DNA of 64,000 nt from a virus (lineage: Duplodnaviria > Caudoviricetes). The translations under genes and the position numbers were made by a program. Below the pieces are notes generated by a model that searched no databases, was not told where the DNA came from, and saw nothing but the letters and a program-made list of their open reading frames with translations. The stretch lies in IMG/VR virus record IMGVR_UViG_3300011008_000028; one strand, given 5' to 3'. Below, piece after piece: positions 1 to 64,000 of the stretch; within the stretch, counting starts at the first letter, position 1, and each line of letters opens with the position of its first letter.

Positions 1-320
1 TGGAATATGCAACCAAGTTCTACAATAAGTATGCTGTAAAGACTACGACAATCCAGACAACTTCGTCTACAGGTACAGGCAAACGTCCTGATGCTGCGGC
101 ATCGAGAAAGGTTCCGTACCTTGTAAGGGTTGAAGTAGGTGAACTCCGTATTCGTGAAAAGCCCAGTATTAATTCGACGATCAAAGGATCTATAAAAGAT
201 AAATCCATATATACGATCGTCGAAGAAGCCAAGGGCGTAGGAACAATACTCTGGGGCAGACTGAAGTCTGGTGCAGGATGGATTGCTCTTGATTACACTT
301 CATTCGTAAGGAATGTATAA
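1..320 (+). CDS. Cell-wall hydrolase/endolysin, C-terminal part (5'-truncated by window) with SH3-like cell-wall-binding domain
   Basis: Frame 3 translated by hand: ...EYATKFYNKYA-(T/S linker)-VPYLVRVEVGELRIREKPS...YTIVEEAKGVGTILWGRLKSGAGWIALDY...NV, stop TAA 318-320. WGRLKSGAGWIxLDY is the typical C-terminus of Clostridia phage lysins. Confidence 0.8.
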   Translation, partial: EYATKFYNKYAVKTTTIQTTSSTGTGKRPDAAASRKVPYLVRVEVGELRIREKPSINSTIKGSIKDKSIYTIVEEAKGVGTILWGRLKSGAGWIALDYTSFVRNV

Positions 321-437
321 CGACAAAAAATTAAGAAGCTGATGAGGCTTCCTAATTGTTCACTTCACCGTATAAGCTCGAATGAAGTAGAGAACCGCTA
401 TATTTCTCCTGCGTGTATATGTAAAGCTTAAAGCAGC

Positions 438-584
438 TTACTTGCCTGATGTGAATATTGTTTCAATTACAAAGTTAATGGTCATAACTGTAAGCATTAC
501 AACTACAGCTATTGTGCTAACAATCGCACATGCCCATAGAATCGAAACAACGATTGAGAATATTATTGCGAATATCCCATCCAT
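438..584 (-). CDS. 48-aa hydrophobic membrane peptide (not in ORF track)
   Basis: MDGIFAIIFSIVVSILWACAIVSTIAVVVMLTVMTINFVIETIFTSGK. Strong SD AAAGGAGGTG upstream, CATATTATTA promoter-like motif near 651-658, paralog at 54931-55068. Confidence 0.75.
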   Translation of the reverse strand: MDGIFAIIFSIVVSILWACAIVSTIAVVVMLTVMTINFVIETIFTSGK

Positions 585-694
585 GATATTCACCTCCTTT
601 CATTAGGAGATATGAGATATTGGGTCCATCATTTCCTATATCTCATATTAATAATATGAGCATGTGAAGAGAAGATACGGTGTAAGTACAAAAG

Positions 695-726
695 AAATGA
701 TCCCCGGGAACTCCCGGGGATCATTT
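695..726. terminator. Palindromic hairpin, probable intrinsic terminator
   Basis: aaatgatccccggga-ac-tcccggggatcattt directly after the stop of the minus-strand operon. Confidence 0.75.
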
Positions 727-882
727 TTATGTCTCTAACATGAAGTCATATGTTGTCACTATAGTTCCGTCATCAAGCATTACATCGTATGAATACCCAA
801 TCGAAGTTCTTTCGACGATTCTGATGATTACACCATATTCGTCTCGACTAGGTATGTATACGATAACACCGGGACTATACAT
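727..882 (-). CDS. 51-aa hypothetical protein (not in ORF track)
   Basis: MYSPGVIVYIPSRDEYGVIIRIVERTSIGYSYDVMLDDGTIVTTYDFMLET fills the gap between the 886 ORF and the hairpin. Confidence 0.6.
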   Translation of the reverse strand: MYSPGVIVYIPSRDEYGVIIRIVERTSIGYSYDVMLDDGTIVTTYDFMLET

Positions 883-885
883 GAC

Positions 886-1401
886 TCATATAACACCTCG
901 CTTACATACACGGATTTTACCAGGCTTGATATATCTGGTATATACTTTTATCATCGTAGTGATATACCGCTGTAATGATGATATCATATCTTCATAGTAC
1001 TGAGTTGCAAATGGGTTGCCAGACCGCTCTTCATATGATTCATTAATCATCTTAAACATTGTAGTCAGAGTTACATCATAATCAACGGTAATATCAAAGC
1101 GGGAGTTTGAATCATGATGCCGCAATATCAATTCATCATGATCTCCCTTCTTCGCTTGTAATATAATTTGATTATCATTTCTCCGGAAGAAGTTGAAAAC
1201 AATCCCTTGATCATACCCTATGAACACGATAAAGTAGTCGATACCATCTATTGAATAGTATCGACGTATTTGCTTCATAGACTTAATGTTGCAACCATAT
1301 CCTTCGTCAATCATAATATCAACGACGGTCTTGCTTGGGAAAGTTTCCGATGCAAAATCGATATACTCAACCAGGTCCCTGACATGAAAGTTTGTACTCA
1401 T
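886..1401 (-). CDS. Hypothetical protein, paralog of 1398-1877
   Basis: ORF track, GGAGG SD, 4-nt overlap with neighbour, shared N- and C-terminal patterns. Confidence 0.75.
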   Translation of the reverse strand: MSTNFHVRDLVEYIDFASETFPSKTVVDIMIDEGYGCNIKSMKQIRRYYSIDGIDYFIVFIGYDQGIVFNFFRRNDNQIILQAKKGDHDELILRHHDSNSRFDITVDYDVTLTTMFKMINESYEERSGNPFATQYYEDMISSLQRYITTMIKVYTRYIKPGKIRVCKRGVI

Positions 1402-1877
1402 TCTTCTCCTCCTTGAAACATGATATTGACTCTGTGCCTAGTTCTGTATCTGTGAATAAAACTATTAATATCAGACGGGAAGCTTTCGATAAATCGTTCT
1501 ATGTTCTGGTAATAAACACCATCTATGTCTGCACAATCATTGTCATACTCTTCCATCAATGAATCAAATATGTTGTTTATCCCACATAAAGGTTGAGCAT
1601 GCTTTTCACAATATACATATTCTCTATCGTCCTGTACACCGTTCCCTAGTATGAATATCATGTCTTTATTCTCTGGGATAATTCTCACGATCAGGTATCC
1701 TGCTTCTGAATGGTATACATCAAAGCTTTCAATACCTTTCTCTGACATATTTCTGAGAATTGCATAATGATCTTTGAAGTCATCAGATGGCGAAGCATAC
1801 TTCTCTGTATTGAAGACAATTCCATTCCATGAATTGGGATCATTAAGCATCTCTAATAAATCTTGACATGTATACAT
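1398..1877 (-). CDS. Hypothetical protein
   Basis: ORF track, AAGGA SD, co-oriented operon. Confidence 0.75.
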   Translation of the reverse strand: MYTCQDLLEMLNDPNSWNGIVFNTEKYASPSDDFKDHYAILRNMSEKGIESFDVYHSEAGYLIVRIIPENKDMIFILGNGVQDDREYVYCEKHAQPLCGINNIFDSLMEEYDNDCADIDGVYYQNIERFIESFPSDINSFIHRYRTRHRVNIMFQGGEE

Positions 1878-1912
1878 TTATTCATTCCTTTCTAACATAT
1901 TACCATGTGCCC

Positions 1913-2569
1913 TCAAACAGGGGCACATGGTAATACTATTGTACCAAGTGTATCGTATGAATATGCTGGAACATCTCGTTTTGTATATGATACTTTGGTA
2001 TTTAAACGATCATTCCAGCATTCAAGTATTCTATCATATTCGGTATATGATTCAGTCTCATCATAGCACAAACATTGATTGTATAATAATTCAGTTACAG
2101 CAATAAACTCATCCCTAGATACTTCTCTATCCCATAATGGGATTTTGATAATATCATTGCTAATCAATGAAATCATTGCCCCATTCGACCATGTATCAAA
2201 ATCATGCTTCGAGATAAATGTACATATATGAGGTATTTGAACATTGGTCTCATCCGGAATATGTGCCATTACAATTCCACCATGTATCTTGATGGGATCA
2301 CAATTTGGTGTTAGAGACATTCCTGCATAATGTTGACGAGCAAAGCATTCTGTATCAGGTAGTATAATGGCCTCTTCGGGACGCCACTTATAATCCTCAT
2401 CTCCAAATACATCATATACTTGAATCATAGTTTTTCCAAATCTGTGCTTCTTTTTCAAATATATGACAGAACGTTTCAACCCAACATCATGAACATATCG
2501 ATTGTCATTTGTAGTCGGATATTCCAGATTCGTAGTCAGGCATGGTTGATTTTGGATCAATTCGCCCAT
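1913..2569 (-). CDS. Hypothetical protein
   Basis: ORF track, AAAGGAG SD, TATATTAT motif upstream (2624-2631). Confidence 0.75.
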   Translation of the reverse strand: MGELIQNQPCLTTNLEYPTTNDNRYVHDVGLKRSVIYLKKKHRFGKTMIQVYDVFGDEDYKWRPEEAIILPDTECFARQHYAGMSLTPNCDPIKIHGGIVMAHIPDETNVQIPHICTFISKHDFDTWSNGAMISLISNDIIKIPLWDREVSRDEFIAVTELLYNQCLCYDETESYTEYDRILECWNDRLNTKVSYTKRDVPAYSYDTLGTIVLPCAPV

Positions 2570-2699
2570 TCTTCACATCTCCTTTCTAAATATTTTGAAA
2601 ATATTTTCATATTCTCTGCATTAATAATATATATTTATAAAAGAATGAACTGCAGGTGGGATATCCCACCTGCGGGATTGTTAATGTTTATTGAACGAA

Positions 2700-3338
2700 T
2701 TAGTCTGTTGGATATATTGTGAAGCTCCCTTGATATTGAGTCCAATCATCAAGGTAACCTCTTAGTATGAACTGTTGACCTTTGTCTTCTACTTGTCCGA
2801 CATACTCAATATCATCAGCATCCCTCATAATCCGTTCTTCACCGTTGTAATTCACGGTAAGATTAGTATCATCACTCATGATGATCGCCCGGATTTTATT
2901 ATCGAGAAGAAGTCTAAAGTCATTTGCTGCATCCTGATTGTTGAAAACTCCTTCAACTTCAGGAAATATTTGTTGGATGAGCTGAAGAATACTAACTTTC
3001 TTTATTACCTTCCTAGGAGCAACTTTGATATCGATAATGTATGTCGTGTCCTGTTCTTCTGGAACTCCTTCAATTGTTATCGGGATATATCCAGGGCGAA
3101 TGTTATCGAAGTTGCATACAGCCTTTGCAGATCTGCACTTTATTAACTTATTACTATTCTGCTCAGGCATGTACAGTTCACCTTTCTCAGCGGCATTATC
3201 CAGCATCGCCTGAAGGTTATCGACATATGTCTGTGCTTCCTCCTTCGGATCAGGTTTGTCATTGAAATCAAAGGAATAGTTTTGTACAGTATTGTCGAGT
3301 ACATCTTTGAGATTATCAAGCATTTCTTTAGTCACCAT
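2700..3338 (-). CDS. Hypothetical protein
   Basis: ORF track 2700-3353; start moved to MVTKE after GAGGTG SD. Confidence 0.75.
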   Translation of the reverse strand: MVTKEMLDNLKDVLDNTVQNYSFDFNDKPDPKEEAQTYVDNLQAMLDNAAEKGELYMPEQNSNKLIKCRSAKAVCNFDNIRPGYIPITIEGVPEEQDTTYIIDIKVAPRKVIKKVSILQLIQQIFPEVEGVFNNQDAANDFRLLLDNKIRAIIMSDDTNLTVNYNGEERIMRDADDIEYVGQVEDKGQQFILRGYLDDWTQYQGSFTIYPTD

Positions 3339-3339
3339 T

Positions 3340-3543
3340 TTACACCTCTCCATTCGTTAGAACGTTTATCTTCTTCTGAAGCCGATCAATCTCCTGTGCT
3401 AAGTCTAGCACGATATTGCAGAGTTTGACTATGCTTTCTTCAGTTCTAGAAGGGCCATACATACACGTATCCCTATCATCAGATATATGCTGAATTATAT
3501 AATCGAGATGCTCATTGATATTATCCATTTTTTCTTGGGTCAT
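3340..3543 (-). CDS. Hypothetical protein
   Basis: ORF track, AAAGGAGG SD, overlap with neighbour. Confidence 0.7.
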   Translation of the reverse strand: MTQEKMDNINEHLDYIIQHISDDRDTCMYGPSRTEESIVKLCNIVLDLAQEIDRLQKKINVLTNGEV

Positions 3544-3746
3544 CGTCTGTATCCTCCTTTTCCATCCTTGATAGGCTTTATGAATGCATTATACGCCTTC
3601 TCATGAAGATAACATATTGAACACCCGATATTCTCTGCATCAACAACGACGCCATCCTCGGAGGGTTTAAGTTCATATACCTCTCCATTCTTCTTTATGC
3701 GGAACTTAGTGGTATCATAATAATCCAAGAAATCTTTAACTTTCAT
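3540..3746 (-). CDS. Hypothetical protein
   Basis: ORF track, AAAGGA SD. Confidence 0.7.
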   Translation of the reverse strand: MKVKDFLDYYDTTKFRIKKNGEVYELKPSEDGVVVDAENIGCSICYLHEKAYNAFIKPIKDGKGGYRR

Positions 3747-3819
3747 AATTACTTTCCTTTCTCTTATAATGAAAGAATATCCATGGAGCCTATTATAGGC
3801 TCCATGGATTTATTATATT

Positions 3820-4227
3820 TTACTTTTGATCTCCTACCCATATCTTGGTATAGAGTCCACAGTGACATATAGCATCACCGATGGTCTCACGGAATTCTCT
3901 GCACTTACACAGTGTATCCTTATTTTTTGTGATCTTGCAAGGGCAGTAACCATCATTATCTTTGATCGCCTGTTCGATTTGGTCGGCGCCTTTACCGCTA
4001 TTACGGTGAATGATGTCCGCACGTTCAAACTGATACTCTTGGTTACTATCCACATTAGCCGGAACTTTCTTCCCTAGGAATGCTTCGATCGGTTCGGAAA
4101 GTTTGATTCCTGTCTTGAGATTGGTGTATCCAACGATCCCATTCTCATACGTATCGACAATGTACAGCTCACCTGTGTAGTATCTGTATATACGGCCTAC
4201 TGCTAATTCGCGATCCATATTAATCAA
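3820..4227 (-). CDS. DUF1653-like N-domain fused to ferredoxin:thioredoxin/disulfide reductase catalytic-type domain
   Basis: C-half GYCPC...CKC...CHCGLY matches the CPC/CPC/CHC pattern of FTR catalytic subunits; N-half GRIYRYYTGELYIV...QEYQFE resembles DUF1653. Confidence 0.65.
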   Translation of the reverse strand: MINMDRELAVGRIYRYYTGELYIVDTYENGIVGYTNLKTGIKLSEPIEAFLGKKVPANVDSNQEYQFERADIIHRNSGKGADQIEQAIKDNDGYCPCKITKNKDTLCKCREFRETIGDAICHCGLYTKIWVGDQK

Positions 4228-4274
4228 CTCCTTTACGATTGTTTCGCAATTGAATACGATTAATCGACAGTTGA

Positions 4275-4796
4275 TTACGGATGATTAGATTGCAGTGTCA
4301 TGAACTCGTTACTGATGTACCGAGCATACTGGTTGGGAGATGCCAGCTTCACCCCGAGAGTTTCATCGAACTTCGATTGTTGCCCAGGTATGAACCGGCC
4401 GAACTTAACGATGATATTCGGGATTTCCGCGAGTTGTTTTATCTCCTTCTCAACTTCTTCTTCTTTGTATCCGGTGTATATGACAATGGTATCATTCACC
4501 CTCTCCCTGAAGAGTTTGATCAAGTTGTATAACTCCTCAAACTGTTCAAAGGGTTCAAGCCCACCGAACACAATGGCGGAAGTAAACTGATTACAGAGAT
4601 AACGGGAAACGATCTGTTCATCATCAATATCGATTACTCGTGCTCCTCGCCAGAAATCATTCTGACATGTTGCAATATCGATACCGGCTTCGATACAACA
4701 TTTCCCACTGCATGAAATAGTTCCAATGAACATTGATGGAACTTTGAAGTTGATGAAGTCTTCGTCTTTGATTGTTTTGACTCTCATTTTGATCAC
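4275..4796 (-). CDS. nrdG: Anaerobic ribonucleotide reductase activating enzyme (radical SAM)
   Basis: CSGKC...CQN cluster motif, FGGLEPF, IYTGY, KFGRF, LASPNQ; overlaps nrdD stop. Confidence 0.88.
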   Translation of the reverse strand: MIKMRVKTIKDEDFINFKVPSMFIGTISCSGKCCIEAGIDIATCQNDFWRGARVIDIDDEQIVSRYLCNQFTSAIVFGGLEPFEQFEELYNLIKLFRERVNDTIVIYTGYKEEEVEKEIKQLAEIPNIIVKFGRFIPGQQSKFDETLGVKLASPNQYARYISNEFMTLQSNHP

Positions 4797-6062
4797 TCCA
4801 TTAATGTTTGCGCATATTCGAACCAGAGTCTAGAATTGAACTCCTTCTTGCGATCCATGGAGTACGATCTGGTAGGTACAAGGTAACCAACGATACGTTG
4901 ATATGTATCGAATACCGGTTCTCCACATACATCACAGTGATCTCCCAGGAACGCATGATGGTTCTTGCATTCATTTATCCGGGTGTTGTACGCAAAGTAG
5001 ATGACATCCGACAGAGCAATCTCGTTGAGGTTAACCCATGCAGCATCTGTATTCGGGAAGTTTGCTTCCAGATTGATGTGGGCAATTGCTCCACCCCCAC
5101 ACTTGGCATCGAGTATTGAGCATACTCTGAGCTTTTCCTTGAGAGTGCACTGCTGTGAAAGCGGGATCCACTGATTAGAGTATATGAATCTATCCGGGTT
5201 GTAATATCTGGATTCAGGGTATAACACATTATCCTTTTGGGCAAATATGCACGCACAGCGCTCGCCCGGGACGCTTTCAACGTTAAATGAATAATCGATC
5301 GTTAAATCTTCATATTGTGGATGAGTAGTATCGACTTGAATCCATTTCTGTTTAATCGTATTAAATGTGTCTTTTACATCGTTGAGTACTTCGAATATCT
5401 GAGATGAAAACTCTATACCTTCTTTGGTGTAGTATACATTCCCGAATTCATCCTGTTCCGTCATTCCGAGTGCTTCAATAACTTCATACATTCCAAGGAT
5501 TCCAATTGTACTGTAGCAATGATCCATTTCCACGCCGCCATCACAGAAGTTAGGAAGTAATCCTTTATCAATGTTACGTTTGATAATATGGCGTTGAACG
5601 TCCAGGACTTTGCAACATAATAGAGTTTTAGAACGTAAAATATCAAGATACTTCTTCTTGAGAAGTTCTCGATCATCTGAACCCATACATGCTTCAGTTT
5701 CATAAACAATCCTCATCAGGTTGATTGTATTAACTTTGATAGAGCCAATCGATAGAGCTGTACCGCCGATGGAGTTAATGAATGCATTCAATTTTTGGGT
5801 GTCGGACAATAAACGGCAGCAATTTGAGAGGACGCCACAGTCTGTGGACATGAAGAAGTTTGAATCATTCCATACGGTGTTATGATCGGAACACCATCTT
5901 GCAAATTCATTATCCGCAAACACATCATAGTGTTGGGTTCGTCTCATTTCGGCAATATCAGCCTCTGTCATCCATTCCCGTTCGTTGAATCCTGGTTTGG
6001 AAGCAAGTTCCTTTAATGTTTCGGGGGTTGATATTTTCTTCTTAAGAAGAGAATACGTCAAT
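4793..6062 (-). CDS. nrdD: Class III ribonucleoside-triphosphate reductase, exon 2
   Basis: SNCCRL finger loop, GSIKVNTINL, GGGAIAH, CKNH/CDVC Zn site, glycyl-radical motif QRIVGYL. Confidence 0.92.
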
Positions 6063-7101
6063 CGTTGTATTCATACAGTTCGCAGCACTGCACAGTTCTC
6101 TTATGAACTTCCCTATGTCACCATAGGATACTAGACTATATCATATCCCAGATATGATATATCTGGGATCCCAGCACTTCGCGTTTCCTCAGTCCCTTGC
6201 AGGATTTAAACTGACCTGGCATTAGCTTCCAGGGCTACTCTACTCACTTCCATATTAGATATCATCATCTAAATATGCGCTTTCGATAGTCGTTGCACTT
6301 TTCCATCGATATGGACTTAGCTCATGATTGTCTGAATAATGTGTATTGAAGTGACATTTATGACATAAAACGACTATATTGGATTCATCTATAAAATCCG
6401 GATATGTGATTAATTGAGCATAAAATGTCGTTTTGTCATGATCATATGTCGTTTTAAGAAATTCATCAAGTATTACTTTGAATGGCTTAATATGGTGGGT
6501 CTCTATATTCTCTGTAGATTTACAGTGTACACAAACGGTACCACGATTTCTGATTATGCGTTTAGAAATCGTTTTAAGCATTCCTCTGGCAAGAGATTTC
6601 TCGTTCAATGCACCCCTGTAATTTGGATTTTTAGATCCAATATATCTGCCTAATAAACTATTACTAATTCGATTTCTTAATTCGACATTGTTGATTTTTG
6701 ACTTTCGATCAGTAATTCCCATTCTATTAAGAATGATCGTAATGTTAGATCTAGTACAGCCAAGCATCAATGCGATTTCTAGATCAGTGTAGCCATAATC
6801 ATGCAATTCTTTAACTGCATTTTTGTCTACTACAGAAGTTCGAATTCCCATCTTGATTAGTTCATGCGTTACTGTACTTATACCACAACCTAATTGTTGG
6901 GCAATTTCTCTATGTAAGTAGCCCTCTTCCCTAAGACGTAGTATTTCGTCACGAATATCTTTGGTAATTTTCATATATTACACCTCCTTTCATATAGGCG
7001 TAATATATCACTAAATACACATTGTGAAAAATATTTTCAGAGTTTCCATGAATTCACTGGGTTTTCATAACGGATTACTCTGTTATGCCGCTATTTTTTC
7101 A
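6063..7101 (-). mobile_element. Group I intron (IA2-like) in nrdD, 1039 nt
   Basis: P1 CCGUU/AGCGG with U-G wobble at the 5' splice site, terminal G at 6063, P7 elements GCAACGACTA (~6287-6296) and GATATAGTCT (~6133-6142). Splicing restores TFP-V-LTYSLL in frame. Confidence 0.9.
6255..6974 (-). CDS. Intron-encoded HNH homing endonuclease with N-terminal HTH repeats
   Basis: Two HTH-like repeats (REIAQQLGCG, LEIALMLGCT), CVHC..HHIKPF...NIVVLCHKCH; ORF runs into the intron P7 element (SATTIE). Confidence 0.88.
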   Translation of the reverse strand: MKITKDIRDEILRLREEGYLHREIAQQLGCGISTVTHELIKMGIRTSVVDKNAVKELHDYGYTDLEIALMLGCTRSNITIILNRMGITDRKSKINNVELRNRISNSLLGRYIGSKNPNYRGALNEKSLARGMLKTISKRIIRNRGTVCVHCKSTENIETHHIKPFKVILDEFLKTTYDHDKTTFYAQLITYPDFIDESNIVVLCHKCHFNTHYSDNHELSPYRWKSATTIESAYLDDDI

Positions 7102-7955
7102 ACGGGGAACGTGAACATATTTTGCTTGCGAACATCGGACACAACTTCCATGAATATCTTCTGATGTTCTATTATTTCATCAACACAATCGATGACACAT
7201 GTTCCATCCGGATATATAACTCCTCCGAAAAGAGACTCTATATAAAACCTGTCAAAAATTGAAACATTGGTGAAGCTCGACTGATCTACCCGGAGGAATG
7301 GCTGGTTTAGGCGGTATATCAACTTCTGGAATGTTTGTCTCAAGTAATAGTCGGGATTACGGATATAATAATCATTAGCAACATCATTCTTCCAGAAATA
7401 GTATGTCCAGATTAAAACATTTGGGATACCGACCGCGCCTGAAGTCCTGTTACACATGAAACTGATGTACTCGATCAGGTCATCTGTGAATGTCGTCAAA
7501 TGTTTTGGGGATTCATGGTTGTAATTCTGAAGGAAGAATAAACCTTCGGTAGCCAAGCGGGTTAGATCGTATGCAAAGCAGTAACTCATCTCAGATGAAG
7601 AAAATGCATCATGCATATAGAATGATCCATTCCACTCTGCTTCCAACCATTCCCTCGCAGTTTTAAGTCCGTATATCTTCTTAATATCATGAAAGATCTT
7701 ATTGAATGCAAACATCTTATCATGAGGCTTACCTTTCTCAGATATTAAAGATCTTACATCCTTATGTGATGCATTTGCATTGGCATCAATGGTTACATCA
7801 GCGACATTCTTGTCAATGAATCCGTTGATGAAATCGGAAAAGTTTAGGTTTGATTCATGGAGACCGTTCAGATATTCAAATCCTTCACCATATCGTATCT
7901 GAAGATTGGTAAGGGTTAATTCAAAATCCCGACAGGTTTTAATCGGAATATTCAT
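7102..7955 (-). CDS. nrdD: Class III ribonucleoside-triphosphate reductase, exon 1
   Basis: YMHD..SYC, TSGAVG, LNQP, QSSFTNVS, MFTFPV; no ATP-cone evident. Confidence 0.92.
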
Positions 7956-7979
7956 GATATATCAATCCTTTCATTTGGT

Positions 7980-8303
7980 TTAATATGAATCTCTTACTCG
8001 ATATCTCCATTCAAAGGTGTGATATAGCCAGTTATCAACATATTGGAACGACACCGTTCTCCAGCTGACACCGTGCTCTTCCTCATCCTGATCATCGAGT
8101 ATTCGTTCAATGAGCGCTTTCACCATTTCTTCCGCTTCTTCCTTTGAAGTCTTGGTAGATGTATAGAATACATATCCTGGGTACTCACTGGACGTTGGCC
8201 GGAGTCTGTCATAATAGATAGTAATACCGTTTATGTCAACTTCCAGTCGGAGCGGAATTGGATTTCCGGGTTTATATACTTTTGGCGTTATTGTATATTC
8301 CAT
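7980..8303 (-). CDS. Hypothetical protein
   Basis: ORF track, AAGGAG SD, inside RNR operon. Confidence 0.75.
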   Translation of the reverse strand: MEYTITPKVYKPGNPIPLRLEVDINGITIYYDRLRPTSSEYPGYVFYTSTKTSKEEAEEMVKALIERILDDQDEEEHGVSWRTVSFQYVDNWLYHTFEWRYRVRDSY

Positions 8304-8315
8304 TTTATGACTCCT

Positions 8316-8516
8316 TCAGAAGGTGTTTATATATGCAGCTGCTTCGGTGAAGGACATGATTGGTCCATCATCCTCCTGCAGCATCGGTACTGTAGAGATT
8401 CCGAGTTCCTGCATCTTATCAGTGTCATTGCACTCGGTATAGTCAATGCCTTTCTGATCAAGCTTCATCTTAAGAACCTTGCACTTGGGGCATCCTGTAG
8501 AATATAATGTAAGCAT
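8316..8516 (-). CDS. Glutaredoxin/NrdH-like redoxin
   Basis: LYSTGCPKC, TVPML cis-Pro motif, 66 aa. Confidence 0.85.
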   Translation of the reverse strand: MLTLYSTGCPKCKVLKMKLDQKGIDYTECNDTDKMQELGISTVPMLQEDDGPIMSFTEAAAYINTF

Positions 8517-8533
8517 TGTAATTTTCTCCTTTC

Positions 8534-8872
8534 TTATATATCTCCCTCGGCTCTGTGCAGCGATCTTTCAGCTTCGAAGCCCTGAGGAAATCTTGCCTTC
8601 AGCTTGTCAATGTTCATTTGCATGATATCATCCATTGTGCAACCAATGTAGTCACATGCTTCCGCAATGAACCAGAGTACATCACCGAGCTCTATCTTCA
8701 GATGATCCGTATCAAGATCATGGCCCTGATAGATCTTCTGAACCAACCCGGTGCATTCACCTGCTTCTGATGCGAGACCGCATACAGCATGGATGAGTTC
8801 ATCACGTGTACGTACTTTGTCTTTAAATACAGAAGTCACCATTGCCAACTTCTGATATTCAGTTCCTGTCAT
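8534..8872 (-). CDS. MazG-like NTP pyrophosphohydrolase
   Basis: GLASEAGE...ELGDVLWF...NIDKLKARFP. Confidence 0.88.
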   Translation of the reverse strand: MTGTEYQKLAMVTSVFKDKVRTRDELIHAVCGLASEAGECTGLVQKIYQGHDLDTDHLKIELGDVLWFIAEACDYIGCTMDDIMQMNIDKLKARFPQGFEAERSLHRAEGDI

Positions 8873-9062
8873 ATCTGTATTCCTCCTGATAAATAAGATT
8901 TAGTATCTCAATTGTTTTGAGCCTACTAGTAAGATATATCATTTCAATTTGAAATGGAGTTACAATATTGGAAAATCAAAAATTTGAATTCAATTTTCAC
9001 ATACAATGTCAAAAAAATGAATAAAAGAAAGCGGGGTTTATTACCCGCTTTCTGGTGATTAA

Positions 9063-9260
9063 TTATTCAACTTCATTCTCGCTTTCGTAAATCGTGATAT
9101 ATCTGATTGCTGTTTTGAATATCAGTCGTTCACAATTATCGACACATTGTACCACGTAGTACAACGGTGATTCGTCAACAACATTGCCGTCGATAGTATC
9201 GAATCCCGTACCCCTTAGCATCTTGATATGGACATATTTACCCTGTAATCTGTCATCCAT
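9063..9260 (-). CDS. Hypothetical small protein (possible Sm/Hfq-like beta fold)
   Basis: ORF track; LQGKYVHI...IDGNVVD...LIFKTAIRYI resembles an Sm-like pattern (weak). Confidence 0.55.
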   Translation of the reverse strand: MDDRLQGKYVHIKMLRGTGFDTIDGNVVDESPLYYVVQCVDNCERLIFKTAIRYITIYESENEVE

Positions 9261-9789
9261 TTGAGTTCATCCTTTCTTTGCGGAGATGTTCACTCCAATG
9301 TATTCCTTCCTGCGGGAAGATCTCATACTCAGTATAGTCATGATAGTTCCCACTGGAGTCCCGTGTTACTTCATGAAATTCATGAGTATAGAAACGATTG
9401 AAACGTTTGGCGAAACGATCGTAGTGTCTTTTCACCGGGTTATCGTTCATTACGCCGAACGTCATCCGGCGGATATGAACTTCGTTGATCAACTTATCCA
9501 GTATCTGTCTAACGGCGGTTGGAAATGCTGGGTCATTTTTGAATGACATCAGACCCCATCTCCACGCCGTAGAATCATACAGATCAAGTCTGTATTCAAT
9601 GTATCCTACCAGTTCTTCATGATCATTCACCACTGCATACTGAAATATCCGGTCATTGTCCAGAGGCTGGATATACAGCTGGAAATGTTCGATCGAGCCG
9701 CATAAGTACATTGACATCTTTTCATCATATGCCATCAATGCGAACTTTTTCTCGAGTTCTGCCTTATACACTATTGCTGGAACTAGCAT
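9253..9789 (-). CDS. GNAT-family N-acetyltransferase-like protein
   Basis: LVGYIEY...IRRMTFGV.NDNPVKRHYDRF resembles RimJ/RimL-type GNAT motifs. Confidence 0.65.
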   Translation of the reverse strand: MLVPAIVYKAELEKKFALMAYDEKMSMYLCGSIEHFQLYIQPLDNDRIFQYAVVNDHEELVGYIEYRLDLYDSTAWRWGLMSFKNDPAFPTAVRQILDKLINEVHIRRMTFGVMNDNPVKRHYDRFAKRFNRFYTHEFHEVTRDSSGNYHDYTEYEIFPQEGIHWSEHLRKERMNSNG

Positions 9790-10291
9790 TGTTCTTCATC
9801 CTTTCCATGAATTCTTCCATAAACATCTTCTCCATTTTTTCGCGATGTTTATCTCGGTCAAACGGTGTGTTAAGCAGAATCTGGACCAGCTCCCGTATAG
9901 GCTCCGGACGTATCTCAGGCAGATCACCGAGTATGTTTTCGATTCTACGTCTAGTCGGAATCACCCCGAGCATTCGATGACGCGACATATATGATGAAAG
10001 GTCAGTTTTCATTTTCGGCGCCCAGAATGCCGTCGATTCGCCCTCTTCTACGAATGAATATATTAATTCGTGTTTGGTATAAGTAGGATAGTTGATGAGG
10101 CATGTTAGTATAAGTTTATCGCCTTTCTTAACATCCATAGCGATAACGTCTTTGACGGTATCATAGTACGGGTATACAACCCACTCGTCATTGAGTTTCG
10201 CACAGGATATGCCATCCTCAAGGTCTGTTTCAATGTCGAGTTTGGCAGCATTATCCTTCACGTAATCGATAAAGTCTTGAATTGTTTTCAT
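9764..10291 (-). CDS. Hypothetical protein
   Basis: ORF track; start moved to MKTIQ after AAAGGAG. Confidence 0.7.
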   Translation of the reverse strand: MKTIQDFIDYVKDNAAKLDIETDLEDGISCAKLNDEWVVYPYYDTVKDVIAMDVKKGDKLILTCLINYPTYTKHELIYSFVEEGESTAFWAPKMKTDLSSYMSRHRMLGVIPTRRRIENILGDLPEIRPEPIRELVQILLNTPFDRDKHREKMEKMFMEEFMERMKNNASSSNSV

Positions 10292-10305
10292 GCCGATTTC
10301 TCCTT

Positions 10306-10626
10306 TCACGCTTTCTTCCCGGGGTGTTTTGCTTCCCACTTCAGTGCTCGTTCATTCCTGTTCTCTTCCCGCTCATTGAGCATATGAATTGCCGATGGAA
10401 TAGTGACAACCAAACAGAAGAGTAGAATTACTGTCGGGATTGTTGACAGATCATCATATCGATCTTCAATGGTCCATGCGATCAGATGCAACTTCTGTTC
10501 CTTGATTGCTTTAACAATCCCTTCGACCAGAATGAACGGGAACAGAATCAGGGTCAACAGGAATGCCATTATATTGGCATACACTTCCTGTATCACATCC
10601 CATGTTTTCTTTAAGAACTTTTTCAT
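10306..10626 (-). CDS. Hypothetical membrane protein (two hydrophobic segments)
   Basis: IMAFLLTLILFPFILV and IPTVILLFCLVVTI; GAGGAGG SD. Confidence 0.7.
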   Translation of the reverse strand: MKKFLKKTWDVIQEVYANIMAFLLTLILFPFILVEGIVKAIKEQKLHLIAWTIEDRYDDLSTIPTVILLFCLVVTIPSAIHMLNEREENRNERALKWEAKHPGKKA

Positions 10627-10766
10627 GATATTATACCTCCTCATGATGAATTTGAGTTCCCATCTTACATATTAAGAATATATAATTATTCACACGGGAT
10701 ATACGGATAAAAAATACACACAGGACCCCAATGGGGTCCTGTGTGTGAGCCGCTGCAGAAAATGAT

Positions 10767-11345
10767 TTACTTCTTAAGCCATGTGAATGCATAGCCGAGA
10801 GCGTTTATCGGTGTCGAGAGCAGGTCAACGAACTTGATTGTATTGGTCAGAGAGTTTACAGTTACAAGAGCAACCTTTACTTCGGGCTCAGGAACCACCG
10901 GTGCAACCTCTGCGGCGAAGATGAAGTCTGTACCCTTTGTGATCTGTGTGCCGAGAAGTGCGAAAGGCTTAACCGAAGAACCTACGAAACCGCTGAGAAC
11001 AGCATCGAATGCCTGCTGTGCTTCCTCAGGAATATCGGTTGTCGGGTTAAGCTGTATGCCGCCGAGAGCCTCGCCGCCTTCGATAACGCGTTCGATGTTA
11101 ACAAGATTGCATTCCATACCCTTCTCATTGAAGATGAGGATGACGATGTTCTTGACATCTCTGCCTGAGAGAACCGTCTGTTCAGCGAGAACAGCGTGAT
11201 TTGTGCCGTTTACAAGCTGCGATCCGAGATAAGCTATAGGTGTGTATTCTGCTCCAAGAAGCTTCTCACCAAGCTCACCGAGTGCTGTTGCCAGCTTCTG
11301 CGGCATGCCTGTAGTTGAAATGTTGATTGTCCATGATCCTATCAT
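10767..11345 (-). CDS. Two-repeat protein with cystatin-like QxVxG motifs
   Basis: Internal duplication: LLGAEYTPIAYLGSQLVNGTNHAVLAE versus FVGSSVKPFALLGTQITKGTDFIFAAE. Confidence 0.6.
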   Translation of the reverse strand: MIGSWTINISTTGMPQKLATALGELGEKLLGAEYTPIAYLGSQLVNGTNHAVLAEQTVLSGRDVKNIVILIFNEKGMECNLVNIERVIEGGEALGGIQLNPTTDIPEEAQQAFDAVLSGFVGSSVKPFALLGTQITKGTDFIFAAEVAPVVPEPEVKVALVTVNSLTNTIKFVDLLSTPINALGYAFTWLKK

Positions 11346-11401
11346 GATGTAATTCCTCCTTTTGGAATATTGATATCTGATTGTTATTGCGATTGAAATT
11401 T

Positions 11402-11776
11402 TTATATTTTATCCTTTCTCAAATGAAGATAGCAATCGTCATTGGCCATGAAACATTCTTGTCCCATAACGTCCCATATGTCAAACCACTTATCGTCAAC
11501 AATATTGCCGATCTTCTCAATTACCGAGTTTTCACCATCACTGGTGAACCGAACGTATTGTCCTTGGAGATCTTCCCATCTCATAACTCCAACAACGTCG
11601 AGTATTGAGCAAATACATCTTATTGCTTCTGGGTGAGGAGCTCTAATTTTACCGCCCAATATATACTCTCCGATCACGGCCTCATATTTATCACTCTGAA
11701 CCGTGATCCTGAACATCAGGTAGTCCGGAGGCGTAAGAAACAGAGATACATCTGTAATTTGTCCATTTAATACCAT
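11402..11776 (-). CDS. Hypothetical protein
   Basis: ORF track; start moved to MVLNG after GAGGAGG. Confidence 0.7.
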   Translation of the reverse strand: MVLNGQITDVSLFLTPPDYLMFRITVQSDKYEAVIGEYILGGKIRAPHPEAIRCICSILDVVGVMRWEDLQGQYVRFTSDGENSVIEKIGNIVDDKWFDIWDVMGQECFMANDDCYLHLRKDKI

Positions 11777-11792
11777 AATTAACCCTCCTCTC

Positions 11793-12056
11793 TTAGTATT
11801 GCGCCCATGTACTCGATGTGCGTTCCAACTTCCAGTATTCACCTTTCGTATACACAAGGTGGTATACGATATCATCATTGGTGAATGCGGCCTTATTACC
11901 GTACGTTTTGGTTGAGGTATAGTGAAGATCATCTTCCGGGATGAACACCAACTGTTTGGCAATATTTGTCATCTCAGTCAGCTTATATCCACCCTCAATC
12001 TGTATCAATGATAATTTCTTACCTTTCAACTTGTCTGTCAGACTTTCAGTCTTCAT
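11793..12056 (-). CDS. Hypothetical protein
   Basis: ORF track, GAGGAGG SD. Confidence 0.7.
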   Translation of the reverse strand: MKTESLTDKLKGKKLSLIQIEGGYKLTEMTNIAKQLVFIPEDDLHYTSTKTYGNKAAFTNDDIVYHLVYTKGEYWKLERTSSTWAQY

Positions 12057-12618
12057 AATATGATACCTCCTCGCAGTATATGATGTCCTTTACCTTCTCG
12101 GCGGTTTCAGGTGTTATCTTCTTATCCTCCAACAGAGTATCGATATCATAGAATGCTTCTTTGATGTTGTCCGGAAGGTCTTTGTATTCATCAACATTGT
12201 TGATTCGATTCTTGATATCGATCTTGTTTACGGTTGTCATCAGTGATTGGAATTCTTTGACAGCAACAGGGCGGCTGTCATTAGGGAACATAGTGCGGAT
12301 ACTATGGTTCCAATCGGCAAGACCATACTGCCCTGCCGACACCACATACATTACCTTCCGATAGAACTTCCCGTTCTCATACTCTGTATAGAGCTTCATT
12401 GAAATTGTCGGTGGATGAGTCGATACCTTCACCACATTTGGTTCGACATAGACATCGACTCGGGTTACACATCCCTCATATGGATCTCGTTCGATCTTCA
12501 TCAACCATCCATCCAGATGAACACATTCACACTCGAAACGTTCACTGTATGATGAGTTAACATCACACCATTTGAAGAACTCTCGAAACTTCAATTGTCT
12601 TCCGTCTCTGTAACTCAT
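12046..12618 (-). CDS. Hypothetical protein
   Basis: ORF track, overlapping operon. Confidence 0.7.
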   Translation of the reverse strand: MSYRDGRQLKFREFFKWCDVNSSYSERFECECVHLDGWLMKIERDPYEGCVTRVDVYVEPNVVKVSTHPPTISMKLYTEYENGKFYRKVMYVVSAGQYGLADWNHSIRTMFPNDSRPVAVKEFQSLMTTVNKIDIKNRINNVDEYKDLPDNIKEAFYDIDTLLEDKKITPETAEKVKDIIYCEEVSYYED

Positions 12619-13160
12619 TCATCATCACTTCCTTCTGAACGTTCAACGATATCAACGTCTTCGATTTTAATATCATCGAAGTTGAAGAGCGGAGTTACAT
12701 GGATTATTGCTTCTCCAGACTTAGGATCGTATCGCTTACTTTGAGTCTTGAATATCGTATTGATCACAACATCGAAAATGGGCCGGTAATGGAACAGGTT
12801 CTCTGGAACAACCAGGACCAGTTCTTTCAGCTGTTCATATACCATCAATGCCCGAAATGATCGATCCAACTTCTCCATGATGTAACTCGGCCTTTTGAAC
12901 ATAGGCCGAAGAAGTCTCTTGGCTTTGAACTTGAATAGTCTTTTCGCCGTATTCGGAATATCGAAGACGTATATCAGGTAGTCATCGTCATCATTTTTGG
13001 CCGTAACATACGTGCGGTTTGGTCCGCTATCGGGACATACGCCCATATCGAATTCATTAACGAATTCATCCGGTGGGGTTTGTGACATCTTTGGAAGGTC
13101 GAGAATGGCGAAATATACATTCGGAATCTTGTCATTCATTGGTATCAACCTGACTTTCAT
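12615..13160 (-). CDS. Hypothetical protein
   Basis: ORF track, overlapping operon. Confidence 0.7.
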   Translation of the reverse strand: MKVRLIPMNDKIPNVYFAILDLPKMSQTPPDEFVNEFDMGVCPDSGPNRTYVTAKNDDDDYLIYVFDIPNTAKRLFKFKAKRLLRPMFKRPSYIMEKLDRSFRALMVYEQLKELVLVVPENLFHYRPIFDVVINTIFKTQSKRYDPKSGEAIIHVTPLFNFDDIKIEDVDIVERSEGSDDE

Positions 13161-13827
13161 ATAGATATAAATGCGTCCCCGGATTGGGGGACTTGTGTTT
13201 GATGATGATTTCGCATATGCCGTCTTGAATCGTGATCTTCTTGATAGGATGAACGATCAGACAATTGTGGTTTGGGTAATTATCGAATGACACCACAGTG
13301 CATTCCTCGAAAGGGACGGTTTTCCAGTCGTTGTCCATGAACCGGAGATAGAAGCATTTGTTCTGCAGCTTCCTCTTGATCTGACCCATCTGCGTGAAAC
13401 TTTGACTCATGTAATTATCCCCGAAGGAATGCAGTGTCCACACTCGTTTCGAATACTGTGGATCAATAGGTGTATGATACAGGGAAACCAAATTGATGAG
13501 CATCTGTGAGTATACCTTGTCATACTCATCTGCGATTATATTATCAATATCAAATTCTGAGTTTGGACTGATGGGTATTCGATGAACATCTCCATGACCA
13601 ATCAATACAATATCTACTTCATCACAGAATTTACCCATCTCAATAAATATACAATCTCGTATATCACGTCGACAAATATCAATTCTTATTACTTTTGGAC
13701 GACCGAGGAGTAGTACGGATTCAGTCTCTGATGCAATGATAACATCATCTCCTATATAGATGGAGTTATTTTTGCATTTTCTAGCCTCGGTAGATATATA
13801 ATTAATAACATCAATAACCTTAACCAT
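13132..13827 (-). CDS. Hypothetical protein
   Basis: ORF track; start MVKVID after GGAGG. Confidence 0.7.
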   Translation of the reverse strand: MVKVIDVINYISTEARKCKNNSIYIGDDVIIASETESVLLLGRPKVIRIDICRRDIRDCIFIEMGKFCDEVDIVLIGHGDVHRIPISPNSEFDIDNIIADEYDKVYSQMLINLVSLYHTPIDPQYSKRVWTLHSFGDNYMSQSFTQMGQIKRKLQNKCFYLRFMDNDWKTVPFEECTVVSFDNYPNHNCLIVHPIKKITIQDGICEIIIKHKSPNPGTHLYLYESQVDTNE

Positions 13828-14422
13828 CCTTTTCCTCCGTAGATCTAAGCACAGCATTTAAGCTGTAACCAGTCCAGCATGTTACTAACTTCTCCCAGAA
13901 TGGCAACCATTTTTCATCTCCCATCTTATCAAGGAGATCTTTCATCATAAGCGGCGTCTCACCCTGATGTATATAAGTGCCGTTTGACATTAAAACGTTC
14001 ACAAGATACTTTTCTCCTGTATTAAGATTCATTTTACGATAATAGAATATAATGCTCATATCATGGGACTCGCATTTGAGCACTATATTATCCGGATCGG
14101 CTTCTAAGTTCGTTTTAACATGGAAACCGATACCACCATACATCCGATATAGATAATCATCTTCTTCTTTACCAAATCCGCCAAACAGAGCGTTCATGAC
14201 ATCCTTATTGAAAGATTTGTCTCCAAGGAATGATGTCAGTTCAGTAACAAAGTCAGAGATTGTTAGAGCATGGAGCATTTCGTAGTGAGCAGCACATTCG
14301 AAAATGAATTGAATATGCTCCTGTGTATCATTCTCATCTGCGGCTTTACGTTCTTTGACGAACTCCGGATCTTCGAGAAGTCTGATCGAGTCCTTAATGT
14401 AATTCAATGTCTTTTGTCTCAT
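13820..14422 (-). CDS. Hypothetical protein
   Basis: ORF track; start MRQKT after AAAGGA. Confidence 0.7.
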   Translation of the reverse strand: MRQKTLNYIKDSIRLLEDPEFVKERKAADENDTQEHIQFIFECAAHYEMLHALTISDFVTELTSFLGDKSFNKDVMNALFGGFGKEEDDYLYRMYGGIGFHVKTNLEADPDNIVLKCESHDMSIIFYYRKMNLNTGEKYLVNVLMSNGTYIHQGETPLMMKDLLDKMGDEKWLPFWEKLVTCWTGYSLNAVLRSTEEKDG

Positions 14423-14483
14423 CTTTAAATCCTTTCTTAATAACAACGATTATCATTCCCTGCCAGATGGGCAGGGAATGATA

Positions 14484-14630
14484 TCATAATACGTAGCCGA
14501 ATACTTCAAGCATAATTTCGGTGACATCAGATGATGTCATTGGAACGAGACCATAGTCTTCCAATCTTTTGTCGCCTATAACAGTGACCCCATTAACGCA
14601 CGGGAGCAAACGAAGTAGACTGTACGACAT
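14484..14630 (-). CDS. 48-aa hypothetical protein (not in ORF track)
   Basis: MSYSLLRLLPCVNGVTVIGDKRLEDYGLVPMTSSDVTEIMLEVFGYVL; AAGGGGG SD; stop abuts hairpin 14451-14483. Confidence 0.65.
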   Translation of the reverse strand: MSYSLLRLLPCVNGVTVIGDKRLEDYGLVPMTSSDVTEIMLEVFGYVL

Positions 14631-14643
14631 TTGTCATTCCCCC

Positions 14644-15063
14644 TTAACACAGTAACATCCACATTAGCCATGTTAGTATGATTTGTAGAATATGACATGA
14701 TTGGTCTGTTACCAGATTTATTACCATCCGGTTAGCTTTCCAGTTATCAATATCGGCATGTAGGATTGTATTCCCAACCAGGAATAACATATACAGCATG
14801 ACATGTTTGAAGTCCATGATATTCCATGAGTACACCATGATTGGAATCATGATCATGAATGACCATTCAAATGCATGTGCAATCAAAGCAACAGCCCAGT
14901 CGAACCTGTACAGCTTCTGGTGGTGTTCATTCATATGTTTGGTTTGCTGTTCCCACCATGACTTCTGTTTCATTTTGGCAAGGATATGTTGCAATACGAA
15001 ATCATCGATGATATGAGCGAAGATCATCATGGGAAGAATGAGAGCATAATTCAGTTGTATCAT
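14644..15063 (-). CDS. DUF3307-like membrane protein
   Basis: AHIIDDFVLQ...HA...HADID..K...DQSCH pattern with several hydrophobic helices. Confidence 0.75.
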   Translation of the reverse strand: MIQLNYALILPMMIFAHIIDDFVLQHILAKMKQKSWWEQQTKHMNEHHQKLYRFDWAVALIAHAFEWSFMIMIPIMVYSWNIMDFKHVMLYMLFLVGNTILHADIDNWKANRMVINLVTDQSCHILQIILTWLMWMLLC

Positions 15064-15064
15064 A

Positions 15065-15673
15065 TCAGTCCCTCTTCTTATTCTTCTCATTGTTCTTCTC
15101 ATTGGTGGTGGTTTCATATACAGTATCAACCTCAACTGCAAATTCAGAAGCAGCCGTCGTTGCAAGCTGATCCGCCTTTTCATTCCACTCATGGCCGGAA
15201 TGACCCATCACATGCGTTAACGCCAGATTTACTGTCTTCTGTTTCAGGGTGTTTTGGATCTGGGTGATCTGTTCCCACAGATCTTTGTTGGTAACGGGTC
15301 TGGGTTTCTTGCCGCCGAATCCAGATGTCATCCAGTTATTCTTCTCCCATTTCGCAACCCAGTTCTGTGTTATTCCCTTTACCAGATACTCGGAGTCAGA
15401 GAATACATTCAGCTGTGTAACATTCTTGAAGAGACCAGAATCATGTTCTTCGATGAACTTCTGAGCTCCTCTGATGAATGCCATCAGTTCCATTCGGTTG
15501 TTGGTGGAGAGACGGAATCCCTGAGATCCCTCCATGGTGTGTTCTTCGGGCATGGAATCGGGATTGGAATCATCCCGATAGCGGATTATCCAACCAAGTC
15601 CAGCCGAACCAGGGTTATGGAGAGATGATCCATCTGTATACATTTCAACAGGCATAGATATCATCTCAATCAC
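15065..15673 (-). CDS. rnhA: Ribonuclease HI
   Basis: YTDGSS, STNNRMEL, SDSEY, NKDLW, GHSG..WNEKADQLA. Confidence 0.93.
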   Translation of the reverse strand: MIEMISMPVEMYTDGSSLHNPGSAGLGWIIRYRDDSNPDSMPEEHTMEGSQGFRLSTNNRMELMAFIRGAQKFIEEHDSGLFKNVTQLNVFSDSEYLVKGITQNWVAKWEKNNWMTSGFGGKKPRPVTNKDLWEQITQIQNTLKQKTVNLALTHVMGHSGHEWNEKADQLATTAASEFAVEVDTVYETTTNEKNNEKNKKRD

Positions 15674-15699
15674 TTCCTTTCTTTTTAATAGATATTGAT

Positions 15700-16149
15700 T
15701 TAGTTCTGCATCTCGATGGTAAAGAAATGCAGAAGCGATATGTTATCATGTTTGACAATATGGAATTGACACGTAAGAACATTCTCGAGAATCTCAAGAA
15801 TCCCGACATATGAATCATCATCTGCATATCGGACTTCAATCTGTTCATATTCTCCATCCTTGATGAACTCTTTGATTGTTCTGACGAGACGAATGTACAG
15901 CTCACCATAGTCAAGAAAGACATCATCAATCATGTGACCGTATTTGTGTGCATACTCTTTCTTGAGTTCACGATCAACATATGGAGCAGGGATCATCAAC
16001 ATGAACGAGTTTTTGACACCGGGTTCAAACTCCCGGATTTCGTACGTCTCCTTCCTCTTTTCCTGTTTGATCCGTTGTGCTTCCTCCTGATTCATCTGGA
16101 AGAATATTTCCTTCGGTCTTGTCCATCTTATTGTCAGTATTGGTACCAT
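15700..16149 (-). CDS. Hypothetical protein
   Basis: ORF track; start uncertain (125-nt overlap with upstream ORF). Confidence 0.6.
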   Translation of the reverse strand: MVPILTIRWTRPKEIFFQMNQEEAQRIKQEKRKETYEIREFEPGVKNSFMLMIPAPYVDRELKKEYAHKYGHMIDDVFLDYGELYIRLVRTIKEFIKDGEYEQIEVRYADDDSYVGILEILENVLTCQFHIVKHDNISLLHFFTIEMQN

Positions 16150-16672
16150 CTTTAAATTCCTTCCTTTTCACCGTGTACCGTATTGCATATACCCCATCTG
16201 CCCACCTTTGAGCAACAGGAGTTCCAGATGGGTTTGGCATCCAGAACTCATCTACTAGAACTCGGAAAAATATCCCGAACATTATATGTTGATCTGGCGG
16301 GACCATGACCGGCGGCGGAAACAAGAAATCCAGTTCGGTGATACCCAAGACTTCTTTGGCCGCATCGAATATTTTGTTTACAGTGCGAGTAAACTTGTCA
16401 TATACATCAAGGTCAAGAATAGCATATACACCATACTTTTTTCTTGCAATGTCCATATCCTCATCCCTACCAATAGCATGGTCCATGAATCGAATATTGA
16501 TCACATCGATTTGTGGGTCGTTGTAATCTACGGGCTCAATGATATAGTAGTCCAGCTTGCCTTTCTCCTCGAGTGCTCTTAATCGATCAATTTCCGGAAT
16601 AATCCATCGATATTCCTTGCATATATTTCCCATCAATAATGACAAGTTTGCCGCACCAATTTTAACAACCAC
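16025..16672 (-). CDS. Hypothetical protein
   Basis: ORF track, GGAGG SD. Confidence 0.7.
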   Translation of the reverse strand: MVVKIGAANLSLLMGNICKEYRWIIPEIDRLRALEEKGKLDYYIIEPVDYNDPQIDVINIRFMDHAIGRDEDMDIARKKYGVYAILDLDVYDKFTRTVNKIFDAAKEVLGITELDFLFPPPVMVPPDQHIMFGIFFRVLVDEFWMPNPSGTPVAQRWADGVYAIRYTVKRKEFKDGTNTDNKMDKTEGNILPDESGGSTTDQTGKEEGDVRNPGV

Positions 16673-16673
16673 A

Positions 16674-18089
16674 TTACTCTTCCTCCCCCATCTTATTTAA
16701 TTTATCCTCGGCCTTACCAATGAGCTTCTTGAACTTTGGATTCCGATTGAGTTTCGTTATACGTTGTAACAGACTTGACTCAATTTTACGGTTCTCCTTT
16801 TGTTTCTTCTTTATTGTGGCTCGTTTGTCGGCTTCGGATGTCATATTCATCTGTTGTCTAAGATGAGTAACATTCATACCCTGTTCTTCCATCATCTTGA
16901 ATACATCCTGGAATTCAAGATCCCCATATGTTAGAACACCCCCAGGGGCAGCAGTCTCCAACATCTTCTCCCTCATAATGAGATCATAGATAAAGAGGGC
17001 GTTCTTGTCGGTCCAAGAAGCATCAAAGTGAATATCATCAAACGGGTTCTTGATTCTCTTGGGTGGTTCAAACATAGAGTGAGTGAGTAGCGTGGATCTA
17101 TTCAGTTGAATATCAGAATCATGATTCTTCGGATTCGACTGAATCTTCATCAATATGTCATGGAGATTGTCACGGACATATTTCTTTCTCTTGGAGAGTT
17201 TCCGTTTCTTCTTGGAACGGAATCGGTGGTACTTGTTCCCTTCATAACCCTTCAGTTCAGATCGTTTGAACTCCTTGACGTAAATGTCTTCTGGATGCTC
17301 TTCATGATCAAGAATGTATTGGACTTCTTCAGGGGAGAGAAGCCTCTTCATTGCTTCTTCATCATCTTCCTCGGGTTCATCCCATCCATCATCCATATAC
17401 CATGCATTCTCTTCCTGTTTCTCCTGCGAGAGAAGATCCGAGGGATCCAGGTCTGGGTTGGATATATACTGTATCAGGAGATCTTTGTTATAACGATCCA
17501 TATGCCGCAGTTTCGGTATCGGGATACGGTTGTGATATATTCGGCCATCGGAGATCATCTTCCAGAACTCTTCATCGGAATGGAGATAGTTCTCTTTCTT
17601 CTCCAGCAATTCCCATGCCTCGACCACAATCCTCATTGCCAGGACATACTTGTCTACTTGGCCATAGGTAGTCTTAAGCCCAGACAGCTTGGTTGCAATC
17701 TCATTCAGGGAATCAAGCTTTGCCCTTTCTTCGTCCGAGATATGATAAATGTCCTGCTCGGAATAATCATGCACCAGGCAATATCGACATGACTCTCGGA
17801 TCTGTTCTAACTCGGCTTCCGTGTATTTGTGTTCACGAACCTCCGTATACCTTTTAAAGTGAAGATACTCTTCAAACTCATCAGGTCTTCTAGCAATTCC
17901 CGATGATGAGGGATTCTCTTCTTCCTGCATCTTTGCGATTTCCTTACTGGTGACGAATGTTTCCGCATCTTCATCATCTTCCTCAAAAGTACGGCGATGA
18001 TATTTTGCTCCGGTGTATTCGCCGGTATCAGGGTCAAATCCGGAACTTTCCATCATCTCTTGGTACTTTTCAAATATGGTCTTGCCCAT
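16674..18089 (-). CDS. Hypothetical highly charged protein
   Basis: ORF track; start MGKT after GAGGAGG; TATATTAT motif at 18121-18128. Confidence 0.8.
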   Translation of the reverse strand: MGKTIFEKYQEMMESSGFDPDTGEYTGAKYHRRTFEEDDEDAETFVTSKEIAKMQEEENPSSSGIARRPDEFEEYLHFKRYTEVREHKYTEAELEQIRESCRYCLVHDYSEQDIYHISDEERAKLDSLNEIATKLSGLKTTYGQVDKYVLAMRIVVEAWELLEKKENYLHSDEEFWKMISDGRIYHNRIPIPKLRHMDRYNKDLLIQYISNPDLDPSDLLSQEKQEENAWYMDDGWDEPEEDDEEAMKRLLSPEEVQYILDHEEHPEDIYVKEFKRSELKGYEGNKYHRFRSKKKRKLSKRKKYVRDNLHDILMKIQSNPKNHDSDIQLNRSTLLTHSMFEPPKRIKNPFDDIHFDASWTDKNALFIYDLIMREKMLETAAPGGVLTYGDLEFQDVFKMMEEQGMNVTHLRQQMNMTSEADKRATIKKKQKENRKIESSLLQRITKLNRNPKFKKLIGKAEDKLNKMGEEE

Positions 18090-18120
18090 AATAAGCCTCC
18101 TCTCATATAGCTTCAAGTTA

Positions 18121-18128
18121 ATAATATA
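18121..18128 (-). promoter_or_regulatory. Phage early-type promoter motif TATATTAT (representative minus-strand copy)
   Basis: Same motif, oriented toward the downstream gene, at 2624, 18121, 23697, 31071, 34374 and 40140. Confidence 0.7.
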
Positions 18129-18194
18129 TATCTAAGAAATGTGTATAAACTATCAAACGAAATAATCCATCAGGCTAATTGTACCCTATAAAAG

Positions 18195-18305
18195 TCGGCG
18201 GGCGCTATTCGGTGGTGACTCGGGTCACGGTGCTGGGGATGGTGCATTCAGTTGCTACCTGAATGGTACTGTGTCTTTTTCCTACTGGTATTTTGGCGCC
18301 CGACT
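18195..18305 (+). repeat. DGR variable-repeat-like cassette, copy 1 (intergenic, no upstream start)
   Basis: 95/111 identical to 45475-45585. Translates RRALFGGDSGHGAGDGAFSCYLNGTVSFSYWYFGARL. In-frame TAA at 18163-18165 and no ATG before the repeat. Confidence 0.85.
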
Positions 18306-18330
18306 TTTAGGAATTCATAAAAGGTCCCAA

Positions 18331-18370
18331 ACACCACACATCCGCCCAGACACGGGCGGATGTGTGGTGT
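18331..18370. terminator. 17-bp-stem hairpin: terminator of the convergent gene and/or DGR-type target hairpin
   Basis: acaccacacatccgccc-agacac-gggcggatgtgtggtgt, 25 nt after cassette copy 1. Confidence 0.7.
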
Positions 18371-18384
18371 GTTTATTGGGCAGA

Positions 18385-20937
18385 TTAAGTTGTCGGGTTC
18401 GCTTGCTGCTGAGAATTAACTCTCATACCCCATGCTTGCTGAATGTATTTGTATTCAGTGCGGAGCATTCCTGTAATGATCGGAATCATCGGGTTGTAGA
18501 GATCATTAATCGCCTGCTGAGTTGTATTAAGAACATTCTGTGAAGCGGTGTACATAGCCGTATCCTGCTCATGCTTCTTCTGAGCTTCTTCACCCTTTTT
18601 CTTTTCCTCTTCTGTCTGATTATCACTAACAGAAGGTGGCTGTTCAGTTTGCTGATCAGGTTTCAGGGAAACAACCTTATTCTTCAGCGATTGCATAGCC
18701 GCAGTAATATCATCGTTCATCTTCTTACATTCTTCATATGTTGTCATCGAAGCGGAAACATCATTAAGCCATTTCTCTACAAGAGTTTTATCAACGACCT
18801 TCTCTCCTGCAGGAATATCGCCAGCGGAAGGATTTCCGAAAAGAACCCAGTTCTGGAAAGCTTTGGGGTTCCAATCTTTAGATGCCCCATATGTGGATGA
18901 ATACAATCTGTCGTCTATACCTTCATACAGAGTCTTTCTGTATTCTTCAAGTCCACCTTCTTTAGTAGCTTTACCCAGATCACAATTGGTGATTGCTGCA
19001 ATCAATTTGTCAAGATGAGTTCCTTTGTTGTACTTATAATCAAAACACTGGATACTTCCATTGAATGTTGCCGAGGTCAGTGCATCTTTGTTCTTCTGAC
19101 ACCAATTAACGGCAGCTTTGAACTGCTGATTGGTGAAGAACTCATCCCACTTCTTCTTGATCCCCTGAAGAAGAGCAAGAATTTTGTTGATTATATCCTG
19201 GAAGGAGAATGCCTCAGAGTAATACCAATCGTCCGCCATCCCCGGTATTGTCTTGACATATTCATCATACATGTTAAGACGGTCCATCTCACTCATCAGA
19301 GAGATTACATCTGCAGCCTCAACAAAGGATCTGTTCGTATCAGGAATAGCAGACATGGTATTGATATTGCTATCATAATCACTCTTTAGAGTTCCGGGGA
19401 TCTTGATGCTTATCTCTTCTATTGCGGACTTGAAATTAGCACGTCTGAGATCATTGATCTTCATCTCAATGTCTCTGCACTTTGACAGTACAGCAACGCC
19501 TGCCGTCTTATATATCTCACTGAGTATAAATCTCATATCATTCATATACTTTAACGTGAGCGTGTTTTTCTGGTTACCAATATCAATCACAGAGTTGGAT
19601 AAGCGACGGTATATGTCAGTGATCTTGTACGCAAATAGCGTGTATGCATATATCATATCACATGCCAGCTGTTCGTAGCCCGCGACAGTATCATCCCGTT
19701 CTCCCTTGCTGTTTACAGGAGTGATATTCTTAATCACCTCGATGAGTTCAAGTAACGGGGAAGTGCTATTGCCGGTACCAAGATTCTTCGATGTGATGAA
19801 GTCTTTGAGGTTACGGAGAACCTTCTCTGGGGCAGCATCGTTGATATTGTCATCGTAGAATGCACGTATTATTGATTCGCTCATATTGGAATCAAAGATG
19901 AAGTTGTATAACGAATTCAGACTTAGCTTTGCATAGACCTTATTCTCTGCGGCCAACTTTGCGAGCTCGTTATCACTATGCCAAGTATCTCTGATGGCTT
20001 TAAGTGTAGGAATATTACCTACAGTAGTAAATGACATCAGCCACTCCGTTACCTTCTCGAGATAGTCATCGTAGTTGAATGGATCGAATATGATAGAATC
20101 GTCAATGTCCTTCATGTATGTTATTTCAGAAAGAGCCACCGCATCCGCAGCCTCGGTCACACATTCATCTTTAGTTGTAGTTCTGGGATCAACGAAGTCT
20201 CTGGCATATACTGTAATTGCATATGCCCTGCATGCGAAGGCAATCATTGTTGTCTTAACATACTCGATTATCCAGTTGCATGCTGAAGCCCTCATCTGTC
20301 CATTGAAGTACGTATACTCCTTGCTCGTCGGGTTAAGAATCACATCTGTAAGATATTCAACCGACTTCTCGATGGACTTGTATATCTCGATACGGTCGTT
20401 GTTATCAAACATATTCTTATTCTTAATGGACTTGAAGAGAGCTTTCTCCTTGTCATCGGCTTTCTGGATGTTGAATGTCATTACTTCATTCACCATCATG
20501 CCGGCATCTGCTGGTCTATCCTTGAATGCATTTCTGCATGTTATTGCAAAGAAATCGGCATACTTCGAATCCTTGGTAATGTCGGTATTCTTTGCGCCAC
20601 GGACAACCCCGTCTGTAAATTGCAGTACGGATGCATAGTCGTATGCAGCAAATATAAATGGCTTTACTCGATCATATTCAACCGAGTATGCGGTATCCAT
20701 CTTATCAGGGTTGGAATTCTGAATAGCCTTCTGAAGTTCTTTGCCGTAAGATTCCCAAGAACGCACGAACGAGTTCACACTTCCCAGGAACGTTCTTACC
20801 TTATAATCATCAACGGAGCCATTGGCTGCGGATGAACGGAATACATCGATCTTAAACTTGGTACATATTTCCGATATGCCAGTTACAGATGCCCTGAATT
20901 CTTCAGCTTTCATCGGAACGGTAAATTTGTTTATCAT
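18385..20937 (-). CDS. Probable virion (internal head) protein
   Basis: 850 aa; VTEA, FVEA, YSEA motifs resemble prohead-protease cleavage sites; late-promoter-like motif 20974-20985. Confidence 0.55.
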   Translation of the reverse strand: MINKFTVPMKAEEFRASVTGISEICTKFKIDVFRSSAANGSVDDYKVRTFLGSVNSFVRSWESYGKELQKAIQNSNPDKMDTAYSVEYDRVKPFIFAAYDYASVLQFTDGVVRGAKNTDITKDSKYADFFAITCRNAFKDRPADAGMMVNEVMTFNIQKADDKEKALFKSIKNKNMFDNNDRIEIYKSIEKSVEYLTDVILNPTSKEYTYFNGQMRASACNWIIEYVKTTMIAFACRAYAITVYARDFVDPRTTTKDECVTEAADAVALSEITYMKDIDDSIIFDPFNYDDYLEKVTEWLMSFTTVGNIPTLKAIRDTWHSDNELAKLAAENKVYAKLSLNSLYNFIFDSNMSESIIRAFYDDNINDAAPEKVLRNLKDFITSKNLGTGNSTSPLLELIEVIKNITPVNSKGERDDTVAGYEQLACDMIYAYTLFAYKITDIYRRLSNSVIDIGNQKNTLTLKYMNDMRFILSEIYKTAGVAVLSKCRDIEMKINDLRRANFKSAIEEISIKIPGTLKSDYDSNINTMSAIPDTNRSFVEAADVISLMSEMDRLNMYDEYVKTIPGMADDWYYSEAFSFQDIINKILALLQGIKKKWDEFFTNQQFKAAVNWCQKNKDALTSATFNGSIQCFDYKYNKGTHLDKLIAAITNCDLGKATKEGGLEEYRKTLYEGIDDRLYSSTYGASKDWNPKAFQNWVLFGNPSAGDIPAGEKVVDKTLVEKWLNDVSASMTTYEECKKMNDDITAAMQSLKNKVVSLKPDQQTEQPPSVSDNQTEEEKKKGEEAQKKHEQDTAMYTASQNVLNTTQQAINDLYNPMIPIITGMLRTEYKYIQQAWGMRVNSQQQANPTT

Positions 20938-21047
20938 ACAAATACATCTCCTTATAATGAATTTATTATGAGTTACACCTTGGTCAAGTCATATGTTACA
21001 TGAATAATAATCTTCACGCAATCAATATTAAAGGGACGGTGGATCAA

Positions 21048-21800
21048 ATGAAAATATATAGATGTATGTACTGTGCTTATAGCGCAATCCCCAATAAGAA
21101 TAAAAAGGGGATTCACTCTGCTAAATATATGATGGGTAAACATTATGAAACCAAACACAAGTCTATGCTTCCTCCAGATATGGACGGATATAGATTCTTT
21201 TACTGGAGTATTACTGGGAAGCAGAATGGAAGTTGCGTAATGTGTAAGTCACCTACGGATTTCAATTATGTGACCATGAAGTATTCCAGGTTTTGTAATA
21301 GCCCAGCATGCAAGCAGAAATACAAGGAAGAACGAGATCGTCGAATGATAGCCAAGTATGGGAAGGTGTATCTATTAGATGATCCGATCATGCAACAGAA
21401 GATGTTACAGGGACGGAAGATATCCGGAACTTATACTTGGTCGGATGGGGTGACCAAGTTCCCGTATGTGGGATCATATGAGCAGGATTTCCTTAGGCAT
21501 ATGGACAAAGACCTTCACTGGCCAGTTGGCGATTTGATCATGCCTAGTCCTCATACATACACATACAAGTTCAAGAATGAAGATCACTTCTATATTCCTG
21601 ATGCATTTATACCTAGCATGAACTGTGAGATTGAGATGAAATCCACAGTTCGACATGAAAAGCAAAACAATCCCGATTCCCGGGAAAAAGAGAAAATAAA
21701 AGATGAATTAATGAAATCATGTAGTAACATAATAAATTACGTTAAGATCGACGATAAGAACTATTCCGAGTTCGACGCACTTATTCAAAAGGAGGAATAA
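21048..21800 (+). CDS. Zn-finger plus PD-(D/E)xK (TnsA-like) endonuclease
   Basis: CMYC..H...H, CVMC..C...C, then GSYEQDF...YIPDAF...EIEMKS. Confidence 0.65.
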   Translation: MKIYRCMYCAYSAIPNKNKKGIHSAKYMMGKHYETKHKSMLPPDMDGYRFFYWSITGKQNGSCVMCKSPTDFNYVTMKYSRFCNSPACKQKYKEERDRRMIAKYGKVYLLDDPIMQQKMLQGRKISGTYTWSDGVTKFPYVGSYEQDFLRHMDKDLHWPVGDLIMPSPHTYTYKFKNEDHFYIPDAFIPSMNCEIEMKSTVRHEKQNNPDSREKEKIKDELMKSCSNIINYVKIDDKNYSEFDALIQKEE

Positions 21801-21803
21801 GCC

Positions 21804-22010
21804 ATGATACACGACCTAAGTCAGTACTATATCGACTTTTCCAATCGGACTAATCTTACCGACAGTGAGAAAACTTACCTCGAGAATATTCAGAATTCAT
21901 ACAGACCGATTGAAAGAGTCGAGTTCTTAACTGAGTATCTCCTGATGGCGAAGATCACCAATGATGATTTCATAACCATGACTGGTGTTCCATACGAAGC
22001 AAATCAGTGA
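21804..22010 (+). CDS. Hypothetical protein
   Basis: ORF track, AAGGAGG SD, followed by hairpin 22041-22067. Confidence 0.7.
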   Translation: MIHDLSQYYIDFSNRTNLTDSEKTYLENIQNSYRPIERVEFLTEYLLMAKITNDDFITMTGVPYEANQ

Positions 22011-22075
22011 TACTCAATTATGTTACACATAACAGAAACTATGTCAGGGAGCAATGCTCCCTGACATCATATTTT

Positions 22076-22420
22076 TCATTCTGTTTCTGCCGGGTCTTCG
22101 TTCTTATATGCGTCCAGGATGAGCGCCGTAAGAGGCATGATATCTTCGTCTTTGCAGGACATTCTAACGCCCTTCCATTCACCAGCCGTGATATCCGCGT
22201 AGTCCTTGCCGAAGGTGATATCATTTTCACCCAGGGTAATGAACACAGTGTCTTCGACGATATGTCTTACTTCATAGCCGGTATCGGTTTTGAACAGCCT
22301 AACGAACTCCTTTTCATTGTTCTGGAACTCTTTGATATAGTAGATGATGTACTCCAACGGGACGGCGTTCTTCGGAAGCTCTTTGAAAGCATCTCTACCT
22401 ATTTCATCAATAATGCTCAT
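22076..22420 (-). CDS. Hypothetical protein
   Basis: ORF track, AGGAGG SD. Confidence 0.75.
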   Translation of the reverse strand: MSIIDEIGRDAFKELPKNAVPLEYIIYYIKEFQNNEKEFVRLFKTDTGYEVRHIVEDTVFITLGENDITFGKDYADITAGEWKGVRMSCKDEDIMPLTALILDAYKNEDPAETE

Positions 22421-22493
22421 GTTATTTCCTCCTATTAATACAAAAATTAGTCTCCTTGAAGGAGACTAATTTGATGTTCTTTGATATGAATGT

Positions 22494-23027
22494 TTAATCA
22501 GTGTAACGAGACCATGTTGTGATAATCCACACCGAATGGTCTTCTGTTGGTTCAACATCGACATATGACTCATACCACGCAGCTTCTTTCTCCGTCTTGT
22601 ATGTTTTACCGTTGAGTTTGAAGAACTTTCTGATTTCCTTCTCAGAAGTCGGTCTGTTAAACTGGTACTTTCTCTTCATATAGCCATCGCCATAATTAAT
22701 GGGTTTGGAGTTGATGAACTCAGTTGTCACAACAGCCAATGCATTGGGTTCCTCGAGTTCTTCATCGATACCTATCTTAGTCGTAGTCGGGAGAAGGAAC
22801 ATTACATCGATGAGGTCATATGTTGTGTTCTGTGTGGTTATAGTAATTCCGTCCACGGTGTTCAAAACATTGGTAATGGATGAAGTATTCCAGATAGGCT
22901 TTTCCGTAATTGCGTCAACGAATGTGATATGCATGGGATCGGGCTTCATTGCTTTGAAGATCTTACCGTTTAATGCCTGACCATGACCTCCGGACATTGC
23001 CTTCCTAAGTGTATACAAGTGCGCCAT
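22494..23027 (-). CDS. Hypothetical protein
   Basis: ORF track, AGGAGGT SD. Confidence 0.75.
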   Translation of the reverse strand: MAHLYTLRKAMSGGHGQALNGKIFKAMKPDPMHITFVDAITEKPIWNTSSITNVLNTVDGITITTQNTTYDLIDVMFLLPTTTKIGIDEELEEPNALAVVTTEFINSKPINYGDGYMKRKYQFNRPTSEKEIRKFFKLNGKTYKTEKEAAWYESYVDVEPTEDHSVWIITTWSRYTD

Positions 23028-23029
23028 AG

Positions 23030-23239
23030 TTACCTCCTATTCTTGTTCGAGACGTTCAGAGCATATGCCATAAGAACTCCGGCAGTCATCAACATTACTG
23101 CTCCAACGATGAGATGTTGGATGCCTTCATTCTTCAGTTTGTCTGCCTGCTCTTCGAGACTTTCCGGAGTTGCATCCTTCGGAAGTTCGAAGTTTATCCC
23201 CGGGATGTTGTTGATGACCTGCTCGTAATCATTCATCAT
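23030..23239 (-). CDS. Small membrane-anchored hypothetical protein
   Basis: C-terminal hydrophobic helix LIVGAVMLMTAGVLMAYAL; AGGAGG SD. Confidence 0.7.
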   Translation of the reverse strand: MMNDYEQVINNIPGINFELPKDATPESLEEQADKLKNEGIQHLIVGAVMLMTAGVLMAYALNVSNKNRR

Positions 23240-23664
23240 GTTACGTTTCCTCCTGTACATTTGAATTTGGTTTCGATATCATGAATGATATCATTGAATT
23301 CCTCTAATACATCCTTATTCTTTTCGAAGGTCTTCTCGAAAATATCCAGATCGATCTCCGTTGAATCAGAACTACAAGAGGAATACATGGTCGTAAGATT
23401 TGCCCATGTGGAGCCGCCTGATACCTCGACATACATCGTATTATCTACATAGGATATTACAATGATCGTCAAGATATCAGGCTTATTGCTGGTGACTGTG
23501 AAACGACGTCTTTCCTTGCTTACTGTAACATACTTGGAAATACGTTTTGTCATTCCTTCACCGCTGGCATGATTGAATATATGCTTCAGCTGTTCGTAGA
23601 CAGGCATCATATCCATCATGCGTTTAGGTTTGAACTCAGGGAACTTAAACTTTTTAAGCATCAT
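23236..23664 (-). CDS. Hypothetical protein
   Basis: ORF track, GGAGGTG SD, TATATTAT at 23697-23704. Confidence 0.75.
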   Translation of the reverse strand: MMLKKFKFPEFKPKRMMDMMPVYEQLKHIFNHASGEGMTKRISKYVTVSKERRRFTVTSNKPDILTIIVISYVDNTMYVEVSGGSTWANLTTMYSSCSSDSTEIDLDIFEKTFEKNKDVLEEFNDIIHDIETKFKCTGGNVT

Positions 23665-23726
23665 AACACCTCCGATTTGTTATTCCCTTCATATTAATAA
23701 TATATATTTGAAAATGAAAGAAATGC

Positions 23727-23756
23727 ATGAGTCCCAGGGAATTCCCTGGGACTCAT
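23727..23756. terminator. Perfect 30-bp palindrome ending the head operon
   Basis: atgagtcccagggaattccctgggactcat. Confidence 0.75.
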
Positions 23757-23761
23757 TGATA

Positions 23762-24622
23762 TTACGAATTTAACCAATCGGTGAGGATGGACTTCGTCTT
23801 CTGACGTATTCCAGATGATGTGATCGGAGATACATATACGTTATCATTCTCTTTCAGAACAACGGAGTTGCCTGTTGCAGTTACTCCGAGAAGATCATCT
23901 GCCGTAAGATCGAATGCTTCACAGATCATGTCTGCATCTTTTGATCCAGCAACAGCCATCTTGGCAAGTTCCGGAAGGAATATAATTGTGCCAACGAAAT
24001 CTTCCATAGCCTTTACAGATTCCTGAATAGGCTGTGTTATTCTGGCCTGAGCTTCACGATGTGACGGGAACATTACCCAGTCATACGTGATGAGCTTGCG
24101 TACATGTACCACGGGCTTTGCTCCTATGGATCTCAGAGCACCGAGGACACGAGCACTGAAGCACGGTATGATTTTACCATCAACAATCTTGATTGCCATG
24201 TTCATACCATACTTGTTACTGGAGTCAGTCTGAATGGTAGCGATAAGAAGATTGCCTTCAAGACGAGGTGAACGGATGAAGTGAGAAGATCTATTGGCAT
24301 CAGGTGTGGAGATCCTCTGCATTGTAAGTTCTTCACCTTGTTTCTGAGCAGATGGGTGATCCATCTCACCAATCCAGGAGTTGTTCTTCAACCATGTCTG
24401 AATCTGCTCATCTGTCTGGATGCAATTCCATACATTCTCGGCTTCATACATTCTCTTGTTACGATTCAGAACGCCGAACGACTGCAGTATGGCATCAAAT
24501 ATCAGATAGAATCTATTACCCTTATCGAATACCTGATAGCCGAAGTTATTACGGTAGTCATCTGTAAACGATGTCTGTTCATGAATATAACACAGGGTTT
24601 CAAGATATTTAGGATCAATCAT
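23762..24622 (-). CDS. Prohead (head maturation) protease, T4 gp21/phiKZ gp175-like
   Basis: NRNKRMY, IGEMDHP, CFSARVLG, LITYDWVMFPSH..A. Confidence 0.85.
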   Translation of the reverse strand: MIDPKYLETLCYIHEQTSFTDDYRNNFGYQVFDKGNRFYLIFDAILQSFGVLNRNKRMYEAENVWNCIQTDEQIQTWLKNNSWIGEMDHPSAQKQGEELTMQRISTPDANRSSHFIRSPRLEGNLLIATIQTDSSNKYGMNMAIKIVDGKIIPCFSARVLGALRSIGAKPVVHVRKLITYDWVMFPSHREAQARITQPIQESVKAMEDFVGTIIFLPELAKMAVAGSKDADMICEAFDLTADDLLGVTATGNSVVLKENDNVYVSPITSSGIRQKTKSILTDWLNS

Positions 24623-25746
24623 TATGATCCACCTTCCTTCTCTTCTGTGATGGGAATATCAAAGAGCTCTTCCGCCGACTTTCCAAACTCGAGAACAAAG
24701 TCATCATCCTTAGTGTTATTTTTGATCTGAGGATTCTCCTTATTGATAGCAGTAGCAACTTCCTTCTCAGTTTCACACAGCTGTGCTCTGAGTTTCTCCG
24801 CCTTCTTTTGGTAAGCTTCAATTGTTGCTTCCTGCTTCTTAATTATGACTTCCTTCTTCTTCTCGTCCATGTTCTTGATGTTCTTCAGTTGGTCTATGTT
24901 CATCTTGATGAACTGACACTGCTGATCAAGAGCGGAGATGGTATCTGCTTTCTTCTTGTACTTCAGATACAGACCGGAACGAATCAGAGGAACTATACCG
25001 AAGAGAGAGTTCTTGACACCCTTTACAGCATGAACTGCCAGAGAACCGATCTTCTTACCGCCGGTGATAGCAACATCGATTGCCTGGAGCATCTCGTCAA
25101 CAGCACCTTCCATCATTACAGATTCCTGATAGTTGGAAGGACCCACATCATCGATGGACTTGAGCATTGTTTCAAGATACTGCTTGTGATCTCTACTGGT
25201 GAGCTGCTTTGCATAGTCTGTAAGCATTCTTGCTATGACACCGTTGGTCTGGGCAGATTTCTTCTTGATCTTGATATCGGTACCATTGGATACAACATCA
25301 ACATTGGTAGCCATGATCATTGACAAACCTGTCACCAGCAAATATGCAGCGGTTTCATACTCGTAAACAACCAGACGGGCTTTCTTAGTATATCCCTCAC
25401 TGTACAGAGCAGTGAACTCTTCAAGCTTCTTGAAGATGTTTCTGCAGTCTGTAAGCATTCCAAGATTAGAAACGTTCTTCGATAGGAAATCAATGGAGAA
25501 CTTGATGTTCTCATAAGAATCAAAGTTCTTGATGTTACCTTTCGTTTCACTGATTCTCGTGTCGGTTCCCTTCTTGGAGAGCTGGTCTATAGACTTCACG
25601 AAGTTACGAAGATAACCATAACCTGTCGAAGTATTCTTATTCACATTCTCAGCCGCTTCTGTATATACAGGGGAGAGAACATTTGTCGTACCGGAAATGA
25701 TTTCCATGTAGTCATGTGTAATATTATATGCACTCATTGTATTCAA
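24622..25746 (-). CDS. Probable virion head protein
   Basis: Adjacent to the protease; YTEA, YQES, MMEG, VLEF motifs; C-terminal coiled coil. Confidence 0.55.
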   Translation of the reverse strand: MNTMSAYNITHDYMEIISGTTNVLSPVYTEAAENVNKNTSTGYGYLRNFVKSIDQLSKKGTDTRISETKGNIKNFDSYENIKFSIDFLSKNVSNLGMLTDCRNIFKKLEEFTALYSEGYTKKARLVVYEYETAAYLLVTGLSMIMATNVDVVSNGTDIKIKKKSAQTNGVIARMLTDYAKQLTSRDHKQYLETMLKSIDDVGPSNYQESVMMEGAVDEMLQAIDVAITGGKKIGSLAVHAVKGVKNSLFGIVPLIRSGLYLKYKKKADTISALDQQCQFIKMNIDQLKNIKNMDEKKKEVIIKKQEATIEAYQKKAEKLRAQLCETEKEVATAINKENPQIKNNTKDDDFVLEFGKSAEELFDIPITEEKEGGS

Positions 25747-25759
25747 TCTCCCTTCTATA

Positions 25760-27532
25760 TTACTTATTCACCAGACGGTTGAGCTCTCTCATTAACTGGC
25801 TATTGTCCGTCTTGGCAACTTCAGCGTCAATTGCCGACAGGGATTGTACATCCCAATCCGTCATGTTGTCGGGGAATATGTATCTCATCGTTCCTGCCGA
25901 GGAATCAACGATCACAACAGCAATGAGGAAGAGAGACTTCGCAAGGCGAACTGCATTACCTACAACGGAAAGATCGATGCCCGTCTCATTGGTGAGACTT
26001 GTAACATCAGGCTGGGTCAGAATAAGTGTTCCATTCGGAATCGGAATATCGCCCTTATTAAGTCCAGATACAGGACCTCTCATGAGTGATCCATGAGTCT
26101 TATCAAACTCACTGAGTCTCTTGAGAGTGTTGACCCATCTCTTGTTATAATTGATGGACTTTCCAGCATCCTTCTTGATCGCCTTGGTGTTGAAGAGGTA
26201 TTCCCAGTATGAAATTTCGCCAGTCTTGTAGCGAACCTTCTGCAGGGACTTAATCTTACCTGTAACAAGCTCTCTCAGATCCTCTGCCAGATCCTGAGTG
26301 CGGATAAGATGCATTATTGTCTTAACGCCGATGAGGTAGTGAACATCCGTATCAAGCTTGCCTTGAGAACGAACTCTGAAATGACATTCAATCATATATG
26401 GTGCAATGGAGTTCATCTTCTTGATTTCAACTTCTCTTAGGAGAGTTGGAACCTCCGGTCCCTTGATCGTTTCAGGTGCTTTGCGCTGAACAACCTTGGT
26501 GGATGTTGAAGACGTAGATATCTTAGTACGAATTCTACCTGCACCATCGATTTCATAACCCTTAACCTTACCACGACTAATCTCAGCCTTGAATGCAGTG
26601 AGAGCCCGATCATAGCGATCTTCGATTTCCTTCTTATCATCCTTCTTATCATCAGGGACATCCTTCAACGACATCTGGAGAAGTTTCTTATCTTCAGAAG
26701 ATATCCTGTCTCTATCACAGATAATATCGATGAGTTCCGCATCTGTAAGAGGCTTAAGCTGTGTCTGAGTTGTTGCAGACGTTTCCTTGTCATGAGATGC
26801 ATTGTAAGCATCCTGCTCTCTCTTTGCAACTTTCTTTGCAACGAAGCCCTTCTTTTCTGCTTCCTGAAGATATGTGAAACCATCGAGAGGTTCACTGGAA
26901 AGACGAGCACATTCCTTGACAAGATATTCCGATGCCGTCTCAGGAACATATCTGAATTCAACGGTCATATCAGGGGTGATCTGATATTCAGCAAACACAG
27001 ACTCTTTCAGAATGGCATCCAGATCATCGATAGGCTGATAGAAGCCACCGTACATTACATCAACACTCTCCTTGAGGTTGGTGTGGAATTGCTTCAGGAA
27101 AAGGAGTTCATTTGCTTCAGATTCATCAATTATCTTCTTCTGAGCAATTGCTGTCTGAACAAAAGAAGCATACACTCTCTCAAACGTTTTGGAGAGTATC
27201 TGAGCAGCGTTTACGGGCATTGACTGAGTTACATAGCAAGGGAATTGGAGAACTGAGTTCTTTGCTCTGGCGATGATACTTCTGGTATCAACCTTACCCT
27301 TGTTGAGCATTCGGTCAAGCTCACTGGCTGTATCTGCAGCAGGTTTGATTCCCTTATTTGCTACAGCAGTCATTACATTTGCGGCACCCTTGGCACCATT
27401 TCCCATTCCAGGCTGGTTATGACGCCAAACATCGCGTATGGCATCAGTATCGACGTCGGCAACGTCTTTAATTGCGCTGGATATGAATCCTCCCTTCTTC
27501 TCGGTGAGGTATTCATTATTCTTATCGATCAT
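25760..27532 (-). CDS. Probable virion head protein
   Basis: Start MIDKN after AAAGGAG; LTEK, LKES (x2), LQEA motifs; late-promoter motif 27579-27590. Confidence 0.55.
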   Translation of the reverse strand: MIDKNNEYLTEKKGGFISSAIKDVADVDTDAIRDVWRHNQPGMGNGAKGAANVMTAVANKGIKPAADTASELDRMLNKGKVDTRSIIARAKNSVLQFPCYVTQSMPVNAAQILSKTFERVYASFVQTAIAQKKIIDESEANELLFLKQFHTNLKESVDVMYGGFYQPIDDLDAILKESVFAEYQITPDMTVEFRYVPETASEYLVKECARLSSEPLDGFTYLQEAEKKGFVAKKVAKREQDAYNASHDKETSATTQTQLKPLTDAELIDIICDRDRISSEDKKLLQMSLKDVPDDKKDDKKEIEDRYDRALTAFKAEISRGKVKGYEIDGAGRIRTKISTSSTSTKVVQRKAPETIKGPEVPTLLREVEIKKMNSIAPYMIECHFRVRSQGKLDTDVHYLIGVKTIMHLIRTQDLAEDLRELVTGKIKSLQKVRYKTGEISYWEYLFNTKAIKKDAGKSINYNKRWVNTLKRLSEFDKTHGSLMRGPVSGLNKGDIPIPNGTLILTQPDVTSLTNETGIDLSVVGNAVRLAKSLFLIAVVIVDSSAGTMRYIFPDNMTDWDVQSLSAIDAEVAKTDNSQLMRELNRLVNK

Positions 27533-27578
27533 GATATATCGCTCCTTTACAAAAGTGAATTTCCTATTGGACATTTGT

Positions 27579-27590
27579 TAAGCTTCTGTT
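27579..27590 (-). promoter_or_regulatory. Late-type promoter motif AACA-N6-TA (representative copy)
   Basis: AACA-gaagct-TA before the head operon; related sites at 11374-11385, 38928-38939, 57909-57920 and 20974-20985. Confidence 0.55.
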
Positions 27591-27640
27591 TTAGGCCCGC
27601 AAATACAAAAGAAAGCGGGTTTTACCGCTTTCTTCTTGGA

Positions 27641-28315
27641 TTAATCATCGACCCAAGCTTCATGGAGAAGCTTGTCTAAATCATCATGTTTCCCAGGTGT
27701 TATACCGAGTTCATCCAGTTTCTTCAGCTTGTCTCGTTTACTCATTATTTTTAATAGATATGCCCTGCCTTCAACCGAAGTCTCATATGCTTTATATTGA
27801 TCTATGGCAGCCGACTTGGCAAACTTGACTGCTTTATTATGGATCTCTTTCCGGTCAATATAGATTGCACCGACTTTGCCCTTTTCAAATAACTGATTTA
27901 GATCGATGCAATCAAGCTTATATGTTTCCTTCACATATTTCACAATGCAATCGATATAAGCGTTCTCTGACTTATCACATATAAGACATACATCGAAATG
28001 TCGTAATACAGGATTTACAATACATTGATATACCGTAGTGGCCATATCTGTGACCATTCCTTTGGGCAGGTTTCTTGTATCCGTCAGACGATCTTTATAC
28101 ATTTTATATAGGACAGCAGGATCGCCAGAGTTTACAAATGCATCAATCATCTCAGGCAATGGATATAACTCACTACCATGGTTGACATTGCTTTGGGTAC
28201 CGGTAGATTTCACCTTTGCAGATACGATTAGATACTGAATAGAGATCAATTCTTTCAATGTAAAATAATCGATCATATATCCAAGATAATTCTGATAATC
28301 AATTCTATATAACAT
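27641..28315 (-). CDS. Hypothetical protein
   Basis: ORF track, GAGGTG SD, flanked by hairpins. Confidence 0.75.
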   Translation of the reverse strand: MLYRIDYQNYLGYMIDYFTLKELISIQYLIVSAKVKSTGTQSNVNHGSELYPLPEMIDAFVNSGDPAVLYKMYKDRLTDTRNLPKGMVTDMATTVYQCIVNPVLRHFDVCLICDKSENAYIDCIVKYVKETYKLDCIDLNQLFEKGKVGAIYIDRKEIHNKAVKFAKSAAIDQYKAYETSVEGRAYLLKIMSKRDKLKKLDELGITPGKHDDLDKLLHEAWVDD

Positions 28316-28368
28316 AGATTCACCTCAGATATTAATGACCGGGAGGATGTCCTCCCGGTCATTGGTTC

Positions 28369-31053
28369 TTAGTTGAATTTTCTGTGAATGGGTTCCATTA
28401 CACCGAGTTCCTCAGATTCTTCCGGTTCCTCTACAGGTTCCTCAGCAGGTTCTCCGCCGTTTTCGTCTTCATCATCTTCGATGTAACCAGCGAGAACCAT
28501 CTTCGCATACTTCTCATCTCTGAAAAGATCCTGACTGTTCAGAGCTCTGGTGTAGTAAGAAACAGGACCATTACCGATCTCGCTCTTGAAGAGGATATCC
28601 AGACGCTTCAGTGTTTCAGCATCATTGTTAACAATCGTATTGCCGTTCTCATCAACGACAAATATTCCCTTCACTGCATACATACCGACAACCGTGTGGC
28701 CGTTGTAATCAGGATCGAGAATAACGAACTTGACTGTGTCATCATACTCGTCATCGTTGTTAAGTTCCAGCCAGGAATCGGGATCATCGGTTGTGAACAT
28801 CATATCCGGGGTAGTATGGATGAGCCAATCCCAATTGCCGTTGCGAGGATCCGCCAGAGACGGAATGGTTTCTGTAGAATCAATATCAGCGAGCTTCTTG
28901 TAGAAGGGGATCTCGATGTTGCCCCAGGAATCTGACAGCTTCAGACGGATCACATCATAATTCTCATTGGGATAGATTACAACCTCGAGATCATTCAGGG
29001 CATCTACTTCGTCCTCATCATCTGTGAGATATTCCATCTCTTCAGGTACGGGAGCCGACGGGCCGTCGATCTTGCTCAGAACATCTCCGGAAAATGCAAG
29101 CATTTCATCATCAGATTCGAATGATTCCTCTGCCGGCGTCTCCGGAACAGTTAACTCTTCCTTGCCCTTGTCCGTAAGTGAAAGCATACCGTCATCATTG
29201 TTGATGAGTCCTTTGTCCTCAAGCTTCTCAACAACGTCCTCGATCTTCTTCTCGAATACCATAAGAGGTGTGCACCAGATCTGAGCAATGATGTCCTTAA
29301 CATACTCAATGCCGTCCGGGTCGATATTGAGCTTGCCGTTCTTCATATTTCTGGCAAATAAGTCAAGCCAGTCTCTCTGGAGGCCGAGGTAATCAGAGTT
29401 CTCCTCGCGGTAAAGTGCCATACCCGCAGCGGCGCCATCATTATTATCATTATACCTTTTTGCATTGAACCATCTTTCCATGAATATCATGGAAGGTTCA
29501 GCATCGCTGCCTTCGAACTTCTTGCAAACCCATTCAGTATGTTTGTCATCCGTCTTAATCGGTCTCATCCTCAGCCATTTGGTGAAAGCGTGATATACAG
29601 CGGATTGTACTTCAGTGTAGAAGAGACCGTTGATGACCTGCTTCCCCGCAGCGATATACTGCTCCTTCACCTCGGTAAAGAGATCCATATCATACAGCGA
29701 CTGCTGGATCTTGCTCGCCAGTTTCGTCAAGCAGCGATTGAAATCTGCTTTGAAACTCTCTTTCGGATGCCAACCCGATCCCTCAGTTTCTTCAACGACT
29801 TCTTCCTTCGGTGCTTCAGTCGTTATGATTTCCTCCGCCGCTTCTTCTGTGGTATCAAGTGTTCCTTCTTCTCCTACGGGTACCTCGATGCCCTCCATGG
29901 GTTCTCCAGTTCCAGCAGCTTCTTCTGTCTTGGAGAACTGAACACCCGGAACATCCGGCGTTGTCTCATCAGGTACAACATTTGCTTCGACCAGCGGAAT
30001 AGGCTGTTCATATGTTTTCTTGTTCTCAGTAATGATCGGAACTGCCACAGCTTCGATCACAGGGGTATCCCCAATATTTCCCGAGAACGCAACACCTTCG
30101 TCGGTGCCTGCAGTGTTGTTCGGATAAATATTCATTCCATCTGCCAGAATAGCAATTGCATTGATTGTCGTCATGTCGACTTCCTCCTTCTTAAATACGA
30201 AATTATCAAATGGGATTTCTTCTTCATTTGATTTTTCTTTGACCGGTTTTGATTTCATCTTGAGCCTACGGAGATAATTACTTCGGTCTGGGGTTAACTC
30301 CGTGAGAATTTTGCTTTCGGATATCTTATATGCCTCTTCGGATAGATCTCCTATCTCTCGTTCATGTACAGCATTGGACATTCTTCCTCGAATATCCTCA
30401 AAGTTGTACTTATGCCCACACGCTGGATTTGGACATACCAGCTGAGTATAATCAGCATTTGGTATTAACATCGAATTGGTGTTACACTCCCCACATATGA
30501 ACAGCTCGGACTTTGCATCATAGATATATGCAAAGTCCAAACATACGGGATCATCTTCGGCACCGATTCGTGTCCCCCAGTTGGCATAGTTCTTCGCGTC
30601 GATTCCAACATCACCGATTAGATACACTTGAGAAATCTTCCTTAGCTTCTCTTTGATACGTTCTTGATGTTTAATCATCTCTCCGAAACTCTGGAATGGC
30701 TGAATATATTCAGCAACCAACAAAGTTCCATTCTCGGAGACTTCGTATATCTTGGTGACGTCAGGATATAGTCGCTTTGCCATCTTCATCTCTTTGAGAT
30801 TATCGATCTTTCCGTCATTGTCGGTCGCGACTTTGACCACGAATCCATTCATCTTGAATGCATACCGATTCGTTCCAGAACCGAGCTGTGTGATATTCTC
30901 TATGTTGGCATTCCGCAGAAGCTTCAATAACTCTTCTTGCTTGGTCTTATTAAGTATATCACGTCGTCTGGATAATAATTCAATCTGTACACGCAAGTCA
31001 AATGGAAACTGTTCAAGTATCATTGACCGTAATACCTTTTGCATGGTTGACAT
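28369..31053 (-). CDS. Protein-kinase-like domain plus Zn ribbon fused to a long acidic region
   Basis: LGSGTNRYAF, VVKVA, helix-C Glu (NLKE), IGDV...NYANWG, CLDFA; CGEC...CPNPAC; E/D-rich C-part. Confidence 0.65.
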   Translation of the reverse strand: MSTMQKVLRSMILEQFPFDLRVQIELLSRRRDILNKTKQEELLKLLRNANIENITQLGSGTNRYAFKMNGFVVKVATDNDGKIDNLKEMKMAKRLYPDVTKIYEVSENGTLLVAEYIQPFQSFGEMIKHQERIKEKLRKISQVYLIGDVGIDAKNYANWGTRIGAEDDPVCLDFAYIYDAKSELFICGECNTNSMLIPNADYTQLVCPNPACGHKYNFEDIRGRMSNAVHEREIGDLSEEAYKISESKILTELTPDRSNYLRRLKMKSKPVKEKSNEEEIPFDNFVFKKEEVDMTTINAIAILADGMNIYPNNTAGTDEGVAFSGNIGDTPVIEAVAVPIITENKKTYEQPIPLVEANVVPDETTPDVPGVQFSKTEEAAGTGEPMEGIEVPVGEEGTLDTTEEAAEEIITTEAPKEEVVEETEGSGWHPKESFKADFNRCLTKLASKIQQSLYDMDLFTEVKEQYIAAGKQVINGLFYTEVQSAVYHAFTKWLRMRPIKTDDKHTEWVCKKFEGSDAEPSMIFMERWFNAKRYNDNNDGAAAGMALYREENSDYLGLQRDWLDLFARNMKNGKLNIDPDGIEYVKDIIAQIWCTPLMVFEKKIEDVVEKLEDKGLINNDDGMLSLTDKGKEELTVPETPAEESFESDDEMLAFSGDVLSKIDGPSAPVPEEMEYLTDDEDEVDALNDLEVVIYPNENYDVIRLKLSDSWGNIEIPFYKKLADIDSTETIPSLADPRNGNWDWLIHTTPDMMFTTDDPDSWLELNNDDEYDDTVKFVILDPDYNGHTVVGMYAVKGIFVVDENGNTIVNNDAETLKRLDILFKSEIGNGPVSYYTRALNSQDLFRDEKYAKMVLAGYIEDDEDENGGEPAEEPVEEPEESEELGVMEPIHRKFN

Positions 31054-31087
31054 CCTCCTTCCCTACTATTATAATATATCATCTGAA

Positions 31088-31621
31088 TCAGAAGTCCTCC
31101 GGTCGCAATCTGGCAAACACCACCAACTCATCAATATCAATGTCAAGCAGCCATGGACTGGTCTGCTCATACAGCGATTGTTTGATTGCGTCTTGTAAAT
31201 GCAACACAGCAAAAGCTCGTTGATATTTTTCTTTCAGGAATTCGATACTGGCAGAAAGTGCTTGATATTTGATTCTGGACCCCAACAGTTGGTGTGCCTC
31301 TGAAGTAACCAGACTGTGTTCATTCTGTGTCATGGGCACGACAATCGTTGTCGACTTATTGTGGTTATCAGGATCCCGTATTGTGAGCGGAATAGGGATT
31401 ATTTCGTCGAAATGATTCTCCTCCAGGATCTTCGTGATATTATCGAATCGATTTGTCATGGTACGAATCTTGAAATTCTTACATTTATGGAAATCCATAT
31501 ATGCTTTGACAAGATACTCATCATCACTCCATGCCTGAATGCTTGGCTCAATACCCTCTCTTTTACTCTTACGCACAACGAAATACATAGTCATTCGTTC
31601 ATCGGCGTCATATGTCTTCAT
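31088..31621 (-). CDS. Hypothetical protein, paralog of 31622-32278
   Basis: Shared (A/G)W...KA(Y/F)M and LK(E/D)KY motifs. Confidence 0.75.
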   Translation of the reverse strand: MKTYDADERMTMYFVVRKSKREGIEPSIQAWSDDEYLVKAYMDFHKCKNFKIRTMTNRFDNITKILEENHFDEIIPIPLTIRDPDNHNKSTTIVVPMTQNEHSLVTSEAHQLLGSRIKYQALSASIEFLKEKYQRAFAVLHLQDAIKQSLYEQTSPWLLDIDIDELVVFARLRPEDF

Positions 31622-32278
31622 TTATAGCTCCTCCTTTAATACAATAACGAATGACTCCAATGTCAGAATCATCTTTGAATACTCATCTCGTAAAGAATCT
31701 AATCCGGCTGGATACCGATTCTCACTACGGCCTGATTTGTATTCTTCAATCATCTTCTCCGTATAGGCGTTCTCGACGGCATCAACGATACCTTCGATGG
31801 ATGTTTCATCGGCATCTCCTACCCAGTCGTCTCGATCATACAGTGCTTCAACCTCTGGTGGACGGAACCCAAGATAATCCAATGCATATGCATACTTGTC
31901 CTTGAGGTGAATGAATAAGTTGATTACTTCAGGTCTGCCTTCAGCTCGTTCAATGAGCTTAGGCAGTTCTCTGAAGTATCGTTGGATATTCACTTCTGTT
32001 TCTTTCATTTCATCTGCAGTGCTGAAGAATGCAATTGGTTCAGAAGAATGGACAGAGTCAATCATATATCGATCAATCTGGTTACTGATATCCATTCCTG
32101 AATCACTGAAATATCTTGCCAAATCTTCAGATGTCATCTTGACCATCCTGTATTTTCCTCGGGTTCGTTGTTTCATGAATGCTTTTCCAATTTCCTTTAT
32201 TTCACACCAGCCGTACACATGATTCCGTTTGGGTTCATCTTTGTATACACGAAATATTACGTAGATTCGTTCATCCAC
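31622..32278 (-). CDS. Hypothetical protein
   Basis: ORF track, overlapping operon. Confidence 0.75.
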   Translation of the reverse strand: MDERIYVIFRVYKDEPKRNHVYGWCEIKEIGKAFMKQRTRGKYRMVKMTSEDLARYFSDSGMDISNQIDRYMIDSVHSSEPIAFFSTADEMKETEVNIQRYFRELPKLIERAEGRPEVINLFIHLKDKYAYALDYLGFRPPEVEALYDRDDWVGDADETSIEGIVDAVENAYTEKMIEEYKSGRSENRYPAGLDSLRDEYSKMILTLESFVIVLKEEL

Positions 32279-32997
32279 AGATTACTCATCTCCCTTTGGA
32301 CGATTTGCACAAACGGTATTAGAATATTCCTGTAATTGTATTCCGGATTAATTACAGCCGACATGTTGTTGAATTCCAGATAGTATTCTTCATCAAGATC
32401 ATTTCCCTTGTATTTCATAATGAAGTTAATCAAATACCTTCTTACCGTAACATCTCGACTTTCAATTCGAGATATCATCGTTGATAAGAATTCCAACATT
32501 GTCAATCTATGTCTGTTGAGACCGATATCTCCTATACCCTTCACGTCCAATTTATCTTTTGAATAATATATCTCCACATTGTGAATGTTAGGGAAGTGAA
32601 TATATGAGCTATACCTATTCTTCTCGACGAATACTACCTGACCAAACTTGAGCCGTTTACATGGGGCGAATGTAAATATCGCATCCTTCTTTACGGAGAT
32701 CATCTTTTCCGATGTCAACCCATTTGCCTGTATGAAAACATCTCTCACTTCGGCAAACTTGTCAAGAAACTTTTCCGCAAACACCTTATCATCTCGCTGT
32801 AAGATTCCTATTGCTTTATGGCGTTCAAATCCCTTCTCGAGGAGTTCAAGCTCTTTAATCTTCTGCAAAGGTAGTAATCGGAATTCTTTGATTATACTGA
32901 AACCAGCATCTCGGATATCATACTCAATGATCTCTTCATTGAATAGGTAATCGATTTCTGGGTTGGTCCAGGTTGTCATTTGTGGTCTGTAATCCAT
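32257..32997 (-). CDS. Divergent family-B DNA polymerase palm-like protein
   Basis: IIEYDIRDAGFSII (motif A-like) and ISVKKDAIF (motif C-like); only 246 aa. Confidence 0.5.
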   Translation of the reverse strand: MDYRPQMTTWTNPEIDYLFNEEIIEYDIRDAGFSIIKEFRLLPLQKIKELELLEKGFERHKAIGILQRDDKVFAEKFLDKFAEVRDVFIQANGLTSEKMISVKKDAIFTFAPCKRLKFGQVVFVEKNRYSSYIHFPNIHNVEIYYSKDKLDVKGIGDIGLNRHRLTMLEFLSTMISRIESRDVTVRRYLINFIMKYKGNDLDEEYYLEFNNMSAVINPEYNYRNILIPFVQIVQREMSNLWMNEST

Positions 32998-34348
32998 CTT
33001 TAACCTCCTTTACATATTTACCGTATATATTCATAACATATCCCTTCTGGGACGTAATATACCGGTTAAGATATTTTGCAACTTTAATAAGAATCTGAGG
33101 ATCCCGAACCTTTACCAATGTCTCAATCCTTTTATCAATCTTATGAGTTACAAGATCCAACGAGCCAATGTAAATATCCGGGTTCTTCTTCCCAAAGCAG
33201 TATACCCTGGAGTGTTCCAGTTTGTCCCACACAATGGACTTTATATGGACATTCATAAACATATTCCAGTCTGGGAGCCACGTGCATACCCCACGAATGA
33301 TAAGATCCATAGTGCATCCTTTTGATGCGGCCTTATACAGAGCTTCAATGATTTCATTATCATCAAGAGCATTGCATTTGAAACAGATATAGCCATCGGC
33401 ATGAGACTGACTTTTTATCAGCTTCAGCAATGCCTTTCGAGCATTGTATCTGGTAACAAGGAAGTTTGAATTGAACACCGTATCTTTTATCCGTTTTCCT
33501 TTTAAGATCGAGAATACTTTGTCGACCTGATGACATATAGAATCATCTGCAGTAACTAAAGAAAGATCAGTGTATTGGGTCGTGGTCTTGGTGTGGTAAT
33601 TTCCAGTACCAATCTGAGCAACAGATTTCCCATTGATGAATTTCACCAATGTAAGTTTGCAATGGACTTTCAGTCGCTCATATCCGTATGCTGTAACACT
33701 GCATCCGATGCTCTCAAACTTCTGCATCCACTCGTAGTTGATATCTTCACCGGATGCACACAGCTCGATGTTAACATGAACTTTGACACCGCGTTCTACA
33801 GCGTTATTTATGATATCGAATATTGCTGGGTCCTTGCCTATCCGATACAGACATAGTTTGATCTCTGTAACGTCCTTGTTATTGGCTGCTTCTTCCAGGA
33901 ATGACAAATAATCTCTGAAAGAATCCAGTGGATATTCGATTAGTTGATCTCTCATAAAGATATCGAAATAGCGGCTAGGACGGAACCACTGTTGTTCTTC
34001 CTTCTTCACAGGTAAGTACTTCTCTACTATAGAAATCATAGAGGAAATATCCGAACATCCGGAAATATCTATGTTATAGAACTTATTCAGATCTTCTGTT
34101 ATGAATTTCAAATTTTCCATGACTTGATCACAATCATTAGAGTAATCATCAATCACCATGCTAACATCGTACTTTGAGATCATCTCTTCAGTATTTGATA
34201 TGAAGACCATATTGAAGAATAACGCTTCTTTGATTTTCTCCAGGGACAGCATATCCGGTGAGGCTATATAATGACCTTGTGCCAGCACACGTTCATTGAA
34301 CATCATCAATGATTGTATCATTGGGATTTGTTTAATTAATTTTTGCAT
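32936..34348 (-). CDS. ppk1: Polyphosphate kinase 1, shortened
   Basis: FNERVLAQ, IKLCLYR, KVHCKL, IGTGNY, YTDLSL, KCNALDD, LIIRGVC, LEHSRVY, YIGSLDL. Confidence 0.85.
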   Translation of the reverse strand: MQKLIKQIPMIQSLMMFNERVLAQGHYIASPDMLSLEKIKEALFFNMVFISNTEEMISKYDVSMVIDDYSNDCDQVMENLKFITEDLNKFYNIDISGCSDISSMISIVEKYLPVKKEEQQWFRPSRYFDIFMRDQLIEYPLDSFRDYLSFLEEAANNKDVTEIKLCLYRIGKDPAIFDIINNAVERGVKVHVNIELCASGEDINYEWMQKFESIGCSVTAYGYERLKVHCKLTLVKFINGKSVAQIGTGNYHTKTTTQYTDLSLVTADDSICHQVDKVFSILKGKRIKDTVFNSNFLVTRYNARKALLKLIKSQSHADGYICFKCNALDDNEIIEALYKAASKGCTMDLIIRGVCTWLPDWNMFMNVHIKSIVWDKLEHSRVYCFGKKNPDIYIGSLDLVTHKIDKRIETLVKVRDPQILIKVAKYLNRYITSQKGYVMNIYGKYVKEVKDGLQTTNDNLDQPRNRLPIQ

Positions 34349-34437
34349 CTTTAATACCTCCTTCTATATATTGATAATATATATTCAAAAAGAAAGGGAC
34401 AGTGGTACCCTGGGATATCCCAGGGTACCACATACAT

Positions 34438-34905
34438 TTACTTTCGGTCTTTGAGATCTTCGATCTCCATATTCAAGTCGCCGATCTGCTTCCGGAAAAC
34501 CTCAATTGCACCTTTCTGTGCATTGACAGTCGCAATGCAGTTATTCAAGGCATTCCCGTAATTATTGAACTGAGCTGTGAGCTCCTGCTTAAGCATTCCA
34601 TCATACAACATGATTGCATGATGTGCAGAATTACTCATACATGTTGCAAGAAGTTCAACCAGGGTTTTCGTGGTATCTTCCGGAAGAGATTCCGCAATCT
34701 TGGCGAAGGACTTGGTAACGATATCTGAACTCAGAATGTTCACAACCGTCTCGACTATTGCATCATATATAATGTAACCGGGTTCTTTCAGTTCCTCTTC
34801 TGGAGTAGAAACACCCTCTTTGACATCATCTGAGTTCATCGCTGCATGTTTGAGTTCTTCACGAAGATGATTCAGTTCCTTCACGCTGTCGTTTAAGTTG
34901 CTCAT
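34438..34905 (-). CDS. Hypothetical coiled-coil protein
   Basis: ORF track; start MSNLN after AAAGGAG. Confidence 0.7.
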   Translation of the reverse strand: MSNLNDSVKELNHLREELKHAAMNSDDVKEGVSTPEEELKEPGYIIYDAIVETVVNILSSDIVTKSFAKIAESLPEDTTKTLVELLATCMSNSAHHAIMLYDGMLKQELTAQFNNYGNALNNCIATVNAQKGAIEVFRKQIGDLNMEIEDLKDRK

Positions 34906-37039
34906 CTTTACGTTGTCTCCTTTCACGTACCAACTTTGCATATTTCTTGAAGTTCTCCGTACTTACCTTATCTGAGTACAATGGGTCAAGATATGAAGAT
35001 CCCTTCTTCTCCTCATACAGAGCATCAGAAAGAATCTGTCTCTTAAGCTCCTGATATGAGAAGGGAACGGTAGGAGCTTCGCTATTCATCAAGGCCTGAT
35101 TAAGAGTAAGAATCTTATATTCCGGCATCTTGAACTGTGTAAAGTCAGGACGCTTGTATAAATTATTTGCATCACGGATAAGACGGTTCAGAATGATTTC
35201 TGCCTGGACATGTCTACATCTAATTCCTGCAGCAATTAACTTCTCGAAAAACTCCTGAGCAAATTGATTCAGATCATCATACTTTGCGGCATTCTTATTC
35301 ATCATATCCATGATCATATACAGATTATCTGTTAGGCCGTTATTCTTGATTCCGACAGACATAAGCCTACCTTCAAGATCCGTGCTTAGTACATCAAACG
35401 GGATTTCATAGTACCGTTTGCCGCCTTCAGACTTCTTGTCTGCTACCGTCTTGAAGAACTTCATGGAATTCGAGTCGATGAACATTGATTCATAGTTAAT
35501 GATTTCGATCGCTGTGTATTCTTTGGTCCTGCTGTTATATACATAGATCGGGCTCTCAATGTTGTTGCCGAAGGTATTGAACTCGGCCATGTCCTGCTGG
35601 TTTACGGGAACGACGTTAGACTCCTCGATCCTTACAGACAGATGACCTGTATCGATTGATTCATCCCATTCATCTTTGTCCTTCAGATATATATCGGCGG
35701 AATCGAATCTGAAGTACTGATCAAATGTCTGGGAGAAAGATACACGCTCTGCAGATGTGAAGAGCAGATGCTTTGTGGACAGGATGTTCTGAGACACTGG
35801 TTCGGAGTATACTTCAGTATTGAATATGGCCATACCTGGCATATTCTCAACGAGGTGAGCATCCCTACCATAGCACATGTAGCATACTTCATTATTTTTG
35901 CAGGCACATGTAAGGAGGCTTCTGTACCAGATTGTCTTTCCAATCAGGTGTTTGCAATCATCATAATGTAGCAGTTTAAGCTCACCAAACTCGCTCTCGG
36001 CATACCAACGATTCTCCAATCGACGGAGAAAATCATTGTCTGTCACGAATACCTTCGTGAGATGTTTTGTTCCACAGTCAAACACCGTTCTGGACAGTGT
36101 TAGTGTTCTGGCTTCAAGTATCAGGTTACGAGAGAGGTATCCTGCTTCGCCCATGTGGGCAGTATTCATGATCGCACTCATGCGGGCGCCTGTAGCTCCA
36201 ATGTAATATCCTGCAGGTTCGGAGTAACCAGTGGAAAATCCGTTTCCTTGCATTGTATATGGTATTACGTTGCCAGATACATCCGGAATCTGCCCATATG
36301 ATATGAACAGCTCCTGAACCTGTTTCATCTTTATATATGAACCTGCTTTGGATACATACCATATCGGGTTCTTAGTGCGGCCGAGTTCGGCAATCAGTTC
36401 CTTGGTCTTTTCACTCAGAAGCTTTTCGACGTCCGCTGTTTGTAGCGTCTGCGGTACAACTAAGTTATTCAGTTCCCTGATCTTTTCCGATGTACGGTAA
36501 TCATTCAGAAATATAGATTCCAGTGTCATGATACATGACTTGTTGATCATCGAGAATTCAATCGATGCTTCCTGGTATCTTTCAATTACTGTCTTAAGGA
36601 GTTCCGAAATCCTCTCGAATGAAATACCATAGTCCTGAAGAACCTTCAACACCTTGGATTCCAAACCCATACGCAGACTATCTGATATCATAATACCAAT
36701 GATGAATGATTCATCCAGAACCTTAATCTTGTTACGATAGTACTTCTGAAGCTTATTGATCTCGATGAGAGGTCTCCATGCATTTAGATTCATCAAGAAC
36801 TTTGGCATTGATAGAGCAAACACCTGTTCATCATCAACATAGAACTTGAATCGAATCTTAAATGACATACACGCCGGTATCTCTGCACAGGCACAAATTG
36901 CATAGTATACCTTGTAGTATAGCTCATCAAATGATTCATAATCATTGCATGTTGATAATACTATGACATCTGGGAATTCCCTTTCGCAGTCTTTCACAGT
37001 TCTGATGGTGGGCAAAACATAAACATCAGACATGGTCAT
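34859..37039 (-). CDS. Phage multisubunit RNA polymerase beta'-like subunit, C-terminal part
   Basis: Bridge helix ARMSAIMNTAHMGEAGYLSRNL, DCGT, RSLLTC..VCYMCYG Zn site, trigger loop SEPVSQNILSTKH, HVQAEIIL. Confidence 0.88.
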   Translation of the reverse strand: MTMSDVYVLPTIRTVKDCEREFPDVIVLSTCNDYESFDELYYKVYYAICACAEIPACMSFKIRFKFYVDDEQVFALSMPKFLMNLNAWRPLIEINKLQKYYRNKIKVLDESFIIGIMISDSLRMGLESKVLKVLQDYGISFERISELLKTVIERYQEASIEFSMINKSCIMTLESIFLNDYRTSEKIRELNNLVVPQTLQTADVEKLLSEKTKELIAELGRTKNPIWYVSKAGSYIKMKQVQELFISYGQIPDVSGNVIPYTMQGNGFSTGYSEPAGYYIGATGARMSAIMNTAHMGEAGYLSRNLILEARTLTLSRTVFDCGTKHLTKVFVTDNDFLRRLENRWYAESEFGELKLLHYDDCKHLIGKTIWYRSLLTCACKNNEVCYMCYGRDAHLVENMPGMAIFNTEVYSEPVSQNILSTKHLLFTSAERVSFSQTFDQYFRFDSADIYLKDKDEWDESIDTGHLSVRIEESNVVPVNQQDMAEFNTFGNNIESPIYVYNSRTKEYTAIEIINYESMFIDSNSMKFFKTVADKKSEGGKRYYEIPFDVLSTDLEGRLMSVGIKNNGLTDNLYMIMDMMNKNAAKYDDLNQFAQEFFEKLIAAGIRCRHVQAEIILNRLIRDANNLYKRPDFTQFKMPEYKILTLNQALMNSEAPTVPFSYQELKRQILSDALYEEKKGSSYLDPLYSDKVSTENFKKYAKLVRERRQRKDEQLKRQREGTESSS

Positions 37040-37157
37040 CTTCCTCCTTAATCGTGTAATAATTCTTCCTCATATATACATTCCTCCTTCAATATCTCCG
37101 ATACTGAATGTAAAATCATGTTGTATCCATTTCTAAAATATATCTATGAAGAATGGA

Positions 37158-37193
37158 CATATTGGTCCCGGGGAATTCCCCGGGACCAATATG
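37158..37193. terminator. Perfect 36-bp palindrome
   Basis: catattggtcccggggaattccccgggaccaatatg. Confidence 0.75.
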
Positions 37194-37225
37194 CTACGAA
37201 AAGGTTCAAGATGAGCCGAATGGTG

Positions 37226-37669
37226 TCACTTCTTATCAGTCGAGGTTGTAACGGATATTGTTTCATCCGTCTTCTTTTCCTCTTCCTTCTTTTCTTCCTT
37301 TTTCTCCTCTACCTTAGGAGTCTCCATCTTGGGAGGTTCCCAGGTCTTTGCCTTCGAGGGCTGAGGCTGAGGATTTGCTTTAACGGGCTGAGATGCCTGT
37401 TTGTCAACAGGAGCATCCTTCTTGGCTTCTACCTTCGGAACAGGAGCAGCTGCCTTCTCTGTGCCGAATGTTTCCCAGAGCTTATTAAGATTCTTGCTTG
37501 TAATTGTTATAAACGAACCCGTCTTCTGGTTGAACATTCTCGGAATAAGTGTTCCGTGCTCAAGAATAAGTTCGATCGTCTTCTTATCTGCCGGGAAAGG
37601 TTCCTTTTTCGGTGCTATTCCTTTTCCTCTAGGGATAAGTCCTACACCGAGTACCTGAATCATTAACAT
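37226..37669 (-). CDS. Hypothetical protein with P/K/E-rich tail
   Basis: ORF track, AAAGGAG SD. Confidence 0.7.
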   Translation of the reverse strand: MLMIQVLGVGLIPRGKGIAPKKEPFPADKKTIELILEHGTLIPRMFNQKTGSFITITSKNLNKLWETFGTEKAAAPVPKVEAKKDAPVDKQASQPVKANPQPQPSKAKTWEPPKMETPKVEEKKEEKKEEEKKTDETISVTTSTDKK

Positions 37670-37712
37670 CGTGATTCATCTCCTTTGTTTTAATGTTACA
37701 TATATCGTTTAT

Positions 37713-38447
37713 TTATTCATCCCCAAATAAATCTTCGGAGAGCTTAGGCAAAATGTAGCTTGGGGTTACAAGATCCGAAATCAGCTGCATACCGATTATG
37801 TATGTATTAACAGTGTTGAGGGTGACCTTGTTTGTTGAAAGGTTTGTGAGTTCATCGAGTACAACATATCCTTTGTTTGCAATGGATTGTTGCATCTCCC
37901 TTTTCATCACAGGATCATCTGCTCTTGGGCCATGTAATTCCTGAAGAATTGCATCCGCATGCAGAGATACCAACAATGTAGCCTCAATATCCGAGTCTCT
38001 GGAGTTTTTGTCTTTGTTGGTAACCTGGCCTGTTAACGCAGACACCTTCTCATTCGATACGGAGATTCCATTCTTCTTATGGAGCAACTGCTGTGTACGT
38101 TTTACATTTATATATCCTACAAGACATTTCTCCTTGGAAACGATGATATGGGATTTATCCATAGACAGATGAGGCATGTATACGTATTCATACAGCGGGA
38201 TTCCAAGGACCTTTGCCGCCTTTTCCATATTCTCCATTTTAAGATCATTTTCGAATTCGGCAATCTCCAGTACGAAATTCTCATCGGGGTTCTTCAGGAA
38301 GTCCTTCATGAATTTCTCAAACTGTTTATCGTCCATGGAACTGAATTCATTTCTGTACCGTTCCGTATTCATACCTGTTGGATCCATTGCATCAAATGTA
38401 TCGTAAATCATTTGCTCTATTTCAGCTCTATTAGCAACCATATGCAT
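37713..38447 (-). CDS. Phage multisubunit RNA polymerase beta-like subunit, C-terminal fragment (probably virion RNAP)
   Basis: VGYINVKRTQQLLHKK...SALTGQVT...RDSDIE...LQELHGPRADD aligns by eye with RpoB VGYMYMLKLNHLVDDK...SLVTQQP...RFGEME...LQEMLTVKSDD; lies in a late-type operon. Confidence 0.78.
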   Translation of the reverse strand: MHMVANRAEIEQMIYDTFDAMDPTGMNTERYRNEFSSMDDKQFEKFMKDFLKNPDENFVLEIAEFENDLKMENMEKAAKVLGIPLYEYVYMPHLSMDKSHIIVSKEKCLVGYINVKRTQQLLHKKNGISVSNEKVSALTGQVTNKDKNSRDSDIEATLLVSLHADAILQELHGPRADDPVMKREMQQSIANKGYVVLDELTNLSTNKVTLNTVNTYIIGMQLISDLVTPSYILPKLSEDLFGDE

Positions 38448-38454
38448 TCCCTCC

Positions 38455-38904
38455 TTACATCATAGAATTTATATATGATTGAAGCTCTTTGTTTTCATCG
38501 ATTGTAATTCCGATCTGGAACCCAGGACTTGCTTCATTCCTATTCCACTTATATCCATCGGGATATGAAGCAGTCCCATTGACATTGATGAATAGAGATG
38601 GCTGGCCATAGTATTTATCCTTCTTGATTGCGATAGTGTTGTTGGAAATATATTTCCCCAATGAAGCGCACTGGGCAATGATCTGCTGTTTCAGATCCTC
38701 AACATCCAATTCATCATAGAATGAATATAAGTAACTTTCTATATCAATCCCGATATCTGGGAGGGAAGGATACTGGCCTGGTTTGGCAAACAATATGAAC
38801 ATCAAAACATTCCGCACCGTTTCAACTTCGGAACTCAGCTTTGGTTCATTGAAATCATTTGCTCCAAATGTTAGGTCATACCCCATACGATTCTTCGCAT
38901 ACAT
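38455..38904 (-). CDS. Baseplate wedge protein, gp25-like
   Basis: ILFAKPGQYPSLPDIGIDIESYLY pattern of the gp25/GPW family. Confidence 0.65.
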   Translation of the reverse strand: MYAKNRMGYDLTFGANDFNEPKLSSEVETVRNVLMFILFAKPGQYPSLPDIGIDIESYLYSFYDELDVEDLKQQIIAQCASLGKYISNNTIAIKKDKYYGQPSLFINVNGTASYPDGYKWNRNEASPGFQIGITIDENKELQSYINSMM

Positions 38905-39006
38905 TCATATCACCTCTACAAAAAGATTACTTCTCGGTTTAGAGGCTGCATAAATACAAAAGAGAAGCAGGGGGTAACCCCCTGCTTCTCCATATCCAAC
39001 ACACTC

Positions 39007-39708
39007 TCACATGTCGAGATCGACATGCGGTATGGGAGCGTCATCGACGACATCATCGATCACGTCATCAGCCGCTACAACGTCATCTTCGGAGATATCA
39101 ACCGCATCCGGGTTGTCATCGACTTCGTTGAGCTTCTTCTTGTGATTGTGAACGATTATTGCCGTTGTGGTTACGCCTGCAGCAATGATCGCGGCGGCGA
39201 TAACACTGATAAGAATGATCTTTGTCTTGCGGTTCTTGCGGTATTCTTCGCTGAGTGCAGCTAGTGTAAGAACTTCTGTAGGACCAATCCTGAGACGGCC
39301 AATTGCCTGCGGACCGCTGAGGAGATACTCGGTAAGTGTCTTCTTGTTTACCTTCTCGGGCTTCAGAGACTCAACCACAGTAGATGCCGAAACATCAATA
39401 TCTGTATCCTCTTCCTCAGCAGTGGCAATAACGGAATCTTCGACCTCCATAAGAGTATCGAGATTCGTCGAGATCTCCGCCAGTTCAGCAGTCGTTGCAG
39501 GCGCCTTGTTGAACTTGAGATAAAGTTCACCCTTCTTCTCGAGCATTTCCGCACCGAAGATTGCCATGATCACTCCGGCATTGATTGCCGCCCTCTGCTG
39601 ATCGCAGTACGTGGAATCCCACTTGTCCGACTCGATGTTTGACTTGATCGCATTGATTGTCTCGGGCATTTCATTGATTATACCCTGTGCATATGTTATT
39701 TTTGCCAT
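39007..39708 (-). CDS. Membrane-anchored hypothetical protein with acidic tail
   Basis: TM helix IILISVIAAAIIAAGVTTTAIIV, D-rich C-terminus. Confidence 0.75.
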   Translation of the reverse strand: MAKITYAQGIINEMPETINAIKSNIESDKWDSTYCDQQRAAINAGVIMAIFGAEMLEKKGELYLKFNKAPATTAELAEISTNLDTLMEVEDSVIATAEEEDTDIDVSASTVVESLKPEKVNKKTLTEYLLSGPQAIGRLRIGPTEVLTLAALSEEYRKNRKTKIILISVIAAAIIAAGVTTTAIIVHNHKKKLNEVDDNPDAVDISEDDVVAADDVIDDVVDDAPIPHVDLDM

Positions 39709-39724
39709 GATAGTTTCCTCCTTA

Positions 39725-40093
39725 TTACTTCTTGGCAGTGTGTTGGATGACTTTCGATATCAGGCTTATTAAGTCTGAATCCTCAATGGTCATGGTTTCA
39801 TTCCCGATACTTCCTGATATTTTGAAGATTCTTTTTAGTATCTTATATTCAAGCTGTAGCTTGAAAGGAATGCCTTTGGTTTCTTCGATACCAACGATTG
39901 GGTTGATCGTAACTGTGAGATTACTGATTTTTGGTTTGGCACATGCCTGAACCAATATACTCACATGATTCCCATCCGGTGCATCGAATATTAATTTTCC
40001 TTGCCAGGTATCCGGCTTAAGTGACAACTTCAGGTTGCTACACAATTCCTTGTTGTCAACCATGATCGGACCTGGCGGAAGTTTTAGAAGCAT
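39725..40093 (-). CDS. Hypothetical protein
   Basis: ORF track, AAGGAGG SD, TATATTAT at 40140-40147. Confidence 0.7.
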   Translation of the reverse strand: MLLKLPPGPIMVDNKELCSNLKLSLKPDTWQGKLIFDAPDGNHVSILVQACAKPKISNLTVTINPIVGIEETKGIPFKLQLEYKILKRIFKISGSIGNETMTIEDSDLISLISKVIQHTAKK

Positions 40094-40172
40094 TTAGTAA
40101 CCCTCCTTTTCAGTAATATTTCTTTTGCTTCTTAATTTAATAATATATACGTGAAAATTCGGGTTATTCCAT

Positions 40173-40931
40173 TTACTTCATTGCATCGATAATATACGAT
40201 ATCGGCTCTGATAATTCCAGTTCCTCGGGCAAAGGCTCTGTGTACTTCTTATCAACAAAGAACTCGTACAAGACAAAAATATCATATATTTTCGAATACC
40301 AACTCCACAATGTGAGTTCGTTTTTGTTAGCTAGGTTATGTAGCATCTGTCTCATCATTGCAGGGATGTCTCTGGAGCCGGTATGATAACCGAAAGAGAT
40401 TGCTCTTTCATTGAGCTGTTGCAAACGAGGGTCATCTCGGTAACCGTTTCCTGCAATGATTGCCATTATGGTCTCATGTATCCCTGCTTCCTTGCGAATG
40501 TATGTTGCCAGGGCATTGTGAATCAACAATCCGATTCGCTGTGGAGTACCAACTCTTTTGTATGATCGTAAGGCGTCAATGGCGGATTGAGCGGAAACAA
40601 ATCGTTTGATCGGAATTATAGCAGGGAGTATGTCGGAATAGTTATGAATATGCATGTAAATAACATATTCATTATTGGAATTTATCCCCAGTAGATACTC
40701 AGGTGCTTTATCTTCAGTATTGACCTTTCGATCACCAATGTATACTTCTGGATGCCCTGGTTTGGCATCTTTGATTACATATGTAACTGATGGATCATGG
40801 GTCTGTTTCAAATCATACCATTCTCTGGTTACATACTCAACTCTGTTTGGGTTGAATGCATCCCACTGTTTGGTGAGATCTACCTCAATAACTCTGGTGT
40901 TATTGTTAATATTATTATCAGTACTAAGCAT
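40173..40931 (-). CDS. Hypothetical protein
   Basis: ORF track, GGAGGT SD. Confidence 0.75.
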   Translation of the reverse strand: MLSTDNNINNNTRVIEVDLTKQWDAFNPNRVEYVTREWYDLKQTHDPSVTYVIKDAKPGHPEVYIGDRKVNTEDKAPEYLLGINSNNEYVIYMHIHNYSDILPAIIPIKRFVSAQSAIDALRSYKRVGTPQRIGLLIHNALATYIRKEAGIHETIMAIIAGNGYRDDPRLQQLNERAISFGYHTGSRDIPAMMRQMLHNLANKNELTLWSWYSKIYDIFVLYEFFVDKKYTEPLPEELELSEPISYIIDAMK

Positions 40932-41002
40932 GATACTGTACCTCCAATGAAAATATATATTATAATGATGGGTGGAAATAAACTAATGAAAGGAAATGTG
41001 AT

Positions 41003-41293
41003 ATGAAAGATAAGAATGAATATATCTATGCAATAGATACTGAGAAATATTTTCACGAAGCAAAACCCGTCGGGAAGATATATGATTTATGGCGAATTCC
41101 ATGTAGTAATCCAGGCCCAGGGATCAAACTAGCCAGGTTCAAATATGACCATACATCAAAGTCTTGGCTATGGTTAAGTTTCGAAATGTTCAAAGATTTC
41201 GTCAAATATCAAAACATATTGACATATATCAAAAATTTCAATACCAAGGAGGAAGTCATCAGATGGAATTCGATGAAAAGTTTATTGAAGTAG
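41003..41293 (+). CDS. Hypothetical protein
   Basis: ORF track, AAAGGA SD, TATATTAT at 40956-40963. Confidence 0.65.
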   Translation: MKDKNEYIYAIDTEKYFHEAKPVGKIYDLWRIPCSNPGPGIKLARFKYDHTSKSWLWLSFEMFKDFVKYQNILTYIKNFNTKEEVIRWNSMKSLLK

Positions 41294-44200
41294 AAGCAGG
41301 AGAGATCACCAAGAAATGGCAAAGTGTATATGCGTACAACATTGTCATCGCCAGGATGATCCCAGAATTGATTGATGGTCTCAATCCTGTTAAGCGCAGA
41401 GCTATCTATACTATGTTTCTAAAAGATGGAGGGAAGAATTTCAGGAAGGTGTTAGCGATTTCGGGAGACACCGTCGGTAAGGTCCATCCTCATTCCAGCA
41501 CTTCAATCGAAAGTGCAATTGTGGGGATGGGACAGCCATGGAAAAATACGATCCCCCTAATCGAAAGAAAAGGTAATTACGGGACCTGCTATGATGAGGA
41601 TACAGAAGTATTGGTATTGGGTTATGCAGATGCTCCTAATACGGTATCATGGGTAAAATGGAAAGATTTCTATGATAAATGTTCAGGGAAGCTCGGTTCC
41701 TGTGATATTGAAACCGGTGAATGGTTATGGGAGGAACCTAGCAACCTTGTCAAGTACAATATGAAAGAAAGATATGCCGATGAACCTGAGAAGATGATCA
41801 TGATTGTCGGTAAGAACTCCGGAGCAGGTGGAGCTCCTGGTGGAGCAGTTGACTCTTCCGGAGGTGGACAGACAGGGGTAAGCTCTACCGCTGGTGCTCC
41901 TACAAATGATCCATCCTTGAATAACCCTATCGATTTAGGCGAAACCCCTCCTGCACCTGGTGGGGCAAATAAGTTCATCGACTTCATGGTTACCGAAGAT
42001 CATAACATGGTCATCAAGGCCGTGTCTCCTGCTCCCGATGAAGATAAGTTTGAATTCCGTAAAGCAAATGATCTTCCTGATGTATTCCAGACTAAGGTCA
42101 AGGATATCATAATTCCGGAAGAGAGGAAAGGATTCGGCGAGAAACACATTCTCCCTACTCCCAACATGGAACCATATGGACTGTGGCAGCCTGATACAGA
42201 GTACAAGGATCCAGATGATCTTGTGTGGGTAGTTGATGCATTTGGCAAATCAGATCTCCCGATGAATATCTTCTTGAAGGTGATATCTGTCTTCCTGGCA
42301 TATGGTAAACTCACAACGGAAGACAAGATTGAACTCAATGACGATGCAACGAAGGTTGATCTGGATGATCTGAAAGGGCTGTTTGAGTTCGAGGATGACA
42401 CCCATATTACTGATGGGAACATTGTGGCATTCTTCAAAGGATATGATGAACCGATCATGCCTCCTACAGAAGAAGGTGAAGGAGGCGAGGAAGAAGCGGA
42501 AGAGGAAGAATATCCGGCATTCATCCCATATGGGATATTCATGATGAATACCGAGAATATCGAAACATTCTTCTCGACATATGCTGAAGTAACTCAGTCG
42601 TCTCCTCTGATGATCAAAACCACAACACAGGATATCCAGTATCAATTCCAGGCATTGGCTGTTATGACAAGCAAGTTCACATCATTGGGGCAAACCGATC
42701 CTGAATGTAAGCATCCTGTTGGTAAGGCCCAGGCAGGAAAGTTCAAATACATCGTTGAATGCAAACCTGAATTCGAACCTCGAATCGAGAAGAAGACGGC
42801 AATCAGTACTGTTGAGTACAAAGGTGATGTTTACTGTGCTGAGATGCCTACACATCACACCATGGTCACCAGACGTAATGAAGTCACACTGATTGCAGGT
42901 AACTGCTCCGGTGATAGTGCAGGCGCTCCTCGTTACATTCAGGCAAAGCTCTCTGAATATGCTCAGGCATGTTACTTCGAAGACTGGAAAGATTCCGTTG
43001 TTGATATGGAACTTGCATATGATGAAGAGACAATGATGCCTAACTATCTCCCGGCCAAGTACCCGAATGTATTGGTCAACGGCTGTTTGGGTGTTGCATA
43101 TGGTATCTCGGTACAGATTCCATCGTACAACTTCAAAGAAGTTCTTGATGCGACAATCATGTTGATGAGAGATCCAAATGCAAATATCATTCTGATACCA
43201 GATTCTCCTACGGGAGCGGACATCATCGAGGCCGACTTCGGAGCAATCACGAAACGCGGCAAAGGCGTATATATGCAGAGATGCCGGTATGAGATTGATC
43301 CCGAAAGCAACATGATCACAATTACAGCACTTCCCGAGCGTAGTACAGCAAATGCTGTTCGTGAGACCATTGCAAATATCAAGGAGAAGGGTGGACTGTC
43401 TGAACTTCTGGCAATGAATGATCTCTCCGGTGTTGATATCAAGATCGAACTGATCATTCGTGATGACGTAAATCCATACAAGTTCATGAAGAAGTTGATC
43501 TCACAGGTAGCTGGGCTTGAACAGTCATACCCTGTAACAGTACGAGTGACATCCGACTATATGCTCTTCAAATATTCCATCCCGCAAGTATTGCTTGAAT
43601 GGATCAAGTGGAGAAGGGAACAGAAACGAACTGTCCTGTCTAACAAGAGAGGAACATTGTACGGAGAGCAGAGAGTTAATGATATCAAACTCTTCATCAT
43701 GAACCCGCAGAATCTGAAGGATACACTGGATATTTTCAGACACTCTCACAACCGACAGGAGATTGAAGAGAAGCTGATTGCCAAGTATCGTCATACCGAG
43801 ATCATGATGGATTCCGTTCAGGCTCGTGCTCTGTCTAACATGAGAATGATCGAACTAACGATCGATGCTTATGAAGGATATAAGAAAAGGGCAGAAGAAA
43901 TCCGCAAGGAACTGCAGGAGATCGAGGACACACTGAATGCGGATGACGGTGTTGACAAGGTAATCATTGCGGAACTGAGAGAAGGTATTAAACGTTTCGG
44001 GAAACCAAGACGTTCAAGAGTTGTTCCATACCAGATTTCTGTATCCAATGAGGTCGATGGTTGGTGCATACTGCAGCTGTCTTCGGACGGTACAATCATT
44101 CGAATTCCGGCAACCAACGCAGATACTGAACCCGTTCCTACCGATACCAATGGATTTGCATGTCTGGTAGATAATGACGCTTCGTTCATTCTGATAGATG

Positions 44201-44928
44201 ATAAGGGATTCCATACATTTATTCGGGTCAAGGAACTGCCGGTGAACTCTGAAGTTCCTGTGTTCCGGTATTCCAAGAAACCATTGGATGGGAAGGTTGT
44301 TGCAATGCTTCCATTCGATATCGAGTCGGATAAGTGTTGTACATTGATATCCAGACAGGGTGTTGTCAAGAAGGTTCGCATTGCCGATATTGGCCCGTCA
44401 AAGAAGCCGATAATCACAATCGACAAGGATGATCGGATTGTGAAGGGAATCGTACTCAGAGCAAAGTCTCAGAAGGATCTCCTTATATATACCAAGAATG
44501 GTATGGGACAGAGACTTGATCCTAACTCCATCCGGATCACCTCCCCATCTGCCAAGGGTATGAATGGATTCAAACTGAAGAATGATGATGAGATATGCGG
44601 AGTATATTCAATCTCCCCAGAAGAGAATTCGTATCTGTTGTATGTAACAGCCAAGGGTAAGATGAGACTTAACCTCATTGACTATCTCCCTACCAGAGAA
44701 TCCAAACATGATTCAATGGTGCAGCTCATCATGCTTAATGACAGAGATAAGCTGGTGGCTGTTGCCGGTTGTAACAAACTCGACAAGGCAACGGTGTACT
44801 ATGATGACTCTGATTCGGAGACTATCGATATTAGCAAACTTCCGGAGTCTACAATGGCAAGTGAACCCAAGAAGGTCACATCGAAGAATGCGGTATCAAA
44901 CAACATTACCAAGGTCAAAATAAACTAA
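41263..44928 (+). CDS. gyrA: Type IIA topoisomerase subunit A (GyrA/ParC-like) containing an intein
   Basis: RMIPELIDGLNPVKRR, GKVHPH, GNYG, GDSAGAPRY (catalytic Tyr), PNVLVNG, beta-pinwheel-like CTD; start MEFDE after AAGGAGG. Confidence 0.9.
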   Translation: MEFDEKFIEVEAGEITKKWQSVYAYNIVIARMIPELIDGLNPVKRRAIYTMFLKDGGKNFRKVLAISGDTVGKVHPHSSTSIESAIVGMGQPWKNTIPLIERKGNYGTCYDEDTEVLVLGYADAPNTVSWVKWKDFYDKCSGKLGSCDIETGEWLWEEPSNLVKYNMKERYADEPEKMIMIVGKNSGAGGAPGGAVDSSGGGQTGVSSTAGAPTNDPSLNNPIDLGETPPAPGGANKFIDFMVTEDHNMVIKAVSPAPDEDKFEFRKANDLPDVFQTKVKDIIIPEERKGFGEKHILPTPNMEPYGLWQPDTEYKDPDDLVWVVDAFGKSDLPMNIFLKVISVFLAYGKLTTEDKIELNDDATKVDLDDLKGLFEFEDDTHITDGNIVAFFKGYDEPIMPPTEEGEGGEEEAEEEEYPAFIPYGIFMMNTENIETFFSTYAEVTQSSPLMIKTTTQDIQYQFQALAVMTSKFTSLGQTDPECKHPVGKAQAGKFKYIVECKPEFEPRIEKKTAISTVEYKGDVYCAEMPTHHTMVTRRNEVTLIAGNCSGDSAGAPRYIQAKLSEYAQACYFEDWKDSVVDMELAYDEETMMPNYLPAKYPNVLVNGCLGVAYGISVQIPSYNFKEVLDATIMLMRDPNANIILIPDSPTGADIIEADFGAITKRGKGVYMQRCRYEIDPESNMITITALPERSTANAVRETIANIKEKGGLSELLAMNDLSGVDIKIELIIRDDVNPYKFMKKLISQVAGLEQSYPVTVRVTSDYMLFKYSIPQVLLEWIKWRREQKRTVLSNKRGTLYGEQRVNDIKLFIMNPQNLKDTLDIFRHSHNRQEIEEKLIAKYRHTEIMMDSVQARALSNMRMIELTIDAYEGYKKRAEEIRKELQEIEDTLNADDGVDKVIIAELREGIKRFGKPRRSRVVPYQISVSNEVDGWCILQLSSDGTIIRIPATNADTEPVPTDTNGFACLVDNDASFILIDDKGFHTFIRVKELPVNSEVPVFRYSKKPLDGKVVAMLPFDIESDKCCTLISRQGVVKKVRIADIGPSKKPIITIDKDDRIVKGIVLRAKSQKDLLIYTKNGMGQRLDPNSIRITSPSAKGMNGFKLKNDDEICGVYSISPEENSYLLYVTAKGKMRLNLIDYLPTRESKHDSMVQLIMLNDRDKLVAVAGCNKLDKATVYYDDSDSETIDISKLPESTMASEPKKVTSKNAVSNNITKVKIN
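41587..42903 (+). mobile_element. Intein (439 aa) with degenerate LAGLIDADG region
   Basis: N-terminus CYDEDTEVL, block B VTEDHNM, block F/G YKGDVYCAEMPTHHTMVTRRN...IAGN followed by Cys+1. Removal restores GNYGT-CSGDSAGAPRY. Confidence 0.88.
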
Positions 44929-44931
44929 ACA

Positions 44932-44957
44932 AAAGGCAGGGTTTAAACCCTGCCTTT
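44932..44957 (+). terminator. Intrinsic terminator after gyrA
   Basis: aaaggcagggtttaaaccctgccttt followed by a T-rich tract. Confidence 0.8.
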
Positions 44958-44980
44958 ATTTTATATTTTGGAGGTAAATC

Positions 44981-45175
44981 ATGTTAATCGATTCGAAATA
45001 TTATCCAAGATATGTTTGGGTTGTTAGTTATTGTGATGGCAATGATAATGAGCCAACCGTTACGGTGTTTGACAATAAAGAAGCAGCAGAAAAATGTTAT
45101 GATGCATTTAAGGAAGGTCATAACCGAGTTGCGATTGATGAAGCGCCGGTTTATAAGCAATTCAATTTATTATAA
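44981..45175 (+). CDS. Hypothetical protein
   Basis: ORF track, GGAGGT SD. Confidence 0.75.
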   Translation: MLIDSKYYPRYVWVVSYCDGNDNEPTVTVFDNKEAAEKCYDAFKEGHNRVAIDEAPVYKQFNLL

Positions 45176-45204
45176 AATCAATTTGTTCATGGAGGAGGGA
45201 TAAA

Positions 45205-45453
45205 ATGGAGCCTAACCTAAAATTTACCATTACTGATACTACCAAATTTGAAGAAGGTATAGACGGCCCTTGTGTTATCAAAGGTGCTGACAAGGGTATC
45301 GATATTGTCTTCATTAGAATCACTGATTCTAAAGTAAAATTTAAAGGCAATCAAGATACGATCCGTCAAATTGCTCGATCTAATCATATCAGTATGAACA
45401 AAGCTCGGAAACGATTTGCAAGGATTTATCGCGCCATCGTTAACATCTCATAG
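45205..45453 (+). CDS. Hypothetical protein
   Basis: ORF track, GGAGGAGG SD. Confidence 0.75.
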   Translation: MEPNLKFTITDTTKFEEGIDGPCVIKGADKGIDIVFIRITDSKVKFKGNQDTIRQIARSNHISMNKARKRFARIYRAIVNIS

Positions 45454-45474
45454 TCATATGCTTCTCTTAAGAAA

Positions 45475-45585
45475 TCGGCGGGCGCTATTCGGTGGTCACT
45501 CGTATCACGGTGCTTCAGATGGTGCATTCTATTGCGACCTGACTGGTACTGTGTCTGGTTCCAACTGGAATATTGGCGCCCGCCT
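45475..45585 (+). repeat. DGR variable-repeat-like cassette, copy 2 (inside a possible 68-aa mini-ORF 45458-45664)
   Basis: Translates RRALFGGHSYHGASDGAFYCDLTGTVSGSNWNIGARL(SLKP); followed by hairpin acatccc-attc-gggatgt (45630-45647); ATG 45458 has no SD. Confidence 0.85.
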
Positions 45586-45690
45586 CTCCCTGAAACCGAC
45601 CGCGGAAGGGAGAATCAAGAGACTTGGAAACATCCCATTCGGGATGTGTCGCCAGATGCAATAATTAACAGATAAAAATTATTGAAATGA

Positions 45691-45698
45691 TATATTAT
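45691..45698 (+). promoter_or_regulatory. Phage early-type promoter motif TATATTAT (representative plus-strand copy)
   Basis: Same motif at 40956, 45691, 48429, 54861 and 59260, all intergenic and upstream of plus-strand genes. Confidence 0.7.
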
Positions 45699-45723
45699 AA
45701 ACATAAGAAAGGAGTTGAGAGCA

Positions 45724-47853
45724 ATGACATTTGAAAAGATCTTATCTGATGTATCTATGGATATTATGAGCTTACAGGATGCATATAATGAAATTCTTAA
45801 GAAAGATCATTTTAAAAAGATCAATTATTATGCCCATATCAATGATATCAGCAAAGAGCCAATGAGCGAAGGGCAGTTGCAGGAATTGGAAGCAATTGTG
45901 GATATACTTCAGATACTGTATAATTCCAGTGTCGGCAGCCCTGTTACCGATTCTGATTTTGATTCTCTACAGGAAACACTTGTTAGTATGGGCATACCAA
46001 GACTGTCTGGTAGTCTGGAGATCAATGACAATAACAAAGTCAGCGGGATGTTTACGACTCTGCGGGGTACATTGGGTAAAACTTACTATCTGTATCCTGA
46101 TGAAATCCGTACCAACAAATCCCGAGACTATCTCGATGATTGGATCAAACGTACTGAAGCTCTGTATGAGCGGAAGACTGGAAAGAAGATTGATCTGAAT
46201 AAAGTGAAATGTGTTGTTCAAAGCAAATTCGATGGGGTAAGCGTAACTCTCGAATACAGTGGAGAGAAGCCTGTGTGGATTAGCCGAGGAGATACCAAAG
46301 CCAACAGGGCATCTGATGTGAGTCATCATATGAAACAATTCAACGATGTCTTCTGCAATGATGGTCCAATTGGTATCAAGTTCGAATGTATGATGAGCGA
46401 GGAGAACTTCGAATATATCAATTCCCTAATAAGTAATCCTCAGTTACGGTATCACAATTCCAGGCAGGTTGTGACATCTACACTGAACTCAGGTGAAGCG
46501 GATTTCAAATCAGAATATCTGTATCCCGTACCATTGCGTGTTATACACCCTGGGGAAGATATGGAAGAGATTCATCCAGATATGTATGCGAAGTTCCCGA
46601 CTGTTGTATGCACATTCGGGGATCGTGATATCATCAAGAAGTTCGCAAATGAACATCGGTATGTTGAATATCGCGGGATGCATTTCCGGACAGATGGTGC
46701 CGTATTGACAATACTTGATCCTGAAATAAGACGCGTCCTTGGTCGTGAAGAGAATGTTAATAAGTTCGAAGTCGCGTATAAGTTCACCGAAGAACAGGCC
46801 ATTACCAAAGTCAAGAAGGTCGAGTTCTATGTATCCAATTTCGGGTTTGTGACTCCAGTACTTGTGGTGAATGATGTAATCCTTAAGGGTAATACAATCA
46901 ACCACATATCTCTGTCCAATAAGGAACGGTTTGATGAGCTTGATCTTCATTACGGTGATGAAGTCAAGGTACTATATGACATCATTCCGTATGTGATCAT
47001 CGATCCGATGTGCAATCGGCAGCCACATGGTCGGAAGATCGAGTTCGTCCGTTTCTGTCCAAGATGCGGTCATGAGCTGAATCTGAATACTACTCAAATC
47101 CAGTGTAAGAACCCATCCTGTCCATGTAAAGTCATCGGCAATATTCTGAACTATTGTCAGGGAGTGAGGATCCAGAATATTGGTTATTCCACCCTAGAGC
47201 AACTGTGGAATGCCGGACTTCTTAAGAATGGAATTCGTTCATTGTATAAGCTCAAGAAGAAGGCAAATGAGATTACCGATCTTGAAGGATTTGGGCAACT
47301 CAAGGCAAGGAAGATCATTTCGGAAATCGAAGCGAAACGTCGGCTTCCGGATTATATCTTCTTCGGGTCCATTGGAATACAAGGCCTGTCTACGAAATCC
47401 TTCCAGGAAATATTCAGCAAAGTACCTCTGGATGATTTCGTCAATATGATCAAGGCGAAATCGTTTGAACTACTGAGAGAACGGCTATTGATGGCAAACA
47501 CCATCGGCGCTGTGAAGACTGGTGATCTCGTGAACTGGCTCAAGGATACAAAGAACCGCACTGAACTATTCAAACTCATGGATGAGTTGTTGATCAAAGA
47601 ATCTTACTCTGCTGCAGAAGTATCCAAGAATATGATCAAGATTGTATTCTCTGGATGTAGACCATCTGAAGAGATGAGAGCAATGTTAACGAATCATGGA
47701 TATGAAGTATGCGACAATTGGCATTCTCAGGCCAGGTATCTGGTCATCCCCAGGAATGGATTCACATCCAGTAAGGTTAACAAAGCCATGAGTAAAGGCA
47801 TCCCGATAATAACTATCGGAAATATAACAAGAGATATACCAGGTCTCATATAA
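45724..47853 (+). CDS. ligA: NAD-dependent DNA ligase
   Basis: KFDG adenylation motif, SRGD, RTDGAV, AYKF, OB fold, CPRC..C....C Zn finger, HhH, BRCT-like tail. Confidence 0.93.
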   Translation: MTFEKILSDVSMDIMSLQDAYNEILKKDHFKKINYYAHINDISKEPMSEGQLQELEAIVDILQILYNSSVGSPVTDSDFDSLQETLVSMGIPRLSGSLEINDNNKVSGMFTTLRGTLGKTYYLYPDEIRTNKSRDYLDDWIKRTEALYERKTGKKIDLNKVKCVVQSKFDGVSVTLEYSGEKPVWISRGDTKANRASDVSHHMKQFNDVFCNDGPIGIKFECMMSEENFEYINSLISNPQLRYHNSRQVVTSTLNSGEADFKSEYLYPVPLRVIHPGEDMEEIHPDMYAKFPTVVCTFGDRDIIKKFANEHRYVEYRGMHFRTDGAVLTILDPEIRRVLGREENVNKFEVAYKFTEEQAITKVKKVEFYVSNFGFVTPVLVVNDVILKGNTINHISLSNKERFDELDLHYGDEVKVLYDIIPYVIIDPMCNRQPHGRKIEFVRFCPRCGHELNLNTTQIQCKNPSCPCKVIGNILNYCQGVRIQNIGYSTLEQLWNAGLLKNGIRSLYKLKKKANEITDLEGFGQLKARKIISEIEAKRRLPDYIFFGSIGIQGLSTKSFQEIFSKVPLDDFVNMIKAKSFELLRERLLMANTIGAVKTGDLVNWLKDTKNRTELFKLMDELLIKESYSAAEVSKNMIKIVFSGCRPSEEMRAMLTNHGYEVCDNWHSQARYLVIPRNGFTSSKVNKAMSKGIPIITIGNITRDIPGLI

Positions 47854-47858
47854 AGGAA

Positions 47859-48425
47859 GTGAATACATTGCGTTTAGCTGGAAATACAATTGTCCAGACA
47901 TTGGATATTGATACAGGTGAACCTTGGAGAGGACCTATAACATCTCTATTCGAGAAATATCCAACCTGTCTTGAATTGCCATTTATCAATCCATATCACA
48001 ACGTGTTGAAACTCAATAACGTTAAGATCACAGACTGGACGGGATGGACAAATTTGCTTTATATTGAGCAGAATATAATGTATGGTGAAGTATGGAAAGA
48101 AGTCAAGATTGGCAGAGAATCCGTGATTGCATTATTCCATCCGAAATCGTTAATACCCACATGGAGAAATATGAATTACAGACGATCATTCAATGGTAGA
48201 GAAGTATATGAGTACAAGGTCGTCCCAATCACAGAACTAGATGAAGCAAGAGGACGGGTCCTATATGGATCCGACCCTTCTTCTGATGAGTCATTTTTCC
48301 ATGATATCGAGCTGGGTGATACAGGGTATGATCATCCGGTGTTTTACACAATTCATACTGAGAGCAGGTTCTATAATGTGAACAACATTCTCGATACGAA
48401 TTACGAAGGAACTGGTTCCAGATAA
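47859..48425 (+). CDS. Stand-alone degenerate Hint (intein-like) domain protein
   Basis: RLAGNTIVQT (block A-like, Cys1 replaced) and FYTIHTESRFYNVNNILDTN (block F/G-like). Confidence 0.5.
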   Translation: MNTLRLAGNTIVQTLDIDTGEPWRGPITSLFEKYPTCLELPFINPYHNVLKLNNVKITDWTGWTNLLYIEQNIMYGEVWKEVKIGRESVIALFHPKSLIPTWRNMNYRRSFNGREVYEYKVVPITELDEARGRVLYGSDPSSDESFFHDIELGDTGYDHPVFYTIHTESRFYNVNNILDTNYEGTGSR

Positions 48426-48518
48426 TTATATATTATACATAAGATGCATGATACATAATATCTGGATTATGTGGCCACATACATCAGTAACAAATTTAAC
48501 CCTAGGGAGGTATCACGT

Positions 48519-49523
48519 ATGAAAAAGAAGAAGCTCAAAATTCCGAAGAGCGTCTTAAATCTCAGAATGAGTCCGAAGAAGTTCGCGAAGAAGAACAATA
48601 TCAGGCTCAAAGGAAAAGGCATTTCCAAGAAGGAAAGAAAGCACAATCATAAGAGACTCATCAAGGAGTACTCTGATTTTGCTGCGACAGGTCTGAACAA
48701 GGCCGTGAAGATTCTGGCGGAGAACCCTGATGCCAAGAAAGCGGATAAGGTAAAAGAAGGTGTTGAGAATATCATCACCAATCCGGATGTCATGAAGAGG
48801 ATCGTCAAGATCTACAAGAAGAATCCGGGCACATATCCGAACATGATGTTCCTGCCGAATATGATCATGAACACTCTCGTGTACTATGCATCTGATGCAA
48901 TCTCCGATGAGGAGAAGGAAGTCGGCAAGGCTCTTGACACGGACAGCCTGATCACCTTCTGTGAAAAGATTCTGAAGAAGGAGATCAAAAGATACGAGAA
49001 GTTCGGTCTCGAAGAGGAAGTTGCTTATCAGTTAGCAACAGTAATTCCCACGACAAAGCTGTTCAGAAACCGTCAGTGGTACAAGCGTCTGATTCAGCAG
49101 ATGTACGATATCGCTGAAAAGAATCCCGTTGATATCGATGCTGTACTTAAGGCTGTATGCAAGATCGACAAGAAGAAGGGAATTTCCAAGAAGGAGTTCC
49201 TGGAAGGATTCTTCAGTGAGTTCATCCTTACCAAGGCATCGAACTCGAAGACGGCGAAGTTCACCGATACCCAGAAGGAACTGCACGAAGGTCTCATCGA
49301 ACGTACTCTGGTATATCTGGACAACCTTAAGGTCCGTAAGACAAAGGAAATCCTCAAGAGATATATCAAGAAGAGACAGACGGCGGAGTCATACAAGAAC
49401 GACACCAAGCGTGTGATCAAGTTCATTGACCATGCAAATTCGAATAGCCCGTATTCGAATATCAAATCGGCAATTAATGATCTCATTGCAGATAACTCTG
49501 CATACGAGGCATATTTATCGTAA
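48519..49523 (+). CDS. Lysine-rich hypothetical protein
   Basis: Start MKKKK after GGGAGGT; TATATTAT at 48429-48436. Confidence 0.8.
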   Translation: MKKKKLKIPKSVLNLRMSPKKFAKKNNIRLKGKGISKKERKHNHKRLIKEYSDFAATGLNKAVKILAENPDAKKADKVKEGVENIITNPDVMKRIVKIYKKNPGTYPNMMFLPNMIMNTLVYYASDAISDEEKEVGKALDTDSLITFCEKILKKEIKRYEKFGLEEEVAYQLATVIPTTKLFRNRQWYKRLIQQMYDIAEKNPVDIDAVLKAVCKIDKKKGISKKEFLEGFFSEFILTKASNSKTAKFTDTQKELHEGLIERTLVYLDNLKVRKTKEILKRYIKKRQTAESYKNDTKRVIKFIDHANSNSPYSNIKSAINDLIADNSAYEAYLS

Positions 49524-49549
49524 TAAGTAAATAGGAGGAGTATTTAGCT

Positions 49550-50077
49550 ATGGCTAAGAAGAGTAAGAAGATCGACAAGGAAACGCGTCGCATGATCGAA
49601 AGCATCTCCGATCTCGTTAAGAAGAAAGGAGATCGCTATAAGTTCAAATCCAAGAAGAAGAAGCTGATTAAGAAGGTTAAGATGAGCTGCTGCCACTGGA
49701 CTATCCGTAAAGGCAAGGAAGTTCCGACAACCATCAGAGACCCGCAGCGTGACGGATATTATAAGTGCGCAATATGCGGCGCTTCCTTCCCGGTTAAGCC
49801 TCAGACGATGGATGACGGCACCTCCGCTTATAAGGAAACCACGAAGCAGATGCTCGAACTCGTTGATCAGATGCAGTTCTATGGCGTAAAGCTCGGTGGT
49901 GATGCGGATGATACCAAGATGTTCCTGAAGCTCAAGGAGAACCTCCCTAGGTTTGCAAAGGTATCGGCCCAGATCATCAAGAGACTTAACAAGCGTGAGA
50001 CCTTCGACAAGAGACGCGAAAAGGGTGATTCGTTGTCGAGATTCGATAGCTACAGTAGCTTCCAGTACCGCGGCTAA
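49550..50077 (+). CDS. Basic Zn-ribbon protein
   Basis: CCH...CAIC; AGGAGGAG SD. Confidence 0.7.
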   Translation: MAKKSKKIDKETRRMIESISDLVKKKGDRYKFKSKKKKLIKKVKMSCCHWTIRKGKEVPTTIRDPQRDGYYKCAICGASFPVKPQTMDDGTSAYKETTKQMLELVDQMQFYGVKLGGDADDTKMFLKLKENLPRFAKVSAQIIKRLNKRETFDKRREKGDSLSRFDSYSSFQYRG

Positions 50078-50143
50078 ACAACATATATCACACCCGGGAA
50101 TCCCGGGTGTGATTAAAATTTTATACTTCTAGGAGGATTTAAG

Positions 50144-50794
50144 ATGAATATACTTGAAATGATCGAATGGAAACCATTCAACCTTGAAACTGCTCCGAAG
50201 AATCACACTCTGATACTTCGCAATGTAGCAGATCATCTGGATATTACCATGGTGATTTACAATGCCCAAACAGGAAAGTTTGCCATCATGAACGCTAACC
50301 CGATCTCTGAAGTTAGCGAGGAGATGTATGACAAGGGACTCATTCTGGTCGACCATGATAAGTTCGAAAACTCGGAGTATTTTACAGTTCAGGATCTCTC
50401 TCAGCAGGATGCGTCGATCGTCACCAGCGCTGCGTTACTGGATCTGACTGCCATGTCACCAATTTTCTACCCGAGGTTCGATCACAAGAACGCCAAAGAG
50501 TTCGTCTCAAAGAATATCATGATTCCCACTGTTCAGCCGTTTTTCTCCGTCTTTAACAGTGCAATGATGATCGAGGATATTGCGAACTCGACAATGGTTA
50601 GTAAGACGAAGGTATCTGGATCGGATATCGTGTCTTTCTATGATACCATGGATCATGCCAAGAACATGAAGATGTTTGCACTGGTATCCATGCACAGAGA
50701 GTGGATCGCTGTTCAGGATAAGGATGAACTTCTCGATGAAACATATGAGAAGATGGTTGCCAATGGTGCATTTGATGATGAGGAGGAAGAATAA
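50144..50794 (+). CDS. Hypothetical protein at head of NAD cluster
   Basis: AGGAGG SD; stop overlaps pncA start (TAATG). Confidence 0.75.
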   Translation: MNILEMIEWKPFNLETAPKNHTLILRNVADHLDITMVIYNAQTGKFAIMNANPISEVSEEMYDKGLILVDHDKFENSEYFTVQDLSQQDASIVTSAALLDLTAMSPIFYPRFDHKNAKEFVSKNIMIPTVQPFFSVFNSAMMIEDIANSTMVSKTKVSGSDIVSFYDTMDHAKNMKMFALVSMHREWIAVQDKDELLDETYEKMVANGAFDDEEEE

Positions 50795-51405
50795 TGAAAA
50801 AGAAATTACTAATTGTAATCGATATGCAGAAAGACTTTGTCGATGGAAGTCTTGGAAGTAGGCAGGCACAGGCAATCGTTCCTCGCGTACAGGAACTGAT
50901 TGATTCTGATGAGTTTGACATTACTCTCTTTACCAGAGATACTCACAATGAAGACTACTTGGACAATACTCTCGAAGGCAAGATGCTCCCAGTTAAGCAC
51001 TGCATCTATGAGACAGATGGTTGGCAGCTGGTTGTTAAACCCAAGATCGAAGAGTACAATGGTCTGTCGGCTATCATCGACAAGTACACGTTCGGCTCTA
51101 CGAATCTTGTACCAACAATCATTGAGGCAATATCCAATTTCGAGAGTACCTATAGGCTCACGATTCCGGATATCGCCAAAGAATTCATCGATACTATTAC
51201 GATTGTCGGGCTGTGTACCGACATCTGTGTTATCTCCAATGCACTTCTTCTGAGAGCCGAATTCCCTGATACAAGAATCATCTGTGATGCGTCGGCATGT
51301 GCTGGTGTTACACCTCATCGTCATGAGTGCGCTCTGGAAGTTATGAGAAGTTGTCAGATCGAAGTAATCAACGCATGCCCTGATATGCCCAATGAGAAGG
51401 AGTAA
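50794..51405 (+). CDS. pncA: Nicotinamidase (isochorismatase family)
   Basis: VIDMQKDF, RDTH, KHC, DKYTF, GLCTDICV: Asp-Lys-Cys triad plus metal ligands. Confidence 0.9.
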   Translation: MKKKLLIVIDMQKDFVDGSLGSRQAQAIVPRVQELIDSDEFDITLFTRDTHNEDYLDNTLEGKMLPVKHCIYETDGWQLVVKPKIEEYNGLSAIIDKYTFGSTNLVPTIIEAISNFESTYRLTIPDIAKEFIDTITIVGLCTDICVISNALLLRAEFPDTRIICDASACAGVTPHRHECALEVMRSCQIEVINACPDMPNEKE

Positions 51406-52644
51406 ATGATGTTTATTTTGGAGAAGATAGATCACAAGCTTCCGAGAATCATCAATAGCCTGTTGGAGACAGACATGTATAAGTTCTCCATGGGACAGGC
51501 GATATATCACCAGTTCTCGGATTACAAAACCACATGGACATTCAAATGCAGGAATCAGGATGTCCACTTTACAGAAGAGATGGTTGAGGAGATCAAGAAT
51601 CAGATTAAGCTGTATTGCGAACTGCAGTTTACCGAGGAAGAGCTCCAGTACCTGAACAACATCAAATGGATCAAAGGATCATATGTGGACTTCCTCCGGC
51701 TGTGGAGACCTCGGTTCGAAGACTTCGAAATATCATCTGATTCCGCCTGCGGACTTTCCATTGAGACCAAGGGAACTTGGCTAAATACTTCTATGTATGA
51801 GATCCCTACATTGGCGATCGTCAATGAGGTGTATTTCAAAATGCAATACGATTATCAGATGCTTCTGAAGAGCTTCCAACAGAAGCTGGACGAAAAGTGT
51901 GAATGGATTCACAAGGGAACCATCTACCCTGGCACATTCTCCGAGTTCGGTCTAAGAAGAAGACTGTCTGGAGATGCACAGGAATTGGCCGTCAAGCAGC
52001 TATCGGAAACCAGACTCTGTTCCGGCAAGTTCGTCGGTACATCCAATGTCTATCTGGCAAAGAAGTATAACCTGACTCCCGTAGGAACAATGGCTCATGA
52101 ATGGTGCATGTGTGTAGGCCAAGGCAACCATAAGCACAACCCTGCATATTCCAACTGGTATGCTCTGGATGCCTGGGTTAAAGAATATGGAGTCCTGAAT
52201 GGAATTGCATTAACAGATGCAATCACAACTGACTGCTTCCTGAAGGACTTCAGACTTACATATGCTACCCTCTTCTCAGGCGTAAGGCATGATTCTGGTG
52301 ATCCTTATGAGTGGGGCGAAAAGATGATCAAACACTACGAGTCGCTCGGAATCAATCCGAAAACAAAGACTCTGTTGTTCAGTGATTCTCTCGACTTCCA
52401 TAGAGCAGACAAGCTCTTCCGTCACTTCTGTGAATACACAAACGTTGCATTCGGCATTGGAACATATCTTTCAAATGATACCGATGTTGCCCCGCTTAAT
52501 ATCGTTATGAAGACAACGATGTGCAACGGAATGGATGTAGCCAAGATCTCGGATACCGAAGGTAAAGGAATGTGTAAGAATCCAGAGTACGTTGAGTATC
52601 TGAAGAGATGTATAGATTGGAGAATGAGTCATGAAGCCAGGTAG
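51406..52644 (+). CDS. pncB: Nicotinate phosphoribosyltransferase
   Basis: ETDMYKFSM, SEFGLRRR, GTSN, GTMAHEW, GVRHDSGDP, FSDSL, FGIGT, AKISD. Confidence 0.93.
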   Translation: MMFILEKIDHKLPRIINSLLETDMYKFSMGQAIYHQFSDYKTTWTFKCRNQDVHFTEEMVEEIKNQIKLYCELQFTEEELQYLNNIKWIKGSYVDFLRLWRPRFEDFEISSDSACGLSIETKGTWLNTSMYEIPTLAIVNEVYFKMQYDYQMLLKSFQQKLDEKCEWIHKGTIYPGTFSEFGLRRRLSGDAQELAVKQLSETRLCSGKFVGTSNVYLAKKYNLTPVGTMAHEWCMCVGQGNHKHNPAYSNWYALDAWVKEYGVLNGIALTDAITTDCFLKDFRLTYATLFSGVRHDSGDPYEWGEKMIKHYESLGINPKTKTLLFSDSLDFHRADKLFRHFCEYTNVAFGIGTYLSNDTDVAPLNIVMKTTMCNGMDVAKISDTEGKGMCKNPEYVEYLKRCIDWRMSHEAR

Positions 52645-53233
52645 AGTTATACTAATTCCTGGGACATTCAATCCACCTACAAACGCCCATATCGCAATGA
52701 GTCAGGAATTACATAAAGTATTTCCCGGAAGTAAAATTGTGTATGTTCCCTGTAATGATAACTACACAGTGGAATACAAGAAGCAACAGGGATGTATCAA
52801 GATGGAAGACCGTGTTCGGCTGTTGTATGGATGTATTAATCAGAAATATTCGTATGTGTCGATATTTGAAGCCAATGCTGATCCATACGGATACCTTATA
52901 GATACTGCCCGGTATTATCATTCCATCTATGATGATGTCGCAATCTGTCTGGGTGATGACAATCTTAAACATTTCGATACATGGAAAGATGCTGAAGCAC
53001 TGATTCAGGAGAATATGATTGTATATTTCCATAGAGCCGGCTATTGTGGCAACTTCTGTAAATTAATACAAGATCATCACTGGCAGTGTATTTCAGTTCC
53101 TGGGGTTATTCCAAACATCTCATCCACGAAAATACGTCAAGCGTATCTAGATGGGAACTGGGATCTGATAATCCAGAATGTTCCGGAAAACGTATTCTTG
53201 TATCTTCGTTACACAGATGGCCTCTTTGAGTGA
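52631..53233 (+). CDS. nadD: Nicotinate-nucleotide adenylyltransferase
   Basis: GTFNPPTNAH, LGDDNL..FDTW, ISSTKIR. Confidence 0.88.
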   Translation: MKPGRVILIPGTFNPPTNAHIAMSQELHKVFPGSKIVYVPCNDNYTVEYKKQQGCIKMEDRVRLLYGCINQKYSYVSIFEANADPYGYLIDTARYYHSIYDDVAICLGDDNLKHFDTWKDAEALIQENMIVYFHRAGYCGNFCKLIQDHHWQCISVPGVIPNISSTKIRQAYLDGNWDLIIQNVPENVFLYLRYTDGLFE

Positions 53234-53241
53234 TATGAAAA

Positions 53242-53267
53242 CAGATGGGCAGGATCCTGCCCATCTG
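53242..53267 (+). terminator. Palindromic hairpin between nadD and nadE
   Basis: cagatgggcaggatcctgcccatctg followed by agttattttt. Confidence 0.65.
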
Positions 53268-53294
53268 AGTTATTTTTATAAAGGAGAATTCAAA

Positions 53295-54128
53295 ATGGAA
53301 TATGATGTCAAAGATTATACCCGATGGATCATCGAATGGATCCAGGGCTGGTTCAATGTTAATGGCAAAGGTTGTAATGCCATAGTCGGAATATCCGGCG
53401 GTAAGGACAGCACGATTGTTGCCAAACTTTGTTGTGAAGCTCTCGGTGAAGATCGTGTCAGCGGTGTGTTAATTCCGATGGATATGGAACCTGACCCGAT
53501 TGCATATCGCGTAATCCAGTATCTTGGGATTCATTATACCACGATCATAATCGGTCAAGCATATAAGTCCATCATTGATCAGATCTATTCGTTTGGCGAT
53601 CGAGTTTATATACATAAAGATCTCGTGACTCGACAGATTAATGAGGAACCATCCGCTGCAACCAAGATCAATCTCCCGGCTAGATTGAGAATGGCTGTGT
53701 TATATGCACATGCCCAATCCAATAACGGGCGTGTTGCAAATACATGCAACTTCTCCGAAGACTATGTTGGCTACTCTACCAGATACGGTGATAGTGTTGG
53801 TGACTTCAGCCCTATCTCAAACTTCACCGTTACTGAAGTCAAAGAGATTGGCAGGTATCTTGGAATTCCGAACGAATTCATCGATAGACCTCCAGAAGAT
53901 GGTCTATGCGGGAAAACGGATGAGGACAATCTTGGGTTCACATATGATATGCTGGATAAGTATATCACCGAGGGTATCCTTCCCCCTCCCGAGATCAAGG
54001 AGAAAATCGATCGTCTTCATAAGCAGAATCTATTCAAGCTCAAACTAATGGAGTCCTGTCCGAACCCATTCGTCAAGAGAGCAGCTCTTGATGAACTAAA
54101 GGAGGAGAGCCCAGTTGACAGAGTTTAA
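53295..54128 (+). CDS. nadE: NH3-dependent NAD synthetase
   Basis: GISGGKDS, NLPARLRMAVLY, GYSTRYGD, PEDGL..KTDEDNLG; no glutaminase domain; start after AAAGGAG. Confidence 0.93.
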   Translation: MEYDVKDYTRWIIEWIQGWFNVNGKGCNAIVGISGGKDSTIVAKLCCEALGEDRVSGVLIPMDMEPDPIAYRVIQYLGIHYTTIIIGQAYKSIIDQIYSFGDRVYIHKDLVTRQINEEPSAATKINLPARLRMAVLYAHAQSNNGRVANTCNFSEDYVGYSTRYGDSVGDFSPISNFTVTEVKEIGRYLGIPNEFIDRPPEDGLCGKTDEDNLGFTYDMLDKYITEGILPPPEIKEKIDRLHKQNLFKLKLMESCPNPFVKRAALDELKEESPVDRV

Positions 54129-54726
54129 ACTTTCGCGATATGTCAAAGAGGAGTTACCAACATGGGCAGAAATGCATGAATGGTATCAGAATCAGTTCTA
54201 TGATTATATACCTCCTGCACATAAGGAACCACTTGACCCTTACTGGAAGATTCCGAAACGGCTATACACATTGGCTTCCGTATGCAACCAGCTCAACAAG
54301 ATGCTCCTTGAAGATGAATATATTATTGGACTTATTAATACACTACACGATGAGTTCGAAGATTTAGCAATCGATGACATATATTTCGCTATTCATATAG
54401 GGGCATTCCATAACGTAGATAAGAATACGATTTATACTTGGGATACGAAACCAAATCCATTCATATCAGATTCATCTACCAGACAAATGGTAAATCCTTC
54501 GCTTCACAGCAGCTTGGTTGTTATCACACATCAGTCAAAAGATTTAAAAGCAATTCTCACAGAAGAAGAAGCAAAGGCATTACATAGTCGAATAATTGAG
54601 TTCATGTTTATGGAGATTGAACGGTATTATACAGAACCGATTGGTTGGAAAGATGAAAAAGGCAATCCGTCTATCTATCGGAAGAAGCCCTTTGTTTGCC
54701 CTTCTGGATTTGATCCTGCGTTATGA
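54115..54726 (+). CDS. Hypothetical protein
   Basis: ORF track, AAGGAGG SD before TTG. Confidence 0.7.
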   Translation: MTEFKLSRYVKEELPTWAEMHEWYQNQFYDYIPPAHKEPLDPYWKIPKRLYTLASVCNQLNKMLLEDEYIIGLINTLHDEFEDLAIDDIYFAIHIGAFHNVDKNTIYTWDTKPNPFISDSSTRQMVNPSLHSSLVVITHQSKDLKAILTEEEAKALHSRIIEFMFMEIERYYTEPIGWKDEKGNPSIYRKKPFVCPSGFDPAL

Positions 54727-54930
54727 CAAAGATACCACCCCGGGATAACCCGGGGTGGCTCCGTTGTTACCATCATGATATATGATACATATGGAAATCT
54801 TGATCGTTATGACGATAACGATACATGATATGACTTATAAACATCATCATTTTTCAATGATATATTATTAATATGAGAGATTAGTAAGATCGATCTCCCA
54901 AATCCTTATTTCAGAAAGGAGGATACAGTT

Positions 54931-55068
54931 ATGGAAATATTGAACTACATATTCAATATTCTTAGTTTCATCAACTGGCTGTTTGCTAGCATCACTGTCA
55001 TAGTCGTTGCTATCTTTACAATCAAGATGGTGATTTCCGAGATACTCCATGACAAGGATTCCAAGTAA
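54931..55068 (+). CDS. 45-aa hydrophobic membrane peptide (not in ORF track)
   Basis: MEILNYIFNILSFINWLFASITVIVVAIFTIKMVISEILHDKDSK; AAAGGAGG SD; TATATTAT at 54861-54868; paralog of 438-584. Confidence 0.78.
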   Translation: MEILNYIFNILSFINWLFASITVIVVAIFTIKMVISEILHDKDSK

Positions 55069-55568
55069 GTGAATCCTCCCTCTCATAAGGAATAAGGAAC
55101 TTCTCAAAATCATTGGGGTGGACGACCTAAGCCCGCCTCTTGATTTTTGTTCATAAATCACATCATTAGGAATCTGTCTAATCATTTCAACATTTTACGA
55201 TCGAATTCTGGAATGTGCACATCTCCCCAGATTTCTTTCATTGTGTTGTATAACATTTCTGGAGTAACCCGGGTTGTCGATATTACATCCTTCCCGACTA
55301 TCTTGCCCATGACATTGGTCCTGTATACCTCGATTATGCATCCACCTTTGAATACAACATAGTATTCAGATTGAAGCAACTCTCCTGAGTTTCACAGTTA
55401 TCCAACTACCATCTGAATTGACATCCCATTGATCAGGATCAAGTCTACCCATGAGTTCGTAAACATTGTTCAATGCATCCGTGTTAATTTTCATATTGGA
55501 ATTCCTCCCGCATATTTTTTGTTATGGAACAGTAAGAACATCCCCCGGAATGATTCCGGGGGATGTGA

Positions 55569-55865
55569 TTAGTTTTTCACATTGGCCGTTACGGTATCTC
55601 CGTTCATACTAACATTTGCATTGTCGGTTAATGACTGTTGAATCTGAGATGCTGTTTCACTGTCTGTAGATACCTTCATACTGAAGGCAGTATCTCCATC
55701 TGTACTTGGTCCAGGAGATACATTATCGATCTTTTCAGATTGGTCTTTGACAGCATCATAGCATGCAGAAAAAGAATCATACTTGTTGGTCACGAAGTCT
55801 GTCAGCTTGGCGGGATCATCGGCCGGTATTACCTTGCCCATATAACCGGGCTTATACTTTTCCAT
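55569..55865 (-). CDS. Hypothetical protein
   Basis: ORF track; stop abuts hairpin 55538-55566. Confidence 0.7.
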   Translation of the reverse strand: MEKYKPGYMGKVIPADDPAKLTDFVTNKYDSFSACYDAVKDQSEKIDNVSPGPSTDGDTAFSMKVSTDSETASQIQQSLTDNANVSMNGDTVTANVKN

Positions 55866-56033
55866 CGTTGGTAACCCTGCTTTCTGTTAAGAGATTTGAT
55901 AAGGGAGGATTCTTACTCAGATATTCCTCCCTCAGTTCGAGCAACTTTATGAAATATCCTCGGGGAAGTTTAGTAAACGCATAGTCAAAGGTAGGATCAT
56001 CTTTGAACATACGACCACTCTTCTCCAGGATCT

Positions 56034-57878
56034 TTAGTTGCTGCTCAGCGTTATGTTCACGCTCGCCAGGCTGCGAGCTACTATAAAAAGCAACGTAGCC
56101 ACGTTGTCTATAGTGATATCAGTCTTCGATTTGCAAACAGGACATACCACGTTCGGAATCGAGTATTCAAGAGTATACGGTTCCCTGGAAAGTCTTGAGA
56201 TTTCCATGAGCACATGATAGTCTACTTCATTGAGACTATCAATAACCTTGGTGATGTTGTTGATGCCCGTGATACGCTTCCAGCCGTCTCCAGATGGGAT
56301 TAAGAATGCTTTGATTGTAGGAAGCATCATTACAGAGTAGGACTTCGAAAGAATCTCCGGATCTTCTGTATCTTCAAGCTCCTTAATCTTTCCATATATA
56401 GAATTAAGGAATTCGTACGCCGATGCATGACCGTAGATTACCTTGTAGCCGGCATTGGGCAGATCTACATAGTTGGAGTTTGACACAGGCGATGTTGCAT
56501 ACAGGTCCATGATCTTATCCTTCGTATTGGCTGTAGCAACTTCCTTAATCTCATCTAATGTAGATTGAGCAATGCTTTCAACTCTTAACATTTCCGCAGG
56601 TCTGTATATATGCTCATACGAATGTTTACACTGCTTGCACTTGATGGTCACAAGTTCTGTACCCATCGTTGTTGCACAGAGAATCTTCCAGAGAATGAAC
56701 TCAAGATCCATGAAAGATGTCTTTCTGAGGAAGTCTTCGAACTTCGATACGGAATGGATCTCGCTGCTCTTAACCTCAGGAGGGATGGTCGAAAGCATAT
56801 TTGTCTTAACCATCTTCTTGGACGTGGGATCCTTATACATCTTATACTCTTCCCAAGGACCAATGCTCTGATTCTTTATATGATTGAACGCAATGGACCA
56901 CTTCTTACGTTCACCGTCATATGTATTCATCTCGACAGCCGTTGATAGATCGATGATCTCAGCATATGTAAGGCCGGTGAAGGTCGCCCGATAATGTGAT
57001 GCAGGCAATGCTGCAGATACTTCATTCACCGTACGTTCATACGAGGACAGAATCGAATCGATTGCATCATCCTCAACATCTTCAATGTTACCTAACTGAA
57101 GATCCTCGGATTCAACGATCTTCAATTCGATCGTTCTGGAACGTCTGATCTTTTCCGATTCTTCTTCTGTCCATGCGATCTGATCAGCATCTATCTTGTT
57201 GATGATCACCTGAACGATGTCTTTGGACCTCATCTCTTCATCCGTAAGAGGAACGTCATGCCTATACTCTTCAGGCGTTTCAACAGTTGGAGCATCTGCA
57301 TCAGCTTCAACCACAGGTGCTATGTAATCATCTGTGCGGGCATATATCAGATACGGATATTCTGTTTCAACAAGATTCAGAAGTTCATCAAGTGTCGCTT
57401 GAGAACGCTGGTAATCTGAATCTTCTGCAGCGATATGGAATTTGGTCTGAAGATCTCCAGGTGGGATCTGCAGGTACTTGATATGGTGTCTCGCCTTCGC
57501 CTCTTCAATATTGCGAAGTTGTCTCTGCAGATCCGCAATCTTCGTATTGCCGTCTTTCATATTCGCTTCGTCTGCACCATTAATCGGAGCTCCTCTGGAC
57601 TCAACGATTTCGCCTTTATCATAGACAACACCCAATGTCTGCTGCTCAGGGAGTCCTTCCATAAGTTCAGGGTTAGGGGTCCATGCTTTGGCTTTCTTTG
57701 CTTTGATTGTGGATTCAGCGGGGCTGGTGTACTCCAGTTTTTCAATACCATCTGAGGGTTCAGATGGTGTATCTTCTTCGACTGTGTTCGATCCATAGAA
57801 TTTGCTCGTATCGAATGCATCTTCGAGATCCTGAGGCTCATCTATTTCATCGAGAACACTAAAAGGTTTATTTGCCAT
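56034..57878 (-). CDS. Tail/baseplate-hub assembly protein (T4 gp26/gp51-like, Zn-binding)
   Basis: LPASHY and LPNAGY repeats, CKQC and CPVC, ends LLFI..; late-promoter motif 57909-57920. Confidence 0.55.
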   Translation of the reverse strand: MANKPFSVLDEIDEPQDLEDAFDTSKFYGSNTVEEDTPSEPSDGIEKLEYTSPAESTIKAKKAKAWTPNPELMEGLPEQQTLGVVYDKGEIVESRGAPINGADEANMKDGNTKIADLQRQLRNIEEAKARHHIKYLQIPPGDLQTKFHIAAEDSDYQRSQATLDELLNLVETEYPYLIYARTDDYIAPVVEADADAPTVETPEEYRHDVPLTDEEMRSKDIVQVIINKIDADQIAWTEEESEKIRRSRTIELKIVESEDLQLGNIEDVEDDAIDSILSSYERTVNEVSAALPASHYRATFTGLTYAEIIDLSTAVEMNTYDGERKKWSIAFNHIKNQSIGPWEEYKMYKDPTSKKMVKTNMLSTIPPEVKSSEIHSVSKFEDFLRKTSFMDLEFILWKILCATTMGTELVTIKCKQCKHSYEHIYRPAEMLRVESIAQSTLDEIKEVATANTKDKIMDLYATSPVSNSNYVDLPNAGYKVIYGHASAYEFLNSIYGKIKELEDTEDPEILSKSYSVMMLPTIKAFLIPSGDGWKRITGINNITKVIDSLNEVDYHVLMEISRLSREPYTLEYSIPNVVCPVCKSKTDITIDNVATLLFIVARSLASVNITLSSN

Positions 57879-57937
57879 TACGTGCAATCCTCCTTGCTTA
57901 TTATATTATACTTTCGGGTTTAAACGGGCCGGATATT

Positions 57938-59215
57938 TTAATTGTAGTAATTGATCATCAGTATGATGTAGTTATAAATTGCTCTGGTGTAATTGATAAT
58001 GGTAGCTTCTCTATCATACATACTTCTGATATTGATGATATCATTCATCCAATACTGGAGAATGGATTTAATTTCACTTAGGAAAGGATCTTTTGAAGTT
58101 CCTATTGAGCGATATATAGATAGGCCAAAGTTCAGGAACTCGGATGATCCGACTGTAGATGTTGTGGGGTTCTTGTCAAAATAAGCCATAATGACATTCT
58201 CGATCAGCTTGTTCAGACGATTGTTTTTGCTGGAATTGATCTGAGCAATGAAGCCCGAAAGATTACCGACATCTACTTGGGATGCTTTGGCCGAGTATTT
58301 GACCATAGAAGAATTGATCTCACCTGCAGCGAATTTAGATACAGTCTTCTCGATTATCTGTGCCGAGATGGTTGTATGTCCATCTTGATCAGCTAAAGAT
58401 CCATCATCAAACTGTGTAGGGTCATTATGTTGAGTATGAGATCCCTGATCATTTCGATAGTATGCATGTGCAATTTTTCTGAACTTGGCATTGATATTAT
58501 TTCTAATACGTCGGATCAGATCAAGGTATGTGTTGTCGGCACCGATCTTGAGAGCATCAGCATAGAATTCAACAGCAATGGTTGCATCATACTTGATGAG
58601 CTCAAGTATGTTCTTGCACTGTTTGATTTTGAACTTCGTCCCTAGATGTTCTATGGTGTAATTCATTACCTCTTCCTTGACGCCTGTCTTCCAGTACTCA
58701 CGGTAGATGATTGGGTAATCACATAATCCCAGGATGTACTCACAGCATTCTATCAGATCCGTGTAATCTTTCATATATGCCTCAGTAAGAATTGCAACTA
58801 TAAGAATCTTATGGGGAGCATGTTTTACCCATCCGGTGAAGCTCTTGCTGATCTTTCCGAAATATGTTTCATTGATCATATTCAGATATAGATCAATTAT
58901 CTGCTCACCGGTAATATTGAACATCTCGTAGAAGAAGGTTGTTTCCTTGGCGGAGAATGTCACCATATATACCGGGCCGGATGTGGACAATTTGTCCGCA
59001 TTCTCATCCATGAATTTTCCCGTAAATTCTATAATAGCATCTCGGTTTTTCTGTGTCGCAATTACAGGAGCAACAATCTTCTCCTGAAGATTGGTTTTGA
59101 AGTAATAGCCGTCTTTATGGACTCCGGGCTTTTCCGATTCATCGAAACAGTCAAGATCATCTTCAATGAATTCAGCATCTTCATACTCACGTAAAAATAT
59201 TTCATATGGTCTCAT
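57938..59215 (-). CDS. Hypothetical protein, candidate sigma-like promoter-specificity subunit of phage RNAP
   Basis: 425-aa ORF. Size, helical character and VMNYTIEHLGTKFKIK segment recall AR9 gp226-like proteins; tentative recollection only. Confidence 0.35.
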   Translation of the reverse strand: MRPYEIFLREYEDAEFIEDDLDCFDESEKPGVHKDGYYFKTNLQEKIVAPVIATQKNRDAIIEFTGKFMDENADKLSTSGPVYMVTFSAKETTFFYEMFNITGEQIIDLYLNMINETYFGKISKSFTGWVKHAPHKILIVAILTEAYMKDYTDLIECCEYILGLCDYPIIYREYWKTGVKEEVMNYTIEHLGTKFKIKQCKNILELIKYDATIAVEFYADALKIGADNTYLDLIRRIRNNINAKFRKIAHAYYRNDQGSHTQHNDPTQFDDGSLADQDGHTTISAQIIEKTVSKFAAGEINSSMVKYSAKASQVDVGNLSGFIAQINSSKNNRLNKLIENVIMAYFDKNPTTSTVGSSEFLNFGLSIYRSIGTSKDPFLSEIKSILQYWMNDIINIRSMYDREATIINYTRAIYNYIILMINYYN

Positions 59216-59301
59216 GATTAACCACTCCTTTATTGAATCAATTATATATTTGAAGATTATATATTATTATTCTAGAATATACACTATCGGAGGTACATAC
59301 C

Positions 59302-61872
59302 GTGAAAGTTATATATTTAAAATTGGTAAATGTTGCAGGGCTAAACGTGGGGACAGGCAAAGATACAATCGAAATCGATTTCACCAAATCTCACAATCGA
59401 ATCATTGCCATTCGTGCCAGGAATGCCCATGGCAAAACAACGTTACTATCATCTATCACACCATTTGCATATGTTACGTCATTGGATGATAGATCATCCA
59501 TTTCATATATTATGAAAGGCAAAGATGGGTATAAAGAAATCCATTACCAAGATGGGAAGGATATCTATATCATCAAACACTACTTCAAACATTCAAAGGA
59601 TACTCACACCGTCAAATCATATTTCATGAAGAATGGGGAAGAGCTGAATGAAAACGGGAATGTTACATCCTTCAATTCCTGTGTGGAGATGTATCTTGGA
59701 CTGACTCAGGAAATGATGAGACTAATCCGAATCGGTACCAATGTAAATTCCTTCATCACTCTTACTCCTGCTCGACGTAAGGAATACATCGGAAAGCTCA
59801 TCGAGGAGATTGATACATATCTATCAATTTATAGGAAGATAAATGATGATATCCGAGTTGTCAAGACAATGCTTCAGGCTAATAACACGAATCTGTATAA
59901 TTGCCATATCACAGATCCTGTCATGGAACAAGAGCGATTGACAAAATTGGAAAAAGATATCAAACGATACGAGAAGGAACGTGATGATATTATTGCCAAA
60001 GTTGCCAAGTTAAATGCTCTGACAAAAGGAAATGATATTACAGAACTCCGACAGAGATTACATGAGGCAGAAGCTGCCCTGAAGGAATTCGATAAACTTT
60101 CAGATGCAATAAAAGAAGAATCATTACAGGATACTACAGTGGAGCAGTTAATCAAAGAACGAATGAGATTGGATCAAAAGAAGATAGATACCAAGTCCAA
60201 TATCAATTCGAATAAGATAATGATCGATAATCTCTTACAGCAGATAGAGCGTCTTGAGATGACTATCAAACGGGTTACGTCCGACACAGACATTCAATCG
60301 ATCATGTCTGCTATTGCTGATATTCGAGAGAAGATATCTATGATTCCTTCTGAGGTTAAGGACTTCACCCCACTTGGCTCCCTTTCGGCTGAAGTATACA
60401 ATGTCCTGTTGAAATTAGATTCGTTCAATCAAACATCTCAAATGATATACACTCTTGGGAACAAACCAGTTGCAGTGTATATCAAGCTCCGCCGAGAAGG
60501 AATCAGTGTAGACAGATGGTTACGAGAACAATCAAAGCGTGCATTAAGTAGGATAAATGACATTGAACTGAAGGCATTGTTTGACAAGGTATTCCAGGGT
60601 GATGGAGTAATAATGCCTAACTGTGATACAGAGTACAAGGACTGCCCGTTCTTCCGTTTCTCAGATACCCTTTTCGAGATAAAAAATAAATTTGAGGATG
60701 AAACATATTCAGATGAAGATCTAAATGCAATTCAGATCATCTCAAATAATATTGATAACATCCTGAATGAAATTGATAGGTTGATGGTCGTGAAATTTCC
60801 TGAGTCTATCAAGGATACTCTGAGGGAAAGTATCATTCTGGATAGAATGGAGCACCATGTTCCTTTCTTCAATCTGAATGATCTTCAGACATACATAAGC
60901 ATCCTCAAGGAATATGAGGTACTGTGTCAGTACAAGTACTCGTTATCGGAATATGAAAATCAGTTGAAGATGTATCAGAAAGCCGGCGTCGATTCCCATA
61001 TTGAAGAGATCAAGCATCTGAAGGAATCGATTGCCAGATATAAGGCACAGATGGAAGAACTCGGCAAGCAGGTATTCATCATTGATACAGAACTTCAACA
61101 AGTTGATTCTAAAATTGCTCTGATTACCAAGTATCAAGAATCGATGAAGCACAGGGCAATATATGAGCAAACGAAGAATTCGACATCGGCGTTGTTAATC
61201 CCTCTGGAATCCGCGGAACATGAACGAATCGAATTGAAGTTCAAACAGGAGCAATTCGAGAATCTGATTCAATCTTCTCGGAATGAACACAGATCCTTGG
61301 AAATCAAATTGTCCACATACAATCGATTGATCCAAGAATCGAAGAAGCTCAGTCTCAAAAATCTAGAGTTGAGTGCAATACTCGATGCCGTATCTACTAA
61401 GAAGGGTATTCCAGTATACTATATGAAACATTACCTGGCTAAAATACAGAAGCTAAGTAATGATCTCCTTGATATCATATATGGGGATGAGTTCAAGCTT
61501 GCGGCATTCAATGTAACACCGGAGACATTCGAGGTTCCGTACATCAAGAACGGAAAGAAGATTGAGGATATCAAATATGCATCACAGTCTGAAATTGCTC
61601 TGGCAACAATGGCCTTGTCATTTGCTCTGGCAAACTCTGCTACGGACAAGTATAACATTCTGCTTCTTGATGAAATAGACGGTGGGCTGGATGAAGTGAA
61701 TCGTTCTGCATTCTTGGATATGTTACGGATGCAAATGGAAACGCTTGATGCTCAGCAGGTATTCATCATCTCTCAGAATCTAGGATCCATGGCGAACATT
61801 CCAATGGACTGCATCGATCTGTCCGATGTGGGTACAAAATCACCTCTGCAGAATATCATCTACGAAGTATGA
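59302..61872 (+). CDS. SbcC/Rad50/SMC-like ATPase
   Basis: Walker A ARNAHGKTT, long coiled coils, central Cys pair CDTEYKDCPF, signature ASQSE, Walker B ILLLDEIDGGLD. Confidence 0.9.
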   Translation: MKVIYLKLVNVAGLNVGTGKDTIEIDFTKSHNRIIAIRARNAHGKTTLLSSITPFAYVTSLDDRSSISYIMKGKDGYKEIHYQDGKDIYIIKHYFKHSKDTHTVKSYFMKNGEELNENGNVTSFNSCVEMYLGLTQEMMRLIRIGTNVNSFITLTPARRKEYIGKLIEEIDTYLSIYRKINDDIRVVKTMLQANNTNLYNCHITDPVMEQERLTKLEKDIKRYEKERDDIIAKVAKLNALTKGNDITELRQRLHEAEAALKEFDKLSDAIKEESLQDTTVEQLIKERMRLDQKKIDTKSNINSNKIMIDNLLQQIERLEMTIKRVTSDTDIQSIMSAIADIREKISMIPSEVKDFTPLGSLSAEVYNVLLKLDSFNQTSQMIYTLGNKPVAVYIKLRREGISVDRWLREQSKRALSRINDIELKALFDKVFQGDGVIMPNCDTEYKDCPFFRFSDTLFEIKNKFEDETYSDEDLNAIQIISNNIDNILNEIDRLMVVKFPESIKDTLRESIILDRMEHHVPFFNLNDLQTYISILKEYEVLCQYKYSLSEYENQLKMYQKAGVDSHIEEIKHLKESIARYKAQMEELGKQVFIIDTELQQVDSKIALITKYQESMKHRAIYEQTKNSTSALLIPLESAEHERIELKFKQEQFENLIQSSRNEHRSLEIKLSTYNRLIQESKKLSLKNLELSAILDAVSTKKGIPVYYMKHYLAKIQKLSNDLLDIIYGDEFKLAAFNVTPETFEVPYIKNGKKIEDIKYASQSEIALATMALSFALANSATDKYNILLLDEIDGGLDEVNRSAFLDMLRMQMETLDAQQVFIISQNLGSMANIPMDCIDLSDVGTKSPLQNIIYEV

Positions 61873-61873
61873 C

Positions 61874-61910
61874 CAAAAGAAAAGCTCCCAAACCGGGAGC
61901 TTTTCTTTTG
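61874..61910. terminator. Bidirectional terminator between convergent genes
   Basis: caaaagaaaagctccc-aaacc-gggagcttttcttttg. Confidence 0.85.
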
Positions 61911-61952
61911 TATTGATTATAAGTATAATTTGGTGTAATCCGGGATCAATCA

Positions 61953-62447
61953 TTACTTCAGTTTCATATAGAGATCTTCGAAATTCCCAGCGTGGAAAAC
62001 TGAATTATGCTGAGAAATCGTGCATTGTAAGTCGACGATGTAGACAGGCTGGTTTGATCTATACATAACGTTTGGGCTTTTCAGTCTGCCCATGGCTGGG
62101 AGATTGATATGTACCGTTTCTCCCTCTTTAAAGTCTTTGATGAACGACTCAGGGAGAAACATTTTGTTACCATCGATCATCGGAACTTTGATATCCAGAT
62201 CAATCTTGGAGAAGGATGTCAATGTCGTCCATCCGCTTCTGTTAATTCGAGGACATTCGGATAGGCCGATATGGAAGAATCGTTCGTCATCAATGTCAAC
62301 ATCCAGACCATTAACAGAGATAAAGTCTTCGATTACAGTTCTTTCAGGCTCAAGAAGATCCATTGAATTTGCCGGACCAAGGTTGTACAGGTATAGCTTA
62401 CACTTTATAGGGAATACCAACATCTCTTCAGGTTTCATTCTAATCAC
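61953..62447 (-). CDS. Hypothetical protein, paralog family
   Basis: FLPESFIKDFKEG motif shared with two neighbours. Confidence 0.75.
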   Translation of the reverse strand: MIRMKPEEMLVFPIKCKLYLYNLGPANSMDLLEPERTVIEDFISVNGLDVDIDDERFFHIGLSECPRINRSGWTTLTSFSKIDLDIKVPMIDGNKMFLPESFIKDFKEGETVHINLPAMGRLKSPNVMYRSNQPVYIVDLQCTISQHNSVFHAGNFEDLYMKLK

Positions 62448-63034
62448 CCCTCTCCTATAACTTCTTCTATCGGTTCTACGGAAGTTACTATTGAGTATGC
62501 CTGCTCAAACGAAAACATCTCATCAGTCGTAGAAAGCTGATATGCTGTGCAGTGGAGATGAAGTACGCACGGGTAATCAACGAATCTCCCGTTTCTGATC
62601 TTGGTTCTTACCATACCGGCAACAGCAAGATCGAACTCCGCCGTTTCCTTGATATCCTTCAGAAGTACAGCCGGGATCCAGTCCATAAATGTATAGAAAG
62701 TCCGAACGACGTGATTGCCATCTTCTGTAGCGATATCAATAACAACATCTTCCTGAGTGAGATCGCCCAACATCCTGCTAGACTTAAAGAACTTGACATG
62801 GATAAGCTGTCCCTGATCCTGATAATCAAGACCATTCAAATTCCACACCGCCTTGTTCTGCTCTGTTAACATACAGAGCTCCATATCATTGAACTCATCC
62901 TCATGGTAGCATGAAGCCGTCATATCAACGTTTCTGGAGATCTGAGAGCAGGAGTACTGTTGATCGGCTATCGATATTTCGCAGTCAAAGTATATATCGG
63001 AAATTCTTCCATTTTTACTTAATTTAATTTTCAT
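62444..63034 (-). CDS. Hypothetical protein, paralog family
   Basis: WIPAVLLKDIKET motif; AGGAGG SD. Confidence 0.75.
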   Translation of the reverse strand: MKIKLSKNGRISDIYFDCEISIADQQYSCSQISRNVDMTASCYHEDEFNDMELCMLTEQNKAVWNLNGLDYQDQGQLIHVKFFKSSRMLGDLTQEDVVIDIATEDGNHVVRTFYTFMDWIPAVLLKDIKETAEFDLAVAGMVRTKIRNGRFVDYPCVLHLHCTAYQLSTTDEMFSFEQAYSIVTSVEPIEEVIGEG

Positions 63035-63104
63035 GATAAATTCCTCCTAGATAGAATTATTTGAGACCCGGGATTATCCCGGGTCTCATTTTGGTTTAGA
63101 ATAT

Positions 63105-64000
63105 TTACTGAAGTTTCTTGAGAGTTTCTTCAATAGTGCCGAAACTGCGATAGCGAGTTATTGTCTGAGCAGGAACGAAAGTGAAGTCGATGATCGTACT
63201 CAGTTTGGCAGCGTTATAAGTATCGTCATAGTCGTCACCCTGTGTCGCCTTTCTTACTCTGGACGGGAACTGGATCGAAGTAAGTCTTCCTTCCTTGAAC
63301 TCCTCCATTACTGTCTCCGGCAGGAACCTTGGGAAATCGATGAAGTAATGGTTTCCGTCTTTATCTTTCACATACGGACCGTGATCTTCAAGATTATCAT
63401 AATACCAACTAGCCCGCGGAGATGACATCCATACTTCAACCAATCTGGTCGTTTCGCGATCATACTTGCAGCCGTTAAGTCGAGCAATCTCCGCTGCTTC
63501 TGCAGCATGTTCTTCCTTCCGGATAAGAAAGCGGTCCGCGGTACCGATAGGATTCGGGATGATAAACATGACACCGCCGTTTACATTAACGCTCTTGACG
63601 ACATCGATGACCCGTTCATCCCAGCTTACATCAACAGCATTACCGAGATACTTTTCGACCCATGCAGATATCAGATCTTGATACTTATTCTCGAAGATGT
63701 TCTCCTCGAAGAAACTACCGAGCGTGATAGGATGAATTGCTTCTGTTTTTGCATCATCATCGACTTTGGTACAGCCGGCCCATCTACCGATGTAGTTATC
63801 CTGATCATCAACATCATAGCTGATTGATATCTTATAGACAGCCTTACCTCTGAGACGGATTTCCATTCCGATTATACGGCAGCCAGAAGTGTTATCAGTT
63901 CTTTCATCTGTACAGTAGATCTCGCTGGGTTCGCCGTCAATATTCCCGCCAAGAAATACATGATCATGGACCTTCGCCATTGCCTTTGCAGCAAAGATGA
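63105..64000 (-). CDS. Hypothetical protein, paralog family (probably 5'-truncated by window)
   Basis: FLPETVMEEFKEG motif; frame stays open from the 63980 ATG to the window end. Confidence 0.7.
   Translation of the reverse strand, partial: IFAAKAMAKVHDHVFLGGNIDGEPSEIYCTDERTDNTSGCRIIGMEIRLRGKAVYKISISYDVDDQDNYIGRWAGCTKVDDDAKTEAIHPITLGSFFEENIFENKYQDLISAWVEKYLGNAVDVSWDERVIDVVKSVNVNGGVMFIIPNPIGTADRFLIRKEEHAAEAAEIARLNGCKYDRETTRLVEVWMSSPRASWYYDNLEDHGPYVKDKDGNHYFIDFPRFLPETVMEEFKEGRLTSIQFPSRVRKATQGDDYDDTYNAAKLSTIIDFTFVPAQTITRYRSFGTIEETLKKLQ

Follow-up and report, generated by a model that had tools for sequence, protein, structure and literature searches.

A probable DGR-derived variable repeat without a gene between a terminator and a promoter of a phage

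What is a variable repeat doing in phage DNA through which no gene can be read? DGRs are defined by their diversification of the 3′ ends of protein genes, and survey pipelines seek variable repeats (VRs) inside coding sequences. VRs have been described within coding sequence (PMC8144416, PMC5758913, PMC6642488, PMC4143802, PMC4372165), and our search of the DGR literature, which was not exhaustive, returned no description of gene-less VR cassettes. What is very probably a non-coding, DGR-derived repeat of this kind lies at 18192-18305, on the plus strand, of a 64,000-nt stretch of phage DNA (IMG/VR record IMGVR_UViG_3300011008_000028; hereafter the window, to which all coordinates refer unless a contig is named).

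The cassette and its surroundings

The repeat, here called copy 1, takes up 114 nt of the 295-nt spacer between two neighbouring minus-strand genes and is antisense to both; its core, homologous to the TR of the DGR described below, spans about 18210-18300. On one side lies an 850-aa gene (18385-20937, with its stop at 18385) and on the other a 471-aa gene (16674-18089) with an RBS, its ATG at 18089 and a promoter motif upstream. Both are without an assigned function, and a Pfam search of the two neighbours and of the tail protein targeted by the DGR found no family. Elsewhere in the window (50144-54128, together with L002:18309-20591), adjacent genes match NAPRTase, CTP_transf_like (NadD-like) and NAD synthase, which looks like a phage NAD salvage block.

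The initial annotation had described copy 1 as untranslatable, and this is borne out by its reading frame (RRALFGG...GARL). A plus-strand TAA at 18163-18165 closes the frame upstream, the first ATG, GTG or TTG after this stop is a GTG at 18271, within the repeat itself, and no GGAGG-like or other Shine-Dalgarno-like site is present between the TAA and the repeat. Downstream, the frame remains open as far as 18543, antisense to the 850-aa gene. An upstream ORF hidden by an assembly or frameshift error, which had been named as a possible refutation, was not found: the 321 nt from 18080 to 18400 are identical in ENA contig ERZ3810914 NODE_13, as are the 663 nt from 18083 to 18745 in a contig of JGI 3300010998. 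Because the stretch is base-for-base the same in the ENA and JGI contigs, such an error is very unlikely.

The divergent promoter proposed for this spacer is likewise present. Its core, TATATTAT, lies on the minus strand at 18128-18121 as part of the motif ATATATTATTAA, drives the 471-aa gene and points away from the cassette. It matches a recurrent phage motif, ATATATTAT, of which the window holds 18 occurrences, some dozen of which immediately precede gene starts in the correct orientation (contexts read by eye). In the form ATATATTAT(T/A)AA, the motif precedes many gene starts, on either strand, by some 15-40 nt, for example at 2631(-), 23704(-), 34381(-), 45691(+) and 59260(+), with some sites abutting the ATG; it may serve an RNA polymerase of the phage itself as a promoter. 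No occurrence of the phage motif was found on the plus strand ahead of copy 1. The upstream sequence TATAAAAG was considered as a plus-strand promoter for copy 1 and rejected, as it differs from ATATATTAT.

Comparison with relatives places the cassette more precisely. Outside this phage, the 471-aa protein has its closest relatives at 61-64% identity; one relative, Logan contig L027, has the same gene order, with a DUF7487-like gene followed by 856-aa, 474-aa and RNase H genes. In L027, the gap between the two orthologues is 103 nt long and holds a stop, a 15-bp hairpin, the promoter motif ATATATTATTAA, an RBS and an ATG, and no cassette. Copy 1 sits exactly between the equivalents of the L027 hairpin and promoter motif. 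Since the L027 gap contains only stop, hairpin and promoter, the cassette is a lineage-specific insertion. No relatives of the 850-aa protein were found in viral_contigs, a short ENA contig with a 158-aa fragment of the 471-aa protein stops short of the cassette region, and a megablast of 17000-22000 against GenBank phage records gave no match. When the locus was examined for MITE-like features, a possible direct repeat, ATAAAAG(G)TC (18188-18197 and 18317-18327), was noted, which is imperfect and AT-rich, and no transposase could be linked to copy 1. Two smaller features of the surrounding DNA are a local palindrome between cassette and hairpin (18304-18323, CTTTTAGGAA / TTCATAAAAG, centred on GAATTC) and three occurrences of TAAAAG around copy 1, at 18189, 18304 (inverted) and 18318.

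A distant DGR and adenine-specific differences

The window is collinear with NODE_13, as established by exact-protein look-ups (record coordinate = window coordinate + 54428), and a walk along this contig reached a DGR about 73 kb from copy 1, on the opposite strand. Its reverse transcriptase (RT; 369 aa, minus strand, window-equivalent 90818-91927) matches RVT_1 (E = 1e-21) and phrog_1423 (E = 5e-99) and contains YMDD; by the same walk, the TR lies at window-equivalent ~92.2 kb. The RT is therefore encoded on the same contig as the window sequence, and it starts 235 nt past the TR. The complete arrangement can be read from JGI contig L009, where a 545-aa tail protein (phrog_5302, E = 7e-89) ends in the expressed VR (7240-7343), followed by the TR (7731-7821) between the expressed VR and the RT (8056-9165). 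A position within the 3′ end of a protein-coding gene is thus true of the expressed VR only, not of copy 1.

DGR RTs are expected to carry an (I/L)GxxxSQ motif, and the RT shows LGFYTSH at the site of this signature. Against NCBIfam, which holds no DGR-specific model, it matched generic RT families only, below their cut-offs. In the search for an accessory variability determinant (Avd), two small ORFs on the flanks of the DGR, of 121 aa and 82 aa, had no Pfam or NCBIfam match, and a PDB sequence search with the C-terminus of the target gave none either. Two further observations concern the DGR locus itself. First, of the tail genes in L020 (~1506-1620; G001) and L009 (7200-7345; G002), one lacks 33 nt relative to the other, in-frame, at the 5′ edge of the VR, which could be population heterogeneity or an assembly effect. 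Second, a 15-nt perfect inverted match connects a site upstream of the TR (L009:7607-7621) with the middle of the TR (7771-7785) and may be part of a DGR RNA structure.

With the TR located, the proposal of the initial annotation that copy 1 is a mutagenised DGR repeat can be judged directly, and it stands. Within the homology, copy 1 differs from the TR at 16 positions, and all 16 fall on TR adenines (P = 7e-10); in other words, 16 of the 27 adenines of the TR are changed, with zero differences across ~64 non-A positions. Such a pattern marks copy 1 as a genuine DGR-written repeat, albeit one with no gene. The same pattern recurs in a sister gene-less repeat, copy 2, in which 12/12 differences are at TR adenines (P = 6e-07), and in a gene-less copy in G001 (23 kb), with 17/17 (P = 1e-10); further gene-less copies were taken from IMG/VR contigs of the same phage and aligned to the TR.

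The edges of the homology are informative about descent. All VR-type copies, including copy 1, carry GCGCTATT 5′ of the TR homology and CG 3′ of GGCGCC, both of which the TR lacks. Because these features are common to the VR copies and absent from the TR, the cassettes descend from VR DNA and not from TR cDNA alone. The content of copy 1 as a whole is unique among the repeats. At 7/9 jointly mutated sites, copy 1 and the expressed VR have the same non-A base (nominal P = 0.008, uncorrected for 10 comparisons), which hints that part of this content may have been inherited rather than freshly drawn.

Related DGRs provide a wider frame. In two long relatives whose RTs are related, one a 120-kb contig and the other a complete genome of 76 kb, there is only the TR with one VR; the third and closest relative has a single extra copy, located inside a tail gene. 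The presence of related DGR phages without gene-less extra copies indicates that the cassettes are specific to the lineage of this phage. In the closest relative (L115:1-1590, G005; L032), whose RT is 58% identical, the tail target gene lies 8.6 kb from the TR and is inverted, so that a remote target does occur in this RT lineage.

Hairpin, bracketing repeat and sister cassettes

The initial annotation had pointed to a perfect 17-bp stem after copy 1, and this is present at 18331-18347 / 18354-18370 with the 6-nt loop AGACAC. As ssDNA, the hairpin has a predicted stability of -25.7 kcal/mol (z = -7.7); it starts ~21-30 nt after copy 1 and lies 14 nt past the stop of the 850-aa gene. A terminator scan scored it as terminator-like on the plus strand, with a T-rich tail, while on the minus strand, the 850-aa gene's own, a T tract appears only after TTGGGACC. 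We regard it as most likely the intrinsic terminator of the 850-aa gene, one that is possibly bidirectional. Its counterpart at the same position in the cassette-free L027 indicates that this terminator pre-existed the insertion.

A further reading, in which the hairpin is a DGR recognition element, gained no support apart from a weak proximity statistic (below). DGR target hairpins have 7-10 bp GC-rich stems and 4-nt GRNA loops and are found 4-34 bp past the VR, and in BPP-1, enlargement of the loop by 2 nt nearly abolished homing (PMC3240598). The hairpin after copy 1 fits this canon in spacing alone, as neither its 17-bp stem nor its AGACAC loop matches; moreover, it lies 14 nt past a gene stop and is also found where there is no cassette. 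The hexamer pair ACATCC...GGATGT, which had been noticed in the hairpins after both copies, is indeed in both (at 18338 and 45630), but proved not to be cassette-specific, because a third such hairpin with an 11-bp GC-rich stem (55538-55566) lies in intergenic DNA with no cassette nearby. Three hairpins of this type in the window, with 0.32 expected, suggest a family of related phage terminators.

Could terminator hairpins nevertheless double as DGR landing signals? In a proximity test for perfect GC-rich hairpins of >=8 bp starting 10-65 nt downstream, which is crude and uses a naive null, 8.6% of the position-orientation combinations in the phage's cassette-free intergenic DNA have such a hairpin. 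A strong hairpin 10-65 nt past the 3′ end was found for 3/5 gene-less cassettes with a readable 3′ side (binomial P ~0.006). With so tiny a sample, this is only suggestive of a double use, and selection for safe sites between terminators and promoters could give the same proximity.

Copy 1, in contrast to the expressed VR, is also bracketed by an inverted repeat of its own, with a left arm, TAAAAGTCGG (18189-18198, plus strand), and a right arm, CCGACTTTTA (18300-18309, plus strand), that form a 10-nt perfect match. The bracket is extended by CGGGCGC after the left arm, which pairs with GCGCCCG at the 3′ end. The right arm takes the place of the VR-type 3′ flank CGCCTCTCCCTGAAACCGACCGC that is present in the expressed VR and copy 2: copy 1 retains the VR-type GGCGCC and CG, and at least the next 20 nt of the expressed VR and copy 2 are replaced by a sequence that begins with ACTTTTAGG. 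The IMH-like VR-type 3′ flank is therefore almost wholly absent from copy 1. In predicted ssDNA folds, the VR is closed as a large loop in the cassettes of copy 1 (z = -3.1) and copy 2 (z = -5.2), whereas it is not in the expressed VR (z = -1.3). The 5′ flanks of other cassettes are imperfect inverted copies of the canonical 3′ flank GCGCCCGCCTCTCCC. The bracketing repeat may be read in three ways: it could be a trace of cassette origin, e.g. of snap-back priming at GGCGCC, itself a palindrome; it could mark a palindromic insertion site; or it could be a selected structure.

Copy 2 (45472-45585, plus strand) is bracketed by GGCGGGCGC / GCGCCCGCC and is 85% identical to copy 1 without gaps. The two have opposite orientations relative to their neighbour genes, and both share a flank, TCGGCGGGCGC, that is absent from the expressed VR. 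The possibility that one of them served as the template of the other was ruled out, since, on whichever strand they are read, neither carries A at every position where they differ. The copy 2 peptide was also sought within longer proteins, with no match.

Among the remaining cassettes, two have an identical 58-nt leader and different VR contents, one content being that of the expressed VR and the other that of a third cassette. The same leader with different contents implies that content was replaced after duplication of a cassette locus; the cassette that has the content of the expressed VR behind the cassette-type leader sits at a contig end. The leader itself (L022:1440-1510, L017:1440-1510) combines a near-consensus promoter, TATATCAT, with the GC-rich VR end copied in inverted orientation, CCGGGCGCC. 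One-sided truncation affects several of the sister cassettes. None of the cassettes contains a stop codon.

Four contigs from several assemblies begin or end within a VR copy, i.e. NODE_13 (L010:1-38), L011:1-82, G001:118613-118713 and G002:2-107; the VR repeat family breaks assemblies and further copies may be hidden. Database searches with the repeat returned little: an exact 22-mer had no match in viral_contigs, an A-masked VR pattern had none in metagenome_contigs (the pattern does work on fetched loci), and in viral_contigs the same pattern matched DGR-side contigs only, the copy 1 locus not being among them. A look-up by sequence likewise turned up nothing similar in other genomes.

Origin of the cassette and comparison with known systems

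How did a DGR-written repeat come to lie between a terminator and a promoter? We lean, with modest confidence, towards copy 1 being a gene-less VR copy that has been written by the DGR and rewritten in place by homing. Its sequence would have been written by error-prone reverse transcription specific to TR adenines, and TR-derived cDNA from the distant RT would replace the cassette in trans, making use of the GC-rich 3′ end that the cassette has kept, TTGGCGCCCG, and of CGGTGGT as homology on the 5′ side. Homing would thereby have occurred at the copy 1 site itself rather than before copying, and the cassette would be a target that diversifies without any expression from it. The hairpin would remain the neighbour's pre-existing terminator, at most co-opted as a DNA hairpin that aids DGR homing. 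Several observations speak against homing in place, namely the mostly missing IMH-like flank, the non-canonical hairpin, the truncated sisters, the shared content and the LGFYTSH of the RT. Invariance of copy 1 between assemblies cannot be added to this list with any weight: copy 1 is identical in three assemblies, but the expressed VR shows no variation in the same series of samples either, so that the comparison of assemblies has no power on in-place rewriting.

The main competitor, which we consider somewhat unlikely, is that copy 1 is a frozen snapshot, i.e. a DNA or retro-copy of an earlier expressed VR or of another cassette, which brought along the adenine substitutions of its time and was never itself a homing target. 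A copying event of this kind would fit the truncated IMH-like 3′ flank of copy 1 and the one-sided truncation of other cassettes, the 7/9 jointly mutated states that copy 1 has in common with the expressed VR, and the invariance of copy 1 just mentioned. It would also fit the His codon (CAC) found at the fourth variable codon in 4/5 distinct contents, as if these had once been protein-selected. Yet, the cassette-specific flanks (TCGGCGGGCGC for copies 1 and 2, the 58-nt leader for two others) argue that the cassettes are not fresh copies of the gene, and cassettes with the same leader and different contents require replacement after duplication. Copy 1 itself has no non-adenine differences over the ~64 non-A positions of the TR, which further speaks against a frozen copy.

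Neisseria pilS is a silent-cassette variation system comparable to Borrelia vls, and the repeats could in principle form such an archive, a library of receptor-binding variants exchanged with the tail gene by gene conversion. One contig-end cassette does have exactly the expressed-VR content behind a cassette-type leader, one content is common to two cassettes at different loci, the content of copy 1 partly matches that of the expressed VR, and all cassettes are free of stop codons. However, one key case lies at a contig end, and the homology arms of copy 1 are very short (15 nt 5′, ~10 nt 3′). Truncated members point to decay over maintenance, and the two long relatives with only the TR and one VR indicate that cassettes are not conserved in this RT lineage. 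On balance, we find an archive quite improbable as the explanation of copy 1. Rather unlikely, too, is a broader picture in which the cassettes would be a scattered silent VR library, closed by inverted repeats, with 3′ ends facing terminator hairpins, written by the DGR in trans and exchanging with the tail gene; if true, it would combine hypermutation with a cassette archive and provide a memory for receptor-binding variants.

Far less credible is a structured noncoding RNA or antisense regulator, in which cassette and stem would be transcribed, either as a plus-strand transcript ending at the hairpin or by antisense read-through from the 850-aa gene, and would act on the TR RNA or the tail-gene mRNA. 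The plus-strand terminator score of the hairpin with its T-rich tail and the pairing of the cassette ends, which closes the VR as a loop, would suit such an RNA. The phage promoter motif is absent upstream on the plus strand, though, Rfam families matched the locus only at chance level and on the hairpin itself, and copies 1 and 2 are oppositely oriented relative to their neighbour genes. Finally, there is practically no chance that a target ORF is masked by misassembly, by a frameshift or by an alternative genetic code. No point in favour was found, three assemblies agree, the upstream DNA belongs to the promoter and start of a gene on the other strand, the neighbours are just 295 nt apart and read normally under table 11, and the blocking codon is TAA.

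Gene-less, adenine-mutagenised repeats matter under either of two options. If homing needs only a minimal DNA target and works far away on non-coding DNA, the cassettes set a lower bound on target requirements, which would be useful for DGR engineering; otherwise, the phage may store or recycle variants of the tip of its receptor-binding protein. Within the family, copy 1 is pared down the furthest, with no VR-type 3′ flank and a borrowed terminator as the sole nearby hairpin, and this makes it a natural deletion mutant with which to explore the requirements of a DGR target.

The obvious reference is the mtd VR of BPP-1 with its IMH and hairpin/cruciform (PMC3240598). Here as there, differences occur at TR adenines only, the point of TR-VR divergence is a GC-rich 3′ end, the VR end has an inverted repeat inside the reported range of 4-34 bp, and RT and TR are encoded together. 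Unlike the BPP-1 VR, copy 1 has no ORF, lies ~73 kb away from the TR in inverted orientation, has almost lost the VR-type 3′ flank and is closed by its own inverted repeat; its hairpin serves an unrelated gene as terminator and has 17 bp in the stem and a 6-nt loop that is not GRNA. A second reference is multi-target DGRs with dispersed VRs, such as that of Trichodesmium erythraeum, in which 12 VRs derive from one TR, all at the 3′ ends of protein genes (PMC4143802). One TR and many scattered repeats are common to both systems, and some of the Trichodesmium repeats look degenerate, with mutated 3′ homology regions, much like the cassettes described here (PMC4143802); in contrast to that system, the scattered copies of this phage are gene-less.

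Silent-cassette systems offer a different parallel. As in Borrelia vls (PMC11499132), the cassettes are promoterless partial copies of the variable part of an expressed surface or adhesion gene, and there are signs of content common to silent copies and the expression site. Unlike in vls and pilS, diversity is written here by an RT, the copies are single and scattered rather than arrayed, and conversion into the expressed gene is putative. The choice of site, in turn, recalls group IIC introns, whose insertion sites adjoin intrinsic terminator hairpins (PMC3240598): group II intron RTs and DGR RTs are related, and in both cases a retroelement-derived sequence comes to rest beside a terminator stem-loop, in a safe intergenic spot. 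Copy 1 differs from these introns in that it has neither an intron RNA nor an intron-encoded protein and lies, in its own sense, 5′ of the hairpin.

Follow-up and report, generated by a model that had tools for sequence, protein, structure and literature searches.

DGRs are usually conceived as systems in which one template rewrites the ends of real genes. In silent-cassette gene-conversion systems, such as Neisseria pilE/pilS, Borrelia vlsE, and Treponema pallidum tprK, the variable part of an expressed surface-binding gene is represented by dispersed, promoter-less, 5'-truncated partial copies with short conserved flanking anchors. DGRs with multiple or remote targets have been described in Treponema, Legionella, and cyanobacteria, as well as in gut prophages with a second distal variable repeat (VR) (PMC12629997; survey PMC3521204). 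A search of the literature for a whole family of gene-less DGR cassettes returned none; a single passing description of such a layout was found. Here, a canonical DGR and a scattered set of gene-less VR copies were found on the same phage genome.

Two repeats and the DGR of the same phage

A repeat search of the window (the whole 64,000-nt stretch of DNA) detected a gap-free direct repeat of 114 nt with 85% identity (18192-18305 vs 45472-45585), the members of which are named copy 1 (cassette E) and copy 2 (cassette F; Table 1). Both contain TCGGCGG, and a 21-mer common to them occurs twice in the window, compared with 0 occurrences expected from 100 shuffles. An earlier note on this DNA had described the pair as a codon-structured, gap-free 111-nt repeat with 16 mismatches, and a new codon table returned the same mismatch list: 14 of the 16 fall at codon positions 1-2, and all varied codons are NNY except GGG/TCA and CGA/CGC. 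Neither copy is rich in A. The neighbours of the two copies are replication genes (RNase H, gyrase/topoisomerase, ligase). The copy 2 cassette starts 19 nt past the TAG of an 82-aa ORF (45205-45453), and the terminator-like hairpin downstream of copy 1 sits just before the stop of a minus-strand gene (18385-20937).

Table 1. Location of the features of copies 1 and 2 in the window and of the DGR in L014 of the same phage
Feature	Position	Strand	Remarks
Copy 1 (E) leader	18181..18201	+	Box TATAAAAG 18187-18194; 5' GC element GGCGGGCGC 18197-18205; non-genic, shared by cassettes
Copy 1 (E) variable repeat	18202..18302	+	VR-specific GCGCTATT 18202-18209; 91-nt TR-homologous core 18210-18300; CG is the sole IMH remnant
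Copy 1 3' flank	18300..18311	+	CCGACTTTTAGG, inverted complement of 18185-18198 (CCTATAAAAGTCGG); closes stem around variable part (ssDNA fold)
Terminator-like 17-bp hairpin	18331..18370	+	29 nt 3' of copy 1; terminator scan
Copy 2 (F) degenerate leader	45472..45489	+	5' GC element GGCGGGCGC 45477-45485; VR-specific GCGCTATT 45482-45489
Copy 2 (F) variable core	45490..45580	+	91 nt, TR-homologous; TR comparison
Copy 2 IMH-like element	45581..45603	+	CGCCTCTCCCTGAAACCGACCGC; same as sequence 3' of VR0 in target gene, unlike TR (IMH*)
Copy 2 tail	45604..45630	+	GGAAGGGAGAATCAAGAGACTTGGAAA; all common to cassette H, first 12 nt to D
Hairpin 3' of copy 2	45630..45647	+	7-bp stem, 4-nt loop (ACATCCC ATTC GGGATGT); read from sequence
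DGR target gene	L014 5728-7365		VR0 at 3' end
TR core	L014 7731-7821		91 nt
RT	L014 8056-9165		369-aa ORF

Both copies belong to a jumbo phage genome of ~297 kb, a distant relative of AR9/phiKZ. A canonical DGR, comprising a target gene with its variable repeat (VR0), a template repeat (TR), and a reverse transcriptase (RT), lies on the minus strand of this phage, ~47 kb further downstream than copy 2 (~window +90.8 to +94.3 kb). The RT matches PF00078 (E 1e-21) and PHROG 1423 (5e-99) and has a YMDD box, and its best phage relatives are the RTs of known DGR-bearing Butyrivibrio, Faecalibacterium, and Bordetella phages; the motif LGFYTSH occupies the place of the usual DGR-RT motif [ILV]GxxxSQ, with approximate fit. 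On these matches the RT is assigned to the DGR lineage. The target is a 545-aa tail-fibre protein (PHROG 5302, 'tail protein'). For a structural model of its tip (residues 290-545, pLDDT 89), the top match was TaqVP (5VF4, E 3e-8), followed by Mtd and the FGE fold; TaqVP and Mtd are DGR variable proteins. VR0 ends this ORF, for which the model predicts a C-type-lectin-like fold, and the full-length target expected by the earlier note was found, as one gene, on the same phage. No Avd-type accessory was recognized among the neighbouring 82-aa and 121-aa ORFs by Pfam, NCBIfam, or PHROG function matches, and no ORF of a size fitting an Avd-like gene lies between VR0 and the RT; a divergent accessory protein could escape such sequence matching. 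The window itself was said to contain no RT; both tblastn with the phage's own RT and a search for RVT Pfam matches among the larger window ORFs were indeed empty.

The proposal that both copies are independently adenine-mutagenised VRs from one unseen template is supported by the TR adjoining the RT. The template predicted from the two copies equals the TR across the whole 91-nt core, and the TR reads GAT and AAT at the two codons that the prediction had left open; two parts of the prediction, 'cgg cgg gcg cta ttc' on the 5' side and 'cgA' on the 3' side, belong to the cassette and not to the TR. Relative to the TR, copy 1 has 16 differences and copy 2 has 12, and, as had been anticipated, all of these are at TR adenines (16/16 and 12/12). 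The corresponding shares are 13/13 for D, 17/17 for G, 13/14 for VR0, and 13/15 for H. When the six distinct alleles are pooled, 84/87 differences fall at TR adenines, adenine making up 27/91 TR positions. Since the cassettes differ from the TR essentially at its adenines alone, these comparisons indicate that mutagenic reverse transcription has acted on each cassette allele. The reported context bias (AAC to TAC, AAT to GAT/GGT; PMC12875486) agrees with the states observed here and accounts for the weak excess (P = 0.024) of derived bases held in common.

The two copies end differently. Copy 2 has the same 23-nt IMH as VR0, together with two hairpins; AGGGAGA in the tail pairs with TCTCCCT in the IMH to form a hairpin. 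After copy 1, only the CG of the IMH is kept, yet the 17-bp hairpin is present; the IMH is missing, as homology to VR0 and the other cassettes stops after GGCGCCCG. The core of copy 2 is identical in an independent ENA assembly, and copy 2 and VR0 are each identical in all available assemblies, all of which come from one study.

A dispersed family of gene-less cassettes

Further orphan copies, which the earlier note had also expected, were found. The family of gene-less cassettes has ~9 members, dispersed over the ~297 kb genome in both orientations, and seven of them could be read (A, D, E, F, G, H, and I). Common to them are a leader of non-genic sequence and a stem that closes off the variable part, and their ends are nested truncations of a ~260-nt master element. 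The leader, which contains a TATAAA(A)G box, is kept in A, D, E, G, and I, degenerate in copy 2, and lacking in H. Alignment of the G and D leaders gave a score of 61, which was reached by 0/500 shuffles, and the E leader was likened to both by eye. The leader resembles neither the flank of the TR nor the part of the target gene that precedes VR0. The IMH is kept in F, D, G, and H and is absent in E and I.

Comparison of the cores revealed two identities. The H core equals the I core, including two non-A changes, and the A core equals the VR0 core at 91/91 positions, including the non-adenine change T83G, so that A carries the expressed allele behind an orphan-type leader; A lies at a contig end and may include VR0 reads. 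With this proviso for A, both identities indicate that alleles have been copied at the DNA level. No mosaic tracts between silent cassettes and VR0 were seen. In addition, cassette G shows a precise 137-nt deletion polymorphism between two samples, the breakpoints of which are located at the base of the stem. No target-site duplication was found, the flanking direct repeats being ≤7 nt and inconsistent. On this point the cassettes do not fit a MITE/REP-like mobile repeat: GC-rich inverted arms exist, but without consistent flanking direct repeats. Four contig ends fall inside cassettes.

No credible gene was found at either copy, in agreement with the claim that neither terminates a lectin-fold gene. 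Copy 1 has no in-frame ATG/GTG/TTG start, and its frame continues across the next gene in antisense orientation; the in-frame ATG of copy 2 lacks a ribosome-binding site. In tblastn searches, the homology of the cassettes to the target begins exactly at residue 505 (ALFGG), and no homologous protein, shorter or longer, was scored in a collection of 5.8 billion clusters. Neither a start codon nor a frame is conserved across the cassettes, which contradicts the suggestion that they encode diversified mini-peptides.

Possible origins of the cassettes

The cassettes carry VR-specific flanks (GCGCTATT on the 5' side and the IMH on the 3' side) and a shared non-genic leader; because of these features, they are DNA copies of a VR module and not simple insertions of TR cDNA. 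Pure ectopic cDNA retrohoming, one of the possibilities raised earlier, is contradicted by the same flanks and by a leader that does not come from the TR. We lean slightly towards the explanation that copies 1 and 2 are gene-less, 5'-truncated VR-end copies of the single DGR target, which spread and decay by DNA recombination, and that those bearing an IMH are bystander targets. Gene context is irrelevant to DGR editing: the BPP-1 DGR in E. coli edited target modules at ~5000 chromosomal sites (PMC12875486). As retrohoming needs cis elements only and no gene, the IMH-keeping cassettes (F, D, G, and H) could serve as bystander targets of the RT and TR acting in trans, whereas the IMH-less ones (copy 1 and I) would be frozen copies. 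The family would then be mostly non-adaptive baggage, spreading and decaying by recombination, and its members might be able to swap alleles with the expressed gene. Counting against this explanation, neither copy 2 nor VR0 varies among the available assemblies, searches for a target-site duplication and an Avd-like gene were empty, and two features look more designed than junk: the conserved leader, TATAAA box included, and the closing stem, kept in two shifted registers. The identity of A and VR0 fits an archive as well as a by-product.

A possible but rather doubtful alternative is that the cassettes form a silent, promoter-less reserve of receptor-binding alleles, which would undergo gene conversion with VR0, using the invariant GCGCTATTCGGTGGT and IMH segments as anchors, and would provide a memory of earlier alleles atop DGR mutagenesis. 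The earlier note had listed such an archive combined with gene conversion, and it receives some support: A has exactly the expressed allele, DNA-level copying happens, as seen from the allele common to H and I, and the layout resembles that of silent cassettes (5'-truncated, without a start, dispersed, with conserved anchors). Any adaptive role is putative. The A/VR0 identity fits transfer in either direction, part of the A core may come from VR0 reads, and the anchors are short (15 and 29 nt). Moreover, members decay (E, H, and I are truncated, and G is deleted in one sample), and the DGR itself would scramble any cassette that bears an IMH. An archive would also not be a conserved trait, because 24 records of related phages that carry this target family (10 being ≥90% complete) have a VR plus TR only. 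In its full form, this alternative portrays a lytic jumbo phage whose DGR works beside a scattered gene-less library trading alleles with the tail-fibre gene, with the IMH-less cassettes as write-protected memory, which we likewise think unlikely. If true, it would be a two-layer system of hypermutation plus archive.

Less probable still is a structured RNA or DNA element, in which the TATAAA box drives a short transcript and a 9-bp stem closes a ~100-nt hypervariable loop followed by hairpins, the element acting either at the RNA level or as a cruciform with an influence on retrohoming, termination of transcription, or recombination. The folds and the box conserved in five leaders speak for it. 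When folded as ssDNA, copy 1 has the closing stem in both its MFE and centroid structures (z = -2.5; 3/200 shuffles fold as well), and copy 2 (z = -3.94; 0/200 shuffles as stable) forms a 9-bp closing stem (45477-45485/45576-45584) directly followed by the IMH/tail hairpin. Centroid folding yields the closing stem for E, F, and D and not for VR0 or the TR; stability above that of shuffles is restricted to E and F (D, z = -0.15). In addition, two different registers (D-type CGGGCGCCA/TGGCGCCCG and E-type GGCGGGCG/CGCCCGCC) preserve complementarity to the 3' GC element, and the G deletion has its breakpoints at the stem base. On the other hand, the cassettes match no Rfam family, the TATAAA motif does not recur as a promoter across the 145 kb examined, and no sigma-70-like site lies upstream of copy 1. 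The leader is degenerate or missing in two cassettes, G is dispensable in one population, and the variable positions keep the protein codon pattern inherited from the TR.

That each cassette is the remnant of a separate full-length paralogous target deleted in place is very improbable and largely refuted: D does closely follow a 912-aa tail-fibre gene with N-terminal repeats in common with the DGR target, and ~30 nt of D-type leaders faintly resemble the target upstream of VR0 (not significant), but copies 1 and 2 are placed among replication genes, the non-genic leader and the 5' limit of homology with VR0 are common to all cassettes, a search for leftover target sequence further upstream was empty, and identical alleles at separate sites (H = I, A = VR0) need copying, not independent decay.

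Comparison with known systems

A complete canonical DGR thus coexists with VR modules that lack a gene, each of them bearing the signature of adenine mutagenesis. At the least, VR-IMH modules are able to multiply and to change their place inside a genome, and their spread could plausibly bring new target genes under the action of DGRs; the cassettes are also a source of assembly breaks and mis-annotation. At most, if the archive were real, hypermutation combined with a silent-cassette archive would form a new layer of diversification. As the RT, TR, target, and cassettes are all located on one phage genome, the system is well suited to experiment.

Canonical phage DGRs (Bordetella phage BPP-1 Mtd/TR/Brt and gut-phage DGRs such as those of Hankyphage, Faecalibacterium, and Butyrivibrio phages) resemble the present one in their DGR-type RT, non-coding AAY-rich TR, tail protein with a lectin fold and a 3'-terminal VR, and adenine-specific differences; in both, IMH and IMH* diverge right after a shared GC element, and a hairpin follows the VR. 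The phage analyzed here differs in having gene-less VR copies with their own leader and closing stem beside one target, in the RT motif LGFYTSH in place of the usual ...SQ, and in that no Avd-like gene was found. DGRs with multiple or remote targets likewise have a single TR/RT that acts in trans on several VRs, including some at a distance from the RT; their extra VRs, unlike those of this phage, end real genes. Silent-cassette systems share with this phage the dispersed, promoter-less, 5'-truncated partial copies with anchors; in this phage, the core of cassette A, located at a contig end, equals the expressed allele. In contrast to those systems, no recombination initiator is known here, members of the family are decaying, and diversity comes from adenine-mutagenic reverse transcription rather than from accumulated divergence.

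The retroelement and its adenine-specific products

The diversity-generating retroelement (DGR) of this phage was found at the far end of the ENA contig, continuing on JGI contig Ga0139361_1000069 (L014, reversed relative to the window). On the window scale it occupies the minus strand from ~+90.8 to +94.3 kb, which puts it 46.7 kb past copy 2 of the window repeats. The layout is the textbook DGR arrangement: a target gene ending in the variable repeat VR0, a template repeat (TR) and a reverse transcriptase (RT). The RT matches PF00078 and PHROG 1423, and its closest phage relatives are DGR RTs from Butyrivibrio and Faecalibacterium phages; these relatives make a Firmicute the probable host. 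The single full-length target, a gene of the kind that had been expected, matches PHROG 5302 'tail protein' over its full length; a model of its last 256 residues (pLDDT 89) best matched the DGR variable proteins TaqVP (E 3e-8) and Mtd, followed by the formylglycine-generating-enzyme fold. The earlier note had placed the template beside an RT and avd: the TR does adjoin the RT, and no Avd-like gene was recognised in the DGR neighbourhood.

The TR core reads GGT GGT AAC TCG AAT AAC GGT GCT AAA GAT GGT GCA TTC AAT TGC AAC CTG AAT AAT ACT GTG TCT AAT TCC AAC TGG AAT ATT GGC GCC, identical at every position to the template predicted from the two window copies. 3' of GGCGCC, the TR runs into ATGCTGCG and VR0 into CGCCTCTCCCTGAAACCGACCGC; a TR/VR split right after the shared end is the usual divergence between IMH*, the element 3' of a TR, and IMH, its counterpart 3' of a VR.

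The alignment of copies 1 and 2 (window 18192-18305 and 45472-45585) is gap-free, with 85% identity, and the copies have a common 21-mer that occurs exactly twice in the window and in 0 of 100 shuffles. The mismatch pattern reported for 111 nt was reproduced, including the individual codon pairs: in the ALFGG...GAR frame, codon positions 1-2 account for 14 of the 16 mismatches. The varied codons are NNY, with the exceptions of GGG/TCA and CGA/CGC, and the G+C content of both copies is ~57%, versus 41% for the genome. Within the 91-nt core, 16 sites of copy 1 and 12 of copy 2 depart from the TR. As had been anticipated, every one of these 28 differences is at a TR adenine, and none of the 64 non-adenine positions is altered (0/64). 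Compared with one another, the copies show 15 core differences. For the other alleles, differences at TR adenines amount to 13/13 in cassette D, 17/17 in G, 13/15 in H and 13/14 in VR0. The alleles behave approximately as independent draws, with a marginal excess of shared derived bases (P = 0.024; orphans, i.e. cassettes without a gene, alone P = 0.26). Common ancestry of the diversified states was rejected, because this excess is explained by the published context bias of the RT, which in BPP-1 takes AAC toward TAC and AAT toward GAT or GGT (PMC12875486). The cassette alleles were made by adenine-mutagenic reverse transcription off this phage's TR. The central proposal of the earlier note, independently adenine-mutagenised VRs with one template elsewhere, thus proved correct, with TR, RT and target all on the same phage.

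Around the DGR itself, the spacer between TR and RT (…CCTGACCTC(T/A)TGGTC(A/G)AAAT…GTAGCC(T/C)GTCGAAA…GGGGATAA) is conserved in G002, a related fragment of a jumbo phage in which TR and VR are 9 kb apart; it is probably a priming or spacer structure of the DGR RNA. A variant of the target (protein P0003; L046 ~989, minus; IMG/VR contig 3300011008_000071) lacks, in one sample, 33 nt at VR0's 5' edge; this in-frame deletion takes out SGTTFALFGGS, including the nearly invariant ALxGG motif, and the first 13 core positions. An apparent N-to-D adenine mutation in P0003 was rejected, being the junction of this deletion.

Features of the retroelement, cassettes and promoter-like motif (kb offsets are counted from the window; L014, contig Ga0139361_1000069; L043, locus of fragment G002)
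Feature	Position	Strand	Remarks
Cassette A	~-96.0 kb (= +200.6 kb)	+	
Cassette D	~-29.5 kb	+	
Cassette E (copy 1)	~+18.2 kb	+	Promoter region of minus-strand gene 16674-18089 on one side; terminator hairpin 18331-18370 of minus-strand gene 18385-20937 on the other
Cassette F (copy 2)	~+45.5 kb	+	19 nt 3' of the stop of an 82-aa ORF; upstream of the NAD-dependent ligase promoter
Cassette G	~+105.2 kb	+	
Cassette H	~+153.6 kb	-	
Cassette I	~+174.3 kb	+	
Target gene	L014 5728-7365		545 aa; last 41 codons are VR0
3' of target			Stop codon and hairpin
TR core	L014 7731-7821		Non-coding; ~360 nt beyond VR0 stop/hairpin
Reverse transcriptase	L014 8056-9165		369 aa
Conserved TR-RT spacer	L014 7880-7990; L043 (G002 ~22,700-22,830, minus)		
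(T)TAATAATATATAT / GATATATTAT motif sites	Window 18111-18138, 23687-23714, 2602-2654, 40118-40158, 45686-45715, 54832-54876		

Cassettes are variable-repeat modules without genes

The family is described here from seven cassettes read with the IMG/VR pattern and the contig walk. As had been expected, further orphan copies exist: A, D, G, H and I were read besides copies 1 and 2 (cassettes E and F). Cassette A has no upstream gene, lies beside a divergent promoter and has the leader (the non-genic stretch 5' of the variable part) seen in D and I, so VR0 is the sole full-length target found.

Both window copies are intergenic. A tblastn search of the window with the target matched only residues 505-545, at the two copies, with nothing upstream. 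Copy 1 has no in-frame ATG, GTG or TTG, and copy 2 has one ATG and no Shine-Dalgarno sequence; across the family no start is held in common, and one member has a frame shifted by an indel. The ENA contig gene lists contain no gene call over F or D, cassette peptides have no homologues among longer or similar-length proteins in a 5.8-billion-cluster protein collection, and the cassettes match no Rfam family. One cassette codes for 41 residues; a lectin domain needs ~200. An alternative genetic code or frameshift fusion to upstream ORFs was rejected, the upstream 82-aa and 170-aa proteins being without similarity to the target. Neither are the cassettes TRs, as they are not A-rich and carry IMH rather than IMH*. 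They are VR-IMH modules without genes.

Eight nucleotides (GCGCTATT) 5' of the TR-homologous core are common to all cassettes and VR0, and a 23-nt IMH is common to VR0 and most cassettes. Both are absent from the TR; therefore, the cassettes copy a VR module and are not plain TR-cDNA insertions. The leader 5' of GCGCTATT is also common to the cassettes (G versus D alignment score 61, reached by 0/500 shuffles) and derives from neither the target gene nor the TR flank, to whose flanking sequences (VR0 or TR) it has no significant similarity. Within it lie a TATAAA(A)G box and a GC element to which the 3' GGCGCCCGCC is complementary; a segment of ~32 nt between the GC element and GCGCTATT is present in A, D, G and I and missing from E and F. 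When folded as single strands, E, F and D enclose the variable part in a stem closed by the GC elements, which VR0 and TR do not; the overall folds have z-scores of -2.5 for E, -3.9 for F and only -0.15 for D, where the stem appears in the centroid structure only. At the 3' side the cassettes end at nested points: past the IMH, 27 nt are common to F and H and 12 nt are shared by D; G ends within the IMH, E retains only CG of it, and I ends inside the core. At the other end, H is cut 5' at core position 14. Target-site duplications were rejected (flanking matches of only 6-7 nt), as was a replication-orientation rule for the cassette strands, GC skew tracking gene orientation and the strands being mixed.

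The cassettes have been copied, truncated and deleted at the DNA level. H and I, 20 kb apart on opposite strands and each internal to a contig, have the same allele across a 75-nt overlap, including two non-adenine changes, and were thus copied as DNA. Behind its orphan leader, A has a core that matches the VR0 allele at 91/91 positions, the non-adenine change T83G among them. In the assembly that contains A, VR0 has the 33-nt deletion and A keeps the intact allele, so at least the 5' part of A could not have come from VR0 reads; for the remainder the match is provisional, A being located at a contig end. Sample 3300011008 contains G; sample 3300011005 has a precise 137-nt deletion of it, with breakpoints at the base of a GGCGGGCG/CGCCCGCC stem and with leader and IMH left abutting. 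Four contig ends lie inside cassettes, showing that these repeats break assemblies.

The phage genome and its recovery

The same phage is present in one ENA assembly and three JGI samples (3300011005, 3300011008 and 3300010998), all from one study. It was located in IMG/VR by a degenerate pattern of the cassette core, and a contig walk covered window -45 kb to +100 kb. The ENA contig (147 kb) differs from the window at only 4 positions over 22 kb. These differences lie at 48293, 48301, 48309 and 41643, the first three exactly 8 nt apart inside ORF 47859-48425. An IMG/VR contig of 118.7 kb starts at window +82,009 and ends inside a cassette; contigs starting and ending inside the same cassette imply a circular or permuted genome of ~297 kb. 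In the viral contig collection, neither the exact shared 21-mer nor relatives of the ligase were found, and DNA comparison with isolated phages gave no relatives. Two pattern scans of metagenome contigs gave no match, the first pattern being blind to VR0 (T83G) and the TR (IMH*).

The window encodes a gyrase/topoisomerase IV-like protein, NAD ligase, RNase H, polyphosphate kinase, NAD-salvage enzymes and a prohead protease, and the adjoining DNA encodes tail fibres, a chaperonin, an RNA polymerase beta-like fragment and a divergent family-B DNA polymerase that shares 24-27% identity with its counterparts in jumbo phages, the AR9/PBS1 type among them. Auxiliary metabolism genes at 32936-34348 and 50794-54128 comprise a polyphosphate-kinase-like protein and an NAD salvage set (isochorismatase-family nicotinamidase, NAPRTase, nucleotidyltransferase and NAD synthase). 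The anaerobic ribonucleotide reductase NrdD (4793-7955, minus) appears split into two ORFs, both Pfam NRDD, separated by a 239-aa ORF with faint HTH matches; the interruption looks like a mobile or homing-endonuclease-type insertion, and no Rfam group I intron reached the gathering threshold there. Inverted copies of a 107-nt sequence (98% identity) that has no relation to the VR cassettes lie at ~-19,900 (L006 ~8964) and +82,009 (L054 1-107), at positions where contigs end in two assemblies. A 36-nt intergenic indel beside an HNH-endonuclease gene also separates the ENA assembly from the JGI one (L004 ~2969 versus L005 ~3005; window ~+70.0 kb). The motif (T)TAATAATATATAT / GATATATTAT recurs in intergenic regions upstream of genes in either orientation, and it is probably an early or middle promoter of the phage. 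Cassettes E and A have it too, next to them where the divergent neighbour gene lies.

Cassette turnover and comparison with known systems

Cassettes bearing an IMH would be edited in trans, because retrohoming requires cis elements but no gene; an E. coli study saw editing of target modules placed at ~5000 sites (PMC12875486). E and I, without an IMH, would be frozen. The family as a whole appears mostly non-adaptive, yet able to swap alleles with VR0, the exchange to which the VR0 allele in A points. That the cassettes form an archive of silent, pre-diversified copies recombined into the receptor-binding gene, one of the readings offered earlier, we consider unlikely.

The target family occurs in 24 IMG/VR records (10 at least 90% complete; 2 jumbo-phage fragments), which contain no extra cassettes and at most one VR and one TR each; a second match in G002, considered as an orphan cassette, is the TR of that fragment. 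The leader and IMH sequences are in no other IMG/VR phage. The DGR itself is canonical; the cassette family attached to it is non-canonical and essentially undescribed, and the system should be relevant to DGR and phage specialists. Present pipelines look close to the RT and inside genes. In the literature searched, Roux et al. defined the VR as lying within coding sequence (PMC8144416), Wu et al. made no mention of truncated or non-coding VRs (PMC5758913), and Schillinger et al. reported one Pelodictyon VR outside any identifiable ORF (PMC3521204). Remote additional VRs are known; however, in those DGRs the extra VRs lie within genes (PMC12629997), whereas the copies in this phage are gene-less.

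Follow-up and report, generated by a model that had tools for sequence, protein, structure and literature searches.

Why should a phage carry a set of genes for making NAD+, and what would it gain from them? The question is raised by the window analysed here (the whole stretch of DNA, 64,000 nucleotides), in which the region 50794-54128 encodes PncA, PncB, an adenylyltransferase of the NadD family and a NadE of the ammonia-dependent type, adjacent, co-oriented and in pathway order. We consider it likely that these genes form a bacteria-derived accessory cassette in a jumbo phage, and that the cassette raises or restores NAD+ in the infected cell.

Organization of the cassette

Open reading frames were present on the + strand at 50144-50794, 50794-51405, 51406-52644, 52631-53233 and 53178-54128. 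The features of the region are:

45715..47853, + strand, NAD-dependent DNA ligase, LigA-like, 712 aa (TIGR00575, 3e-59; adenylation and OB domains)
50087..50113, no strand assigned, palindromic hairpin ATCACACCCGGGAATCCCGGGTGTGAT, just 3′ of the upstream backbone gene
50144..50794, + strand, 216-aa orphan ORF, translationally coupled to pncA
50794..51405, + strand, pncA, predicted nicotinamidase, 203 aa (isochorismatase family, PF00857)
51406..52644, + strand, pncB, predicted nicotinate phosphoribosyltransferase, 412 aa (NF003704, TIGR01514)
52631..53233, + strand, nadD-like, nicotinate-mononucleotide adenylyltransferase family, 200 aa (PF01467, TIGR00482)
53242..53267, + strand, 11-bp hairpin with a T-run after it, in the interval from nadD to nadE
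53295..54128, + strand, nadE, predicted ammonia-dependent NAD+ synthetase, 277 aa (TIGR00552); the open frame reaches back to 53178
54115..54726, + strand, d203, 203-aa conserved backbone gene at the downstream edge of the insertion, not a NAD gene
54734..54759, no strand assigned, second palindromic hairpin, of the CCCGGG type, which closes the unit

The genes overlap or abut (the 216-aa ORF overlaps pncA by 1 nt, TAATG; pncA abuts pncB; nadD overlaps pncB by 14 nt), with hairpins at both bounds. The hairpin at 50087..50113 probably ends the preceding transcription unit, and a strong hairpin was found at the equivalent position, after the homologous gene, in every relative. The element between nadD and nadE may be terminator-like or attenuator-like, or may mark the join of separately acquired genes. 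The preliminary description had reported four adjacent, co-oriented genes in pathway order with intact catalytic motifs. The open frames, family matches and alignments bear this out, and the catalytic residues of all four enzymes are invariant across the homologues compared, of which there were 23 to 109 rows per enzyme.

The four predicted enzymes

In PncA, PF00857 was matched over the whole protein (9e-18, 65 bits; cut-off 27), and among solved structures its best relatives, 1ilw (2.2e-11) and 3pl1, are nicotinamidases. Residues D10, K97 and C145 and the metal ligands D49, H51 and H69 can be aligned with both structures, and none of them varies among 65 homologues; we take the former to be the nicotinamidase triad and the latter its metal site, the roles being those seen in the structures from P. 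horikoshii and M. tuberculosis. Against the pncA equivalog model NF008623, which is of the enterobacterial type, PncA scored 24 bits, below the cut-off of 174. PncB scored above the cut-offs of NF003704 (483 bits; cut-off 379) and TIGR01514 (414 bits; cut-off 270), with both its N-terminal and catalytic domains matched (PF17767, PF04095), and it matched the solved structure 1yir at 3.7e-95. Residue H231, which is invariant in 109 rows, lies in the GTMAHEW segment and is presumably the autophosphorylated histidine. PncB also matched the Nampt PHROG at 1.6e-18.

The NadD-like protein scored 86.8 bits against TIGR00482, below the cut-off of 112.45. Its motifs are GTFNPPTNAH at the N-terminus and SSTKIR at the C-terminus, so that TNAH replaces the usual HxGH (Ala for Gly). 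This variant is common to the whole pncB-linked subfamily, and homologues from phage loci as well as three bacterial ones adjoining pncB have these motifs. With a profile of the subfamily, the first structures retrieved were NadD enzymes of Gram-positive bacteria (2h29, 1.7e-29); eukaryotic NMNATs came at 4e-13. The adenylyltransferase would be expected to prefer NaMN.

NadE scored 153 bits against TIGR00552 (cut-off 63.65). Its only Pfam domain is NAD_synthase, with no glutaminase (CN-hydrolase) domain in a protein of 277-316 aa, and its best solved relatives are NH3-dependent (2e18 at 2.2e-30). The SGGKDS motif, at residues 73-78 of the long ORF, is invariant among the homologues compared. 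An open frame exists at 53178-54128, but the start was revised because NadE homology begins only at about residue 41 of this long ORF, a AAAGGAGA ribosome-binding site precedes the ATG at 53295, and the hairpin at 53242-53267 lies upstream. The start is hence most likely 53295, not 53178.

The Preiss-Handler chemistry proposed earlier (nicotinamide to nicotinate, NaMN, NaAD and NAD+) is consistent with the enzyme families, their motifs and the order of the genes. PncA would convert nicotinamide to nicotinate and NH3, PncB would join nicotinate and PRPP into NaMN, the NadD-like enzyme would form NaAD from NaMN and ATP, and NadE would use ATP and NH3 to turn NaAD into NAD+. No PRPP synthetase, Nudix or ADP-ribose-handling gene was found within the window, so that PRPP and ATP must be supplied by the host. 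We infer these activities, and a benefit to the phage, from sequence: expression of the cassette would enlarge the NAD+ pool of infected cells or refill it. The benefit would be conditional and not essential, arising when host NAD+ is destroyed by a NADase defence or when the host's own niacin salvage ceases once the phage has taken over.

The cassette is an insertion absent from related phages

The window encodes RNA polymerase subunits, a head protease, a virion protein, topoisomerase II and SbcC, and is probably part of a giant gut or rumen jumbo phage, whose complete relatives measure 246-292 kb. Twelve relatives keep topoisomerase II, LigA, three unknown genes, d203 and SbcC, with flanking backbone identities of 30-75%, and are without the cassette; at its site they have only 99-1872 bp with unrelated small genes. 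None of the four enzyme families was found anywhere in the five complete relatives. Since the cassette is missing from relatives with the same backbone, we conclude from gene content that it is an accessory insertion in a variable slot of this phage family. Downstream, d203 has 28 homologues and directly follows the variable slot in all 12 relatives; its structural model is confident (pLDDT 82), and a fold search of the PDB gave no match.

An NAD-dependent ligase upstream of the cassette had been noted before, and the family match and a KxDG motif at K171 confirm it. It is kept in 12 of the 12 relatives (51-62% identity) and is a backbone gene and NAD+ consumer outside the cassette. The further argument that the ligase gives the phage a direct need for NAD+ is weakened: the ligase alone does not create the need, because all five complete relatives keep it without any NAD-synthesis gene. 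Besides LigA, the nucleotide-metabolism genes of the phage include a split NrdD, MazG and PPK1.

Source and spread of the genes

In the PncB tree, the phage protein groups with those of four rumen Clostridia metagenome-assembled genomes (MAGs) at 80-81% identity, with an SH-like support of 97. The best match of PncA (52-53% identity) is encoded by the pncA gene that adjoins pncB in the same MAGs, which are ordinary bacterial genomes. These matches point to an operon of rumen Clostridia as the source of pncA-pncB. The rumen and gut Clostridia operon (loci L029-L032 and others) has the same two genes in the same order and adjacency, with the highest identities. Unlike in the cassette, nadD and nadE rarely adjoined these genes in the 80 bacterial loci with the closest PncB, and all four genes occurred together in none. 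In a rumen Lachnospiraceae MAG, pncB is followed by a fused NadD-NadE protein, which argues for a functional link between these NadD and NadE types.

The preliminary description had called for a survey of the four-gene synteny among phages. In 15 of 28 other loci from the virus collection, these four genes occur in an identical order, and five of the long virus-collection records tested are without the RNA polymerase of the cassette phage.

Comparison with known NAD+-rebuilding systems

Bacteria commonly fight phages by depleting NAD+, and experiments have established three routes by which phages rebuild it. NARP2 (phage Nampt plus Nmnat; Osterman et al. 2024, 10.1101/2024.02.11.579819) resembles the cassette in leading from nicotinamide, PRPP and ATP to NAD+, and its Nampt belongs to the same phosphoribosyltransferase superfamily as PncB. 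NARP2, however, uses two enzymes via amidated NMN, whereas the cassette would use four via nicotinate, NaMN and NaAD, with extra ATP and ammonia; and NARP2 was tested against defences, whereas the action of the cassette is predicted from sequence. The NARP2 preprint makes no mention of PncA, NadD or NadE. NARP1 (Adps plus Namat) and NARP3 likewise allow phages to rebuild NAD+ when NADases have attacked it, but the former recycles ADP-ribose and the latter, PnuC plus NadR, imports nicotinamide riboside (Sci Adv 2026, PMC13464706); neither has a component homologous to the cassette. The only resemblance to components of these systems (Adps/Namat, Nampt/Nmnat, PnuC/NadR) is that of PncB to Nampt, at the superfamily level. 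The deamidating Preiss-Handler route would differ chemically from all three.

The cassette had been proposed as a candidate third NAD-reconstitution route. This is out of date, for NARP3 was published in 2026, and Preiss-Handler clusters (pncB-nadD-nadE) were described in 2024, from sequence only, in gut NAD-jumbo phages such as Kuafu_71 (Li et al., Microbiome 2024, PMC11662467), where phage pncA is also mentioned. There, too, pncB, nadD and nadE are clustered in large phages of gut or rumen, often together with an NAD-dependent ligase, and the cassette is a further example of a class known already from sequence. It differs from their clusters in including pncA, so that entry would be at nicotinamide and not nicotinate, and in being recognized as an insertion missing from the phage's own relatives. 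The Kuafu clade has predicted Bacteroidota hosts, whereas the nearest cellular relatives of the cassette are Clostridia. The Preiss-Handler route appears widespread in large gut and rumen phages. Within it, the cassette offers a clean test case, with four intact genes, a defined insertion, cassette-free sister genomes and an identifiable bacterial source.

What the cassette may do

The preliminary description had named a mis-assembled host fragment as a finding that would refute it. That a bacterial fragment was wrongly joined into the phage contig is rejected as most improbable: although PncB and bacterial PncB share ∼80% identity, no fetched locus exceeded 73.6% identity at the DNA level, a value reached over pncB only, and PncA, NadD and NadE are at most 35-55% identical to anything found. 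The reading frames at both cassette edges overlap phage genes, the GC content resembles that of the remainder of the window, and the exact flanking proteins recur on other long contigs (147-178 kb). Improbable, though less so, is a drift in substrate, by which the isochorismatase-like protein would hydrolyse another amide and the TNAH adenylyltransferase would make another dinucleotide. What speaks for such drift also counts against our main reading, namely PncA and NadD scores below the NCBIfam equivalog cut-offs and TNAH in place of HxGH in NadD. Against it, neither the metal site specific to nicotinamidases nor the catalytic triad varies, the TNAH subfamily adjoins pncB in bacteria (with the NadE fusion in one), and its profile is nearest to true NadD structures.

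If the enzymes act as predicted, it is quite possible, if short of probable, that a host-like copy of niacin salvage sustains NAD+ turnover after host shutdown or in niacin-dependent hosts, with no part in defence. This was proposed for the NAD-jumbo phages (PMC11662467), and the cassette genes do resemble the niacin salvage genes of rumen Clostridia; the phage, moreover, brings an RNA polymerase of its own and encodes NAD+ consumers together with numerous genes of nucleotide metabolism (LigA, split NrdD, MazG, PPK1). NAD-synthesis genes are nevertheless absent from the five complete relatives, whose ligase and backbone are the same. This agrees better with a conditional benefit than with a core need, and is compatible with host-specific NAD limitation. 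A counter-defence role is plausible, and we tentatively entertain that the cassette was selected, in the manner of the NARP systems, to rebuild NAD+ via deamidated intermediates from the nicotinamide released by SIR2, TIR or similar NADase defences. NARP1, NARP2 and NARP3 show that rebuilt NAD+ defeats NADase defences; the cassette is accessory and in a variable slot, like many anti-defence genes; the same four genes were gathered by several phage lineages; TIR-domain proteins occur in three of the four bacterial MAGs with the nearest PncB; and PncA makes a NADase product, nicotinamide, the entry point. The presence of PncA is not independent evidence for such recycling, however, because the pncA-pncB pairing was inherited from the donor operon. 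In addition, the route would cost PRPP and up to three ATP over four enzymatic steps and would leave ADP-ribose unrecycled, no SIR2_2 gene was found in the same four MAGs, and our literature search found no test of a deamidating route against NADase defences. It is more doubtful still that the cassette represents a fourth kind of NAD+ reconstitution, an optional deamidating four-enzyme island that protects against SIR2/TIR in Clostridia-type hosts; if true, it would be counter-defence in hosts where none such has been shown.

The 216-aa ORF upstream of pncA

The ORF at 50144-50794 had been described as an upstream gene coupled to the NAD genes. It is real and coupled, the codons of its acidic tail also serving as ribosome-binding site for pncA. 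As a companion of the NAD genes, however, it is not conserved, being missing from 28 of the 28 other NAD loci fetched from the virus collection. Searches of Pfam, NCBIfam and PHROG gave no match, its AlphaFold2 model reached a pLDDT of 32, and the sole relative found is a 114-aa fragment, while the exact protein is also encoded on a 178-kb contig. Its N-terminus shows a weak likeness to variable-slot genes of the phage relatives, and the ORF probably occupies the variable slot of the family, outside the NAD module.

Gene content of the NAD cassette

Six tightly packed ORFs occupy positions 50144-54726 of the + strand, and four of them gave family assignments. The coordinates and profile matches are as follows.

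Genes of the NAD cassette and the two ORFs that adjoin it
50144-50794, + strand, 216-aa ORF: no match in Pfam, NCBIfam or PHROGs
50794-51405, + strand, pncA: isochorismatase family PF00857 (9e-18)
51406-52644, + strand, pncB: NF003704, 483 bits (cut-off 379), and TIGR01514, 414 bits (cut-off 270)
52631-53233, + strand, nadD-family adenylyltransferase: PF01467; TIGR00482, 86.8 bits, under the cut-off of 112
53178-54128 (long frame), + strand, nadE: TIGR00552, 153 bits (cut-off 64)
54115-54726, + strand, 203-aa ORF: no match in Pfam, NCBIfam or PHROGs

The nearest solved structures to the window PncA are the nicotinamidases 1ilw and 3pl1, and the protein retains the Asp-Lys-Cys triad (D10, K97 and C145) together with the Asp/His/His metal site (D49, H51 and H69). 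PncB is about half identical to the solved Pseudomonas enzyme and keeps the GTMAHEW histidine. NadE is a single-domain protein with the SGGKDS loop, and its best structural relatives are ammonia-dependent enzymes. In alignments of 23 to 109 homologues the catalytic or motif residues of all four enzymes were invariant or nearly so.

The adenylyltransferase carries the motifs GTFNPPTNAH and SSTKIR, with TNAH at the position where most NadD enzymes have HxGH. Since the TNAH variant is shared by homologues that adjoin pncB elsewhere in the virus collection and in three Lachnospiraceae MAGs, it is, as judged from these sequences, not a sign of decay in this NadD-like enzyme. With a profile of the TNAH subfamily, Gram-positive NadD structures ranked at the top (2h29, 1.7e-29) and eukaryotic NMNATs followed at 4e-13; a eukaryote-like NMNAT identity was set aside, given the much better scores of the bacterial NadD structures. 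A metagenome scan queried with the NadD-like protein turned up no relative.

Gene boundaries and the start of nadE

The stop codon of the 216-aa ORF and the start codon of pncA share one base (TAATG), and the ribosome-binding site of pncA is formed by the acidic tail codons of that ORF. The pncA and pncB genes abut, there is a 14-nt overlap of pncB and nadD, and the long nadE frame shares 56 nt with nadD. Homology to NadE begins only near residue 41 of this frame, an ATG at 53295 is preceded by AAAGGAGA, and between nadD and that ATG there is an 11-bp hairpin with a T-run after it (53242-53267). For these reasons the start of nadE is most likely at 53295, giving a predicted protein of 277 aa. 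The four-gene cassette of the preliminary description is borne out, with its nadE start corrected from 53178 to 53295.

The cassette occupies a variable slot of a phage backbone

The window carries genes for the beta subunits of a phage RNA polymerase, a head maturation protease, a virion protein, topoisomerase II, an SbcC-like nuclease and a split anaerobic ribonucleotide reductase. Only two short matches were found among public phage records. The preliminary description anticipated the objection that the cassette is a mis-assembled host fragment. Host contamination is very unlikely, because the identity of the cassette DNA to any fetched locus is at most 73.6%, and that over pncB only, because both edges of the cassette are reading frames that overlap phage genes, and because its base composition matches the remainder of the window.

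A search of the virus collection with the downstream 203-aa gene recovered twelve cassette-free relatives. They share with the window the backbone order topoisomerase II, LigA (the NAD-dependent DNA ligase), three unknown genes, the 203-aa gene, three minus-strand genes and SbcC, at roughly 30-75% identity. The slot measures ∼4 kb in the window versus 99-1872 bp in the twelve relatives, where it carries unrelated small genes. It spans 50078-54114 in the window, between the 175-aa and 203-aa backbone genes, and its equivalents in the relatives (loci L109-L120) hold differing orphan genes; the slot could be a hotspot of accessory or anti-defence genes. For five of the twelve relatives the genome is complete (246-292 kb; terminal repeats in two). 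Genes of the NAPRTase, NAD synthase, cytidylyltransferase-like and isochorismatase families are absent from the whole length of these five, the search controls being positive.

The ligase had been proposed to give the phage a direct need for NAD+. As support for the cassette this is weakened: all twelve relatives keep the NAD-dependent ligase without the cassette, and the five complete ones lack all four families. The ligase alone therefore demands no phage NAD+ pathway, and the benefit of the cassette would be conditional, not essential.

The 203-aa protein has a confident predicted fold (pLDDT 82), with no PDB fold match, no family and nothing reliable in the Atlas. It has 28 homologues, one of them labelled as coming from a Roseburia sp. 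MAG, and its gene is evidently a conserved backbone gene. The 216-aa ORF is an orphan. A word-based search recovered only the protein itself, an exhaustive phmmer search added a 114-aa fragment and a doubtful hit to a repeat protein, no usable match came from the Atlas, and the AlphaFold2 model (pLDDT 32) showed no usable fold. Three relatives have a similarly placed gene of 156-219 aa with a weakly similar N-terminal W-x-D/P-x-N-x-E-x-P, and in one of these three (L113) the gene also has an acidic tail; pairwise and profile comparisons with the relatives' slot genes gave a weak likeness over 24-68 N-terminal residues (E 0.012, HH probability 3.6%). We read the 216-aa ORF as a slot occupant that would be co-transcribed with the NAD genes. 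Its proposed coupling to pncA stands, but it is not a conserved companion of the NAD genes, being missing from all 28 other fetched virus-collection NAD loci, and the odds that it is part of the NAD pathway are low.

Origin and distribution of the genes

Among cellular PncB proteins, the 80 nearest (75-81% identity) come almost entirely from gut and rumen Lachnospiraceae and other Clostridia. A FastTree phylogeny places the window PncB with four MAGs from the rumen, labelled Ruminiclostridium or Clostridia (SH-like support 97). The same MAGs provide the best PncA matches (52-53%), with pncA directly upstream of pncB. At 1.9-4.5 Mb and with a normal RpoB, they are ordinary bacterial genomes, and the one locus of the four that was checked (L029) is surrounded by shikimate-pathway and glycoside hydrolase genes. 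Most likely pncA and pncB were captured together from such a Clostridia-type bacterium, and the DNA divergence suggests that this happened long ago.

The affinities of nadD and nadE are other than those of pncA-pncB. The best NadD match (35%) is in a Lachnospiraceae MAG that carries, in a bacterial context, pncB followed by a fused NadD-NadE of 496 aa, and NadE finds its best matches (up to 55%) in other loci of the virus collection. The spacer between nadD and nadE, with its hairpin, would be consistent with a join of separately acquired pieces. In the rumen locus L102 the fusion protein (L102:5094-6584, + strand) comprises TNAH-type NadD and NH3-dependent NadE domains, with pncB at L102:3935-5206 and a GH9 cellulase and an M18 peptidase in the neighbourhood.

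A PncB-anchored scan of the virus collection gave 28 loci, 15 of which carry the complete set of four in an order and orientation matching the window; several others are cut by contig ends. Five are long records of 160-279 kb, four of them 97-100% complete by CheckV estimate and the fifth 66%, and since the RNA polymerase of the window phage is absent from all five, they belong to other lineages. Virus-collection and bacterial sequences intermingle in the PncB tree, where well-supported branches force at least four switches. All four genes together were found in none of the 80 bacterial loci, a sample made up of the nearest PncB relatives only.

The NAD clusters of other lineages include homing-endonuclease-type genes and a DUF5662 gene. 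AP2/LAGLIDADG domains of this type occur in or beside the clusters at L001:7892-8695, L016:3691-4521 and L016:8381-9586, and the L016 NadE bears an N-terminal DUF2726 extension. The DUF5662 gene lies between pncA and pncB (L001:4787-5404 and L012:5481-6029; E 4e-33 and 1e-30), and a weak match (1.5e-4) is present in the variable slot of one phage relative (L111:4829-5326); a link of DUF5662 to NAD metabolism is possible. Two virus-collection loci, L010 and L011, encode PncB proteins that barely differ from those of Agathobacter genomes (L033 and L035). A 37%-identity pncA arrangement is common to L010, L011 and L033, with 38% in L035. Instead of free phages, L010 and L011 may represent pieces of prophage-bearing chromosomes.

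Predicted pathway and possible roles

The cassette probably makes NAD+: nicotinamide or nicotinate would be turned into NaMN, NaAD and then NAD+, with PRPP, ATP and ammonia supplied by the host. A check of 46 other ORFs of the window turned up no PRPP synthetase, Nudix or further NAD-related family. The earlier suggestion that ammonia freed by PncA could feed NadE is stoichiometrically sound, but nothing in this analysis supports channelling.

A conditional role is favoured by the accessory status of the cassette, its location in a variable slot and its repeated assembly in several phage lineages. That it furnishes a general supply of NAD+ after host shut-off, or in niacin-dependent hosts, is quite plausible, if short of probable. 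Retention against NADase defences is only slightly less plausible, and the host-like origin of pncA-pncB weakens this explanation specifically. Of the four nearest bacterial MAGs, three encode TIR-domain proteins and none encodes SIR2_2; as these MAGs may not represent the phage host, the counts are uninformative on the role of the cassette.

The 2024 preprint that described NARP1 (Adps/Namat) and NARP2 (Nampt/Nmnat) makes no mention of PncA, NadD or NadE (10.1101/2024.02.11.579819). The cassette had been put forward as a candidate third route of this kind, a place taken by NARP3, the PnuC/NadR nicotinamide-riboside route published in 2026 (PMC13464706). Complete salvage or Preiss-Handler pathways are reported in 174 gut "NAD-jumbo phages", among which NAD-dependent ligases are frequent; a phage pncA is mentioned, Kuafu_71 carries a pncB-nadD-nadE cluster, and the study declares itself bioinformatic only (PMC11662467). 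The cassette thus appears to belong to a class already described from sequence. We found no paper that tests the deamidating route against an NADase defence, and the cassette is well suited, though not uniquely so, to tests of a possible fourth route of NAD+ reconstitution.

Hairpins and other sequence features

Five hairpins of the form CCCGGG-N(3-6)-CCCGGG are present in the window, versus none expected by chance, and two of them bracket the unit.

CCCGGG-type palindromic hairpins in the window
50087-50113 (core 50093-50107): upstream bracket of the unit
54734-54759 (core 54739-54754): downstream bracket of the unit
703-718, 37167-37184 and 63067-63083: remaining three hairpins

All five appear intergenic, and they probably serve this phage as its own signal for termination or processing. 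Each relative has a strong hairpin after the gene upstream of the slot, the position of 50087-50113 in the window; the relatives' hairpins lie in the same places and differ in sequence from the CCCGGG type. An Rfam scan of 49400-55400 matched no family, NAD riboswitches included.

The large subunit of the anaerobic ribonucleotide reductase is split on the - strand (4793-6061 and 7083-7955). One ORF covers profile positions 1-288 and a second covers 681-973; ∼1 kb and a further ORF separate the two. The split could reflect an intron, an intein or the absence of the middle part.

The octamer TATATTAT occurs at 18 sites in the window versus 5.2 expected (e.g., 45691, 48429, 54861 and 59260), often 20-40 nt ahead of gene starts. 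It precedes LigA and a 350-aa gene, not the NAD cassette, and is a candidate phage promoter element.
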